A stretch of DNA of 64,000 bases from Schizochytrium sp. TIO01 (GCA_004764695.1 SMSO01000010.1:1-64000); one strand, 5' to 3'; positions 1-64,000 are shown, numbered from the stretch's first letter. Made by a program: numbers and translations. Notes: a model not told the origin generated them from the letters alone.

Positions 1-317
1 ACTACCCAAAACAAATGCCGGTTTGAAAACACCAAAACTCTTCATCATTATTACCTTTTCTTTCTCTGGACTCAAATAGCAAGCAAACATAATATTTGAA
101 GGGTCTTTTTTACTCACCGCTCTTGGTAGCGATAAGTATAAAGAACAGATGTCATAGCGCCGGTGACCAGCAAACACAACACAAGGTAAATGTTTCTGAA
201 TTGATTTATCTTAGGTGGCGGCATCTCTTCCTTTATTATTGGGTTTCGTCGCTTTAAAAAAAGGAGCACAAATTTATTTTGTCTTACAGAAGTTAGAGTT
301 ACTCAAAACCATACTTA

Positions 318-3236
318 TTGGATCTCATTATCATGGTTTCTACTACAGAAAAGTCTCAAGTATTTCAAAATGCTGTGAAAACAGCGGCAACAAACATGGG
401 TAAAGACAAGGCTGGAAGAGGATGCAACAAAAGTCTCGCGGCAGGTCGCCTGGGAGTGAAAGTTGACTGTCCTGACATGGCTCGTTTCGCACCAAGCGAC
501 AGGTCCAGCAGGTACACTCCTTTGCATGTAGATCGTCGCTTCGAATTTGCTGATGCAGAGAGTTTCGACTGGGGTACAGTGAACATGAGCAACGAAAAAA
601 CCATCAACCACCCTGCAGTTGATGAGGAGCACCCCTTTCTCACCCAAGAAATGTTCATGGAGGACCGCGATTCCTGGCTCACCGAAAACGTCGTGAAGAA
701 TGGAAAGCTACCTAAGGGCATGCGATACGCAGTTGACTGGCGCTACATTGGTGGCATCCCGCCAACTGCAAACGGACAGTTCAAGGAACGCTCTATTCGA
801 CGCTGGGTGCGGCCTGTTCAGACCAGCCAGTGCGGCAGTATCTGCACGCTCACAGGCATGCGCCAAGAAATGAGCTTGCATCGCTGTGCGCAGCTCGGTG
901 AGATGAGTCGCCACCGCAAGATTGCTAACGTACCCTACCTCTACACCAACCACTATAAGCACAAGTTCTACTACGCCAATTCTTACCACACCCAGCTAGC
1001 AAAGGACAATTTTGTGCGCGTAGGAAACGAGATTGTCAACGAAGATGACCCGCTAGAGACCTGGGTTGAAGTTAAGACAGACGAAGAAACAGGCGAGCTT
1101 ATCAATTATGACTACGCTCTCGACACCGAAGGCCAGAAGGCAGAGCGCAAGCTTGTGCAGTCAGTGGACAACGTTCTCAGCAAGGAAGAATTTAATTGGC
1201 CATCGAAGCGCGATGACCCCAAGGCGCAAGCTTCCCAGGTCTACACCAGTAATAAGGTCGATCCTTACTTTACTAAATTCGTAGACGAAGACTACAAGGT
1301 CCCTGATGGCCTGCAAATTGGCTCGGAAAAGGTCGACATCGAGGACTGGGTCCACCTTGCTCCTTACAACCCAGTGGGCAACTGCGCCGATCCATCCTGG
1401 AACCGCTACCGCAAGAGCCTGAAGAACTGGCGCAGCGACGGAAAGAATAAGTGGGGAGGCGGCAAGAATAAGAAGGGTGTCACACCTATTGAACTTCTGG
1501 CTTACAAGGGTGATGGCAAGTGGGAGCGCCACTTCCAGTCTAATAAGAAGGTTCGGAAGCAAGCACCTTTCAAGTCAGCTAAAGAGTTCGGAGGTGCAGT
1601 CGGTGCTACAAGTATGACTCGCAACTACAATTGGTCGTGGAGCACAAATGGCCGCACGCGCGAAAACCAGTACTCTATCCATTCTCCACTCTACGTCTGT
1701 AAGAACCAGGGAACCTTTTTGACAGGAGAAATGGCAGAAGCTTCACCAGCTATCTTCCTTGCCTGGGTACTTGATAACTACGGACCCGTGGTGCATTCGT
1801 TCGCTAATAGCACTTCTGGTGATAACTTTGCTGAACACTGGCGCCTCTCGGGAGGCACCATCAAGGAACTTGGCAAGATCCTCTACCCAGAGCTCATGCT
1901 CACCGGTTATAATGATGCAGTCGACCGCGCAGTCCGCGCCTCTCTCGACGGCTACACTACAGCAAACTACCTGAAGGGCGACGACATGCGCGCAGGTACT
2001 AACAGCGGACACACCTGTGTTTGTGTTGGTTATTACTTCTTGCCGGACGCCAAATCTTATGTCACCGATGAGGAGTCAGGAGAAACTGTGCTGCGCGATG
2101 ATCCTCAAATGGTATTTATTTACATGAATTCGCACTTTAACGCAGGAACTTTTCAAGGCATGCGTGGGTTTATCGTGCGCACAATGAGCCTCACGCACGG
2201 TGTGCTGGGTATCAACGAACTTCGCACAGGAATTCACCTCTGGAACCCAGAGGGACGCCCCATCAAGTACTTCTATGACGGCACTGCTTATGTCCCTGAC
2301 TCGCTGCCGCAGCACGCTGGTGGCTCTAACGAAGTCCGTGGTCTCTCGCCCTATGATTGGCGCCAGACAATCGACTACGATCAGTCTGGTCGCACGCGGG
2401 AGTTCGTCAAGGAAATGCGCCCCGAAGCTAGCTCAGAAGACACTAAGATGGACCGCGAAATCTTCGAACCACCCAAGTTCACTGCACGAGTTTCATCGGA
2501 GTATGACGGGTTCTTCGTATCACCAAACACACAGTGTGAAGGCAGCAAAGCCACCAAAACTTACCGCAGCACTGCAAATCTCGATAAAAAGATCAAAAAC
2601 TGCAAGGGTAAGTGCAAGTTTGTAGAAGTTGATGAAACAGCCAACACAGTCAAATTCTACCAATCCTGTGCACTTGCAAATGACGACACAGGCACAACCG
2701 TTTATGTAAACAACGACGTCAAGGACGCTCGCTCCCAGAACGGACTGCAGCGCACTATTGTTGACCAATATTATAACAACTTTCGCAGCATCTGCCGCTT
2801 CCAGCGAGGACCCTTCCCGGAGCACATCGAAGGATACCACACCGCAAATGGCCAGGGAGTCGAAGAAGTTATCAAGGAGGTCAGTGCTAGCACTGCAGAG
2901 AATTGCGCAACGAAGTGCAACGAGGACGAAAAGTGCACTCACTTCACCTGGGATGCAAGCTCACGCATGTGCGAATTCGGAACCGGACTCTATGCAGCAA
3001 CGCGCCGATCCTCTGTAAACCGCCCCACTTATGTAAAGTTCTCAAAGGATACCCCTATGACCAGTCCTCCTGTAGTGACAGGACCTCCTGAGGAGGAAGT
3101 CGAGGAAGAACCGGAAAGCGAAGACGAAGAGGTGAACGAACCTTGGATCGACGAGCTCAAGGAAGAGGTTGAACAAGGCGTCTGTGACCAAGAAGATATC
3201 GCCGAGGAGGAGGACGAGGAGGAGCCAGAAACCTGA
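318..3236 (+). CDS. Papain-like (C1A) cysteine peptidase with large insertion, C-terminal PAN/Apple domain(s) and acidic tail (ATG start probably 333 or 396)
   Basis: Papain motifs in order: LP..YAVDWR, VRPVQTSQCGSIC, YGPVV, GHTCVCVGY (catalytic His), YMNSH (catalytic Asn). PAN-like CATKCNEDEKCTHFTWD...C near the C-terminus. Confidence 0.75.
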   Translation: MDLIIMVSTTEKSQVFQNAVKTAATNMGKDKAGRGCNKSLAAGRLGVKVDCPDMARFAPSDRSSRYTPLHVDRRFEFADAESFDWGTVNMSNEKTINHPAVDEEHPFLTQEMFMEDRDSWLTENVVKNGKLPKGMRYAVDWRYIGGIPPTANGQFKERSIRRWVRPVQTSQCGSICTLTGMRQEMSLHRCAQLGEMSRHRKIANVPYLYTNHYKHKFYYANSYHTQLAKDNFVRVGNEIVNEDDPLETWVEVKTDEETGELINYDYALDTEGQKAERKLVQSVDNVLSKEEFNWPSKRDDPKAQASQVYTSNKVDPYFTKFVDEDYKVPDGLQIGSEKVDIEDWVHLAPYNPVGNCADPSWNRYRKSLKNWRSDGKNKWGGGKNKKGVTPIELLAYKGDGKWERHFQSNKKVRKQAPFKSAKEFGGAVGATSMTRNYNWSWSTNGRTRENQYSIHSPLYVCKNQGTFLTGEMAEASPAIFLAWVLDNYGPVVHSFANSTSGDNFAEHWRLSGGTIKELGKILYPELMLTGYNDAVDRAVRASLDGYTTANYLKGDDMRAGTNSGHTCVCVGYYFLPDAKSYVTDEESGETVLRDDPQMVFIYMNSHFNAGTFQGMRGFIVRTMSLTHGVLGINELRTGIHLWNPEGRPIKYFYDGTAYVPDSLPQHAGGSNEVRGLSPYDWRQTIDYDQSGRTREFVKEMRPEASSEDTKMDREIFEPPKFTARVSSEYDGFFVSPNTQCEGSKATKTYRSTANLDKKIKNCKGKCKFVEVDETANTVKFYQSCALANDDTGTTVYVNNDVKDARSQNGLQRTIVDQYYNNFRSICRFQRGPFPEHIEGYHTANGQGVEEVIKEVSASTAENCATKCNEDEKCTHFTWDASSRMCEFGTGLYAATRRSSVNRPTYVKFSKDTPMTSPPVVTGPPEEEVEEEPESEDEEVNEPWIDELKEEVEQGVCDQEDIAEEEDEEEPET

Positions 3237-3278
3237 AGAACTACTATTTTTTGTTAATACTTCTTGAATGCCCAGACT

Positions 3279-4370
3279 ATGATTAAAGCACAAGTCATCT
3301 TACTCGCGCTCAGCATCTTCATAGTTCTTACTGGAGCTGGACTTCTCATAGCTGGACAAAACATTACTAGCAGCAGGTCACTTGCAAGTGAAACAAGCGA
3401 AGCTACGACCAGTGACACTAGCACAACCAGCAGTTCTACAGAAGCATCTACTACTACTGCTGCTGCTGCTACGACCACTACTGCTGCTGCTACGACCACT
3501 GCTGCTGCTGCTACGACCACTGCTGCTACTGCTACAACCACTGCTGCTGCTACGACCACTGCTGCCCCAGTAGCAAGTGTGTGCAAAGTGATTGACGCAA
3601 GTCTAACACTCTGTGCTGGTGATGTCTATAAAATTAAAGACACACAGTTGGCTTCAAATGGACAGCAGCGGTACATGGAATATTCCAGCGACTGGAATGC
3701 AGGCTTACAAGGAAGCTGGCGTTATATCACTCTTTCAAGTGCAACAAACCCACAAGAGGACATGCAAGAAGTGACAATTAATATTACTGATTACGGAGTG
3801 CACTTTCTTGCTCCAAGCCTGGGCTATTTTATTGATGCGTCAATTGCTTATATTTATCAACTAGCAATTCTGAGAAACGTAGATGCCATAGAGACCAACG
3901 CTTTCAACGTTAGTTCTAACAACGGCGCTTACAGCATCAAGAGTTCCACCAGAAATAATTGGATACAACGCTACTACTCAAATAACAACATCGGATACGG
4001 CTCCGCGGGCAGCGATGCCTCTCTAGCAAACAGACGATGGACCTTTGAGCCAGTCACTCTCATGAGTCGCCAAGGAGCAAGGTTTGTTACTGACTCTAGC
4101 GAAGCAAACGACGAAGAAAACAAACAAAAGCTCAGAAGTACCTTCCTTATTTCAGGAGGTGTAATCGCTGGACTAGGAGCCCTCTCTCTTATTGGCTCAA
4201 TCGCGTGGATCATGATCACAGAAGACAAAACGCGACCACCACAGGAACAGCCACAACAGCCACAACAGCCCAAACAGCCCGAACAACCCAAACAAGGAAC
4301 CCAGAGCGGGTACATTGCGGCCCAAAAATCCTCGGCGCAAACATCTTTGCCAGGCGTAAGAATGTTTTAG
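3279..4370 (+). CDS. Double-hydrophobic-anchor membrane protein with Thr/Ala stalk and beta-rich domain (family member 1)
   Basis: N-terminal hydrophobic segment, SSRS, Thr/Ala repeats, CKVIDASLTLCAGDVYKIK, C-terminal TM. First ATG at 3279 (ORF track starts at TTG 3264). Confidence 0.85.
   Translation: MIKAQVILLALSIFIVLTGAGLLIAGQNITSSRSLASETSEATTSDTSTTSSSTEASTTTAAAATTTTAAATTTAAAATTTAATATTTAAATTTAAPVASVCKVIDASLTLCAGDVYKIKDTQLASNGQQRYMEYSSDWNAGLQGSWRYITLSSATNPQEDMQEVTINITDYGVHFLAPSLGYFIDASIAYIYQLAILRNVDAIETNAFNVSSNNGAYSIKSSTRNNWIQRYYSNNNIGYGSAGSDASLANRRWTFEPVTLMSRQGARFVTDSSEANDEENKQKLRSTFLISGGVIAGLGALSLIGSIAWIMITEDKTRPPQEQPQQPQQPKQPEQPKQGTQSGYIAAQKSSAQTSLPGVRMF
3448..3566 (+). repeat. Coding tandem repeat (~21-nt GCTGCTGCTACGACCACT-type units) encoding the TTTAAAA stalk
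   Basis: Directly visible near-identical units. Confidence 0.85.
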
Positions 4371-4404
4371 TAGAAATCATTATCATCAGATAGACAAACA
4401 CAGA

Positions 4405-5346
4405 ATGGACGAAACACCCCTAGATAAACCGCCTCATTCAAAGTTAAAACTTATCTCTATCTCGCTCCTGGCAGGCGGAACTATCGCTACTCTAACTGGA
4501 GCCATTGTCATTGGAGTTGGTCAAACGCAACAAAGCCGGAGCACGATAGAGGATGTCACAATCCCAATTACCACGGAAACAATTACAACAGCAGCTGCGA
4601 CGACAACTCCCGCTGTTACAACAACTAGCACCACCGAAACAACAACTGCTGCAGTCGTGACCATAGGACCAACGGCTCCCATCAGTAGCGACTGTTTTCA
4701 AGTCAGCAAGTTTACAACCTTCTGCTCCGGAGATACATTTAAGCTACACCATTACCTCTGGACAGAAAGAAATGGAGTCCAAAGCTTTCTTCAAGCCGCA
4801 GAACCCAAAGAATTAGATGGTTTCGGAGAAATCCAAACCCTGGAAATCGGAACCGCCCAATCCGACTCAGATAATAGACAACTGCTTCGACTCGAAGCCC
4901 GATCAGAAACACCAGTTGATCTCACCTGGAACCTATATATTAGCAACGGATTCCTCGCCGAATCCTCAGATTATTTAAACAAAATCTCGCCATTTGTAGT
5001 GCTGGACAAAGATAGAAACGATCCCATTCCTATTAAACTGGACTTTAAATCAGATGGGTCCGTGGATATCGTACACGGAAACACGGGCCAAGCCCTTGAA
5101 CTCGATACTCTGTTCGGCACTTGGTTGCCCCATTTCATAGATAAAACTACCGACACTGGCTTGTGGTATCTGATTCCACAAACTCTCGTTCCGAGGGCTG
5201 GCACAGTGCAAAACGCCAGTAGTTCAAACAAGGCACCAATCATTGTCGGGGCTATCTTATGCGGACTCGGAATTACCGCTCTAATTATAGGAGCAATTCT
5301 ACTCAAAAAATCAAATACACAAGTGCCTCAAGAAAACGGTAACTAG
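4405..5346 (+). CDS. Double-anchor membrane protein (family member 2)
   Basis: N-terminal TM, QSRS, Thr-rich stalk, CFQVSKFTTFCSGDTFKLH, C-terminal TM. Confidence 0.85.
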   Translation: MDETPLDKPPHSKLKLISISLLAGGTIATLTGAIVIGVGQTQQSRSTIEDVTIPITTETITTAAATTTPAVTTTSTTETTTAAVVTIGPTAPISSDCFQVSKFTTFCSGDTFKLHHYLWTERNGVQSFLQAAEPKELDGFGEIQTLEIGTAQSDSDNRQLLRLEARSETPVDLTWNLYISNGFLAESSDYLNKISPFVVLDKDRNDPIPIKLDFKSDGSVDIVHGNTGQALELDTLFGTWLPHFIDKTTDTGLWYLIPQTLVPRAGTVQNASSSNKAPIIVGAILCGLGITALIIGAILLKKSNTQVPQENGN

Positions 5347-5361
5347 ATACAATCAATTTGT

Positions 5362-5739
5362 TTATAGTGTAATTGTAAAGTCGATCTTTCTAAAGTCCTC
5401 TAGACTTGGAACTCTCTCCCCCCAACTTATTCTAAAGGAATTAAACCCCAGAGGAGATATAACAAAACCAAGTTCTTCTAAACGCCCCACTATCCTTTTC
5501 GAGCATTGTAAAACTAGTTTCTCTAGAATTTCGTTCCCAGCATAGTCCAATTTTTCGGAATAATACATCAATCTAATAAGGGTGTTCACCCCACCCCGTT
5601 GGGCAACATTTGTTATCAATTCTTCAATCGAACGCAGTTTCCACCGCAAATAATTTTCCAGTTCCTTGAGAATCAGAGCATTCACCTCGGCGGCGCTCAC
5701 TTTCAGTGCCGCGTCCATACAATCCTTGGCAGTAAACAT
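5362..5739 (-). CDS. Small viral hypothetical protein with L..LGF.I...F.ISW C-terminus
   Basis: ATG-started 125-aa ORF; C-terminus resembles that of 14207..14515. Confidence 0.6.
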   Translation of the reverse strand: MFTAKDCMDAALKVSAAEVNALILKELENYLRWKLRSIEELITNVAQRGGVNTLIRLMYYSEKLDYAGNEILEKLVLQCSKRIVGRLEELGFVISPLGFNSFRISWGERVPSLEDFRKIDFTITL

Positions 5740-6211
5740 CGTTTCACTACAGATAGATTCTTACTCTCTCTCTCTCTCCTTTCTCAACAAATAGAAAATA
5801 AAAAGATCGCTTTTTTCATTCTCTGTACTTTTAACTATTTACCAACCCGTGTTTCTTACATTGAACTATTTACCAACTTTCCTTTCACCATCTTTTAGTT
5901 CTTACTCCTTTTCTTCCTTAGCAAATAGGACCGAAAACCTTTGAAATTTCTTTAATCTATTAATAGTTTCAAACAAAACATACTATGAAAATCTCCAGTG
6001 TTTTTAATTTTAATTCTAAATAAAAACCCAAAATGTTTTAAAATTGGTTATTTGGCTTTACACACCCTTTCTTTATAAAGTGTGTAAAGCAGAACTTTCT
6101 AGGAACAAGTTTCCCTCTTTCAATCCCCTGAAAAGTGAATGGGTGCAAGCTAGCAAGCAAATCCCTAACTCAGAGCGCCTAGGAATACACAGGACGAGCA
6201 AACTCGCAAGG

Positions 6212-9133
6212 ATGGCGGATGGCGCAGCAAGCCGGGCGTGGCCTTCTCCACTTCACGATGTCCTCGCCAGCTATAAGAATGCGGAAAGCGCCGTGAAAGA
6301 GCTAACCAAAGATATCAACGATTTTTTGAAGATACTGAGAAGCGATGAGAAACTCAGCGAGCGACGAATTAAGATGTATGAAGAATCTTTGCAACAGACA
6401 CGGCTACAGTTGAACGAGGCACGAGATGAGCGGGATAACCTGAAGAGTTTTTATGCGGTGCTGTCACCGATCTCTGAGACCCTGGATGATACGTATCGGC
6501 ACATCAGAGACAACCCTAGACTATTCCTCGAACCCGTGCCAGTTTTCACGCCCGAAGGGAAGTTCGCGGAGCTTTTTCGCCCCGACGTCGGCATTCCGCT
6601 AAATCTCGCCTCCGGTAGCCCAGCCCCCGATTTCCTCACTCATGATCTTTTGGGGCGTTTTAACGAGAATTTCAAAAACTTTGACGAAATTGTTTCCGGT
6701 AATCACCAAACACTCATGAGCTTTTACGGCACCTCGGGCGCTGGAAAGACGAGATTGATTTTTGAGATTTTTGCTCGAAGCTACGGACTGTACTTCGTTG
6801 CTGCTGACAGCGCTACACTCAACCCAGGCAGCAGCGATATCGCAAGTCTTTACTTCGAGTTGGGGCGCTTTGTCAAAGAATCCACGCCACTTGAAAATGG
6901 TGAGCTTGCAAACTTCTACACAATCGCTCTGATATTCTGTAGACTGCTGGTTTTCTGCGCACTCAAGCACGCCCTCGGCACACATGGAAAGGTGCCTTCC
7001 GAGGAGCTTTGGCTTCGCGTACAGCTCGCACCACGGTACTACTTCGCTGGGGATGTGTTTAACGCACTGTTTTCTACACTTATTTCTGGCTTTAACGAGG
7101 ATTTGAGTATCTCAAACGCTGCAGAAGAACCTCGTCGTATACTGAAGAAATTAAAACCCATCTGGCGAAACATCCGTGACTTAGTTGAAGGTATCAAGTT
7201 TAATGTAGCCTTTGACGAAACACAAGTACTAGCCAAGAAATTTGTGGGCTTTTTTCACTCCTCTGAAGACCAAGATGAGAGGCGAAGTTTGCTCTCTCCG
7301 GTCTCCAAAACACTCACGTCCATGGTAGATACTTACAAACTCATTAATCACCCCATTTTCTCCGGAACGGGTTTTTCTATGGTCCACATTACAACACAAC
7401 TGTCCAGTGCGTCTGCAAAAGATACAAAGAACCCATCTTTGCATTACAAATTTCCCTCACTAGGCACAGCTAGCGTTGAACAATATATTGGGACTATTCT
7501 GGACTTAGACCAACTGAATGAACATGTTGTTCAGTACACATGCAAATGGCTCACAGGAAGACCCAGGTGGACAGTTGCATTTTTAGATATTCTACTGGGG
7601 AGAGAACTTCAATCGAGTGACCCAGAAGACCTCAACACGAGCTTCATTCAAGAGATACGTCGCTTCGTCGAAATCATGACACACCCGAACGCTTTTGATA
7701 CTATACCAGAGAATCAGCGCGAATCAAGAGCATCCTGGCGTTATAAAGCAAACTCCACCGCACTGACTGCAATCAAACGGATCAATCAGAACAAAAAAAA
7801 AATCCAAGATTTCCAAGATTTCCTAGATGCGCTCGTAACGCATCTCTTTACAGACAAACCCGTTTGTTTAAAGAATAAATCTGCACAGAAACTGGTTGAC
7901 GACGGAGTCTGTCAAGTCAGTTCGGTAACGGTCGAGGCATCACGAAGAGGCTATGTCCCAGATGGATTCTTTGTCAAACTTGATGAACCTCTGGTGCTTG
8001 AAGCAGCACTACAGAACTTTCTTAAGGAGGGAACCCTCCTCGAGTTTGTTGTCAGCAAGATTAGGGAGACGGCTTCGCAAGACTATATGGAGTACTATAC
8101 CATGCTATGTGCTTTCAAACACATGAATTCTACACTAGATGTGGCGAAGCAAATTATTATTCAGGACCATTCTGATCGCCGCGAAATGTTGTTTGATCAT
8201 CTTGAAATGCCCAAAAGATCGTCATTCGGAAAATTGGTGCGCAATTGTAGCAGAGACCAACAGGGAACGCTGAAATGGTTATCGGAAATGAACGGGTTTG
8301 CCTCGGAGGGCTTGATGGATTTGGTCGAACCCTTTTGTTACCCATTCGATGATTTCGGGGCAGATGTGATAACGATGATGCGTCGCACAACGGTACCGGA
8401 TCTAGCTAGCGATGAAGCGTTCGTCCCAGTCTTGATGCAAGTAAAATATCCAAATCGCGGAGAAAACGAAGTGACCAGAAGGGAACAAAATAAAAAAGCA
8501 CTACTAAGTGTATTTCCGGATCTGGCTTTCAGGGCGAAAAGGGCCAAGTTTGGGGGCTGCAACGGAGAGCAGTTTCCCATGTTTCACTGGACCAACCACA
8601 ATAAAAGGAAATTTCTTGAAATCCTTTCCGTGTGCAAGGATTTCTTCCGCGTTGATGAGCTGAACTATGACGAGGCCACCCCGCAGCGAAGGGCCGAAGC
8701 TGATGCAGAATGTGCATACATCCATAACATTAGACAAAACCAGAAGGAAGAGGCAAAAAAAGAACGAGAACAAAAAATGAATGAGTTATTCAAACGGGAT
8801 TTGGATTGGAGAACACGCCGTCGTCCTGTGATCATGATGGTTTGCCAGACAGAAGAGGCGAGTGATTTTCTGACCTCCTTCTTGAGTCACTCAAGAGAAA
8901 AAGATGGCCCGAGGCTCATTGCGGAATCAGATTCGCATGAACTTAGCCAAAGAATCACACGTCTCCACTGTCAAGAGCGGAACTGTGAACGGGAAATCCA
9001 CGACATTGTTTTGTCCATTGATGCTCGTGATGATAATTATGTTGCACATGCTTTCTTCTCGAACAGCGATTTTATCACAATTGCACAAAACGCGGTCACA
9101 GAGTACAGAGGGCGCCGATTGGACCAGCGATAA
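6212..9133 (+). CDS. Crinkler-type P-loop NTPase with C-terminal restriction-endonuclease-like domain
   Basis: Coiled coil, Walker A GTSGAGKT, Walker B-like FDETQ, SGTG, LTGRPR, EP motif, and GADV...LMQVK (D-QxK nuclease-like). First ATG at 6212. Confidence 0.7.
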   Translation: MADGAASRAWPSPLHDVLASYKNAESAVKELTKDINDFLKILRSDEKLSERRIKMYEESLQQTRLQLNEARDERDNLKSFYAVLSPISETLDDTYRHIRDNPRLFLEPVPVFTPEGKFAELFRPDVGIPLNLASGSPAPDFLTHDLLGRFNENFKNFDEIVSGNHQTLMSFYGTSGAGKTRLIFEIFARSYGLYFVAADSATLNPGSSDIASLYFELGRFVKESTPLENGELANFYTIALIFCRLLVFCALKHALGTHGKVPSEELWLRVQLAPRYYFAGDVFNALFSTLISGFNEDLSISNAAEEPRRILKKLKPIWRNIRDLVEGIKFNVAFDETQVLAKKFVGFFHSSEDQDERRSLLSPVSKTLTSMVDTYKLINHPIFSGTGFSMVHITTQLSSASAKDTKNPSLHYKFPSLGTASVEQYIGTILDLDQLNEHVVQYTCKWLTGRPRWTVAFLDILLGRELQSSDPEDLNTSFIQEIRRFVEIMTHPNAFDTIPENQRESRASWRYKANSTALTAIKRINQNKKKIQDFQDFLDALVTHLFTDKPVCLKNKSAQKLVDDGVCQVSSVTVEASRRGYVPDGFFVKLDEPLVLEAALQNFLKEGTLLEFVVSKIRETASQDYMEYYTMLCAFKHMNSTLDVAKQIIIQDHSDRREMLFDHLEMPKRSSFGKLVRNCSRDQQGTLKWLSEMNGFASEGLMDLVEPFCYPFDDFGADVITMMRRTTVPDLASDEAFVPVLMQVKYPNRGENEVTRREQNKKALLSVFPDLAFRAKRAKFGGCNGEQFPMFHWTNHNKRKFLEILSVCKDFFRVDELNYDEATPQRRAEADAECAYIHNIRQNQKEEAKKEREQKMNELFKRDLDWRTRRRPVIMMVCQTEEASDFLTSFLSHSREKDGPRLIAESDSHELSQRITRLHCQERNCEREIHDIVLSIDARDDNYVAHAFFSNSDFITIAQNAVTEYRGRRLDQR

Positions 9134-9173
9134 AAATTGTTGCTGTTTCTACCTAATAAAGTAAAAAATCTCA

Positions 9174-10265
9174 TTATTTTCGTTTGGGTTTATAAAATTT
9201 ACTCAAGTCACAGACCGAGGCGTAATCCAAAATGTGCCCATAAGGCAAGGCAAGGTCAAACAAGTAACAAGCTCTCTTACGTAGACGCCGGAGTTTCGCA
9301 CTCACTCTGTTCTTTTTTTCACCAGAACAATAAAGCTCAATCTTTGACAAATCTGACTGCACGCTTTCTTCTAGAGAACTCAAAGACCACCTGTTGGGGT
9401 CACTACAAGGAGTCACAGGAACCTTGCATTCGTGCAGGGCGGATACGAGTTGTATCAGCTTCTCAATTTTAACCAAATTTCGCTTGGCTCTTTGCCAAAT
9501 TCTGTTTACGGCAAAAAAGTGAAACTCCGTCTTATCAGGCGTGCGGATGCGAAAGCCCACTGTGTTGAAGTTCGCAGACTGGTCGTCAATAAATTTCTGG
9601 ATGACGGCTCCGGTACGGGGGTTTTCACCCAATAATTTATTAATGCGTATGCGCAGGGTTCGGAAGTTGACTAGAACAGGAGAAAGATGGTGCTCGAGGA
9701 AATATAAATACTTGTCAATATCTATATCATCCCAATAATAATATTTCATCCTAAGTCGTGATTTTGAGTCTTTGGGCACCAAAGGCAGGATCACCGAAAA
9801 AAACTCATCCAGTGACTTTGTTTCAACTTCGACGTGGCAAAGCTTGGGGAAAAAACTAAAGTATCCATGTTCGATTGTTTTTTCACCCCACTTGAAATCG
9901 TTGAGAATAAGTTTCTCGAGGGAGTCTTGGGACTTTTCACGAAGCACCTCCAAAACATCAAAGGGGTCGGGGCGTTCAGGCGAATCCATCTCAAAATGTT
10001 TCAATTTTCCACAGCGCCGGATCAACGTTAAAAAAAGCCTTGGGTTGTTCTCGAATCGAATTTTTATATCATACTCATTCGTGCATGGGCAAATTCTCAG
10101 ATAAGTCACACTATCCAGTACCAAATCAGAATTCACGATTACATCGAGACCGACGTAAGTAAGTATAACAAGGGAACTTGGGTCCGACGCCAGCTCAACT
10201 GTCACGCGGTGCAGTGCAAATTCCCTCCACGGGAGATGGTAAAACTCCTCAAGGACGCTCATCAA
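9174..10265 (-). CDS. Leucine-rich-repeat (RNI-like) hypothetical protein
   Basis: Repeating LxxLxL-like segments (VTYLRI, LKHFEM, LEKLIL, LCHVEV). Confidence 0.55.
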   Translation of the reverse strand: MMSVLEEFYHLPWREFALHRVTVELASDPSSLVILTYVGLDVIVNSDLVLDSVTYLRICPCTNEYDIKIRFENNPRLFLTLIRRCGKLKHFEMDSPERPDPFDVLEVLREKSQDSLEKLILNDFKWGEKTIEHGYFSFFPKLCHVEVETKSLDEFFSVILPLVPKDSKSRLRMKYYYWDDIDIDKYLYFLEHHLSPVLVNFRTLRIRINKLLGENPRTGAVIQKFIDDQSANFNTVGFRIRTPDKTEFHFFAVNRIWQRAKRNLVKIEKLIQLVSALHECKVPVTPCSDPNRWSLSSLEESVQSDLSKIELYCSGEKKNRVSAKLRRLRKRACYLFDLALPYGHILDYASVCDLSKFYKPKRK

Positions 10266-10565
10266 AGCCAGAATGCTCAGATCAAAACAGCCAGGCCCTA
10301 TTTGGGTTTTGCTTAATAAAACTTTCCTTCTGCTTCGTTTGCTTCAATTTTCTTAAAGAATAAAATCAACTAAAAGAAAAATTAAAAAATTTCGAAAAAA
10401 AAGTCTCCCCAATTTTTCTCTCGGCCAGATGGTAAGCCAAAAGTCGGGAGCCCTTTGCCGATTTTTTTTCTTTTAAGCAATTTAAAAATTTGCAAGAAAG
10501 AAAGCAAGAAAACAAAGACAGAGTAAAAAGAAAAGAATTAGTACGTACCTTCTTACTTAAGAACA

Positions 10566-11696
10566 ATGAGTGAAGTACTAGATATCGAGCAAGTGCAACA
10601 GGTTTACTCCAAGTATGCAAACCTCACTGTGGCCATGCAGCGCATAGTGCTCAACGATCCCACGGTGAAGAACGCTTCACCTCGCCTGCTGGACATCTGG
10701 CACTACACCAATCGCTTCATCGGAGAGACAGGCTTTGTATACCACGCAGCCCAAGTAGCACGCATGTGCGGACTGGCCTATGCTACTAAGCAGGATAGAA
10801 ACAATTTCAAGGTACGATTTCTCGAGGAGCACGGTGCAATAGGGGTGGATTGGGATTTTGTTAAGAAGTCGGAGGTTTTCCAAGGGGGTTCCGGGGAAAC
10901 TTCCATGGAATCCCAGATTGAAAACTCCATGATATTACCAGTGCCTGGGTCGACCACCGGTGAAACTGTTACAATTTCCCCGGGAGGAAATGCAGCCAAG
11001 TTTCCTATGCTAACCGAGAAGTTCGCTCGGCGCTTGATTTTGCGTTGCGGCCAGAAAGGCCTAGATAAGGACTACGCTGAGTTCCTCCTTGCCATGAATG
11101 ACATCGTAGTAAGGGTCGCAACGGGCCAGGGTGTGCACACTGAGGCAGAAGAGCAGTCTCGAGGGACCAAGCGCCCTGCTACCTGGAGGGAGGAACTGGA
11201 GTACAAGGAGCGCACGGAAAAGCTCGAATTGGAGCGCGCCAAAAGGCTTCGAGAGGAGGCCATCTCAAGACAAGAGCAGGCCAAGTTTTACTTGGAAATG
11301 CTCAAGGCGTTCCAAGGCGATGGATCCGAACGTGATCAGATTCTACAGATGGACTTTCAACGAAGTTTCATGACCTCTCTTCATAAAGCCACTCTTCGGG
11401 AGCTCGATGGAAATACTACTCCGCAAGACGCTCAGCTGCCCGCTATTCAGGACGCGCAGCCAGAGTATCACGAAATCACTATCTCTGAGGTCGCCTTACG
11501 CATCCTAAGTCGCATGCCAACCAATGGAGAACTACAAAAGTTCGGAAGGAAGACTGCGCAGCTCTATCGGCAAAAGTACAAATCCGATCCACCTAAGCGT
11601 GTTCAATACGTCGATGGCGCGCCGCGTCAAGTCAATTCTTACACCACCAAGGACCTTGATCTTATTGAAAAGGCAATTCATGAAGTAATGAATTAA
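10566..11696 (+). CDS. MSV199/KilA-N-like viral DNA-binding protein with coiled coil
   Basis: VARMCGL...NFK..FL....G.GVDW..V and MLT..F.R.LIL pattern typical of NCLDV MSV199/KilA-N-type proteins; two degenerate paralogs at 31.2-32.0 kb. Confidence 0.6.
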   Translation: MSEVLDIEQVQQVYSKYANLTVAMQRIVLNDPTVKNASPRLLDIWHYTNRFIGETGFVYHAAQVARMCGLAYATKQDRNNFKVRFLEEHGAIGVDWDFVKKSEVFQGGSGETSMESQIENSMILPVPGSTTGETVTISPGGNAAKFPMLTEKFARRLILRCGQKGLDKDYAEFLLAMNDIVVRVATGQGVHTEAEEQSRGTKRPATWREELEYKERTEKLELERAKRLREEAISRQEQAKFYLEMLKAFQGDGSERDQILQMDFQRSFMTSLHKATLRELDGNTTPQDAQLPAIQDAQPEYHEITISEVALRILSRMPTNGELQKFGRKTAQLYRQKYKSDPPKRVQYVDGAPRQVNSYTTKDLDLIEKAIHEVMN

Positions 11697-11811
11697 TTTA
11701 CTTAAAGAGTAAAATCAACTTAAATCAAAATTAAAAGGAATTCGAAAGGGCTCCCTTAATTTTCTATTAAACCTATCAAGCAATAAAGTATAAATTCTTT
11801 ACTTGTCAATC

Positions 11812-12507
11812 TCAATCTTCGCGAAAAAACTCCCTCTCACTGAAGGGTGTTTCTGGCATTGTATCATAGTTATAGGCCAGATCAATGAATACCATAGCGA
11901 GGTCGTCATGATCTTCTAAACAATCGATAAGGTGATTCAAATCCACTGGGTTGTTATCTACCGAAAAAGGAACCAAAGTGAAACTACCTTTATCTTGATA
12001 CTCGAATTGCTCAACGATTTGTTTGAAGAGATTAACTCGACGGCAGAAGCTTTCCAGATTTCGCGATTTGGATTTACACAGACTTTCGTAGGTAGAAGGA
12101 TCTGCCTTTTCATATATGTACACCGCCTTTTGCAGTTCGTCCATTAGAAGAACGAATCTCTCTAGATTGATTCCGATAGAACAGAGGTCTTCAAGGTCAG
12201 CAATTAGCATTTCAATTTCATTTTGCTCTCTGTCACTAGGAGGGCGCTGCGATGTTATTGCACAGAGCTCGCGGAGGCGCAAGTAGCAACCTTCAAAGCG
12301 AGGTGAAATGTGACTCCACACGTTCACTTCAAAAGGACTGAGAAAGCCGCGATTCTTTGACTCTTCGCGCGCAGCTTTCATATCATTTACAAGCTTATTG
12401 ATCTCGCTGGAATCTCGACCTGGGACAGAAAAAATCATGGTAAGCTGCTTCTTCATAAGGAAACAACCATAGAAAAAAGACAACAACTTATTTTCAAAAT
12501 TCATCAA
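11812..12507 (-). CDS. Hypothetical protein
   Basis: 231-aa ORF filling the gap between neighbours; true start may be a downstream Met. Confidence 0.6.
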   Translation of the reverse strand: MMNFENKLLSFFYGCFLMKKQLTMIFSVPGRDSSEINKLVNDMKAAREESKNRGFLSPFEVNVWSHISPRFEGCYLRLRELCAITSQRPPSDREQNEIEMLIADLEDLCSIGINLERFVLLMDELQKAVYIYEKADPSTYESLCKSKSRNLESFCRRVNLFKQIVEQFEYQDKGSFTLVPFSVDNNPVDLNHLIDCLEDHDDLAMVFIDLAYNYDTMPETPFSEREFFRED

Positions 12508-12519
12508 TAATAGTTATAG

Positions 12520-13119
12520 TTAAGCAGTTCCAGTCTTCTTGCGTGACTTACGATAGAAGTAGTAAGCCAAACCAAGAGCCCCTATAAGAAGAAGTGCGAG
12601 CACGCCTAGACCAATTCGATAGGTAAAAATACCTTCTTCTTCTCCAGTCTCCACAAGTTCTCCATCAACTGTATTTCTTAATAATAAAGCGCTCTGGGGA
12701 GATTCCTTCATATAAGGCGAAGCCATAAAGGCCAGCTGTTCATTGCGGCTGGCTCCCTGCATTGCTGCTGGCATTTGACCATTCGCCCAACCACTGTAAT
12801 GTGCCTTAACATCCTCGAACTTGGGAATTGGTTTGTTATTGCGCCTGTTTACCTGATTTTGAGCGTCGTACACCCAGCGCGCTAGAGATTCGCGACTCTT
12901 CATATCTGGAGGAGAGCTTTTCAGGTAAGATTTGAAGTGCGTACGGCAATTTGGACAAGGAAGAACATTGCCTATAGCTTCTAAGAAGTGTTTATAGTCA
13001 GACTGGTGAGACGAAGTGGGTGCTAAAGGATAGCTCCATGCTACTGAATGCAAAACCTTCCAAGTACAAGGCCCAAAAAACTCAACAAAGCGAGAAGGGT
13101 ATCCTGAGTCAACTGCCAT
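12520..13119 (-). CDS. Erv1/Alr-family FAD sulfhydryl oxidase (poxvirus E10R-like) with C-terminal TM
   Basis: FGPCTWKVLHSVAWSYP, LPCPNCRTHF (CxxC), WVY..QN.VNRR..KP. Confidence 0.92.
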   Translation of the reverse strand: MAVDSGYPSRFVEFFGPCTWKVLHSVAWSYPLAPTSSHQSDYKHFLEAIGNVLPCPNCRTHFKSYLKSSPPDMKSRESLARWVYDAQNQVNRRNNKPIPKFEDVKAHYSGWANGQMPAAMQGASRNEQLAFMASPYMKESPQSALLLRNTVDGELVETGEEEGIFTYRIGLGVLALLLIGALGLAYYFYRKSRKKTGTA

Positions 13120-13239
13120 TGGATTTTTTGTTTTGGTAAAACCTCTTTTTGGTGTGTTAGTGGGAAATCAAAAAAGTATTGACGGAAATATTTTGTGTAG
13201 CTCCTAGCAAGACAAAAATTGACGTTTCAGAAAACCAAA

Positions 13240-14103
13240 ATGTCCATTCTCTCTGTTTTAAAGCCCAACACAGCTAGTGCAGCAACCAACACAAACACTG
13301 CTTCTACTGGTACGCCCACAAACAGCAACAAGAATGTACAGATTCCATCTAATGAACAGAACAAGCTTGAAGACAAGAGACGCAAGCGCCGCTTGATTTT
13401 TGCCGGTGTTATTGCGTCAATCTCTCTTGTTTTGCTCGGAGTGTGGTGGCTCAAGCAGCGTCGCATGCTTCGCTTTTTGACGGAGCGTCGCAAGCAGAAC
13501 AAGAGTGCAAATGAGATCCCAGTTGCAGGTCCGGAAGAGGAGGCTGCCCTCGAGCAAGCCCTTGGCCGTGCGGCTGTAAACAATGAAACTCCTAAGCTTT
13601 CCCAAGACGACCTTGTTGAGCTAGCCAACCAGCTTAAAGTCCGTGGCTTTCAGTTGATGGGTTCCAGCCACTGCATCTGGACAAAGCGCCAGCGCGAGTT
13701 CTTTGGTACTTCTCCGAAGGACCCTGCTCGCAAGATCTTAGAGACTATCTACCACGAGTGTGTGAGTGCTCGCGACCCGAAGTGCAGCACATTGCCTGGC
13801 TTTCCTACTTGGATCAACGAACGCAAGAAGGGTGGCAAGGGTCAGTGGCCGGGCTTCCGCGATGAAGTAGCACTGAAGACCATGCTAAATGAGGTAGGTG
13901 ATACTGTAGAGATTGAAGAAATCGAGGAAGAGCAAGAACCTGCACCCACGCCCACACCAGCGCCCGCGGCAGTGCAAGCGCCAGCGCCAGTAGAGGAAGC
14001 ACCTGCGCCAGTACCTGCGGTGCCAAGTCAGGCTTTGAATGATGTTGCAAGAGACTTTGCTAAGACTATTCGTTCACTTACTAGTGTAAGCGCAACGGCT
14101 TAA
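13240..14103 (+). CDS. Membrane-anchored thioredoxin/glutaredoxin-fold protein (CxWT)
   Basis: N-terminal TM; LMGSSHCIWTKRQREFFG...YHEC...C...GFPTW...PG matches the Trx-fold pattern with the cis-Pro FPT motif. First ATG at 13240. Confidence 0.75.
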   Translation: MSILSVLKPNTASAATNTNTASTGTPTNSNKNVQIPSNEQNKLEDKRRKRRLIFAGVIASISLVLLGVWWLKQRRMLRFLTERRKQNKSANEIPVAGPEEEAALEQALGRAAVNNETPKLSQDDLVELANQLKVRGFQLMGSSHCIWTKRQREFFGTSPKDPARKILETIYHECVSARDPKCSTLPGFPTWINERKKGGKGQWPGFRDEVALKTMLNEVGDTVEIEEIEEEQEPAPTPTPAPAAVQAPAPVEEAPAPVPAVPSQALNDVARDFAKTIRSLTSVSATA

Positions 14104-14206
14104 AATGAAACATATTTAGAATATCCGAAAGTTCCACATTGGTTCTTTGTCAGTTCTCTCGATCATTCGAAGGAGAATACACGAAGCAACAATAAACAAT
14201 TTCCTT

Positions 14207-14515
14207 TTAATTTTTCCAATTTACATGCAATTTGTCTTCATTGCGCATGACCACAAAACCCTTCGCCACAAGCGTGCGTTTGATGGCCTTTGCTAACACA
14301 ATTGGATCCGTGCAAGATCCATCTAAGACCAAGCTTGGAGCCACAAAGTTCAACTCATTGTAACCTTGTCTTGAAAGGGATCGAATGAGACGGTAAACGC
14401 GTCGCATGGTAAGGGTGTAATTGATGTCGATGCCCGTCCGGTTCTTTGGAAGCATTGCGCGAGCCATCGAAGCAGATAACTCGCTTTCATCATTATCTAA
14501 ATTTCCTTGATTCAT
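14207..14515 (-). CDS. Small NCLDV-type conserved hypothetical protein
   Basis: F.AP..V.....D......I...L..KGF.V.....L.V.W pattern recalled from phycodna/mimivirus hypothetical proteins. Confidence 0.65.
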   Translation of the reverse strand: MNQGNLDNDESELSASMARAMLPKNRTGIDINYTLTMRRVYRLIRSLSRQGYNELNFVAPSLVLDGSCTDPIVLAKAIKRTLVAKGFVVMRNEDKLHVNWKN

Positions 14516-14616
14516 ATACTACCTTTTTACAATAATATCAACTTGTGAGATTTTTTTTCACCCAAAATACTTTCTAAAACCAAAGTACGAGCTAATAGTG
14601 CGCGCAAAAGAAGAAA

Positions 14617-15606
14617 ATGTCCTTCAATGCTTCAGAAATCGAAGAACGTCTGAGGAATGCAGGTTTGATTATGCCCCACGAGAAAATGCTTGTTTCTATG
14701 TCAAACTTGTCTGACTTCCTTAAATCAGTCGTTGTTCGCCACCAATCAGCAGTAGCTCTAATTCCGTGCCGCTTGAATGTCGCATTTTTTCATGCAGAAC
14801 CAACAGCGCGTATGCTGCATGATGTCATTTTTATCCGAGGGTCAATTCGCATGGAGGCAGAGAACACTCGCAGTAGAAAAAGCCCTTTACCTGTCTGTGT
14901 AGTTCGTCTAGGACCCACACGGAATGAACCTGCAAAGGCCCACTTCTTCAGTACGAGCGAGGCACCCGATGTTATGGTGAAAAATTGGGGCGGAGCAGCC
15001 TCATTCGCATTTTTAATCATGCGTGAAACACCGCCTACAATCGAAAGTGATAGAGAAGCCATTTCACCTTCTGCAAGCGAAACGCCAAACTCCTACTCAG
15101 CATGCATGACAGGAAGTGGAGACCAAGTTATTGAAACCCATCCTAAGCTTTACAGTAAACTCAACGAGCTCTTTCAGTTCGACTCAGACCCCTGCCCTGT
15201 CTTCCCCAAAGAAGATGCAATGGTAACTTCCTGGGGTAAACGAGCATACGTAAATGCACCTTTTAGCTATGCAGCTGGTTTTGCAGCTAGAGCAGCCACA
15301 TTAGCCGAAGAAGAAGGAACAATTACTGTGATGCTTGCACCTGCTCGCACAGGAACATTTTGGGTCAGACACCTTTCTCAAAGCGGAATGCTCCGTGCTG
15401 TTGTTTCTCTTTATGGACATGTTCCCTTCAAAGGGCATAAAAATGGAATGATGCACGCGCTCATGCTCCTTATTATCGCACCTCCCACCATGGGAGACAC
15501 CCAAACACTCTTCCTTACCTGGGACCCTAATATTACAGACGCTCGACGCAAAACAAAAATGAGGGACACCTTCCCTCAGGCACTTAGCTCGTTGCTTCAG
15601 TTGTAG
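14617..15606 (+). CDS. Phage-type DNA N6-adenine methyltransferase (Dam-like) with N-terminal extension
   Basis: THPKLY..L...FQFDSDPCP, D....W...YVNAPFS, VMLAPARTGT.W. Confidence 0.78.
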   Translation: MSFNASEIEERLRNAGLIMPHEKMLVSMSNLSDFLKSVVVRHQSAVALIPCRLNVAFFHAEPTARMLHDVIFIRGSIRMEAENTRSRKSPLPVCVVRLGPTRNEPAKAHFFSTSEAPDVMVKNWGGAASFAFLIMRETPPTIESDREAISPSASETPNSYSACMTGSGDQVIETHPKLYSKLNELFQFDSDPCPVFPKEDAMVTSWGKRAYVNAPFSYAAGFAARAATLAEEEGTITVMLAPARTGTFWVRHLSQSGMLRAVVSLYGHVPFKGHKNGMMHALMLLIIAPPTMGDTQTLFLTWDPNITDARRKTKMRDTFPQALSSLLQL

Positions 15607-16060
15607 TGGTCGAGTCAACGAGCTTGGACCAAGGAAATTTTGCGTCTTCAGCACTGCGCAACAAAGTGAGACTGGAGTTCAACGTAACTAGATGAAACAA
15701 AGTTGTGGCAGTCTGAGAGGATAGCGGCGACTGTTTGTATTTATCCTGGTCCCCCCTAACCGCGTGCTTGATAAGACGTGCAATTGCAATAGCTCCTTCA
15801 AACATAACAAAGACTCCTTGGATTCCTACCATTAATTGAATCACAGATTTGACCTCTTCACCTTGCAACATATGAGTAAACACAAGCGTACTCATTAGCA
15901 CAAGTAGCATCGAGTATGCTACAAAAGACATTCGAAGAACAAATAAATGAATCATTTTACCGGAAATTAATTGAGAGAGCACACGAAAGCTATTCTTACG
16001 AGGTGCACCGAAAAAAAAGTTTCTTAAGAGGGAGAAGGCAAAGCAAGAGGACGAGGACAA
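15584..16060 (-). CDS. Hypothetical membrane protein
   Basis: Two hydrophobic segments; start probably an internal Met. Confidence 0.5.
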   Translation of the reverse strand: MSSSSCFAFSLLRNFFFGAPRKNSFRVLSQLISGKMIHLFVLRMSFVAYSMLLVLMSTLVFTHMLQGEEVKSVIQLMVGIQGVFVMFEGAIAIARLIKHAVRGDQDKYKQSPLSSQTATTLFHLVTLNSSLTLLRSAEDAKFPWSKLVDSTTTTEATS

Positions 16061-16644
16061 GTAACAGACTCTAATTGCTCCAAGGCTTCACTACAGAGCT
16101 CACTTGGACACCTGTTTGCCATGCATGCTCGCACAGGATCAAAAACACGATACAACTCACCACGGAGGCGGGCCGCTGCACCAACGTCCTCTGCTTTACA
16201 AGCCGCAAGATACTGTTTATAAATATCTGTACGCCTCATACCCTTCTCAAAACCAAAAGTCTCGCAGACGCTAAGAGTCGTGCGATTATTGATCAATTTG
16301 TAATGCCGGAAGAAACCATCCAAATTGTCCATAAGTAAAAGACCCACTAAGATAGATAAAAGCAAACGAATGTGGAGATCACCCCACAGTAGTGAATAAA
16401 GAAGCAATCCTGCTCCTATAGAAATGCTCAGTTGAATCGGAAAAACGATAGACCAAAAGGATAGGTAGTCACGATTAACCTGCACTAAACCCATCGCAAT
16501 GAAACCAGCTAGGATCAGCAAGGAACCAAGAGTAGCCTGGTTTACACGATCAGCAAACCATGGCGATAAACCAACTTGCTGAGATCGCGAAGAATGCCCA
16601 AACAGATTCCCAGATCTTCCGCGAGTTAAAAGATCAATAGACAT
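16024..16644 (-). CDS. Hypothetical multi-pass membrane protein with Cys-rich C-terminus
   Basis: About three hydrophobic segments; ATG-started 206-aa ORF. Confidence 0.6.
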   Translation of the reverse strand: MSIDLLTRGRSGNLFGHSSRSQQVGLSPWFADRVNQATLGSLLILAGFIAMGLVQVNRDYLSFWSIVFPIQLSISIGAGLLLYSLLWGDLHIRLLLSILVGLLLMDNLDGFFRHYKLINNRTTLSVCETFGFEKGMRRTDIYKQYLAACKAEDVGAAARLRGELYRVFDPVRACMANRCPSELCSEALEQLESVTCPRPLALPSPS

Positions 16645-16680
16645 ACTTTAAATGCTTTACTTACAAACTCTAAAAAACGT

Positions 16681-18078
16681 TCAAGGAGAAGTCTCCAAGC
16701 CATCGGCCTCGGGTTCGTCGTTCGCATCTGACTCTCCCTCTGGTGCTCTCTTCTCTTTGGAAACCACTTCAATCATCTCATTCCAATCCTTTTCCAATGA
16801 CCCAGTGTGTTTCTTGACTACAGTGTCCCGCACCGAATTCTTTAGATTGTTCTTAAATAGCATATATGCATTATAAACACCCGAACAAATAGAATCGTCA
16901 GAGGCAAAATCAAAATGAGGTGGAAATAGACCAGGCAATTTGTAACCCATGTAATCTTGAATAAGTTCCTCAGCGTCAAACGAATTACTTTCCGGGAGGT
17001 AATACTTTCTTATAAATGCCATCCGCTGTGTCTTGCTTTTATCGCGACGGTTCGTGGAGCGATAATGAAACGGACGGGGGTTCATACCTTTGTAATCCAA
17101 AAACGAGAACACCTTATTTGCTCGGTTCTTCTCAACCATAACCCTTTTTATAGCACTGTGAAGATCCTCCTTGTTTGATTCAGAACTCTTCTCTTCTGAA
17201 TTCACAGAAATCGCATTGGAGGATGAAGAGGCCGGGACTGTGAGTGGTGTCGTGCTATGGTCTGCCGTTTCTGGTTCTGCGATCTCATCTTCTGGTTCTG
17301 ACTGATACATGGGAGAGGCGCCACCATCACTCTCATTAGCTACTATAAAGGGGTCTTCGTCTGTGGTACGAAACTCGGACCTCTCCGAGGACCTCCCGGT
17401 ACTTCCACGGGCCATAGGTGTTTTGAACCTTGGATCTGTATCATTGCGTGGAAAAGGTGATAATCTGCGATCTCTTTGGTGAAAACGCGATTTCTTTGCT
17501 GAGCTTGAACGTCTAGGAAATCTTTCATCAAAATCTCGCGAATAATCTCTTTCTTCAGACTGAGATTCACGAAACTCACGTAACATAGTTTGCTTCAGTT
17601 CACCCAACATTCGCTTGAAAACATTCATTTCCTTCTCTATCTGAGAGATCTTTTCATCAAATCTATCTTCAAAACCTTCAAAAGCTTTCAACATATTAAA
17701 ATTCACAGAGGATTGACGCTTAGTGAATTTTGCAACCTCTTCTTTGAGTTCATTCATAAATTTGGTCCTAGATTCCAGATCCTGTTTATAAAAACATTGT
17801 AGGTCATCACTTTTTACATCAAAGCGGACATTTCTATTGTCATCTGGTTCAACTCTTCTTTTCTTATGATTTAAAAGAGAAATTCCAACAGAATTTTGTG
17901 GAATTTCAATAGCGCCGGAATCCACCTTACTGGTTTCATGTTGAGACTCCAAAGCGGGCTCAGGGTCCCCCGAGACTTTATTTAAGTCAAAACCTTCAAT
18001 TGAATCTAATTCTGCAGAAATTTTTGCTTGGCTTCTAACTGTCGTGGGTGTTTCCCCCGCATAGTTCGTTGATGCCAT
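16681..18078 (-). CDS. Hypothetical coiled-coil/low-complexity protein (possibly transposon ORF1/gag-like)
   Basis: 465-aa ORF with a coiled coil and R/S-rich disorder; no recognised motif. Confidence 0.6.
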   Translation of the reverse strand: MASTNYAGETPTTVRSQAKISAELDSIEGFDLNKVSGDPEPALESQHETSKVDSGAIEIPQNSVGISLLNHKKRRVEPDDNRNVRFDVKSDDLQCFYKQDLESRTKFMNELKEEVAKFTKRQSSVNFNMLKAFEGFEDRFDEKISQIEKEMNVFKRMLGELKQTMLREFRESQSEERDYSRDFDERFPRRSSSAKKSRFHQRDRRLSPFPRNDTDPRFKTPMARGSTGRSSERSEFRTTDEDPFIVANESDGGASPMYQSEPEDEIAEPETADHSTTPLTVPASSSSNAISVNSEEKSSESNKEDLHSAIKRVMVEKNRANKVFSFLDYKGMNPRPFHYRSTNRRDKSKTQRMAFIRKYYLPESNSFDAEELIQDYMGYKLPGLFPPHFDFASDDSICSGVYNAYMLFKNNLKNSVRDTVVKKHTGSLEKDWNEMIEVVSKEKRAPEGESDANDEPEADGLETSP

Positions 18079-18230
18079 GGTCGCGACTGGCTAGACTGTG
18101 GCACCCCCCCAAATGCGCTAGACAGCTTGCAGCTTGTATCCTCGTATACTATTTATTCTCTGTATTCGAGTTTTACTCATCGTCTTGTATCTAATTAATT
18201 CTCTGCTTAAGTTTTCATAACAAAAAGCGC

Positions 18231-18665
18231 AGACTCATAAAAGCTTTAAAAACATTTGAAAATGACCCAACTAAACCACAAGTAGCCTTAATTATAGAAG
18301 ACGATGCACAGTGGTTAAAAGGAAGAAGTCACAATGAACAAATCGAGAATCTTTTAAAGGACACTTCATGGTCAGTTTGTTTACTGTCCTGCAACGGGAA
18401 AGCGAAAAAAAAGAATAATTTAACAAGTTTTGCCACTCAGTGCCTCACGGCTTCTGCGTATTTGATACGCCTAAATTATGCACCAACCTTAAGAAATTTC
18501 TGGGAGGAAGCTCATAAAAGAAAACCCTTTCAACCAATTGATGTTACCTGGTTTGAATTAATGAAAAACGACCCTGACCAATGGGTTCTATCTAGACCCA
18601 AACTTGTTAAACAGCGAGCTTCTTATTCAGACATTCAAAAAGGTTATGTAGACTATGGAGTTTAA
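18231..18665 (+). pseudogene. 5'-truncated glycosyltransferase family 25 gene
   Basis: Open frame reads IKAL...ALIIEDDA.W...CLTASAYLI...PIDVTW...P.LVKQRASYSDI. No in-frame ATG upstream of this region (stop at 18192-18194); the N-terminal part is absent. Confidence 0.75.
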
Positions 18666-18788
18666 TTTAATTCTTTTTTAATGAGAGTTTTCTTTCATTT
18701 AATTCAATGAACAAAAAAGGTTCTAGCTAGACCGAGATTTTGGAAATAAAATGAATAAGAATATCTCATGAAATAAACAAAAAGATAA

Positions 18789-19769
18789 ATGGAAAACAAA
18801 TGGAAAGTCCATTGGATCGTCGGGGGTGTCTCATGTGGAATTGGCCTTAGCACACTTGTCGCTGGTCAAATTTTTGTAAACTCATCCGAATCGCGCTCAC
18901 TTAGTAGTGCTACAGTAGCAGCAACAACGACTCCATCTGGCACGACAACGGCGGCAAGCACAACTACAGTGGCAAGCACGACAACAGTGGCAAGCACAAC
19001 AACCGCAGTAAGCACAACACAAACTCCCACAACAACTGCTTCTACAACCACCACAGTGCCCGTCACAGAACCAACAGCTCCTACCGCCCCTGATTGCTTT
19101 GAAGTGGACTCTAGTTTGACTATTTGTTCCGGTGATATTTATAAAATTAAACAAAGCGGTGAAAACAGGTTTGTTGAATTTGAAAGCTCGTGGTACAGCG
19201 GCAGTGATAACATCTTTAATGGGAGACGATTTCGCAATATTCTAATGGTCTATGATAGCTCAGGGGCCAATAAATCGACACGACTCTGGCAAGTTGAAGC
19301 GAGGTCAAATGCTTCAAGTACTAAAGAATTCTACTTTACCGCCGCCAATGTGGGTTACATGGAATTTGCTTCATATCAAAGCAGTGTCCTCGGTTATGTA
19401 CCCGAAGACGGTGGAAACAAAGGCTCGGCCCTTAAACTCACCAAAGTAACCGGTGGTTATCATATCACAAACGTAGACAACGGCAAGAAATTAGCAGCGA
19501 CATCAGGGCTTTACGGCCAGGGACTCTATGCACAAGACCTAGCTAGCCCTATGCCTACTTATAATGTCTTTGAAATGATACCAATTTCTCAAGTCTCGCG
19601 AGACGGATCGGACGGCACTAGTACACAGCAAACGAATTCAAATAAAACATCAGGATGGGTTCTTACAATTGCTGGTGCTAGTTTGTTTCTTTTTGGGCTT
19701 GCTATTTTGATACATGCTGGTATCGCGAAACAAAAAGAAAATAAACTAAATCTCGAAGTAAATACTTAA
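18789..19769 (+). CDS. Double-anchor membrane protein (family member 3)
   Basis: N-terminal TM, ESRS, ASTTTV repeats, CFEVDSSLTICSGDIYKIK, C-terminal TM. Confidence 0.85.
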   Translation: MENKWKVHWIVGGVSCGIGLSTLVAGQIFVNSSESRSLSSATVAATTTPSGTTTAASTTTVASTTTVASTTTAVSTTQTPTTTASTTTTVPVTEPTAPTAPDCFEVDSSLTICSGDIYKIKQSGENRFVEFESSWYSGSDNIFNGRRFRNILMVYDSSGANKSTRLWQVEARSNASSTKEFYFTAANVGYMEFASYQSSVLGYVPEDGGNKGSALKLTKVTGGYHITNVDNGKKLAATSGLYGQGLYAQDLASPMPTYNVFEMIPISQVSRDGSDGTSTQQTNSNKTSGWVLTIAGASLFLFGLAILIHAGIAKQKENKLNLEVNT

Positions 19770-19844
19770 TTTTACATGCGAAGTGTTTTAAAACCTCGCA
19801 CGGCTCAAAATCAGAAAACAGATGTTTCGTTGAAAGTGCATTTA

Positions 19845-20069
19845 TCACTTAGAATCATCCAAAGCTTTAAAGAAAAACGAAGACAACATTACAACACCAA
19901 GTACACCTCCGAAACCCAGAAAGACAGCAGCCACCCAAGCCAAAAATAAGAATACAGCTAAAACGATTAAAGTAAACACTATTTGAACGATTACTGCCAA
20001 ACCGAATTTGATTCTGTTGCGTTTGCCTGGAACTTGTGGAGCGTCGTTTAGCGAAATTAGTTCGGTCAT
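19845..20069 (-). CDS. Small 2-TM membrane protein
   Basis: 74 aa, strongly hydrophobic, ATG in AAACATG context. Confidence 0.55.
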   Translation of the reverse strand: MTELISLNDAPQVPGKRNRIKFGLAVIVQIVFTLIVLAVFLFLAWVAAVFLGFGGVLGVVMLSSFFFKALDDSK

Positions 20070-20132
20070 GTTTGTTTTTACCTTCTAAACATAAAAAATA
20101 ATAAAATGGGTTGTTCAAATAACAGGTACATA

Positions 20133-21005
20133 CTATGTACTAGGGGTGATATAGTACATAGTACCTACTGCGGCTAAAGCAGGAGCAACGCGCGCGAGAA
20201 GAGCTGCATCCTTCGGAAGTGGCACACTGTTGAGAAACAGCAAAGAGAGTGCGAGCAATGCGGCGTCGCGGTAACCAATGGTTGCAAGCAGTGCTGAGAC
20301 AGCGATGACCGCCAAGAGCTTCTTCAGTTCGGGTCGTTCGCGATTGACGATGAGCAATCCAACATCCAGAATTGCCAGAGGTGCGAGGGCTGCAAAAGCC
20401 ACAATTCTTCGCAAATCGTCATCATGCGGGCGAGTGCTGACCAGTGCAGAAGCTACAATGCTGCCAAACAAGACCGCTGTAAGCAGGGGGGTGTTTGCAG
20501 TATTAGGACGCACTGGCGGAAATGCAAAATAGATGGCGATAGCTAGAAAAGCAAGAGTTCCAACCAAAGAAAAGGGCGTCTGTACAAGAACCGCAAGACC
20601 TGAAGTGAATGAGGGGCCTGTATTCAAAGCGAGAGAACCATGCAAGCCCTTGCCTAGTGAATGAATCACCATACAGAGCAAACAGATCAATAATGCAAGT
20701 ATACCGTAGTGTAAATAGGGCAGCCGTTCTTTCATGTATGGAGGTATAGCTAAACGGATGACACCCTGGCGAAAGATAATTGCGACTGTAAAGAGCATGA
20801 CCAGTGCAACCAGTCCACCCGTGGGGCCCCCTGTTGCTGGTTTGTCCTTTGCTCTGATCGGATGTGCTTCATTATCACTCTGGGAGAGTGTCCCAGTGAA
20901 AAAACTAAATACGAAAGCCAGGGAAGCGAGCAGTGTTAATTCAGGCGAGAGGGAACTGACCACCTTGTTCAATTGCTCGGTGTGTTGCGCAATTTTCTCT
21001 TTCAT
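20133..21005 (-). CDS. Polytopic membrane protein
   Basis: 290 aa with many hydrophobic helices. Confidence 0.7.
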   Translation of the reverse strand: MKEKIAQHTEQLNKVVSSLSPELTLLASLAFVFSFFTGTLSQSDNEAHPIRAKDKPATGGPTGGLVALVMLFTVAIIFRQGVIRLAIPPYMKERLPYLHYGILALLICLLCMVIHSLGKGLHGSLALNTGPSFTSGLAVLVQTPFSLVGTLAFLAIAIYFAFPPVRPNTANTPLLTAVLFGSIVASALVSTRPHDDDLRRIVAFAALAPLAILDVGLLIVNRERPELKKLLAVIAVSALLATIGYRDAALLALSLLFLNSVPLPKDAALLARVAPALAAVGTMYYITPST

Positions 21006-21064
21006 AATTGGTTAAATGTTTGTGATCCTCAATTGATTTACTTATTAATGATTACAGAGGGTTT

Positions 21065-22882
21065 TTATTTTGCAAGTTCAAGGAATCGGAGACCTCCGGT
21101 CACCTTTGCTTCAAATGTCTGCCAGGATGGCAATAAATAGTCAAGGGTGGTACCCGATCCCCTAGGAGCACAAAAATTGGCATCTGTGTACTGAGAGAGA
21201 CAGTTGGGATCAGAGAAGCGACTGTCAATTGAGTTGAGGAGCCTGACATACTCACCACGCAAGTCTCGGAAAGTAAGGTTCATTTTAGATAGCGGTGCTG
21301 GCGTTTGCATAGGAGCGTAGACCATGCTCTGCAAGACACTCATAGGAATCGCACCTGTTGCATTAGCGGCTATTTCTGCCTGTAGCACGCTTGTATTAAA
21401 ACCAAGGCGGGACATGTCATTTAAGCGTGCAAATTCATAAGTTAAAAGACCGCCTGAGCCGTAGAGCTTTTCGACAAGGTTAAGAAATTCTGTTTTGATG
21501 GCTGCATCTGTTTCTTCTTTCTTATCTTTTGAAACGTAGTAGAGCCCGCACGTGAAACGTGTTTCCTCATCCATATAAGCAAGCCAAGGAGAGGTCAATT
21601 TAAGTAATGCAGACACTTCTGGGGAAGCAGAACCCTGCAGCGGGATCAATTCTGGGGTCGTTCGATAAACATTGAAGACTGCGGTGCGCAAAAATTGGCG
21701 GAACAGCGTCGGTTGTACAATTAAAGGCAAAAGCTTGATGTTATCTAACGTCTGGAAGTTGCGAATTTGGTCTACGACGGGTAAACTGCTGGTCCCCACA
21801 GCGCCCATGTGCCTAATGAGCAATTTAAAGGTGTCAGCGTGAATGATAAAGCCGTGGTTACGCAGCATTTGCACTCTACCTGAATAAAGACCATTCTTAG
21901 GCGTAAATGCAAATGGTTTGGCTTGTTGAAGTGCCTGGTCAACTCTTGTGCGATACTGTAAGTCTGGAATTGTGACGAAGGGTAACATCAATGTATGCAC
22001 AAGCTGAAAGAAGGCTCCTGCTTGAACTCGTTTCTGTGCGTCATCCATTTGCTGAAAGTAACCTTCCTTCCAGCCAAAATGCGACTGGATTTTAGCAGCA
22101 AAGCTGATGGCCTTACTTCCCGTGTAAGCGCCAAAAGTCCCGAATTTAGTTAGATACTCCATGGAAGGGCCGGCAAAGGTGCTCATGTAATTCAATCCAC
22201 CCAGTACAGCACCCTGCAGGAAATCGTTTGCCCAGCTTGTGAAAAACCACGCACTCTTAGGCACTGTGGCATTCCAAAGAGCTGCCTCAGCATAAATACC
22301 AGCGCGAGAAGCGGTGTTTTCACCAATGTGAGAGCCATCGAAGGGCTCAAAAGAGGGCACAGGTGGGCTCTGGTCAGAGCCATCAAAGTTGTAGGTTGTG
22401 AAAGGCCTATTTTCTGGGTTTTGTGCAGAGTTTCTGAGTGAGAAGTAAGTGCTATAAACATCATTTGAAAAGATTTCTTCTCCTTTGATTTCCTTTGCAA
22501 TGCGCATGGTTGTATCAACCACCTCGTGGATTGCTGTGACAATCAGATTAAAGATGGATGCCAGCACGGTAAGGTAAACCAATAGAGCTGCAATATAAAT
22601 AAGCACAGGAATGAACGTTCCAGGCAGCTCTCTTGCAATTACCCGAGAAGCCTGGAAAAAGTAGCTACTGATCAGATTAGCAAGAGTGAGCATGACGCAA
22701 AGCTCTACGAGTCCACCGAAGATTTGGCCGGCTATCTTAAGCTTGTCTTCAGGACGAAAACAGTCATTCATGGCCTTGCAAGCAGCTATGATAGAGGAGG
22801 CAAGAATAAGACGACAGAGAAGCCGCAATGAAGATTTAATTGTTTCTGTTACTGAGAGCATTAGAGAAGTCTGCGAGGGCAT
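21065..22882 (-). CDS. Hypothetical protein with N-terminal TM helices
   Basis: 605-aa ORF with 2-3 N-terminal hydrophobic segments. Confidence 0.7.
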   Translation of the reverse strand: MPSQTSLMLSVTETIKSSLRLLCRLILASSIIAACKAMNDCFRPEDKLKIAGQIFGGLVELCVMLTLANLISSYFFQASRVIARELPGTFIPVLIYIAALLVYLTVLASIFNLIVTAIHEVVDTTMRIAKEIKGEEIFSNDVYSTYFSLRNSAQNPENRPFTTYNFDGSDQSPPVPSFEPFDGSHIGENTASRAGIYAEAALWNATVPKSAWFFTSWANDFLQGAVLGGLNYMSTFAGPSMEYLTKFGTFGAYTGSKAISFAAKIQSHFGWKEGYFQQMDDAQKRVQAGAFFQLVHTLMLPFVTIPDLQYRTRVDQALQQAKPFAFTPKNGLYSGRVQMLRNHGFIIHADTFKLLIRHMGAVGTSSLPVVDQIRNFQTLDNIKLLPLIVQPTLFRQFLRTAVFNVYRTTPELIPLQGSASPEVSALLKLTSPWLAYMDEETRFTCGLYYVSKDKKEETDAAIKTEFLNLVEKLYGSGGLLTYEFARLNDMSRLGFNTSVLQAEIAANATGAIPMSVLQSMVYAPMQTPAPLSKMNLTFRDLRGEYVRLLNSIDSRFSDPNCLSQYTDANFCAPRGSGTTLDYLLPSWQTFEAKVTGGLRFLELAK

Positions 22883-23795
22883 TTAACTGTCTTTCTGTGA
22901 GTCTTTCACTTTCAGGGCCCGAGAATATTTCCACGTAGTTTTTGACCTTTCGGATTTGCGGAGTAGTTGCCTCTTTGTCTTCCTGGATGTTTACAGGCTC
23001 AAAGTCGTTTTCGTCGTCGCTTTCGCTTTCGTTTTCGCTTTCGCTTTCACATTTACTGATGCCTTCTTCCTCTTCAAGCTCAATGAGCTTTTCAGCGAGG
23101 ATGGTTGCAAGAATTCCTTCATCAATCGGAGTAGCTGCGCGAGCTCGTCGATGCGCTTCCTGAATCAAATGTAAACGCAAACTGAATGCAGAGCCGTCGC
23201 CTTTGTAGGTATTATCTTCCACCACCACGGGTTCACCCTCTTCTGCTTGTTTCTGGAAAGCTTCGTAATCCTGCGCATACTTTTTAAGAAGCTGTGAGGT
23301 CAAGCCGGTATAATTAAAGTTTGTAATTGTGACCGAGCCACTTTCGCTACTCTGTGACCCTTCATCGTCCTCATGAATAGTTTCGGGGAGACTATGGCGG
23401 TGTGAATTCTTAGAAGTTTTAGAGCCGGTTCGTTTCTTTTTGCTGCTACTGCCTCTGCTGCTTCTGCTGCTTTTGCTGCTTTTGTCGACCTCGTCACTTT
23501 GCTCAAGGTGCTCTTCATTATCACCAAGCGGAGGGGCATCCGAACTGGCAGATTTTCGACTATCAAAAGCCATGGCCATGCTGAAAGCAAGGCTTCCCAC
23601 GCCCAGCATGAGCAGAAGACTATTTCCTGAAAATTTACTTTTGTCCAGCATGTTTGGCAATACAACAATTGTTTTTTGATTTAATTGGGAGACAGCGAAA
23701 AAATTATTCTGATGTTTTTTACTTGCTGGCAGGGTAATAAAATGGCTGGCGACCACCACGACCATCAGGAGCGCCATACCAAACCGGAATGTCAT
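22836..23795 (-). CDS. Hypothetical membrane-anchored Ser/Glu-rich protein
   Basis: 319-aa ORF; start may be an internal Met. Confidence 0.6.
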   Translation of the reverse strand: MTFRFGMALLMVVVVASHFITLPASKKHQNNFFAVSQLNQKTIVVLPNMLDKSKFSGNSLLLMLGVGSLAFSMAMAFDSRKSASSDAPPLGDNEEHLEQSDEVDKSSKSSRSSRGSSSKKKRTGSKTSKNSHRHSLPETIHEDDEGSQSSESGSVTITNFNYTGLTSQLLKKYAQDYEAFQKQAEEGEPVVVEDNTYKGDGSAFSLRLHLIQEAHRRARAATPIDEGILATILAEKLIELEEEEGISKCESESENESESDDENDFEPVNIQEDKEATTPQIRKVKNYVEIFSGPESERLTERQLNALADFSNALSNRNN

Positions 23796-24297
23796 GATCC
23801 ATGCGAATATTGGCAGGCAAAAGCAAGTCCGGGCGATGGTAAGCGTCCATGCGCCCTAAAACAGCATGCGTGTTCCTCCATACATGCTGCTTATTCGGTC
23901 GAGGCAGAGAAATACCACCCCTGTACTGATTCATACGCGCAATAAATTGATTCGGGGACTCTTTCATTCGAGACTTCCACAATCGGTCGTGCGACGACTT
24001 AATTTGTTGCAACTCTGCATCAGGATTGCGCAGAAGAGGTGTTCTCAGGTTTTCTGGGGAGACCTCACTCGTGCGTGGCTCCAAACGCTGTGCCTCTTTT
24101 GCAAGAATCTCATCACTCCTTTGAACGTAAGAATGATCAATGTGCGCACGGCGGCGGCGATCCCGAAGAATCATTGTTCGCATTAAGAGATCCGAGTCTT
24201 CCTTCAACAAAGGAGCGCGCTGAATCGAGTTCTCAGCTTCTATCATTTCACGCATGCTCTGGGCGGCGTCGAGGTGCTGTGCAATAACTTTATGCAT
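23719..24297 (-). CDS. Hypothetical protein
   Basis: ATG-started 192-aa ORF divergent from 24400. Confidence 0.6.
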   Translation of the reverse strand: MHKVIAQHLDAAQSMREMIEAENSIQRAPLLKEDSDLLMRTMILRDRRRRAHIDHSYVQRSDEILAKEAQRLEPRTSEVSPENLRTPLLRNPDAELQQIKSSHDRLWKSRMKESPNQFIARMNQYRGGISLPRPNKQHVWRNTHAVLGRMDAYHRPDLLLPANIRMDHDIPVWYGAPDGRGGRQPFYYPASK

Positions 24298-24399
24298 TGT
24301 AAGAACAAATTGCTTCTACTCAAGTGCAGAGATAAGTTTTTTTATCTGGTTTCCTGCTAGGTACAAACTAGATTCATTGAAAACAAAATAATTACAAGG

Positions 24400-25284
24400 A
24401 TGCAAGCCGATTTAGATTTTTACATGGACTACGCCGACTCTCTTACATCCCACGGAGAGCCGTACAGGCCACTGGACACCGGAAACACATTCGGAAAGAT
24501 GCTCAAGGATAATCACAACTCGTTCGCGCAGCACAATCGGTCTAGGGCTCTCGAAAATAAGGTGCGCTCTCCAGGAGGCGAGGGTGCGGTAGCCCAAAAT
24601 TTACAAATGATGAAGTACGAATTGGGCGGAAACTCGATGGGCAGTCGCTTAATCCCGCCAAACTTCGAGCGCTACATTGAGTCGGCAGGAAATGTAACTG
24701 CACAAGGGGCAGCGGACGAGATATCTTGGGTCGATGAACTAGAAGGTAACTTTAGTCTACAGTTAGACGACCACATCGGAGGAGTCGCAAGTCAAATCAT
24801 GAACGCTAATATGTTTAACTCTCGCAACCCTGCACCTAATTTGAATCGCAACTTGCTCTATCCTTCAAATTATAGTAACTTTCAGCGTGATAATGATCAA
24901 CTCACTGATGAAATTGCGAACTCTTATCGCATTATGGCAAATAGCAATCAAAAAAGTGGAATGACTGGTGTGAAGCATCATCACAAATATAGACTTCCGC
25001 CCATTGGATACTCTTCAAGACGCCACGTCCCTGTCATGCAATTGCGCACTTCGCGCGAGAGCCGAAACGGACTCCACATGAAATCTACTCCCCGGCGACT
25101 TGATCCTATGCTGCAATTTCGCAGCAACGGGCCTATTCGCACAGATATTTTCGAAGACGAAGCGGATTATAACAAGTTCTTCGAACGCTCTAAAAGGGAA
25201 GGCTTCCTAGACGGACTCACACAAAACCTGGAGCCCAAGGGCGGGGCCTTGTCCTTTGAAACCGAAACATACGGCTACTACTAA
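24400..25284 (+). CDS. Hypothetical protein
   Basis: ATG-started 294-aa ORF, Asn-rich. Confidence 0.7.
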   Translation: MQADLDFYMDYADSLTSHGEPYRPLDTGNTFGKMLKDNHNSFAQHNRSRALENKVRSPGGEGAVAQNLQMMKYELGGNSMGSRLIPPNFERYIESAGNVTAQGAADEISWVDELEGNFSLQLDDHIGGVASQIMNANMFNSRNPAPNLNRNLLYPSNYSNFQRDNDQLTDEIANSYRIMANSNQKSGMTGVKHHHKYRLPPIGYSSRRHVPVMQLRTSRESRNGLHMKSTPRRLDPMLQFRSNGPIRTDIFEDEADYNKFFERSKREGFLDGLTQNLEPKGGALSFETETYGYY

Positions 25285-25335
25285 TTTTATCACAATAATC
25301 TTGTAAGATTCTTTCTCTAAAAACCTTTGTAAAAA

Positions 25336-26052
25336 ATGGGTCATCTCCTTACGAAACCAATCTCTGAATTTGATAAGCGCATTATGAAAATTGCTGCTGG
25401 CGTCTGTCTTTCCGCATCAATTTTAATGCTTATCGCAACCATTGCTTTGACTGTAATGGGCCACCTGGAAGTTCAAGCCACAGGAAGGACATCCTCGCGG
25501 AGCATCTTTAACGGAAGGAGCCGCAATAATGCCATTGTAGGCGTTTGCTCTGAGCTCTCCGCAACCGAAAACGTTTGCCAGAATGAATATAAATTGACTA
25601 CAGGCGATGGCGCCCTTTTCCCAGCTGGTCGCTACTTGAATGGAACTATGCTCACAACTGATCAAGAAAACAGTAACACAATTGCATTTGTTCCTGTGCC
25701 CTCAGAGAAGAGGAGAAGAGCATATTACATGATCGATGTAAATACAAAACTGGCATTTGCTTGTGGAGTGCCAAATGATCAATCTGACATCGGTGGTACG
25801 TGTGAATTCATCGAAGATCTTAGCTCTTCTTCTCATTTGACCGAGTGGGAATTTCATGAAACTAAACTTTCTAACTTCCGGCTTTTCAGGCTAGTTGCAA
25901 GGCCTGGTGTGCGCTGCAGCTCAGCCAACTGCCAGCTAGCAGAGCAATTCCAATATTATTTATCCTGTGATGAAACCACGTCTGAAAACTTTTGCAGCCT
26001 CTTCGTGGAAAAACAAGCCACATCTCTAGTTTTTGATCTCGAAAAGCAATAA
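25336..26052 (+). CDS. Cys-rich protein with N-terminal anchor and beta-rich ectodomain
   Basis: N-terminal TM, SSRS, CSELSATENVCQNEYKL, several Cys pairs; immediately upstream of MCP. Confidence 0.7.
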   Translation: MGHLLTKPISEFDKRIMKIAAGVCLSASILMLIATIALTVMGHLEVQATGRTSSRSIFNGRSRNNAIVGVCSELSATENVCQNEYKLTTGDGALFPAGRYLNGTMLTTDQENSNTIAFVPVPSEKRRRAYYMIDVNTKLAFACGVPNDQSDIGGTCEFIEDLSSSSHLTEWEFHETKLSNFRLFRLVARPGVRCSSANCQLAEQFQYYLSCDETTSENFCSLFVEKQATSLVFDLEKQ

Positions 26053-26189
26053 ATCTTTTTTTTTCTTTACTGAAAACTTGCAATATTTTGATACTCCTCA
26101 CAAAAGATTTGAAATGATCAAAATTTTTTATCTATACCCACAATTGTAATCAAATAATTGATTCATAAAACACAAAAACCCAAAGAACG

Positions 26190-27470
26190 ATGAGCTCTTC
26201 CAATGCAATCATTTATCAAATGTCCGCTCGCGGTCTCCAGGATGTTGTCACTCACTTGAACCCCGATTTGAGCCTCTGGCGCAAGAAGCACAAGAAGATC
26301 GCCAATTTTGCTATCGACGATCCTCACATTGATGCGCCTACTGCACGCTGGGGCCGAGAGGTTATCGGAACAATTCCTCGAGCTGGAGATCTTCTGCGCG
26401 ACATGCACTTGCAAATTGATATCAATCCTGTCCGACTTGCAGACCCTGGTCCCAATAACGACACTGTCAATTTTACCAATGTGCTTGGAAATTCTTGCTT
26501 TGAAGATGTTACACTTCGCATGGGTCACGTGACTATGGAACAAATTTATGGCCAGTACATCGAGCTGATGCACGAGTACGAGCACAATCGAGACAAGAAG
26601 CACGACAGCTATGTGATGCGCGCAGATAACAAGGAAGAGCTTATTGAGTGGAGTAACTACGGTAATGCCATCGATGCTGATGGAAACCGCGTCATTCGCC
26701 TTTTTATTAAGCTTCCTTTCTGGTTTACGCACAGCAATACACTTGCTCTACCAATTTGCGCTCTTGAGTTCTCAGTTATGCACATCGGAGTGAACCTTCG
26801 CCCCAAGCAACGCCTTTTGCAGTTCTCCAACCCTAACAACACCCGCCTTGATGAGCAGTTCAACGGAGAGATCAAGAAAATGGACTTTGTGCCTCAATTT
26901 GTTTATGTAGAGGACGCCGAGCGAGATGTCTACCTGAACAAGCCGGCAGAGTTCGTTATCCAGCAGTCTCAGCGGTCCACCTATCACGTTAAGGCACCTG
27001 GCCAGACCCGCCTTACAGTCGATCTTCAGTTTAACCACCCCATCAAGTACCTTCTCTGGGTTGTCCAGCGCGACGAGGCAATTCAAAACAACGAGTATTA
27101 TGATTACTCACTTACTGGATACGGTGACGACCCCTTCCTTAACTGTTCGCTTCGAATTAATCGCGCAGACCGCGTCTCTCGGCAGACTCCTGAATACTAC
27201 CGAATCTACCACCCTATTCAGTTCTTCCAGCGCAAGCCGGAGCGCCCCCAGTATTGCTTCAGTTTTGCAATGTTCGCAGACTCTAAGGCTTACATGCCTT
27301 CTGGTACTATTAATGCGTCTCGACTTGAGGATCTCTCCCTCGTTCTTGAGCTTCCCACTCACGACGGCAACGGAGAGCGCTTCGGTGCAGCCACAGTGAC
27401 CGTGTTTACTTCCTCATTCAACATTGTCTCTATTGCTGATGGCGCTATGCACATTCGTTTTGCTACCTAA
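26190..27470 (+). CDS. mcp: NCLDV double-jelly-roll major capsid protein
   Basis: ARGLQD...NP..SLW......NFA, WG....IPRAGDLL, KLPFWF...LALPICAL, FNHPIKYL.W, YCFSFA...PSGTINASRL, FN...I..G. Confidence 0.95.
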   Translation: MSSSNAIIYQMSARGLQDVVTHLNPDLSLWRKKHKKIANFAIDDPHIDAPTARWGREVIGTIPRAGDLLRDMHLQIDINPVRLADPGPNNDTVNFTNVLGNSCFEDVTLRMGHVTMEQIYGQYIELMHEYEHNRDKKHDSYVMRADNKEELIEWSNYGNAIDADGNRVIRLFIKLPFWFTHSNTLALPICALEFSVMHIGVNLRPKQRLLQFSNPNNTRLDEQFNGEIKKMDFVPQFVYVEDAERDVYLNKPAEFVIQQSQRSTYHVKAPGQTRLTVDLQFNHPIKYLLWVVQRDEAIQNNEYYDYSLTGYGDDPFLNCSLRINRADRVSRQTPEYYRIYHPIQFFQRKPERPQYCFSFAMFADSKAYMPSGTINASRLEDLSLVLELPTHDGNGERFGAATVTVFTSSFNIVSIADGAMHIRFAT

Positions 27471-27596
27471 GAAGAATCCCCATCTTTACAGACTTACGGG
27501 AAAGCCGATTTTTTTCCTTATGTTTTAAAACAATCCTTTCTTTATTTACATTTTTTGAATCTCCCATTTTATAGTTGGTTTTATTATCAATCAAAT

Positions 27597-28565
27597 ATGC
27601 AACACAACAGGAAATACAAAGCAGGAACAGCTTGTATTGGCACGGGAATCGGCTTGGCGGTTCTAGGGGCCACCCTTTTAGGAGTCAGTGAAAGTGTTCA
27701 AGCTCGCGCAAGTGACACTTCAACTAGCTCAACTTCTTCTGTGGTAACCACCACGACCCCCACTGCTACCACAACTGCGGCACCGACCACAACGGCCGCA
27801 CCGACCACTTCAGTTGCTGTTTCAACAGTGACTGTACCTATTCCAGATTTAACAACCGCACCTTCTGCTGAACCTGCACCAGATTGTGTGACTTACAGCG
27901 GAGCAAATCAAACGATCTGTTCTGGTGATGTCGTTCGCTTTAAATTCATGGGAACTGTAGAGTCTCCTACTTCAGGAGATCTCTATATGGAGCTATATGA
28001 CTATTGGTATGGCAATTCTACTTACGGAGATGGTAAACCAATTAATTATGGCTTAGATGACAGCAGCTCTGAGCTTCAGCAATTTAGGTTTGAAGTCAGA
28101 GAGGACACAGCAGAAACACAAACCTGGAATTTTGTTTATAAGGATACAGGCTTTCTCACTTATATTAGCAGTGAGGACCGGGCCTGGATTCGTACAGATA
28201 CAACAAAGGTACAACCAGTCCCCATGGAAGTAGTGTTTAAAAATAATGGGACTGTTGATCTGGTTGCTTACGGTTACAATAAAAGGCTGACCGCTTTATA
28301 CAGTCTTCGGCAGCAGCGAATAATGTGGACGGATTTGGGGTCGAGCGCCACTGGGCTGTGGAAAATGGAGTTTGTCTCAATGAGCGCTCGTTCCACAAGC
28401 ACCAGTGCAAGTGAGTCCAAGTCATCAAAAACAGGGCTTGTAGTTGCCGGAGCATCAGCTACAGCAATTGGGGTGGTTTTATTAATCATCGGCGTTGTGC
28501 TGGTCGCCAAAAATATGAATAATCCGAACGAGGGAGAACAAGAAATACAGATTTCTCAACTCTAA
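27597..28565 (+). CDS. Double-anchor membrane protein (family member 4)
   Basis: N-terminal TM, QARA, Thr-rich stalk, CVTYSGANQTICSGDVVRFK, C-terminal TM. First ATG at 27597. Confidence 0.85.
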   Translation: MQHNRKYKAGTACIGTGIGLAVLGATLLGVSESVQARASDTSTSSTSSVVTTTTPTATTTAAPTTTAAPTTSVAVSTVTVPIPDLTTAPSAEPAPDCVTYSGANQTICSGDVVRFKFMGTVESPTSGDLYMELYDYWYGNSTYGDGKPINYGLDDSSSELQQFRFEVREDTAETQTWNFVYKDTGFLTYISSEDRAWIRTDTTKVQPVPMEVVFKNNGTVDLVAYGYNKRLTALYSLRQQRIMWTDLGSSATGLWKMEFVSMSARSTSTSASESKSSKTGLVVAGASATAIGVVLLIIGVVLVAKNMNNPNEGEQEIQISQL

Positions 28566-28609
28566 GATATATTTATTTGCTTAGCTTGGTTAAACTTAGC
28601 TTCTTTTAT

Positions 28610-29026
28610 TTAGTACACACGGTGGTGTACCTTGTGCGCCTTGTGCTTGTGCGTCTTGCGCTTGTGCGTCTTGTGCGCCTTTGAAAGACCATGGCTGGCA
28701 CGCCACTCGGCCGCGATAACCTTAATGGTCTTCGGTGCGCTATGAGTGTGAGCATAGACCCGGCGAAAGTTAGCCTTTACGAATTGCTGGTAGTTATGCC
28801 CAGTATGAGGGTGTCTCCGCGCAGGAGTAGCGTGCTTGGTAGAACGACCATGCTTAAGAACCCAAGCCTTAGCAGTCATACGCATAGCCATCTGGGAATT
28901 GCCAGTGCGGGCAAAGTAGACCGGAAAATGGGCCTTGCGGAAGCGCTGATAAGCCAGCTGACGAGGGGAGAGCTGACGCGCTCCACCCGAGGCGTGCTTC
29001 TTCTTCTTGTGGTGGTGGACTGTCAT
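28610..29026 (-). CDS. Small His/Lys/Arg-rich protein with two HMG-box/YABBY-like repeats (putative DNA-condensing core protein)
   Basis: AYQRFRKAHF...MTAKAW and NYQQFVKANF...VIAAEW; almost no acidic residues. Confidence 0.7.
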   Translation of the reverse strand: MTVHHHKKKKHASGGARQLSPRQLAYQRFRKAHFPVYFARTGNSQMAMRMTAKAWVLKHGRSTKHATPARRHPHTGHNYQQFVKANFRRVYAHTHSAPKTIKVIAAEWRASHGLSKAHKTHKRKTHKHKAHKVHHRVY

Positions 29027-29248
29027 GATAATAATTTAAAATAAATTTACGATGAAAGTTTCAGTTATATAGTTACATAGAAAAAAAAATATAATAAAAT
29101 TTCAATCTATACTTTTTTTCTCTGTCAAACAGGTAGAGCAAACTTTGGAGGCCCACGAGCTTCCATATAGTTTATAAGGGCGTCCACCTTCACTTCGCTT
29201 TAAAGAAAGAAAGGAAGAAAAAGGAAGAAAGAAAGGAAAGAAAGAACA

Positions 29249-29761
29249 ATGAGCACCTCCAAATCGAAGAACAAGAATGTTGAGGTACAGCAAAATGAAG
29301 AAACAGATGTATCTCGCCGAAACCCACCTCGCAGGCGCGGCCCGCCTAAGCCAATCTATGAACCTGATCCTAACGTAAAATTCGAGGATGACTACGCAGA
29401 AGGCAGCGAAGATGACGAAGAGTTCGACTCTGACGAGGAAATGTCCTTTTCAGATGATGACGAAGAGGATTCTGAAGAGGATTCCTACAATTCTGAAGAT
29501 CGCGACTTTATTGCAGACAGTGACGAAGAAGAATCTGACGGCTCTTACACTGATGGCGATTTTGACGATTCAGGTGAAGGCAGCTCAGATGAAGACAGCT
29601 CAGACGAAGAAGAAGATTCCCACTATGAATCCGGTGATGACTTAGGCAGTAGATACTCTTCGCAGGATGAATATAGTTTCTCCGGAGATGAAACCAACGA
29701 GGACGAGGAAAGCAAGGTGTACAGCAGTGGCGAAGATACAGACCCTACAATGGATGATTAA
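29249..29761 (+). CDS. Highly acidic Asp/Glu/Ser-rich protein with basic N-terminus
   Basis: Composition; RRNPPRRR motif followed by long D/E tracts. Confidence 0.75.
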   Translation: MSTSKSKNKNVEVQQNEETDVSRRNPPRRRGPPKPIYEPDPNVKFEDDYAEGSEDDEEFDSDEEMSFSDDDEEDSEEDSYNSEDRDFIADSDEEESDGSYTDGDFDDSGEGSSDEDSSDEEEDSHYESGDDLGSRYSSQDEYSFSGDETNEDEESKVYSSGEDTDPTMDD

Positions 29762-29774
29762 ATTCTAAATCATT

Positions 29775-31088
29775 TTAAACAACCTTTAGAGATTTTGTTT
29801 TCTTCTTTTCATTTGGCTTCGGCTTCTCTTTGACAACTGACTCGCTTGCGGCAGGCGCAGCTTTCTGAGCAGAGCTGTCCTCTTTGCCATTCGTGCGCTT
29901 ATCCTCATTTCCCATCCTTTTAAGCAAGAAGTTGAGACCTATAATAAAACCAATTACCAGCACAGCCCCACCCACGATAAGAATGTACTTGATAGTCGAC
30001 TGCAGCGTGCGCGTAGTGAGTTCCAAATCATCATCTGATCCATTTGTAGAGTCACTGTTGTCTGTATCTGTACTTGAAGTCGTAGTAGCCTGACCTGTGC
30101 TTTCCCCGAAATTGCAATTAATAACTTGATCAATTGTTCCATTAATAATGATATTCTCCGACTCTGAAATATTAATAGCCGCTTCACAGGAGCGCACCGT
30201 ACAAGAAACATTCGAGCGATCAACTCTCATTTGATTGCTAACCAAAAACGCAGGGACCTCTCGCTGCTTACAAGGAAGCCACCAGCAAAAATCCGACGAA
30301 GCCGCAAAGGTATTCGAAGACATTAGAACATTGTACAGAGGCAACAACTCCCGCCCTACGCACATACAATCACTCGGAACAGAAGCATTGCCAGTTTTTG
30401 TAGGGTCGTAAGCATAACAGAACTGTCTGAGTTTCTCATCCACTGTTAGGGCATCATAATCAGTTAACCCAAGATGCATAAGATCTGTACAAGTTAAATT
30501 GTACTCCTCAGAAGCTGCTAATGTACAGAAGGAAGGTTTTGTACCATCTAAACTAGTCAAGCAATCAGGGCGAGTTTCCTCAATTGTGCAAATGCTAGCT
30601 TTGCTTTTAGGATTGTCAAGCTTGACGTGCCCAGAAACTGTTACATAGCGATCATCCGTAAGTTCGTAGTTTCCCGAAGTGTCCAATTGGTCACAACCTG
30701 GCCACACCCAGCACTGCACGCCACCCGGAGCAGAAGCGAGGTGCTTGTGGAAAGTATAGTAAGCCTCTGTAAGTGTGTCAGTACCAAGGACCTGGCGGTG
30801 CACCAATGCTTTGTTATACCTTGTAATTTCTGCTTCTGGGACATCTTTCGGATCCAGCTTGACCAGCTCGTTCGTGTGTGAAATCCAGTTATAAGCCTCC
30901 AAGGCACACACTGAAGCGCTTGTAATGCCTTCAATTCGATCAGCTGCAAAAGCATAATCCGCTTCCTCCCAAGTAACCCGACCTCGAGTGAGCCAAGGGT
31001 AGGCATCATCAAGCTTTGGGCAGCTTGTTCCGCGATCATGGGCGACCTGAATCGCAGAATAATGCGGTTCGGCGTCAATCGTACTCAT
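29775..31088 (-). CDS. Poxvirus A16/G9/J5-like entry-fusion membrane protein
   Basis: Cys-rich: DCMC...CWWLPC...SC...SC...INI...Q..NC, then Thr/Ser linker and C-terminal TM. Start probably MSTID at 31088 (ORF extends to 31217). Confidence 0.72.
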   Translation of the reverse strand: MSTIDAEPHYSAIQVAHDRGTSCPKLDDAYPWLTRGRVTWEEADYAFAADRIEGITSASVCALEAYNWISHTNELVKLDPKDVPEAEITRYNKALVHRQVLGTDTLTEAYYTFHKHLASAPGGVQCWVWPGCDQLDTSGNYELTDDRYVTVSGHVKLDNPKSKASICTIEETRPDCLTSLDGTKPSFCTLAASEEYNLTCTDLMHLGLTDYDALTVDEKLRQFCYAYDPTKTGNASVPSDCMCVGRELLPLYNVLMSSNTFAASSDFCWWLPCKQREVPAFLVSNQMRVDRSNVSCTVRSCEAAINISESENIIINGTIDQVINCNFGESTGQATTTSSTDTDNSDSTNGSDDDLELTTRTLQSTIKYILIVGGAVLVIGFIIGLNFLLKRMGNEDKRTNGKEDSSAQKAAPAASESVVKEKPKPNEKKKTKSLKVV

Positions 31089-31166
31089 CAAGAAAGGGAA
31101 AAAAAGAGACCTGGCCTCTTTAAAAATATCTAAAAGGTACATTGAAAAAAAAGAAACCAGCAGCCC

Positions 31167-31497
31167 ATGCACTATGGAATGACTGGGCATGTGTACTATA
31201 TAACCCGAGTAGCTCAAATGCTAGGGGTCAACGAGGAAACATTTTTTGAAGATTGGGTGGAGAAGTATGGTAAAAAGGGGGTGGATTGGAGCTTTAACAG
31301 GCCGAAGGAAAAACCCAGCGAGGTGCATACTATGCTAAGCGAAGAGTTCGTTCGTCGTGCATACTATGCTAAGCGAAGAGTTCGTTCGTCGATTGTTTCT
31401 AATTCACGAAAGGGAAACAAAAAAGACAGAATGTACTGGGTTCTTGCTTATGATGAATGGCGTTATTGAAAAATACGCAAAGTCAAGCAGTACTTAA
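31167..31497 (+). pseudogene. Frameshifted paralog of 10566..11696
   Basis: TGHVYYITRVAQMLG, GVDWSF and MLSEEFVRR match the intact paralog. After removing a 34-bp duplication the frame continues LFLI...FLLMMNGVI, matching LILR...FLLAMNDIV. Confidence 0.8.
31323..31390 (+). repeat. Perfect 34-bp tandem duplication
   Basis: GTGCATACTATGCTAAGCGAAGAGTTCGTTCGTC x2. Confidence 0.97.
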
Positions 31498-31681
31498 AAA
31501 ATAACCTTTATCTAAACATTTCAAGTTTGTTAAAAAAAACTTCTCAATTATTCTCTCCTCCTGATGACAAGTGAAAATCAGGGGCGCTTCTTGTTTTTTA
31601 AATTTTGGTTTCCTTTAAGCATTTCATTCATAGTGAAAGGGAATCCAGAAAACAAAGACAGAGTGAAAAAAAAGAAATAGC

Positions 31682-31980
31682 ATGGAGTTACTTTCCGCGA
31701 TAGAAAACGTGGTTAGAAAGGGCAAACTTTACGATTACGAGAAGCTGCTGGAGGTCTATACAAAGTATGGAAACCTATCCACAACTCAACGCATATACGT
31801 TCTTAACAATCCCGACGTGAAAAACGCACCTGATCGTGTGCAGGACCTCTGGCACCTCACAAATAGCAATTTTGGAGTGACCGATTTTGTCTATCATTTA
31901 GAACACGTAGCTGCCATTCTGGAGATTGAAAATTTGTTCAAATTTAGAGAGGAATGGATGAAAAAGCACGGTGAGGTGAG
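31682..31980 (+). pseudogene. 3'-truncated paralog of 10566..11696 at the virus/host junction
   Basis: VYTKYGNL...VLNNPDVKNAPDRVQDLWHLTN...FVYH aligns to the intact paralog until KHGE(V), after which similarity is lost. Confidence 0.8.
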
Positions 31981-34909
31981 CAACGCATACCTTTGCTCTT
32001 CAATGAAGTTCCATTTGTTCTCCTTAAAGAGGAATAAACACAAACGACCAAAACGTGCAAACCAGCAAGGCAGCGTTCAGGTTGTTCAAGGCAATACCTT
32101 CTGAAGAGGTACTGTGCTTGAGATGTGCGTTCAACATTCTGCACCATTCTGCGTTAAGTATTATATCATATGCTCGTTGGTCAGTGGTGCGCTACTTCGT
32201 GGCTTCTTACCTCAAGTTCTTTGGCGCTGCTTAATTTTGATAATCGTTTCGAAGTACATAAGCTGGTGTTCTTTAAGCTTGCCTTGTAGTTCGGGTTCTT
32301 GAAAGTTAGCAGTACTAGCACCTAATTATTCTTCTTTTTCTTTTCCCCGCTTTTTTCCATTTTCCCCGCAGTTCTTCCCAGATCTTGTAACTTATTATCA
32401 TGCACAACCATATAAGAGATTTCGAGCGATTCAAAACTTCTTCTTCTCGTCATCATCAAAATCTGTGGTGTAATTGATGTTTCGCAAAAGGCAGTCCTGT
32501 ACAAGCGATCACTAAGGTTTGCGGCCGAGGTGCTTTAGTCAATCGGCTTTTCTTTAAAAAGAATAGGGTAATAGCTTGTTTTTATCGCTATCAGCCTGCT
32601 GGCCTCTTCTTATTCTGCGATCGAGTTTAGTAGATCTATATCTCTTCTTCTATTCTTCATTCTCTCTAAAGTTACACAAACATTGCACGCACTATCATAT
32701 GCGTACGAATGGCTAACGAAGTATACACGGCCGAGGTTCACCAGCAGCTCCAACGTAACACATTGAGTCCATGTTTCTTCGTCCTCTATGGCCGGGGTCT
32801 TCTTAAATGCTGCACATCACGGCCAACGGAGATGGGTGCAGCCACTGCATTCATCGCAAGTAGCTGGGCACCACAACGATCGAGCGGCGGGAAGCGATTT
32901 AAGGAGAGATTGACTACATACAAGCAACCGCTCTTCGTTATCTGGAGCACTGCAATGAAAGGGGGAAAGAAACGGAAAGAAAAGACATTCATTCATTCAT
33001 TCATTCATTCGCTCCTCTCCTTCTCCTTCTTCTGCTTCGAGACATCTAAAAGCAGATTCTGAGTGACAATCATGATTGATTGATGGCATAAAGAGCAAGA
33101 GAAAAGAAAGAGTGCGGCAAGTTGGATCTGATAGCCAGCCAGAGAGCCAGGAAAAGAACAAGAAGCTATATTCCCTGCACTTAATTCGAAGGAAGAACAG
33201 AACGCTTCTCACGGCCACCGCTGAAAGAACGTTTCTTCTCCTGGACTCCATCCTTCTTTAAAATGAAACAGCGCTAGACTGACTGGTATTAGGTACCCAC
33301 TTCTTTTAAACTAAAAAACAAAAACACACGGAGAACAAAATGTTTTATTTTCAATCTTTACTTTTAACTGAAAACAATTGTTTTTAAATTTATTAAATGA
33401 ACAAAAAGAACAACGTATAAGCAGGCCTATACTTAAAACTTATTTTCATGACTAAAATCGCATCAATTCAAGTTCTTTTCAAGATGGACAGCCATCCAGG
33501 CCCCAAGCCCCTCCGTGGTGGCGGCCGCAGTGCGTTTCGTGGCTGGTGGTTTCCGTCCACAGATATCTCCGCGCCAGATCCGTGGGCGTCAACCTCGTGC
33601 TCTCGTCTGCCTTTCAATCATCCATCCATCAATCCATCCACCCATCGCTGTCGAGGTTTTGCCTCTCTCCAAAGAAGGCGACGGTCTTAGCTTTGCAATT
33701 TGCATCACATTTATGCATTACATTACATTACATTTCCTTTTGATTTGTAAACCCAAATTCGACGCCTCCAGAGCTCTAAGCACAGCCATTCGCTTGAACT
33801 TGCGCGACCTGACGTTCCCTTCGGGCTTGCGATGCGTTTACCCACGTACACTCCTGGCCTCGAGCTCTTTGGGCGTCTGTAGGTCTTCGGATTTCAATCC
33901 ATCGCTTGCGAGCGATGGTGCTCATTTCGAGACCAGTCAGGGTTTAGCCATATAGCTAGCTGCTCAATAGGCTACTCCTATGGGCATCTACTAGCTAGCT
34001 AGCTCTCGAGGTGCGCACTTCGGAAACGGAGACGAACAGAATAAGTGGAGCTCCGAGCAGCCGCAGAAGAACTCGAGGCCTCGAACGAAGCAGCCGCGGA
34101 ATACCAGGATATTCTCGCTAGCAGCCATGGCCAAGGCCTTTCCCCAGCCTCTGTGCTCGTCTTCAGGTTTGCCAGAGCGTACAGATCTGTGGTTTGCAAA
34201 GTTATGGCGTTCAGAAACGTAGTTCAATGGTGATCTCTATATAGTATACCCATGTGGCATTATGTGCAGAGAAAGAGAGAGGTCCTCGTTCTAGGTCCTA
34301 CCTCCAAAGGCTCTTCATAACTCAGGTTCGAGCATTGCCCGTGGATCTGGCTGTGGCTTGGAGCAAGCAAACGCATACAGTTGGCTTGGGGTTACGAAGG
34401 AGCACGCGAAGGGTCCTCGAAGGCTGGAGTGCAGATGCAGTGGACGTCACAGCAATCGAAATGGCAGCAGCCGCTTGGCTTTTTTGCATTTTGGCATCCA
34501 TGGGATCGTTTATTTCAAGGCAAATTACGTCGAAACCAATAGTCGCAGAATATTCTTTGGGCGTCCTTCCTTTTCTTTCATGGACTTAGAAAGGATTGAC
34601 GACTGCAATTGCAGTTGGTTCTTCCTTTGGGCCATGTTTAACGAAGGCGCGGCGGATTCGGCGCGTTACATTCAAGCTCTCTTTGAGGCACGGCGACTGG
34701 AAGATACTAGATATAGTTACTTTTAACTTAAAAAAGGACAGCAAATAAAATAGAATAAGCATACGTCAGCTCAGATAGCCCAGTGGCTATACATATCTAC
34801 ACCCACACGCGAAGTAAATAAATGGTGCAGGTCAATTCGCTCTGCTTTCTCACAGTTCGTGAAATTGCACGAATGAAGAATTGAGAGAACAGAACGAAAG
34901 AAAAAAAGC

Positions 34910-34963
34910 CACATACACACATACATACACATACATACACATACATACATACATTCATACATA
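34910..34963. repeat. (CATA)n-type microsatellite
   Basis: Directly visible, imperfect. Confidence 0.85.
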
Positions 34964-37900
34964 GAGGTAGTAGATAACTAAATACCTCTCAACCACTACC
35001 TACTCTGCGCTTAGAACTGGAAAAGACTACCTTGATAGGTATGTGTGGTGGTGCAATGAGCAGTAGGTACGCGCAGGTAAATCTTGATTGATCAATTCGT
35101 TGAAACCAAGCTTTCAATTCTGTAGAAAACAATCGTAAGCTTTCAAAGCAAAAAATAATTAAATAGAAACATTTATTTTGTAGATTTCCTCTTTGAAAAC
35201 AAATAAAATTAGATGGTGCATAATTTTATTTATATAATTGTTTATTATTTTTAATTTTAAATAATAATAATAATAATAAAAAGATAATAAAAATGGGGGA
35301 AAAAGAAGTTGGAAATGGCAGGCAAACTGTGGTGTTCTCCTGCTCCCTTCTTCGTACCCACCTATTTTAAAAATACAGTCCAGCCAGTCGCTGCCTGAGA
35401 ATAATAACTGGTAGCTAGCAGGGATTGATTGATTGGTTCACTCAGAATCATCATCTTTGCGACGCAAGTCTCACTCGTCCTTTTGCTGCCCAACCAGCAG
35501 ACGGTTGGATGATCCGAAAGCGGCGTCACCAACCAGAGACCTTCAATAATCTTGACACCCTTACATCAACCATCATCAGCAACATTGATGAGATGAGGCA
35601 TGACCTTTCTTTTTTGTTTGTAGAATCTTTGCTTCCTCTTGAAACATACATACATCATACATACATACATACATACATACACACAAACGTAGGTACGTAG
35701 ATACATATATTATAATAGCTCTCTTGGTCTCCTCCTTCCGCCCGCTCAAAGTGAAATTGACCAGGTTCAAGTTGGGCAGATTTTCATGGTCCAAGTACGC
35801 AGCGTCGCCGGTCTTCACCCGTGGAGACAGAGCTGCTCGCAGAGCTTTTGCACCAGTCGGTCGCAATGTGCGGGTATCGGTGTGGAGGACTCACGACTTC
35901 ATTTCGCATGAAGCAAGGATTAAATCAAATGCAGCTCAAGAGCTTGCTTCGTTCGAAGGCAACCACGAATGTCAAAACGAAGCAATTCTTCTCCAATTTC
36001 ACAGGACTGTTTCCTCTGTGATGCAGCAAAGATGAGATCTCCACTGAGAACTACGACTTTGATTGACAATTATACCTCAATCAGATGCGAAGAAGAAAGA
36101 CACGCGAGTGAACGAAAGAAATTGTAGAGCATCCATGATACATCAGTAGTAGGAGTAGTAGTAGTAGAGGTAGTAGTATTGCGTGTTCTTGTGTTCTTGT
36201 AGTTGGGTAATTATCATCGTTCCTGATTGTGATGCCAAGTTGGACTCCGCAGGTCAAAGAGTCGCCTCAGGAATTAAGTACTCGTGACTTGTCAAGAACT
36301 AGATCTGCAAAGACTCAGACTTGGCTTCAAGATAAAGTCAATGCAGGTCTGCCCAGTGAAAGCTAAGGAGTTTCAGGCAGGCTGGTTCGAAGTTGAACGG
36401 TTGACCAATCTTGAATGGCTGAAAGAATAAAGGTATGATGCTCTAGAAATGCAGCCGTGCGTACCAGTTTTTGCCGGACGCTTTCAGTTAACTATTACTA
36501 AAAAAATCATTTCCTGTTCCAAATTTTCAAGTTCTCTCTCATTTAAAGAAAAGAAAGAAAAAAGTTTTGCCGTGAAGAGAGAATTGGAATGGCCAAGAGA
36601 AAAGAACACACCAAAAGAACGGTTTAGCCCTAAAACCTTTCAATGCATAATTTTATTTTTTACTTCAAAAATTAATATGTATAAATGAAAGAACAGAAAG
36701 AACGGTGTTTTGTTCTGTTTTGTTTTTACGCAAGCATCGAAGGACTCCCTCATTCGAACAACCATTCAATGATGGCGAATGAGGGAGGGATTCTTCTCCA
36801 TAGCTGCCGCAACAAAAACAAAAAGTCAAGGTGCAGGCAGGCTTTATCATGCGCTCAGAGGGTTATCTTTACTTCCGTCAGCCTCGAAAGGCGTGATATC
36901 CGATCTCTACGCACTTAATATCGGGTACAATAAACACAATACAGCGACGAATACTAACTACAAAAGGCAGCAAAATATCTTTTTCCACTCTCTTCGTTTT
37001 TCACGGCCAAAGGCCAAACTGAAAACGATGTCACTCACAGCTTTGTTTGATACAGGCGCTGTTTGAGCCACCTCTCAAGCTGCTCTCTGGAAGGCCTGAG
37101 CAAGCAGGTCTTCAATCGAGGAGGATGCGTGTGCCCTTTCTTCGAGCTAGTTTGTCGATTTCGCTCGGTGGCTCTGGCCAGCCTGGAGTAGGTCTTTGGC
37201 ATCCTTTCTCCTCCTTCTCGCGTCAGTTGAGGCTGAGGCGATGCGCAAGCACAAGAGGAAGGGGCAGAGGGTGCTAGCCTTTCAGGTAGGAGGGGTACTA
37301 GCTAGCTAGCCGAGTAATCTGAATGGCGTCAGCTAATTGATAGATTGATTGATGGTTGACTTTCTGAAAGAGATAAATTGCAGAAGTCAAGCTCGATAAT
37401 GTGGCCTGTTCAGTGGCCGTGCAAAACCCTGTTCTTCAGATCTCCGCGGCGTTGGACAATCGATTTATTTTGCTTCGGCGAGTTCTCTTCCAGGAAAGAA
37501 GAGGAGCGAGAAAAGAGATAGCTAATTTGAGAAAGATGATTTTATCCAAAACATCTTTTCTTTCATTGGTTGAAAACATGATGTTCTCGTTTAGAGTATG
37601 GTTTTATAATTTTGAAAATCACAGTGTTCTCTGAGGAACGAGGCTTTTGCATACTTACACAACAACATGAACGCATGGTTCCCTCGCTCGCTCGCTCGCT
37701 CGGCGAGTTGGTGAAGGCAATGGACAGCTGATTGAGCGCTCTGGGCTGCTTGTATTGTGCAAAATAATGAGCCAATGTGTCGGTTGTGCGGGATTGATTA
37801 AGTGGTATATTGTCCGGGTAGTCCGGTGATGGTTGGCTTTTGTAAACTGCTCTTCTTATGAAGCATTCCAAAGAGGGACTGGTCTCCTATCTTATATAAA

Positions 37901-40900
37901 CAAAGCTGGTAGCAGATTTTGACGAAGGACTTGTAATAATCGGCGAGAGAGAGGAAAAGTAATGAGCATTGCCAAGCTTATTTGGAGTTCGCTCGTTTGT
38001 ACACTATGAGTCACTGGCCATCATTGCCAAATCAATGCCATGAATGCGGTGGTGTCAAACTTGAATGGATTACCTTTGTTAAACTCTGGTCGGGTCATGT
38101 AGTTCTCACCACATAGTCAGGTTTCTCAAACCTTGGATTTACTGACTTATTAACCTGACGATCGCCAGCATTTATGTAGACCACCAATCTTAGTTACTAG
38201 CACTAGCACTGCGTCTCCTAAACTAGTAGTTATCCAAATGAAGGGAGCATCAACTGTCCCCACTTTACTTTTTAAAATTAAAAGTAAATACTGTTTTGCT
38301 ACCAAGAATGAAGAACGAGTGAGTCTGCGGAGCCCACAAGTGACAAGACTAGGTAGGTAGGTAGCTGCTGTTAATTATAGACTATTTAGCAGTGACTTTT
38401 CTTCTACCTCGCCGGTAACGGATGGGCTTGCATGCTACAGCTGTGAAATTTAGCCAAAGTACAATAAGTACAAAATATTTTCTTAGATGGCAGCCTCTGA
38501 TAAGGAGGGCGCTTGAGGAGACCAAATTGAAGCTTATGCACAACGCTGTGCAGCCACAGGTACCATCCATTCAGTTGGATGTGCCACTTTCGCCAATGGC
38601 GGAAGGTGCTTTTCAGGTGCCAGTAACCACCATACATTTTAAAAATGCCACGTGTGCACAAAGCATTAAAAAAAAACATTAAAAAAACATTCAGAATCGT
38701 CATATTTTCTATATTCATTCATCCATCCATTCGATTCTCTTGTGGTGCGGCGAATCTTGTGGCAGCAGCAACATCATTCAACTTAATGCCTTAATTAAGA
38801 TTGTCATAAATGGCGACGAGAGTCTGTCTTATTGTCAATCTTACTATTCATGAAGACGGTAGGTACAACGGGAGTCATCCAGAGGCGAATTTGCTGAAGA
38901 CATTTCACGTGTCATTTCCTCCTCACCTAACACATTAGAAGGACAAGGCTGCTGCGTGATTTATACAGGCAGGCGGACGTTACACCCTTCATAAATCCTC
39001 ACAGAAAAGAAAAAAAAAAGAACTCAGGCTTAGGCAGTCTCTGATTCTTTGTTCAAATTGTGCTGTCAACGAACTGAAGCTGAATATGCAAACTAGTCCT
39101 AACTGCGAGGTTAGAAATCAACAACTTGAATGTAGGAATCCACAAATCACATTTTCCTACTTTATCTAGTTGGAAACAACTTGCAGGATTGAAAAAAAAG
39201 ATACTGGTATCAAACAAAATAAGGCGAAGAAACTTCTGCTTCTTCTGACTTGGAGAACTTTCAAGCTGAGAAAATTATATAACGCTAGAAGCCCAGGACT
39301 GAGATCTTTTTATTTGGCACAGGATCCCAATCTTCTCTCGTGGCCCTGTACGATCGTTCGCAAAGTGTGTCAACGGGTTAGTTCATCTTGTGCAAGAGGG
39401 CAGATGAAGTACGATGAGATTAAAGCAAATCACGCTCACAAGAGTCATAGCATCAACGGCTGACAAACTTGTGCCTCGCAAGATTACTGCCATCAAGCAG
39501 GCAACGAATGGCCGTGGACTCCACCGCCACCGATTCCGCGCACACAAGGGTGCGCGGTACGGGGACTCTTCGTACGTGCCAATGATTCCTCTTTTTCACT
39601 GGTACGGACGGGGCCTAATACTGTTCTTTTTACTTCTTTTTCTTTTAAAAAGATGAATTAAAACTTCTTCTTTCTGCTGTAAGTTGTCGGCGGTATGTAA
39701 CTTAGCAAACTTCAAGCCACAGTTCCAGTTTGGCTTCGGCTGCTCCAAATTGATTGGCGACGAACTTGGAGGTGCTGGAGAGAATCTCAAAGTATTGAGA
39801 TTAACGGTTTGTTGCTTGTGAATCTTTCTATATCTTGATTCAATTCCCTTTCATACCCTCGTTATGAGTCTATAGAGCAAACAAGCTACACCAAGACATT
39901 TCACGGCGCCCGGAGATACTGCTTTCTCTCTGGGTGCAGTACGAAGATGGGAAAAGAACACGAGACACTAACTATTCCTCCGTAACTATTTTACTTTTAT
40001 CATTGTTCTTAGTACTAATTTTATAAATAGAAAAAACATATGTTGAACTTGAAAAAGAGAGAAAGAATAAAGAGAACACTGCCACATTATAATTAAAAAA
40101 AAAAAAAAAAAAAAGAGTCCCGACGAGCGTTCTTGCTTGTTTTTAATTTCCATTTTTAATTTGATTTAATTTATTTTAAATAAAGAATAGAAATCACATC
40201 ATCATTGGGTGTATATCATATCTCTATCTATCGACATTTATCAAACAAATGAGACCCACGGAAACAAAAAACAGCATCTATCAGCAAACGAGTCAATATT
40301 CACGCTCCACCAACCAATCTTGGCCAAAATATCACATTAGATAGCCCTTTATCTCAAGCAAGTAGGCTAAACAAACAAACATCAAGCAAGTTTTGCTTGC
40401 TTGACACAGAATGCAGAAATGTCCAGGAAATCTCTGTCCTGCACGAAGAGAAGCCTAAGAAATTTACCAAGCTCTCAAGCTTGAATGCTTGAATGGAGTG
40501 AGGGTTGTTTTCTGGCTGAAGCCTTTCTTCTTCACCTTTCGTAGGGAATCGACGAATGGGTCGCTCTTGTTTCCTTGCTTTCCTTAGGTACTAGAACGTA
40601 GACTGTACAGCTATTTGCTTTATATATCCAGCCGCTGAGACAATCACGAATTGAATACCGACAACGTTTAAGAACGGGAACGTCATATAGAACACTTATA
40701 CGTACTATCTGCCGCTAAAGAGATAGAACCTATCAAAACTACTACTGTTCAAAGCGTTCTCGGTGTCCTCGAGTAGGAAAAGGTATAGTATGTGCACTGA
40801 GCAAGATAATTTTCTCCTTTTTTTTTCTCTTTCTTTAAATAAAAATAAAATTGCTATTCTTTTTCTACGAAGGCAGCACTACATTTTTGCTTGAAGTAGA

Positions 40901-43900
40901 ACCCACCTTAATAGGTCCGCGTACCTTTAAAGCGCAGGGACGGGATACTCTTTTTGCGACAATCGTCACTTCTTCAAGAGTAGAAGAACACTGAAAGCCA
41001 ACCACACCAATCGATGAGATTGCTCTCCATCTCAAGTTGATGGTTCTCTTTCTTTCAAAATGTACTTCTGGGCAGGATTGCGCATAAACAGGCCGTTAGT
41101 AGCTAGACCTTTTAAAAGAGGGAAAGGGAGAGCTCCCTCTGCTCTGAATCTGTGGTGGATATATTTATTTATCCATCTACCAAAGAAGAAACACTTTTAC
41201 TCTTCGCTCACTCGGCTCACCTATCGACCGACCGACCGGCCGATTGACTGATTGGTGCTCGTGAGATCACTGCGCTCTGCGGACCAATAACCAGCTGAAG
41301 ACCTCCTGAAGCAGCGAATCTCACAATCGTAACCGATGATCACGGTTATGATGATTCTCTGGCGGAGTCAGTGGTTGGGGTGCACACCCTGCGTGTCAAT
41401 TTACAACTTTAAAGATCATTTGCTTATTTATTTATTGATTGATTTATTTATTGATTGATTGATTGATTGATTTATCAAAGGAAGCAATAGACAGAAAGTA
41501 TTCAATTCAACATCCGTATGATTTACGGAGACCATCGACCACACTGGTTTCTCTCTTCGTTCCGCAATTGCACCTGATAAGAGGATGAACGCAGGCAACA
41601 AACTTCGTCTCAGAACTTATTAGAGTGGGAGGCGGTCGGCACTCATCAGCGTTGGTCAGGGACGAAGGAAGAAAAGGAAAAAGTACCACCGAGCAGAAAA
41701 TGCGGCAGAAGAATACACAATTAAGCTTTCTTCAAGTCCTCAGGAGTCAATTAGCAACAATGCGAGTTTGCGATCGATATTGAATGGTCCCTGCTTATTA
41801 CCTACTGCTGCTCTCAGTGTGTTCTACTTTTTTCGGTTCTACTTAAATAGGATTTCAGAAGGTTTTATGACCAAAGATTCTTCTTATTTATTAAACTAAA
41901 ACATCATGTTCTGTTTTGCTTTCAAAACTGAAAAAACAGATGAAGGGAGGAAAAGAGAAAAGAGAAAAGAACAGAAGCAAAAAGTATTTTTATCTTAAAA
42001 AACGATGTTTTCAACTTGAAAGGTGGGTGGTGAGGAAATTGCCTCGGCGTCCAGTTATTCCTACAAGGAAGCGCGAAGCAAGCGGGAAAAAAGCTGTCTT
42101 AGAAATGTTTATTTGGAGTCATGATAAAGACGAATACAACAACCAATCTCCGAAAATTGCAGCATCCATTCAAGGCACGGCCTCTTCCGGAGAGGACCTT
42201 CTTCCTTTGAACAAGATTTGTTCGAATAGCCCAACTTCTGAAGAGAGTGGAAGTACTTAGCACGTATGGTGCATTCATGATATTATATCATATTATATCA
42301 TATTATAATATATTATACCTTTTCTGCAAAAAGGGTATCTACTTCGTTGAAGGATGGTTGGTTTCCTGGCCCCTCTCTCTGTTGCTGCGAAGAAGCAAAA
42401 GGGGGAATGTAATTAAATGCCATTGTATCGTTGATTTGGTCTCGTATTACTTTAGGGAACTTCCCGCTGGCCAGCAGGAATACCTAAGCTTATGCCCCTT
42501 TATGAGTTGCTGTAGACTTCCTTTCCCGCTGTTCGATTCTTTCGAAGGAGCTCTCGCTTCCATACTACAAAATGACAGCTGAGTGTAGGTAACTTACAGC
42601 GCCGTCTCACTCAGCATCATTGTAATTGGCCGCACTCCACGCACGAGACACTGTATGGCATGGCGAATAAGAGGACGAATCACAGCTGATGATGCAGGAG
42701 GCTCCGGGAGAACCTGACAAGCTTATGACGTATCGATTGTCATCGACTCGGTGTGTGAAGGCTCCGAATATGGTGCATGTCACGCATGGTTTGTAAATTG
42801 TCATTAGCTCAACTGCACAGTTCGTTAATTCTTATTTGATTTATTCGTTTCAAGAGAAGAAGAAGAAGAAGACAACATCATGTTGCATTAGTATAAAAAT
42901 ATAATTAATAGGATATACATAGAAGCAGGAGGTGCAACGTGTGAAAAGAAATCATTTGCACTCACTGAGGGCGTCCGCGTGAAAAGAAAGAAAAGAAAAG
43001 AAAAGAAAAGAAATTGATCCAAAGCATTGAGTGGTGGCGTGATACATGAAAACATTACAGAGAAAGTGACCCTTTGTTTGTTGGAAACGGGTAAGAAAAC
43101 AAAATGAGTGCTAGGAAAACAAACATACTTTGGCACTTTCTTTCCGCCTCGTGTCGAGTGGTCGATCGCTTCGAGTTTCGATCTCAGGCTCTTTCCTTCG
43201 GAATTATTTGTTTGAGAATGCGGATTAGAAAGACAGGCAGGAAGAGAAGAAATCTCCCCACAGGCCGTGAAGGGTCCATCATTTCATACTTGTATTCTGC
43301 TGTGAGTGCGTGCAAAGCACATCGCAGAAATTGATACAAGTATAAGGAGCGCACAACAAATTGCCGAGAAAAGTGCCACAAGAGTATGTCGCCTGAACTG
43401 AGGAGAAGCAGCCGGCTGCCATTGGTTCCCAGCAGAAGCAAAGGCCCGGGTAATCTTGTAGAAACTCTGGGCAGGAATCGAGGCAGCAAGCGTGTGGCCT
43501 ACAATTGGTAGGCGGTTCTGCTGGTTTGGGGAATGCTTCGGCACCTCAGCCAATGGCGCTTCGAGTGTCGTTCATGGCAGCAGTTTTACGCATGAGCGAG
43601 TCCAGCTTCACGCAATGAGAGCCTTCTGATTCCCAACTTAAGCAAACCTGCAGAGCTTAAGTTGAAACGGCTGGTGCGGTTCCTCTTCGACTTCGACTCG
43701 CATTCAGTGGTGGGCAGGGCTTTCCGTCTTCCTCACATATACATACATACATTCCTCGCTAGCTAGACACGTGCCTAGTAGCAAATCTAAGGCTCCTTCG
43801 TTCATTGGCCTCTCGCTCCAAACTTTCAGTTCTCTGGAAAAGAACAATTTGGTGGCCATTGGAACGACCGAGGTAAGCACCGTACTAAGGGGATAGGCGT

Positions 43901-44101
43901 TCCGTTCTTTCTCTGGGAGCAGCCAGTCGCTCACGTAATTGAAGTAAGTACCTAGTAGTACTTTTTCTTTTCCTTTTCTTTTCTTTTCTTTTCTTGTTGC
44001 AAAGAGTATGAAATGAAAGGTCATGGCGATATACCAAAGGAGTAAAAAAGAACAAAAACTTGAGTAGAAAGCAGTGGAATGAACTATGTCCCCTCTGAAT
44101 T

Positions 44102-44103
44102 GA

Positions 44104-44138
<35 letters not shown>
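44102..44138. repeat. (GAAA)n microsatellite
   Basis: Directly visible. Confidence 0.9.
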
Positions 44139-47100
44139 CGTTCTTTTCCGAAGGAGCCGCTTTGCTCGTGTCATGCGCGAGGCCCTTTTAGTTTCCTGCC
44201 TCCACTGGTTCTCAAGGACCTGGATCTATCTAAGCGCTGATTGGGTGGAGGAGGCACCGACTGCCCCGGTGGCGACCCTTTCAAGACAGGAATTGCGGGC
44301 CGTTGGATTGGCCAACCGAATGATGAGTTGATCGGCGGTCCGTCGATCCATTCATTCGTTGGATAATCGAGTGATTGGAGCCTTTCCTTTGAGCTGCGAG
44401 CACAGACTTCGCATCCCTCAATCTAGATTTAGTAGGTACTACAAATTCTAAAGGACAGGCCTATATATTGAACATTGAAAAGAACACCCAAAGAACATTG
44501 TTATAGATATATATATGTAATATACTTGCACGTGTAAAGGGACTCGAAGAGAGAAAGAGAAACGGCGTTCCGATAGAAAGGAACATAAGAAGGAGTGGAG
44601 ACGAAGAGAAGGGGCAAAGTGGGAAGAAAGAAAAGAAAGAGAGGAAGAAAAGTATTTGGTGGTTTGCAGCAGACAGAAAGCGCGACCATCTCAACAGCTT
44701 GGAGGGAGAAGTATATATGTACCATCCCTATGCTCAAAGCAAAAGCATGCATCATATCCCAATACCCATAATTTTACTCCACAGGTTTGTGCATAATCAA
44801 ACAAACTGGGCATACACCGAAAAGAAAAGCTCATCATTGCAGGTTAAAGCGATTCTACAAGCCTGAGATTTCAGGAGTGCTTGTTTTTTATTATTAATTC
44901 AATATACTTCATTCAGCCTATCTACAAAATAGAATGGATAGAGATCAGCGTACGGTGAGACATGACGAAAAACGATCGTGTGTCATGAGCGCTATAAGCC
45001 AAGTGTTTCTGAAAATCAAATGTCGAGACCCGGCTACAGTTTGATTGTCAGCAGTTGCACTGACGTGGAGATCATCCCGACAGATATATGTATACCTCTT
45101 CCTGGCTTCAAAGGAGACTCTCAGATCAAACTGCATGAATTTAGTATGAGGCCTCGCCACCAATCGCAAAGGGTTTTTATATTTTGCTTCAAGACTCGGA
45201 GGAAGACTTTTTACTTTAATTTTACTTAATATATATTTTTATGTTCATTCTTTCATCACGAGACAAGTTTTCCGGTAACCAACCAAAGAAAGGAATCCGT
45301 CGCGGATTTTTGTTTAAATTAAATTTGTTTTAAACAAAGAAACAGAACGACCTTGCGCCGGAAGGGTGACTACAAGTTCGAAGTGCATGATGCGAAAGAG
45401 AACAGAGGAGCGAAGTGAATGGTCGAGTGAAAGTAAGCGAGGTAAAGGTTTGTGTTGACGTAAAAAGAAAACTATCGAGGCCTTGTTGTGCGTTGAAACT
45501 GAAAGAAAGACAAGGAAGGCGAGGTTTTCTTCTGTCTAATCAGTGGCTTTCATTTCTGAAGGATTCAAGGATTCCCTCACTCTGGTAAGGAAATAAAACA
45601 AGTCAAGTGAGTGGAAAGGAAGGAAAGGGTTCACACGGTCCTTTTCTCTGCTGCTTCATTAAAAGGCTAATCCCGCTGTTCTTTTCCCCTGCCTCCTCTT
45701 TTCTTTTCTTTTCTTTTCTTTTCTTTCCTTCTGTTATGTTTGTTTTAGCAGATTTGAAATAATAATAAAAAGTGAAAGAAGAGCCTTGAAAAGGAAGAGA
45801 ACGGAAATTAAAGGCAGCGCTTCTTCCGAAAGCCCTTTTTGATTTTCTCTCGCTGGTTCTTCCGCTCACCCATTCGTTGCTATTCTTTTGGCGTTGATTG
45901 ATACATGCGTACCAAGGGACACATGCGAATACACCGCGGCGCTTATAATGGTTGGTATAAATGGCATCACCTATGCACCCCTCGTGGGCTCTTCACCGTT
46001 CCACCAATTGAGAGCCCTTGCATCATTAAAAGTAAAAGCAAAGCAAAGTAAAACTAATATGCCCAAAAAAGAATGTGCTTTCCATCAAGAGTTCAGGAAA
46101 AGAGAAAATACTTACTTTCTGCTACTTAGGCGCCTCTAATGATACCTACTACTTGATGGAATTGAAATGGCTAATTGGTGAGAAGTGGAAAAGTAAAAAT
46201 TACGATAAGTAAAGAAAGAAGCGATTCGTTCTTTTTCCTTGTTTTCTTTTCTTTTTCTTGTGGTTTCTCTTTCTTTCCCTCCTTTCTGTTTAAAGTAGGT
46301 AGTCGTAGCAGTAGTATAAGTAGTTATTGTTTTTGTTTATATTTCCTCTTTCATTCAATCGTTCATTCATCATCATCATTCCTCGTTCTTGGAGCTCCCG
46401 GCCGTCGAGCCCGTGAGCTATCAAACAAACTGCCTAGGCGGCGCCTCTGCCGGTTGCAGACACGCGCGCCAACCAGAACACAACCACAACTCCTAAACCC
46501 GAGAACGCAGCTACTCGCTGGTCCTTGGTTTATTCTTCAACTCATTTGCACATCCATCGTCAGGCGCCAGACCTCGACCTGCTTGTCTGCTTGCTTACTT
46601 GCTCACGCAGGCAGTTCAATAACTCTTGCTTCTAGTTCTCTTGGAGACGAAGCACTCGACAGACAACCAAGAAGGCATTGTGTTGTGCAGTACGAGTAGC
46701 AGTCTTCGTTGCCACTAGACGACAGCGAGAGGAGGCAGCAAGCCCGAGGTCTCGGTTTTCTTTGTTGTCTCTTTGTGTCTGTCTCTTCTCTATCTATCTC
46801 TTTCTTTGTCTTTTCTTCAATCTCTTTGCTTGTACTCGTGGTCCCTCTCCTACTACTGCGGCTACTCGTGCTGGTGCCGGTGGCCATCTGCTGTTGCATG
46901 CGCTTAAACTCGAGACCCCAAGGCCCCATAACACCTTGACTCAGGCTGCTCGCAATCCGTGCTTGCTAATTTCGCAGGTGAGCAGGACCCAGACCGTCCT
47001 GTGAAGTAAGAGACAAATACAGAAAGCAATAGTAATAGACAAATATCAGAAAGCCACGAGCGCGTACGTGGGCTTCTCCAGATTTAAAAGCACTTATCGG

Positions 47101-47360
47101 AAGCGATCACAAGATTCCAAGGGCGTCGGCCGCGTCTATCAAGAGCTCAGTGAGAGGTGAGCGTTTACGGGACAGGTATTGTGAGCAGACGCACCACACG
47201 CAAGTAGCGACTCTTGTTATACATTGCCTTGCTGGAGTTCCTCGCTTTATCAGACTCTGTACTACCTGCCTAGTTTCTTGAGGGGACTACAAAGACTAGC
47301 AAACTGTGTCGCCCAGAGCGTGTTAGAGGTTTTGACAAAATTAGGCCTGCAAAGACGCGC

Positions 47361-48950
47361 GTGAAAATCTTTCCTTCCAGTCGCAGTATACAAGGCAGCG
47401 GGGACACCCCCCGCACACGCCTTAAGGTACCTGCACTTCGTAAACACTCGAGCACGATGCTCCGCAATGAACTCGAGGAGGTGGAGGATAAGTTCGAGCA
47501 AGTCTCATTAAGGAAACGATCAAGACATGTTTCTTTCGTCAGCACAAGTCGAAGGCATTGTGCTCCAAAGCTCAGTGCCGGGGCTGCTCGGTCACCAGGC
47601 ACGCTCCTCCCTCATAAGGCAGTCAGCTTTAGTCTCACCGATCGTGGTGCACTTGATATGCGCAAAAAGCGTTTTGATGATGAAGCAGACGAAGTTGAAG
47701 GACTCCTGGAGTGTCTTCCGACTGCTCGATTTGGGACGCTTGAGCTCACTCCCCTCATGATTGCGGCACGTGCCGGAGACCTTGGCACTGTCGAAGCCCT
47801 TCTAGAACGTGGCGCCAATCCAATGGATAGTGACTGCAGAGGCTTTGATGCGCTCATGTATGCCGTGCGCGATGGACATGCTATTGTCGCACATTTACTC
47901 CTCAAGGCTATTAAACGCGCTGTCAGCCGTTCAGGAGAAACCGGCTACTCTTTTTTAAATGCTCATGGTCTCACACATATGCTTTATGCAGCAACAAATG
48001 GCCATACTGATTGTGTTGACATTCTGCGACGAAATGGGAGCCGTGTGGATCTTCCTGATGCATCCGGCTTCACCCCTCTTATGGCAGCTTGCCAAAATGG
48101 ACATTACGCAACAGCAGAATTATTGCTGAACTTTGGTGCTAAGGTGGACCGCCCTGATCGCCAGGGCATGACTGCACTTGCTTGGGCGGTGCGAGAGGGC
48201 TCAACCGCTTGTATTGAACTTCTCATCCGCTTTGGAGCAGACATTCAGCAGAGTGACAAGAAAGGTCGCTCACCACTCTTTTGGGCTGTGTTCCAGGGCC
48301 ACACAGAAATCGGAGAGTACTTGCTGCAAGCCGGAGCCCAGGTTACGGATTTGGTGCGATACACAGTTTTACGTTCACACGTCTCACAGATCAAGCGTCA
48401 ATCGAAACAAGAATCTAGAGGCCGCGCTTGCCACCCTGGTGCTATGAAGACAGCACAGTCTCAGCAAGATGACGAAAAAGATCTTGACCCTGAAGCAAGC
48501 CCCGAGATGGAGAGCGAGAGCCCAAATACTCTTCACAACCAGGGTCACCATCCCCAGTCATACCCAACTGCTGCTTATCTTGGCCACCATCAACACCAAT
48601 CAATGTCGGTCAATGCCTCTACAGGCGGGGCTCCCATGTCGCAGGACACCATGCCTGCCCCGAATGATTTTGACGATAGCCTCAATTCGTTTGACACTGT
48701 ATTTGAAGCCGATGAGGACAGTGATGACATCCAAGGTGACGATGCCGCATCTGATGACTTTGCATCAGACCAATCTCCTGATCAGATGCACATGACTCGC
48801 CTTGAGCTTCCGCGAGACCAGCTGGAGCTCCAAGATGATGAATTAGACGATGATGTTTTTGATCTTGATGAGGACATGCAAATGCCCAATCAAGCACCTC
48901 CATCATCATCTATGCCCACAACTCTGCCCTCAATTATACCCACACTATAA
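47361..48950 (+). CDS. Host ankyrin-repeat protein with acidic disordered C-terminus (first ATG 47457)
   Basis: About six ankyrin repeats: TPLMIAARAG, DALMYAVRDGH, TPLMAACQNGH, TALAWAVREG, SPLFWAVFQGH. Confidence 0.92.
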   Translation: MKIFPSSRSIQGSGDTPRTRLKVPALRKHSSTMLRNELEEVEDKFEQVSLRKRSRHVSFVSTSRRHCAPKLSAGAARSPGTLLPHKAVSFSLTDRGALDMRKKRFDDEADEVEGLLECLPTARFGTLELTPLMIAARAGDLGTVEALLERGANPMDSDCRGFDALMYAVRDGHAIVAHLLLKAIKRAVSRSGETGYSFLNAHGLTHMLYAATNGHTDCVDILRRNGSRVDLPDASGFTPLMAACQNGHYATAELLLNFGAKVDRPDRQGMTALAWAVREGSTACIELLIRFGADIQQSDKKGRSPLFWAVFQGHTEIGEYLLQAGAQVTDLVRYTVLRSHVSQIKRQSKQESRGRACHPGAMKTAQSQQDDEKDLDPEASPEMESESPNTLHNQGHHPQSYPTAAYLGHHQHQSMSVNASTGGAPMSQDTMPAPNDFDDSLNSFDTVFEADEDSDDIQGDDAASDDFASDQSPDQMHMTRLELPRDQLELQDDELDDDVFDLDEDMQMPNQAPPSSSMPTTLPSIIPTL

Positions 48951-51787
48951 ATCTGTTTACCCTACTACTTTTTACCCCCAAAATGATACACATACCTCTA
49001 CGATCTTCAAGTTCAAAATATTAAACTCTAACTATTAAAAAACTTCTGTCTACAAGCCTTTGGGATATTCTTTACTTACCCGGAGTGTTTCCTGGAAGAC
49101 CCTCCCGCACGCTTCTGGGATTATGAAGACTCTTTCATTTGAATGCTTGCTCTGATGAATCTATCTCGTATCCACACTCAGAGTCTTCGAACAACATTAT
49201 TTTTTGGGTGATCTAAATTAACATGATGCTAAAATATTCTAAGAACTCCTCAATCTAATCACAAATATTTCAAAATCATGAGCGTCTGTGCTGAAATTCC
49301 AATTTCCTGGCAAAATGTCACGTTTCTTTGAAAATAAGTATAGACATCAACACATAGCTGATGCCTCTCTTCCTTCTCTTCAAATCATCGAAGGTGAAGC
49401 AGAAGAACCCCAACATGTCCAACTAACTATAAAGCTCATTGAGCAAAGCTCTGATGTTTACAATCATGACAATGAACGAAATACAAAACCCTTGACATCC
49501 AGCTTTGCAGAGGTTCTCAATTTTTGGCGTTGTTACTGAAATATACTTATTAAAAAAAGTTTTTCTAGCATCCTGAGAGTAGGTGTCATGTTTCTTTGAA
49601 GATGTTCAATGATTGCTGAAAGACCCTTGTCATTGATGATATAAATTTCATGTAGCCTATGTTTATTTATTATCAATAATACCTTAACAATACTGGCTCT
49701 CTGGCGTGGTTCTGGGTTTTCTCGTGCAGTGAAATGCGTGGTGTAAGTTACGGATTAGTATGTACAAAGCAACGCGCGTCAATAATTCCTCAAACAGAGT
49801 CGGTAGCGTCAGCAACAGTGCAACAGCCAAACCAACTTTAACATCATCAGCGGATGCAGGCCTTAGCCAAGATAATACTGCCCTCGTTACGGATGCTGTT
49901 TCAACAGAACCAGTCATCAGTACTCATTGAAACTAGAACTTCATGAAATCATTTCAATCAACCAAAACTAAGTCAGTATTGCTCAGAAACATTCCAAAGT
50001 TCACTTGCATGCATTGATATATTTTTCATTTCGACACAACATTGCAGAAAGTTTTATCAAACTTTGTATCCTATTTCTCTCCCCAAAGTATACAATTAAT
50101 TGACTACTGAACAGACGCTAAAATTTGATCACTTCTCTTTACAAAAGTTTCTGACACAGCCTTGGTGTATTTATAATGATTTTATAAACTCCGAATCAAT
50201 ATACTCAACACACAAAGTTATCTACTAGGCTGATCCAAGGTTCAGTTTATCTCTGGCTATGACATTCACTGTGCCAAGCTGAAGTTCAACGTCGTAGAAT
50301 GGGACAGCGAATTGGCTCATTTCTATGAACTGTAATTACATAAGCTTTTCTTTTGAAAGAGGTTTGTTTAATTTATGGTTAGCTAAGTCACAAAATTATT
50401 CAATAACTGTTTATGCGACTCAGTGCAGAGTTTTGTTTTTAATTAAAGCAGTAGCTAATAGGTATCATGACAACTGCTCAGAACTCCCAATTATACTGTT
50501 ATATTATTCGTGACTATAACGAATCAAAGAAACATGTTACCAGCCAGTAGAATAAGGATTGGCGTATTATTTGGAAGGTCGCGCTATCATATAGGCAACT
50601 TTAACACTTATTTTTTTATAAAGAGCGGGGATTTGAAACAGTTGTTCTGCTAAAAATTAGAAATTGATATATCATAACAACCAAATACCATCTTTGGAAA
50701 TTTTAGTGTATGAAATCTGTAAGCAGAATCTTTAGTTTCTTACAGAATGTTAAACCGTTTTGGTACGAGCCCGTGTTCGGGTCCACTCATCGGATTTTAT
50801 TGTTTCAGGATTGGAAGGATGTTCAAAAAGGACATGCCTATGTTTAGAAGATACAGCTTCCGAAATTCACGTCGTGGAGAATCCCAAAAGCCAGTTACTT
50901 TTCATTTATGTGGATCAACTGCTTAGAACTAGCAGCTTTGAAAGTAAAATGTGTACAGTTCTGCCAAATAGCATTTCACAGCGGACGCATTGTGCAGGGA
51001 AATTAGTGTGAAATGTTGTGGTTTAGTAATCCCTCTATCTAATCCACTTCGCCGACTGCAGTACAGACGTATCTGAAGCGTTACAAGCTCACGTTCATAT
51101 GGTTCAAACAGCCAAAGTGTAAATCATGGGCCTGATATATGAAGAGTAGACGTGGTAGACGTTTTGCTGGTCGGCACATACTACAAAAGAAGATGTCAAG
51201 GCTGAGTTGCTAAGGCATAGAAGAAGCTGTCGCAAACGCCGTTTGACCAGGAAGCACCAGCTGTGGGCAGGATAAATGTTGAATATGCATAATGAGCAAG
51301 CAAAGTTGATTAGAATGAGTTTGTATGTTTAGCTTGGTAACTAGTGGTAGGGAGGGACCCCTCACGTATACAGCATCAAGTACAGAGCACATGTTGGAGA
51401 GAAGAGAGAGAATCAGTTTCGATGTGTGCTAGCCTTGCTGTCATTTTTTTTCTGAATGTAATAAATGGCGAAAGGTAATATCGTATTTATAAAACGTCAA
51501 AGTGTGGAGTAAGACAATAAATTCTATAGTACTCCCCATGAGAAATTTGAGTCTCAGAAGGAGTGAGGTAAATAGGGGTATAGTATACAAACGTGTTTAT
51601 GCAATGATTCAAGACGCGTCGGCACTCAGATCCGCCTATGCAGAGACGACATCTTTATTTACATCGACCGAACCAAGGTGATTGCTCAACTAAGTATAAA
51701 GATGGACATTCAAAGATGCTAAGCAGACCTGAATAGCAAATCCCAAATTCTCAGAGACTGCAAACCTCAAATTCGCAGATCTCAAGG

Positions 51788-53362
51788 ATGTCACACGCAA
51801 CGTACTGGAGCATATTTATTGCATTTTTGACGCTTCAACTGCGGCAAACATCCGCTGCTTCTTGTGCGCCAAGAGATGCAGTTCTTGTTCTGCAGTCGAC
51901 AGGAAGGAAAAATGAGTTTGCCAAAATTCAACAACTTGCCGAAGAAGTGGTTTCTACATTCAATGTAGGTACGGATAACTTGAGTGACCAATTTGCGCTT
52001 GTCAGCTACGATCGAGACGTCGACGATGTTCTCTCTTTTAATAAATTTAACGACATGAGCAAGCTACAAGAAACCATTGAAAATCTTCGAAGTTCAAATA
52101 AAAACGAGGCGAATATTGTAGATGCTTTGGACCGTGCATTCGAGCTTGCACTTCAAGACGGCAGAAAAGATACGCCTAAATTTATCATTCTCGTTTCGGA
52201 TGGGCAACTTCAGTTATCTCGGAAGGATAGACCTAAGGCTTGCTCTGGTGCAACTGGACTTGAACAATACAAAGCATGCCTCTCCTTGATGATCGAGGCG
52301 CATGCGAAACTTAACATTCAGCTCTTTCGTGTCCCAGTCCCAGACCAAAGCGGCGGCGGAGATGATATACTGGCGTCGTTGAGCGACCTGTATGTCAGTC
52401 TGAGTAATGACAAAAGTGCAGATAATGCTTCATGTAGCAGCTTAGTACCCTCATCTTCAACTGCGGCGCCAACTCAAAGCTTCTTGGATGTGAACACGGA
52501 CTGCTTTCTTCTCGATACGAAATATGTGAAAACCAAAAAAATCAAATCAAATGATGGTTCAAACTTAAGTAGCAGTCGCAAGCCAAGCCGTCGCAGAAAT
52601 CAGCGTAAAGGAAGAAGCCGTGGCCTTACTACAATAGACCTCGCTGCACAGTGCCAGCAAAAATGCCAAATAACTGACAGTTGTGAATACTGGACTTACG
52701 AAGGAGTAGAGAAAGAATGCAACTTATATCAAATTGCAAGAAAAAGTGTACCAACTCCCACAAAATGGAGCTTTGTGTCCGGGCCTCGATTTTGTACCCC
52801 TAACCCTACATTATCGCCAACTTTCGACCCAACATCATCACCTACATTGGACCCTACATTATCACCAACTTTAGACCCTACATCAGCACCAACTCTGGTA
52901 CCTACAGCATCACCAACTCTAAGTCCTTCAACAGCACCATCACTCTCCCCAACATTGGACCCTACATCAGCACCAACATTGGGCCCTACAGCATCACCAA
53001 CTCTGGATCCTACAGTAGCACCGTCACTCTCGCCAACATTGGACCCTACATCAGCACCAACTTTGGATCCTACAACAGCACCAACTCTAAGTCCTACAAC
53101 AGCACCATCACTCTCCCCAACATTGGGCCCTACAGCATCACCAACTTTGGATCCTACAACAGCACCATCGCTCTCACCAACTCTGGATCCTACAGCAGCA
53201 CCAACTCTGGATCCTACAGTAGCACCGTCACTCTCACCAACATTGGACCCTACAGCAGCAGCACCAACTTTGGATCCTACAACAGCACCATCACTCTCAC
53301 CAACTTTGGACCCTACAGCAGCACCAACTTTGGACCCTACAGCAACTCCTACATTGTCTTAA
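51788..53362 (+). CDS. Host secreted protein: signal peptide, vWA domain, PAN/Apple domain, PT.SPT mucin repeats
   Basis: Signal peptide; DAVLVLQST...FALVSY...KFIILVSDG (vWA); CQQKCQITDSCEYWTY...C.L...SGPRFC (PAN); TLDPT/SLSPT repeats. Confidence 0.9.
   Translation: MSHATYWSIFIAFLTLQLRQTSAASCAPRDAVLVLQSTGRKNEFAKIQQLAEEVVSTFNVGTDNLSDQFALVSYDRDVDDVLSFNKFNDMSKLQETIENLRSSNKNEANIVDALDRAFELALQDGRKDTPKFIILVSDGQLQLSRKDRPKACSGATGLEQYKACLSLMIEAHAKLNIQLFRVPVPDQSGGGDDILASLSDLYVSLSNDKSADNASCSSLVPSSSTAAPTQSFLDVNTDCFLLDTKYVKTKKIKSNDGSNLSSSRKPSRRRNQRKGRSRGLTTIDLAAQCQQKCQITDSCEYWTYEGVEKECNLYQIARKSVPTPTKWSFVSGPRFCTPNPTLSPTFDPTSSPTLDPTLSPTLDPTSAPTLVPTASPTLSPSTAPSLSPTLDPTSAPTLGPTASPTLDPTVAPSLSPTLDPTSAPTLDPTTAPTLSPTTAPSLSPTLGPTASPTLDPTTAPSLSPTLDPTAAPTLDPTVAPSLSPTLDPTAAAPTLDPTTAPSLSPTLDPTAAPTLDPTATPTLS
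52796..53358 (+). repeat. Coding tandem repeats (12-nt-based units giving PTLD/PTAA/PSLS)
   Basis: Directly visible. Confidence 0.9.
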
Positions 53363-54061
53363 ATATAAATTCTACGTCGACTTTTATAATCTTTCCCAAA
53401 CAAAGCGATTGTATCCTTCCTGATATTGGTTACTGTAACATCTCTAACACCCTACTTGTCTTGATGAAGTTAGTTTTTTACTGTAATTTTCACGCCAATT
53501 CTTGGAATCAATGGTTTCGTCCTACATGTATAGGTAGTTTTAAGTCCATTCCTTCCTATAAACACAAGTCATAGCTCTGTCAAATTAGTGTTGACTTCAG
53601 CTAGACAAAAAGTTCCATACCTTGTCATTAGACATATGCATATGCATAGAACATTGTTCCATCTTTGCTCAGGTTGCAAACTACCGTACACAATAAAAGT
53701 AACAACTTATTACACGTAGTAAATAGTGCAGGCAGACACTTCTTGACCGAACGATACTTCCACGTACCTATATTTCAACACGACGGAGTGGTTGCAAACT
53801 CATTATACCAAACAGATTCATCATAATTACTTGAACAAATTTCTTTCTTTAATAATATTAAGCTACCCAATTTATTTAGAAGCAAACACAAAATTCTACT
53901 AGCCGAAAGATAAAGCCTTCGCGGAGAGACTACAACCTGATAGGATCGTGGGAGACAGGCAGTTAGTCGAGATAGCTGTCTAAGGCTTCGGAAAGGTAAT
54001 GGCAAGATGCCAAGAAGCTGAAAAGTGTCCATAAATTGAAAGTCTGTTGGGGTCTATAACC

Positions 54062-54462
54062 TGGTGAAAGATGAATCTGGGCAGATAAAGGTTGACTATG
54101 AAGATAAAAGAAGAGGTTTAAATAAGGCTACGGAAGGCTTGATAACCTCGGATTTGAGAGTTAACGATCCTCTGTCCTTGGGATTCGATTCCAAGGCAGA
54201 CAGGTTCATTTTATAATTAAGAGGCTAAGGCAGGCTTGATCTGTAATAGAGGCAATTTAGTTGGCCAGGTTGAGTTATCTTTCAGTAATCAGTTCATATA
54301 CCGCCACATATAGATCTAGTGAATGCAGCATCGTCTATTTCTAGTTCATAACCACACATTTGGTTTGTCTAGTTCTAGTTTTAGGTCCTAAATCCTGGGG
54401 AGCTGCAATAGGACGCTAAGAGCTCTAGCGATGTCTTGTTTTATCAATCGGAGACTTTAGCA
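54062..54462. mobile_element. Degenerate LTR, inverted relative to the two copies downstream
   Basis: TG...CA ends; similar to the reverse complement of 57566-57980 at both ends (GATGA.TCTGG.CAG...AGGTTGACTAT; CTCTAGC.ATGTCTTGT...GGAGA..T.AGCA). Confidence 0.6.
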
Positions 54463-55892
54463 AAGCCATAGGACGAAATACACAGTTGGAGAGAAATGTG
54501 GATGAATGACCACAATTGTTGAATCAACAGACCTGATTCTTAACCAAGCAAGCACAAAGCTAACAACAATACTTGATTAAGCTAACCACGAATGTATGGC
54601 ATTCGTTTGGTAACTATTGAGTTTACATAACCTTTAACTGTGTAAAGAGGCATCGTTTCAAAAACTCTATTCAATGTTGATTTGCTATAAGTTTGTTAAA
54701 GGAGAAGCGATGATACAAATATTGAACTTCAAGATATCGAAGATCACATCTTTCCTGACTTCTACTATTTAATATCAGGGCTCTTCGATTAATTTGAGAC
54801 TATCCTTGGTATATTAAGTGTATACCTGAACAAATATGTTCAGTAGCTCTATTGAATATCGGAAATTTACCTGTGCTTCTAAATATTGTTGCAAAGCCTT
54901 GTATCACGCCTACTTACATGATTCTTGACAGCTAAGGGGTGAGTACGGACTAATCCGAGAAACGAAAGAAAGCAAGTTAGAGAAGGCTTGAAGAGGGTTC
55001 CTTAAATTTTGGCTTCCAAATTTAGCGATCTGTTTTCTTTTAAAGTGAGTTCGGAGGTAATCTAATTGATGCTATGTTCAAAAGAATTAGATCGACTCAA
55101 TATAGATATAAGATCATTGAAGATATTTGATTAGCTCATTTAATCATTCATGAATTCAGATTGCATTGTAAAATTCTATTGAGCGTGTATGTGCACTTCA
55201 GTTATTGATGTCCTTTGTTTCACAACTACGGATCTGGTTGTCTAAACCTAATCCTATTCAGAAATTAATTCTTTGAGAACTTCTAATCGCACGATAACAA
55301 CTCTAGTAATCTCTTTTTCATATGTCTCAGCGATGGGTGGCTGCGTTGATTATTTTTCAAATTAGTTTTGAGCTCTCAATCATATTGAATATTCAACTCC
55401 TCTTGCTAAATTTATCAGAAAACCCAATAGTTTGAATTGCAGTTTTCTTTGCCGCATTTAAGAGATTAGAGCACTGCAACGATTGACAATCAAGTCTACC
55501 ACTGATAGAGTTCTAACAAGTCAATTGTGCGAGTCTTGGCTTATGTCAAGCTTCTGGAGAAGCATAGTGATGCACATAATAGCTCCCAAACCCCCAAGTT
55601 ATTGGCGTGAGTAAATCCTAAGCACTCTTTAGATTACACCTAAGCTAACCTAAACCAAAACAACCGATGAAATCTGTCAAAAACCTAGCCTCGACTAAAG
55701 TCTGAGAGTCACAAGTGTATTCCCGATGCTTCGTATATAATAGGTGAGCTGAGATAATCAGAGGACCTGGTAAACTTTACCAATACCAGAAGATTACTAA
55801 GTAATAAGTCGAGACTACTCAGCTTTCATTCGTCACTGCACTCAACGTCTATCAATTAACTACATCTTCATGAAATCTCAAAGTTCATACAG

Positions 55893-56306
55893 TGCTGAGA
55901 TCTCCAATCGAAGGAACTGGTGGGCAAGACACTGCTATAGTTCTTGATGTCCCTTTGTGAAACCCTCACTGACATAAGGATTAAAATAGAGCAAGGGTAG
56001 GCAGCCAGATTCATGCGGCTGCCATAGTTAAGAATTTAAAGTGTGATTACACAGTACTTACATCCAAGTATGGTGTAGCTTGGATCGATAGTTGAAGAGG
56101 TTGAATTAACCTAGCCCCATCGACTATCTCTATCACCTTAAAGATTGCTTTAACCTCCTTAATTACTACATGATTCCATCTTCCTGGAATTCATTCTCCA
56201 GGACAGCAGTTCGCTAACTCTTAAATCAAGCTTCTTAAAGCCTTCATCAAGATCTTGCCTTCATATTTATAGTCAACCTCAAGCTGACCAGAGTCATCTT
56301 TTAGCA
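55893..56306. mobile_element. LTR copy (probable solo LTR)
   Basis: TGCTGAGATCTCCAATCGAAGGAACT...GAGTCATCTTTTAGCA; diverged direct repeat of 57566-57980. Confidence 0.75.
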
Positions 56307-57565
56307 ATAAGCATAAACGTTAGGTTAACATTTTGCTGATTCAGTAGTTGCTGTAATTTAAATCCCAATATAGATCGGCGACGAAAAGGTAAGACTGAAT
56401 TGCTTAGCCTCTTTTGAATCTTCACCTGGTGACTTGGTGAATCAATCATAGCAATGGATTGGAGAAAACGACAGTTGTGAAAGGTTTATAGAATTTGCGA
56501 ATGGAATTTTGTCCTTTGTTACATTCACGGACTTTGCAATTGTACCATTTGAGACAGCGACTTTTATAATCATCATATGTAACTCGGTGTTTTGCTATTT
56601 CGAATGATGTGCAGAATCGTTCGTAGACTGGCTTCCGTTACTAAATCTTGCCTGATTCAAACAAGACATGTCCAACTTTGGATTTGTATTTTCTAGAGTC
56701 TTTACATCGTTAATTGTTTCCATGCAATATCGCAACCACTGCATAATCGAGACTTCTTTGATCATGGTTGACTTAAGCTGCTTTCACCTATACTTGTGAC
56801 TAAAATGTTCTTTCGTATTATCTTCTTGTTTGCTTGAACGCTCAGTTCCTGCGCCCCTGGTAACCTTGTTTTATAGAAAGTTTTCTTTCAAGTTCATGCT
56901 GTAGTATTGTTTTCCTCAAAATTACTTGAAGGACGGATCTACAGTGAGGTCAGACTGATAATGTTAGAGTGCATTAGCCTTTTTGCTTAATTAACTGCGA
57001 CATCATTTTGACAAATAAACAATACATACTGTGTGCCTATTGTAGAGAAGCTGTAATTTATTTTAACTGAATCCAAGTCTCTAGCATATCACGTCCTACT
57101 AGAAGAATCAACTATTCGTTCTTCATCAAACAACGAACTGTAAGCGAGATACACCAGAAGCACATGTAGAAAGTCCGTCAAGAGTCCTAACAACTTGCTG
57201 TGATGCTGGTGACACCTTTTTCTCGCACGTTCTTATACATTTAATATACTCACAATCTAGTAATTCATCAAAAAGACAAACCTAGAACAGGTAGGAATGT
57301 TTTTCACGTGCAACTGTACACTTACTAATTAAGCTAACTATAGTGTGGTTGTTTATATTTTGCATTTTCCATGACCTGCCGTAAACATGATGGTTAATGT
57401 AGTGATCCATAGACTGTCTACATGAATATAAGTCTCGTGACGATCTACAGTTAATACGATTATTACCGACAAGTGCAGTAGAGTGTATTGGAGAAAGACA
57501 TTACCTAAACATGTGCGTCACATTCTCTACACTAAAACTTATTATAGCTTTAAAAATTGATCATT

Positions 57566-57980
57566 TGCTGAGATCTCCAATCGAAGGAACTAGTCGACAA
57601 GACATTGCTAGAGTTCTTGGCATCCCTTTATGAAACCCTAGTAGACATAGGCTTACCATAGAGCAAGAGCAGGCAGCAAGATCCATGTGGATGCCAGAGC
57701 CAAGAACCAAAAGTGTGACTACACACTTATCTATATTCAAGTTGGTGTAACTTGAATCAACGGTTGAAGAGGTTGAATCAACCTAGCCCCGTCGATTATC
57801 TCTAACACCATTCAAGAATGTGTTAACCTCCTCCATTACTACATGAATTCATCTGTCCTGGAATTCATTCTCCAGGACAGCATATCACTAACTCTTGAAT
57901 CAAGCTTCTGAAAGCCTTCATTAAGATCTTGCCTTCACCTTTATAGTCAACCTCAGGCTGACCAGAGTCATCTCTCAGCA
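57566..57980. mobile_element. Solo LTR with 5-bp target-site duplication
   Basis: Ends TGCTGAGA...TCTCAGCA (8-bp inverted repeat), flanked by TCATT at 57561-57565 and 57981-57985. Confidence 0.88.
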
Positions 57981-60900
57981 TCATTCGCATTGGTAATGCT
58001 TTAAATCAATTTAATCGTGGTCTTTGATAAAGTGAAATCGTGGGCAGTGAGTAGTTATCTTTTGTAATTCTACTGTATGGTGACACTTACCAAGAGAGAG
58101 GTGAAAGAGGGTGGGATTCGAGTGAAATCAGAAGGAAGGGAATATTTATAATCTTGGTTCACGACTTAGCGATCTGCTGGCCTCGGAAATGAATGCAAAG
58201 AATATTACTGTCATTGTACTTAAATATAAATAATCATGGAGTTAGTCATGACTTAAAGATATCTCATAAGATTGAAATCTGATCCATATCTTCAGGCATC
58301 AGTTCGGGTGTTTGGTTTGTTTCCCCGGTAGTCTCAGACATAGAAAGGATCTAAGCGATGGGCATAGCCACTCAATTAAGGTCCCGAAAGCGATCAATTG
58401 CAAAGCTTGTTCATAGAATAACCATATCTTGTTGTCCTAGGTCTCGGAAAGGATTTCTAGGGACTCTTTAACTAGTGTATTTGCTTGCACCTCCGATTGT
58501 AACCTCAGCAGGAGAGCAATCTATCCTAAAACTGGACCAGTGACTTTGAGGTAAAAAGGCCACAAATCTCAGAGTTCAACAATGTCTAGTCAACACTTCC
58601 AAGCAGTTCACGATTCTATCTTGCATTAGTCATTCCTCTATTCAGAAATAACAGTGGTCTAATTTTATAAACATTTTCAGAAGTTTTAAAGTGCTATTAT
58701 TCTACAAAGTCATTTTCCACAGCTACTAAAAGCTTATTCCTGAGCATCCAGATGTTGACTGTGAAGGTCTAGACATTAAGCCTGGACGGCATAACAAGAA
58801 TCATGAATGCGTTGTATACTTAGGCTCATAGAGTTAGCGATGTGCTAACTTTGGAGATGAACACACAGGTGGAAGACATGCTTCATCTGTCATTCCGTAG
58901 AACTCAAGAGGGTTAGGTTCACTTGTTTCTTTAGCCACTAATTGTGGTTGTCCTTACACATGACTCCTTGGTTACGTAATACACTTTCACTTTTGAGTTT
59001 CCTTAGTCCCACACCATCGTATGTGATAGTTACATCCTCATCATATACAAGTCCTATGTTTAAGACTTATAATAATGTATCCAAAACTCTACTAATCTAT
59101 GGTCCACATATGCCTTCAATTTTAAGTACTGAGAAGGAAAGCAGACACAATATTACCGCACGAATTTGTAAGACTCAAAGGAACACGTTTGTGACACTCT
59201 TGAAGCAATATACAGATAAGCGCCCTAATCTCACCTACTTCACCTAACCTAAGTGACCAGTCCAAGACTCTACCTAGCTCTCCGGTCTAAAATGCTACAT
59301 TCATCCAGATCCTGTATCCAGACCCAAGCACATTCAATAAGACACATATAAACCATAGTCTCAATACTAACTAAGCACAAGAATCTAAGACATTTCCTCG
59401 GTGACCTCTAACCAATCATAACTACATTTCATTATTGAATACCAGTAGCCCCCTTGGATACTATACCATTCCTGACGCAAGCTCATAAAATGATTTTACA
59501 CTACTGAAAAGTTACATTTGGTGCTGGATCTAACATATATAATTGCTTAAACTTGAATGTTACAATGCTGGGTTTGGCATTTATAGTGCGTGTTTTTGCA
59601 AAACACTAATCGCGGTATTTCACGTTTGACCATCTATACCGAAAACTTATCCTTCAGCATTTCCCTGTATTAAATTACGGATATGTCCTTAGCTCACACG
59701 AGTGCAAAACAGCCCATGCTTGAAACTGGGTTTCGGTTTATTTTCAACGCACAGTGATGTCTCTTCCTAATCTACATCGTATTCTTCATGAATTTCACAT
59801 TCCATATCATATTTGATTGATGGGTTCAAGTGAAATTTGTCTTAACGTAGTTATTCTCATTACTTCACATTTGACTTCACAGATCTTGAACTAGGTTTGA
59901 ATAGCTTTTTGACAACTTTGGAAGAATGCAGAAACCGATATGTGCATCTGTGCAAGGCCAAAGCTTGGCGAGCTCATAGGTGACTATCGTGCTTATAAAA
60001 CAGAATTCCTGGGACAAGAAGATCACACATTTAGGAAATTACAAGTGTCCTAAACCTCAGATTCTGGTTGCCAGATAGCTTGATAACTTATATAACTACT
60101 CTTGCCGAAAATTATTAGTCTTGGTTCATGTGTTATAAAGCATTCATTTTTTGTCAACCTGCCTGAATGATGCTTTGAGGCTAGTCACGTCCCATAAATT
60201 TGGAATTCAAAAAGAACAAAGTCTAACGCGTTATTTTAGAAGGTTGGAAAATAAAGAAGATGCAGTTTACTTGTGAGCGTAATGCATTAAACGAAGAGTA
60301 AGAACTCCCTATCTATTCAATTGATAGGGCATTTTAAAATCACCATTGAAATGTCGACCTCCTAGAATGAGAAATTGATTTTTATCAATACATCGGTAAG
60401 ACATAAATCACCCTTTGAAGCATACTCCTAGAGTGTAACATTTGAATCAACAAATAATTTCAAAGAGGTAAATTCTTAAATATTGACCTTATTCATTCGT
60501 ATTGAAGCTCTAGATTTATAAAATACGATTGCTGGAAAGCATCATTCTGCTTTTCAGTCTTACGTTCTATGCAAGAAACTATGTCTTCTTTTAGCAGATA
60601 GTAGCTGTGCGTACAATCCTGTCGTTAAATGCTACTCAGTACTTCGTACCTATTACTTGAGGTAAGGCATTAAACTGTTCTGATAATACTTTTGGAGGAA
60701 AACACATTGTTCACAAGTTTTCTACAGCTAATATAGTAAGATATCCTTGGTCAACTTTAGTAATGGACCAAAAAGGAGCAAAAGCTTGTCCAACCCATAG
60801 GAAACGAGAACAATATGTTTTCCGGTACTCCTCGGAGAACGCGAATTCACATTCTGAGTCAGATTATCTCCTCGTTTCATAAATAAAAGTATAGATGGGA

Positions 60901-62573
60901 TTTTCTTGCAGCTTGAGCATGAGGATGTTCGTCAGAATCGTGGTGTAGTAGTGCCTACTCGCTTAGTTTCACTTCAAGGTAAGATCGGTGACTCTATCTT
61001 GTTAATTGATTTCTTCGCGCCAGGAAGCTTTTACTTTGGGGCCCGCAATACATTAATATGGTTTCACAACTTCATTCTCCGCGGAGCCACACGCATAGAA
61101 TTACTTGGGCACCGAAATACTCGCCGAGAACTCGTATTTTGTACGAGACTGCGTCTTATGGTAGCATGATGGTCCCGTGGAGGGTTTTGTGCGTTGTATT
61201 CTTCACCAAAAATGCCGAACTAGTATAGAACGAGTAGAAACAAACATCACTGGACCGAGTACGAAGTCTCGCAACCAGTGTGCTGGCTGCAGCGAAATAC
61301 AGGTCAGGTGCTCCGGCTGTAGGCGTGCTGGCTACAGCAGCATGCCCACGCCCGATCCAAGGCGCTTCGTCCAAAGCCGCCAAACGGTCTGCTAGTTAGT
61401 TATTGGGATCCTAATGCACGAGGTAATATTGTGAAGTTTCAAGGACTCCGCTCACTTCTCCCCAATATCAGCTTGCTCGGAAGTTCAGTCTGCAATGCGA
61501 TGCCCCAATGAATGCCAATTTTGCAATGCCAGAGCGCTTCGAGAACTCTTCGTTGCAACAGAAGCCAGCATCTTTCTAGGTAGGACGCCCCACCCTTTGC
61601 TTATCTACAGTAAGCAGCGTAAAGAGAAGTCTCCTGTATGAAGCACTATAGACATCACCTCGCAATCCGGAATTTCGGACGCCCTTGAGCGACCGCTCTT
61701 TTGGTTGGTTCTTGGTTCTTTGTCATCGATGTGCTTAATTAATTAAGCCCCCCCCCCCGCCCCCAAAGGCACTGGCATCCAGCAATCTGTACTCTAATAA
61801 GGACTACGCGTGCTGCAAATGACGCTCCAACGTTGCAACTGCCAAGCGCCGTATACGGACTGCACAGGTGCTAAGATTGCTATGCTCTGGTCCTCAGCGC
61901 ACCTTTTAGTTCAAGGTTCTGCGACTTCTGTGCTCTAATTGAAGGCCATCAACAACAAATCAAATCAAATCAAATCAGATCATAGGGCAGGAACTATGGC
62001 TAGTGCTGGCTAGCCAGATGCTACTGACTGGTGCGTGCTCTGGAGAAGGCCCGTCGCACTTTTCGTTCCGTAGCCATTCCTAGGCGGTTCTAAGAAGCCC
62101 ATCTCTTATTGGAATCGAGAATGAGCGAATGAGCGAATGTGCGAAGGATTAGAGTAGAGTACCTCTAGCTACTACTACTAGAGCTCGTAGCCAGCGGAGA
62201 GGTCGAGAAGTCGCTCACCTCCAAAATATGCGAGGAGTTATCTACGCGGCGACTGACAGAGCTTCGGTGCACGTGATTGAGTGGAATGTTCTTCTGCCGC
62301 GCTGGACAGTCAGTCCGCGATTTCTTTCATGCACGTACGCTGTTTTACAGCGTTTCCGCAGTGCTTTTCGTCATGAGAGCAGCGCGGCGAGAAGCGAGCA
62401 CGCACATTTTAAGCCTCCCTTTTTCTTCCTTTCTTCCTTTCTTCCTTCTCTCTTTTAAGTTTGCACTTCTGCTAAGAACCCCATAACAGTGCGTACAAGT
62501 CAAACTTGGTAGAGATGAAAGAAAGTCATCACAAAGTCGAACCAGATAGCGCCACACTTATCTGCTTATACGT

Positions 62574-62652
62574 GTATGTATGTATGTATGTATGTATGTA
62601 TGTATGTATGTATGTATGTATGTATGTATGTATGTATGTATGTATGTATGTA
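62574..62652. repeat. (TATG)n microsatellite
   Basis: Directly visible. Confidence 0.95.
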
Positions 62653-62784
62653 TATATTTATATTGGTTACTGTCATGATTGCCCTCACTCACTTGGTGCT
62701 TTGGAGACCTTCCTATTCGAAGGTCCCCCAAGAAGGCGAAACTCCTTCTGGTCTTCCTCCAGACATGCTTCTGTGAATTGAGTT

Positions 62785-62886
62785 GTTGAAGATTGAGTTG
62801 TTGAAGATTGAATTGAAGATTGAATTGAAGACTGAATTGAAGACTGAATTGAAGACTGAATTAAAGGTTGAGGTGAAGATTGAATT
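62785..62886. repeat. 12-15-bp minisatellite (TTGAAGAYTGAA)
   Basis: Directly visible. Confidence 0.85.
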
Positions 62887-63682
62887 TAATTCAAACGAAG
62901 CCGAGCTCTCGCCTCGTATCCGCTATCTATCGAACTCACCATCTATCTATCCACTGTCCATCGAGCTATCTATCAGTCAGAACTCCAGAAGCCAGCCAGC
63001 CAGCCAGCCACCCACCCGTCGCTCTTTTTCGTTCTTTCTCTCTTGGTCTCTTTTGGCTTTTATGCGAAAAGAGAAGCGGTGTTTTAGAATTCATGTCTTC
63101 GTCAAACAACACCAATTAGCTTAAAAGTTATTATATTTTACAAAATCAACAGCACAAAATTAGTTTAAAGAACGAAGAAGAAGACGAAGCAGGAATCGCA
63201 AAAACACGAGCATTAGAGACAAGAAAAGATCGCAGAAGCTATCATATTCATCGATAACGCTGACCGCAAATCGGCGTTGGGTCTTACTCTCTGACTATGT
63301 GCGAGTTCGCTTGAAAGATAGCCGCACTTTCGATACGGGGCTAAGTGCGCGGGTCGGTCCCTTTAGTCCACTCGCTAGCTAGCAGACGGTTTTCTTTAAA
63401 AGCTTGGCGGGAACCTGCTCCAGTCTTCAAGTCCTTCGGGTCTCGAGACTCCCTCCCTCTCTTCAGAGAATTTGATTCGCCTCTCGGGTCTCCCTCCGTC
63501 AGCAGGTCTTGCACGTATTCACGATTGATAGTTCGGGTGCTGGTTTCGAGCGAAGGCTGCGCTACCGCCCAGAGAGAGCTACAGCTATTGATCATCTCTC
63601 ACCCAGAGCGATTTGATTGACTATGACCCGTGGATTCTCCTGTTCCACAAAATCACAGTTGCCTGATCGAAGATTTCATTTT

Positions 63683-63740
63683 AATAAATAAATGAATAAA
63701 TGAATAAATAAATAAATAAATAAATAAATGAATAAATGAA

Positions 63741-63787
<47 letters not shown>

Positions 63788-63788
63788 A
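63683..63788. repeat. (AAAT)n/(GAAT)n microsatellite
   Basis: Directly visible. Confidence 0.95.
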
Positions 63789-64000
63789 ATTATTTTTAGG
63801 ATATGTATGAAAACTTTTATTTATTTATTTATTTTAAAGTTAGAGATATAGTGATGGATAAGTAAACATTGACGATCAGGGAAAAGAGAGGAGGGCTAAA
63901 AACGAAGCCGTGGGCTCCGAAATAACCTGCTGCTCGCCCGACAAGGACCGCGACTTCTTGGTCTCTACGGCGCAGAAGAGAGAAAGACATAACGAGAGAA

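Follow-up and report, generated by a model that had tools for sequence, protein, structure and literature searches.

Overall architecture of the locus

The window is the whole stretch analysed, 64,000 nucleotides from Schizochytrium sp. TIO01 (GCA_004764695.1 SMSO01000010.1:1-64000). Its left part (1-31,980) contains 29 non-overlapping ATG ORFs of at least 100 aa, with 88% of the sequence coding, while the right part (31,981-64,000) has eight ATG ORFs and is 17% coding. Simple repeats account for 14 bases on the left and 479 on the right. The original prediction of ~32 kb of compact, intron-less ORFs abutting microsatellite-rich DNA is thus confirmed. The GC content is 45.1% to the left and 42.1% to the right of ~31,980, so the composition has no sharp step and does not mark the border. 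No tRNA was found at the locus. Contigs of three sequencing runs (X2, X16 and X17) extend 271-461 letters beyond base 1. The features are:

1-31,980, no strand: gene-dense virus-derived block (88% coding, 29 ORFs), running off the window leftward, the right end being a truncation
333-3,236, plus: 967-aa protein, PAN/apple domain at the C-terminus (PAN_1, E 4.3e-7), likely a cysteine protease of the papain-like (C1) type
3,279-4,370, plus: membrane protein paralog 1, with N- and C-terminal hydrophobic helices, a Thr-rich stalk and a predicted beta-rich (possibly beta-trefoil) domain
4,405-5,346, plus: membrane protein paralog 2 (by paralogy)
5,362-5,739, minus: 125-aa ORF, no family match
6,212-9,133, plus: 973-aa P-loop protein of a multi-copy family, Walker A-like GTSGAGKT
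9,174-10,262, minus: 362-aa ORF, no family match, covered by contigs of X16 and X17
10,566-11,696, plus: intact member of a multi-copy family (MSV199-like label unconfirmed), paralog of broken copies at 31.2 and 31.7 kb
12,520-13,119, minus: Erv1/Alr thiol oxidoreductase with a C-terminal hydrophobic segment (Pfam, E 6.8e-23)
13,240-14,103, plus: membrane-anchored protein, divergent from Erv1
14,207-14,515, minus: small DUF5759-like protein, common to a named skiavirus contig (sequence match)
14,617-15,606, plus: DNA adenine methyltransferase, Dam-like (PHROG 111, E 5.7e-12; Pfam Dam, E 7.6e-5)
18,195-18,665, plus: 5'-truncated remnant, 156 open codons, no start Met near the 5' end
18,789-19,769, plus: membrane protein paralog 3 (by paralogy)
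20,133-25,284, no strand: five ORFs without assignment (20,133-21,005, 21,065-22,882, 22,836-23,795, 23,719-24,297 and 24,400-25,284), in at least two sequence types
26,190-27,470, plus: double jelly-roll major capsid protein (MCP), intact, 426 aa (Pfam, tree clade)
27,597-28,565, plus: membrane protein paralog 4 (by paralogy)
28,610-29,026, minus: 138-aa basic His/Lys/Arg-rich protein (composition; no family match)
29,775-31,190, minus: Cys-rich membrane protein, likely of the A16/G9/J5 entry-fusion family (weak Pfam and PDB matches)
31,167-31,980, plus: two broken members of the 10,566 family, the second truncated at the host junction
31,981-64,000, no strand: host chromosome, with microsatellites, an ankyrin gene (47,457-48,950) and a VWA-PAN-PT gene (51,788-53,362)

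An Atlas search with the 605-aa ORF of the 20-25 kb group gave nothing. A relationship between 5,362-5,739 and 14,207-14,515 was rejected, there being no alignment between them, and a suspected likeness of 16,024-16,644 to L005:8,553-9,146 was not borne out.

The capsid protein and the lineage of the block

In Pfam the MCP passes the cut-off for both Capsid_NCLDV (E 6.6e-30) and Capsid_N (E 3e-23), and it also matches 12 capsid sequences in the PDB. With Erv1/Alr, it confirms the presence of the hallmarks of Nucleocytoviricota claimed originally. Among 1.84 billion representatives searched, no non-self match exceeds 36% identity to the protein, which supports the poorly sampled lineage that had been proposed. 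A Logan copy differs by one residue, and the MCP is nearly invariant among the runs.

An MCP phylogeny, suggested earlier as a check, places the protein in a 21-row clade (support 100/100) with the MCP of IMGVR_UViG_3300020185_000043, a contig named as having skiavirus genes in the available part of a preprint (10.64898/2026.07.28.741200). This contig encodes YqaJ, WLM, Herpes_ori_bp and PCNA. The two MCPs are 33% identical and score 282.5 bits, against at most 170 bits for the best match outside the clade. Identity to the other clade members is only 31-36%, and the branch of the window MCP is long (0.89). The MCPs of SmDNAV, medusavirus and manesvirus were left out of the trees, and the skiavirus anchor is indirect because SmDNAV's own MCP is absent. 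A second gene is shared with the named contig; the product of 14,207-14,515 is 41% identical over 87 aa (E 9e-19) to L004:10,085-10,420, and it is on this latter copy that DUF5759 is matched (E 0.005). The clade membership and the second shared gene are new here, and judged from these comparisons the lineage of the block is likely to be Skiavirales, or 'Ariadnavirales'.

Just two of the 304 ORFs of the clade contigs have homologues in the window by tblastn; YqaJ, WLM, UL9-like (Herpes_ori_bp), PCNA and A32 gave no match in the 32 kb. Polymerase, A32 packaging ATPase and integrase are found neither among the 29 ORFs nor by tblastn with the 304, in agreement with the original prediction, and VLTF3 was not found within the window by profile search of the ORFs or by tblastn with the clade-contig ORFs. 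The window likewise contains no RNA polymerase, TopoII or PolB, 32 kb being too short for an absence to prove much, and the lack of a polymerase is expected since members of the order are mostly without their own. IMG/VR scans with the window MCP, P0099 and Erv1 gave no relative; a scan with P0095 returned no locus, and GTDB only a 2.7-kb contig.

A mirusvirus integrant of the AurliV-2 type was considered and rejected. It would have an HK97 capsid, terminase and portal; the capsid protein here is a double jelly-roll. Terminase_5 HTH gave only a sub-threshold match, on a broken ORF.

Other virus-type genes

A relative of the Erv1 protein, 93% identical, is an MMETSP transcript. The neighbouring product of 13,240-14,103 is possibly thioredoxin-like, judging by a motif, and this label has no Pfam or PDB match. 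The Dam-like methyltransferase has a counterpart in DAM, called a core skiavirus gene in the accessible text of the order's description (10.64898/2026.07.28.741200). For the 967-aa protein the assignment to Peptidase_C1 comes from Atlas (score 0.80) and serves as a lead only; its gene is 2-3% diverged in X2 and X7, and X7 has no contig on 665-1,328. A low-confidence model of the membrane paralogs, built from five sequences (pLDDT 43), has mostly beta-trefoils as its best fold matches, at E >= 0.08, with none at E <= 0.001. The basic protein of 28,610-29,026 is predicted from its composition to be a DNA-condensing core protein.

The matches of the Cys-rich protein (29,775-31,190) point to the poxvirus family originally named. 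Pfam Pox_G9-A16 gives E 0.027 for the whole and 0.008 for the Cys-rich part, which is weak and below the curated cut-off, and the best PDB match, out of 177,635 sequences, is to poxvirus OPG104 (E 0.51, also weak), which we take to be J5. No homologue was found among 5.8 billion proteins, and a single-sequence model (pLDDT 37) was unusable. The claim of a largely intact virion-morphogenesis module is overstated: the window has the MCP, Erv1 and one probable A16/G9/J5-like gene, and no packaging ATPase.

Broken genes and multi-copy families

Broken frames lie where they had been reported, at 18,195-18,665 and in the two copies at the right end; the family labels attached to them were not confirmed. 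The first was described as glycosyltransferase-25-like and the latter as MSV199-like; we take both to be motif resemblances, neither label having a match in Pfam, PHROGs, NCBIfam, the PDB or a phage set. The copy at 31,167-31,469 lacks its 5' part and has an exact 34-bp tandem duplication at 31,323-31,391. The copy at 31,682-~31,980 shares 40% identity with the beginning of 10,566-11,696, and the similarity stops at 31,981. All three members of the family have the upstream motif D13 in common. The sequence GAG/GTGAGC at 31,977-31,985 resembles what we take to be a splice donor. It was rejected as such, and the right end is read as a truncation, because a search of the window gave no downstream exon for this family.

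Two of the genes, 6,212-9,133 and 10,566-11,696, belong to families of which the host runs have many copies. The bin depth of 10,566-11,696 is 154 against 14 in X2 and 966 against 53 in X7. The depth of 6,212-9,133 is several-fold above that of neighbouring single contigs in X2 and X7, with many loose ends, and runs into the thousands in the RNA-like runs X16 and X17; this gene is likely to be a host-type or mobile passenger. The block is therefore a mosaic.

The junction with the host chromosome

The viral DNA is physically joined to the host chromosome. At ~31,980, all three of the DNA-type runs compared (X1, X3 and X12, from three studies) have contigs that bridge the join, and so do 2/2 (X3 and X12) when X1, the possible source run, is left out. 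The bridging contigs cover 31,838-32,973 (X1, X3) and 31,932-32,808 (X12). The flanking ankyrin protein has its best full-length match in Hondaea fermentalgiana (57%), so this one gene supports the thraustochytrid-like host deduced earlier. The capsid gene, the bridging contigs and the flanking gene together support the central claim of endogenous Nucleocytoviricota DNA joined to a thraustochytrid genome.

The runs all consist of short-read contigs, and the right part was compared in X1, X3, X12 and X16. No listed contig in these four spans from the MCP to the host flank. The path through 31,170-31,840 crosses a branched repeat, with changes of depth at 31.3-31.8 kb; X3 and X12 have contigs between 24,883 and 31,270 that agree with the window path. 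An alternative right end lies at 31,171 in two of the four runs (X1, X16), and there are loose ends at 21,655 and 30,688 in X1 and X3. The repeats listed, namely 20 of the 42 direct families (the largest) and 25 of the 99 inverted pairs, include no inverted or direct terminal repeat.

Variation between strains

Between 0.76 and 0.95 of 25,000-34,800 is contained in 15 of the 22 listed runs. These derive from six studies and seven organism labels (2018-2025) and have 60-97 million contig letters each, 14 of the 15 lying at 60-66 million. The strains compared (runs X1, X2, X3, X7, X12, X16 and X17, which include five of these 15) differ in the parts of the block present and in depth. In both X2 and X7 the stretch 14,228-19,900 is on a single contig that differs at 0-1 positions, and 15,000-20,116 has no differences in X1 and X12.

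Depth on the two sides of 32 kb was originally proposed as a check for a chimeric assembly. The bridging contigs are at the level of the flank. In X3 (15.5-16.5 against 25.9-33.2) and X12 (54-55 against 118-135) the long capsid-side contigs reach roughly half of the flank depth, and in X1 (559-581 against 356-377) 1.5 times the flank depth; these ratios are hints only, because contig depth is no copy number. In several strains, just one of the two chromosome copies probably has the capsid-bearing stretch. The region 20.1-25.3 kb occurs in at least two sequence types, at a depth above that of the capsid stretch in X1, X3 and X12.

Among the coding differences listed (from 40 of 254 and 40 of 868), 39 of 59 are synonymous where ~0.33 is expected, with no stop (p 5e-7); for 20,133-25,284 the figure is 27 of the 40 listed. 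This excess is not what neutral decay gives. It favours the earlier notion of a maintained integration, and can equally date from a free-virus stage.

Transcription

Runs X16 and X17, from two studies, are RNA-like; no RNA run is on record among those listed as containing the block, and the type of these two is a guess. Their contigs partly cover 1-5,311 and 9,121-14,055, and both end near 14.0 kb where the DNA runs continue (a weak hint). X16 covers 20,203-25,271, 28,608-29,041 and 29,322-31,171 in pieces matching gene bounds, the second of these corresponding to the gene of the basic protein. The same run has almost no contig on 14.6-20.2 kb and none on the host stretch 31,525-33,507, and X17 has none on 13,945-19,900. 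X16, the one RNA-like run in which the MCP was compared, also has no contig on 25,576-28,219, which includes that gene. Such gaps are no proof of silence or deletion. Some genes of the block are likely to be still transcribed.

DISCUSSION

The order Skiavirales (Latimer et al., 10.64898/2026.07.28.741200) corresponds to 'Ariadnavirales' (Yutin et al., 10.64898/2026.08.29.747986), with SmDNAV as prototype (PMC8354545). According to the available portions of the two preprints, its members mostly lack PolB and RNA polymerase, and also TopoII; the 17-gene core includes A22, WLM, Herpes_ori_bp, PACI and YqaJ, and an MCP-A32-VLTF3 concatenation makes the order sister to Mamonoviridae and Manesviridae. 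The block resembles the order as there described in its thraustochytrid host, MCP clade, dense and largely intron-less genes, and, as far as 32 kb can show, the lack of a visible PolB or RNA polymerase. Its MCP, Erv1, probable A16/G9/J5 protein, DNA methyltransferase, glycosyltransferase and MSV199-like domain all have counterparts in 'Ariadnavirales' (10.64898/2026.08.29.747986), the last two being motif-based here. The described members are lytic virions or circular genomes of 190-252 kb, whereas the block is a chromosomal piece of at least 32 kb, joined to the host, common to many strains, truncated and mosaic.

The literature searched holds no paper on this locus and no demonstrated skiavirus integrant, and the preprint supplements may list the MCP. 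The accessible text of Latimer et al. (10.64898/2026.07.28.741200) makes no mention of integration and cannot tell genome inheritance from re-infection of cells. Yutin et al. (10.64898/2026.08.29.747986), who searched NCBI protist assemblies, use 'integrated' once, for homologues 'either integrated or co-sequenced'. AurliV-2 of Aurantiochytrium limacinum is also a large DNA virus in a thraustochytrid chromosome, with expressed genes, but is a mirusvirus of Duplodnaviria with an HK97 capsid and PolB, while the block belongs with Varidnaviria by its double jelly-roll MCP; the parts of Collier et al. available describe two elements without a Nucleocytoviricota-like MCP or similarity to SmDNAV (10.1101/2023.06.15.545109, PMC12606086). 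Also comparable, as far as the available texts describe them, are the giant endogenous viral elements of Chlamydomonas (10.1101/2024.09.03.611062), Euglena (PMC12455990) and Acanthamoeba (PMC12210455), chromosomal Nucleocytoviricota DNA ranging from latent to eroded. The latent element of Chlamydomonas measures 617 kb and forms particles (10.1101/2024.09.03.611062), whereas the visible part of the block is small and without core genes.

On balance the block is probably a chromosomal fragment of a member of Skiavirales, and is probably inherited vertically, eroding and partly transcribed by the host. Skiaviruses, mostly without PolB or RNA polymerase, would persist in cultures as circles dependent on host nuclear enzymes. 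Their intron-poor genes would thus be pre-suited to host transcription, and the viral DNA would meet host chromosomes. End-joining, or recombination at a member of the dispersed 10,566-type family, broken copies of which lie at the right end, could have captured a piece with no need for an integrase. Later deletions, partial duplications and the arrival of one host-type multi-copy gene (6.2-9.1 kb) may then have produced a strain-variable mosaic. Erosion is indicated by three broken frames, a right end inside a gene, no listed terminal repeat and the alternative end at 31,171. Against this reading, most ORFs are open, the MCP is intact and on a long branch, synonymous differences are in excess, only two of 304 clade ORFs match, and no listed contig links the MCP to the flank. 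On the evidence of the window, the block alone would not make particles.

The synonymous excess, free of stops among the differences listed, might instead mean that the host keeps and expresses viral membrane and entry genes under selection, for example to block or blunt infection by skiaviruses related to it, the capsid being dispensable. The genes meant are the Erv1 pair, the A16/G9/J5-like protein, the Thr-stalk membrane proteins and the basic protein. The two or more types of 20.1-25.3 kb, deeper than the capsid stretch in X1, X3 and X12, the RNA-like contigs on these genes and the transcribed Erv1 relative in an MMETSP organism agree with such domestication. Separate capture of two related viruses that had already diverged as free viruses would give the same excess, the differences listed are 40 of 254 and 40 of 868, and in X7 the protease gene has no contig over its first half; we consider domestication unlikely. 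Equally unlikely, judged from sequence, is its fuller form, in which the block would be the first chromosomal integrant of Skiavirales, on a deep branch, with membrane and entry genes selected and expressed as an inherited cassette and the capsid on some copies only. The latent provirus first suggested is weakly supported. The block could be the right end of a near-complete, inducible element with its packaging ATPase, transcription factors and recombinase upstream, since the order needs no polymerase and contigs extend beyond base 1; the intact, nearly invariant MCP and the identity of 14.2-20.1 kb across studies are in its favour. A complete provirus has defined ends, but the right end here falls within a gene, the listed repeats include no terminal one, broken genes and a host-type multi-copy gene lie inside, strains differ in content, YqaJ, WLM, UL9-like, PCNA and A32 are all absent from the 32 kb, and 2/304 clade ORFs contrasts with genomes of 190-252 kb. 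Such a provirus is quite improbable. Finally, an episomal or co-cultured skiavirus might have been joined in assembly via the repeated family at 31.2-32.0 kb, with only a terminal remnant chromosomal. The long-read skiavirus genomes in the available text are all circular (10.64898/2026.07.28.741200), and the depth shift at 31.3-31.8 kb, the branched region and the lack of a listed MCP-to-flank contig are as this would predict. But X3 and X12 have contigs between 24,883 and 31,270 that keep the window path, two independent studies agree on depth ratios near one half, which are not those of a free element, and the broken genes, strain-specific gaps and internal host-type gene also argue against an episome, making it very improbable.

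Skiavirales was defined only in 2026, and its mode of persistence is an open question there. If the reading as an inherited chromosomal fragment holds, the copy in many strains means that at least part of a skiavirus genome is inherited in the germ line. With an MCP no more than 36% identical to any non-self sequence found, the block contributes a divergent branch, and to a group of hosts from which two mirusviruses are known it would add a third viral lineage. With its natural presence/absence and copy variation in a transformable, industrially grown protist, the locus would make silencing, erosion and possible co-option of entry genes testable.

The viral-type block and its host flank

The left part of the window (1-31,980) is compact, 88% of it being covered by 29 ATG ORFs of at least 100 aa, compared with 17% and 8 ORFs in 31,981-64,000. 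There are 14 simple-repeat bases on the left and 479 on the right, and GC content differs little across the border (45.1 and 42.1%). The original prediction of a compact block beside repeat-rich DNA is thus borne out. The main genes are:

26,190-27,470, major capsid protein (MCP), Nucleocytoviricota; Pfam E 6.6e-30 and 3e-23
12,520-13,119, Erv1/Alr; Pfam E 6.8e-23
29,775-31,190, weak A16/G9-like candidate; Pfam matches under the cut-off only
14,617-15,606, Dam-like methyltransferase

The MCP and Erv1/Alr calls made earlier are confirmed by Pfam, while the A16/G9 call is weak. The top match of 29,775-31,190 among 177,635 PDB sequences is poxvirus OPG104 (E 0.51), and a protein homologue search found none. 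Membrane proteins with Thr-rich stalks occur as four paralogs scattered across the block. The three broken frames named previously (18,195-18,665, 31,167-31,469 and 31,682-~31,980) are present. Their labels GT25 and MSV199 had no match in the databases searched, and reflect a resemblance to motifs. In line with the original prediction, searches of the window detected neither a polymerase nor a packaging ATPase nor an integrase. A short hydrophobic ORF with two helices (19,848-20,084, minus strand) lies between larger genes, and may encode a small virion membrane protein.

In the flank, the best full-length match of the ankyrin gene 47,457-48,950 is to Hondaea fermentalgiana (57%). This backs the predicted thraustochytrid-like host, and from it we infer that the host is a thraustochytrid. 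The host surface protein at 51,788-53,362 has a VWA-PAN-PT-repeat organization, and the likely protease 333-3236 on the viral side likewise ends in PAN, hinting at domain exchange between host and virus. A direct duplication (55,880-56,306 and 57,553-57,980; 80-91% identical, spacing ~1,673 bp) lies in a CpG-poor (o/e 0.56-0.71), ORF-free stretch at 52-60 kb, and may represent a degraded LTR element or a tandem duplication.

Probable relationship to the Skiavirales

A word-based search with the window MCP returned its own Logan copy (one residue different) and matches at 21-29%. Using phmmer against 1.84 billion representatives, eight proteins were found at 31-37% (179-301 bits, background at most 170 bits). 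One is labelled as a Durusdinium trenchii MCP, and another comes from a 188-kb contig that is recorded as bacterial. When four of these relatives were aligned, a search with the alignment retrieved the metagenome contig IMGVR_UViG_3300020185_000043, which was met again in a second search. YqaJ, WLM, Herpes_ori_bp and PCNA are all on this contig; its MCP is 33% identical to that of the window, and window 14,207-14,515 matches it at 41%. Latimer et al. (10.64898/2026.07.28.741200) name it as a carrier of skiavirus genes, not resolved as a genome.

In a quick MCP tree of 95 rows the window MCP lies within a 10-row clade (SH-aLRT 100). A careful tree was built from 41 rows, comprising the window, 9 clade proteins, 11 locus MCPs and 20 outgroups hand-picked from the matches. 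The phylogeny places the window in a 21-row clade at 100/100 that includes the named contig, both trees being composed without SmDNAV (the prototype of the order), medusaviruses and manesviruses. Within it the window MCP falls in a 7-row subclade at 96/94, with a terminal branch of 0.89. Only 2 of 304 clade-contig ORFs match the window, which counts against a close tie.

The gene content fits the Skiavirales ('Ariadnavirales'), for which Yutin et al. (10.64898/2026.08.29.747986) list MCP, Erv1/Alr, three A16/G9/J5 paralogs, DNA methyltransferases, glycosyltransferases and an MSV199-like domain. DNA and RNA polymerases have been lost in the order (10.64898/2026.08.29.747986), so that the absence of a polymerase from the window is expected. 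The MCP, a second shared gene, the gene content and the host make the element a probable member of the Skiavirales.

The clade MCP P0095 (MCH9712605.1) belongs to a 188-kb contig deposited as a Proteobacteria MAG, and an identical MCP is found on a contig of 2.7 kb from a second bacterial MAG (GTDB); the 188-kb contig probably represents a nearly complete skiavirus genome that was wrongly filed under bacteria. At least 15 more metagenome contigs, some of 10-21 kb, encode MCPs with 50-57% identity to the clade member P0242. The order seems commoner in metagenomes than is implied by the two contigs named in the accessible part of the Skiavirales preprint (10.64898/2026.07.28.741200).

The anchor contig IMGVR_UViG_3300020185_000043 (L005) encodes adjacent Cys-rich membrane proteins of 650-680 aa (9585-11618 and 12073-14010), one with Gly directly after Met. 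Neither has a Pfam match; they may be fused L1/F9-type entry proteins.

The join to host DNA

Part of 25,000-34,800 is present in 20 of the 22 public sequencing runs listed, and 15 of the 22, from 6 studies with 7 organism labels, contain 0.76-0.95 of its words. Contigs of seven listed runs were aligned along the window. The border at ~31,980 is bridged in all three DNA-type runs aligned there, X1 and X3 (both 31,838-32,973) and X12 (31,932-32,808), or in two of two independent runs if X1, possibly the source of the window itself, is set aside. It is thus certain that the terminal remnant continues into host DNA. The predicted junction therefore holds at ~31,980, but no single contig listed runs from MCP to flank, and depth is unequal. 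For the capsid stretch, a place on the same molecule is supported by overlapping contigs that follow the window path and by the assembly of the window itself. The region 31,170-31,840 is branched: X1, X3 and X12 share a joint of 31,680 to 31,170, and in X1 and the RNA-like run X16 the path can also continue in another way at 31,171. Relative to the flank, the depth of long capsid-side contigs is about one half in X3 and X12 and 1.5-fold in X1; contig depth is not copy number, and these values hint that some strains have one copy of the capsid stretch for every two chromosomes and that another strain has additional copies.

Multi-copy families, variation and transcription

The P-loop gene 6,212-9,133 and the family of 10,566-11,696 are multi-copy in the runs, and the block is therefore a mosaic. 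This speaks in part against the original prediction, these two genes being of host-type families. Bin depth of the latter family reaches 154 against 14 (X2) and 966 against 53 (X7), with roughly ten or more copies in host runs by depth. An upstream A-rich motif (repeat family D13) is common to 10,566-11,696 and 31,167-31,980; the family may be virus-derived, dispersed in the genome and a recombination hub. The 973-aa P-loop protein had no database match, and contigs of its gene reach depths of thousands in each of the RNA-like runs, X16 and X17. Its layout resembles that of NTPase-nuclease proteins of eukaryotic conflict systems, and the family possibly comprises mobile or defence genes of thraustochytrids.

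In X2 and X7, 14,228-19,900 lies on one contig with 0-1 differences, and 1-5,400 differs by 2-3%. At least two sequence types occur at 20.1-25.3 kb, and contigs end loose at 21,655 and 30,688. The differences classed were all 40 listed of 254 and 19 of the 40 listed of 868, leaving out 13 intergenic and 8 in multi-copy genes from the second set. Among these 59 coding differences 39 are synonymous (~0.33 expected for transitions; p 5e-7) and none makes a stop. Purifying selection acted while the copies diverged, and the data fit divergence of free viruses and divergence inside the host equally.

An MMETSP transcript encodes an Erv1 93% identical to that of the window. In X16 and X17 many block genes are covered, by pieces matching gene bounds. 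Their coverage ends near 14.0 kb and DNA runs go beyond, a weak hint that the middle of the block is quiet.

Origin of the element

Many strains have viral genes attached to host DNA, with the right side truncated and content variable. Members of the order rely on nuclear enzymes of the host and persist in circular form (10.64898/2026.07.28.741200; 10.64898/2026.08.29.747986). We consider it probable that the element is a captured, inherited, eroding and partly transcribed piece of a skiavirus. Co-option of viral genes by the host is unlikely. The latent provirus of the original prediction, extending upstream, is slightly less likely still. Least likely is an episome joined to host DNA during assembly.

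For the captured piece, viral DNA would have entered without an integrase, by end-joining or by recombination at the dispersed 10,566 family found at the right end. The piece would have been inherited vertically, with erosion and partial duplication. Some viral genes would still be transcribed by the host because their promoters would already be of host type.

No description of this locus was found in the literature searched; Yutin et al. searched protist assemblies (10.64898/2026.08.29.747986), and their supplements may list this MCP. In the accessible parts of Collier et al. (10.1101/2023.06.15.545109, PMC12606086), a Nucleocytoviricota MCP is absent from their two A. limacinum elements. The mode of action would be that of other endogenous giant-virus elements of protists, whereas the element differs from the described Skiavirales members, which are not chromosomal, in being chromosomal.
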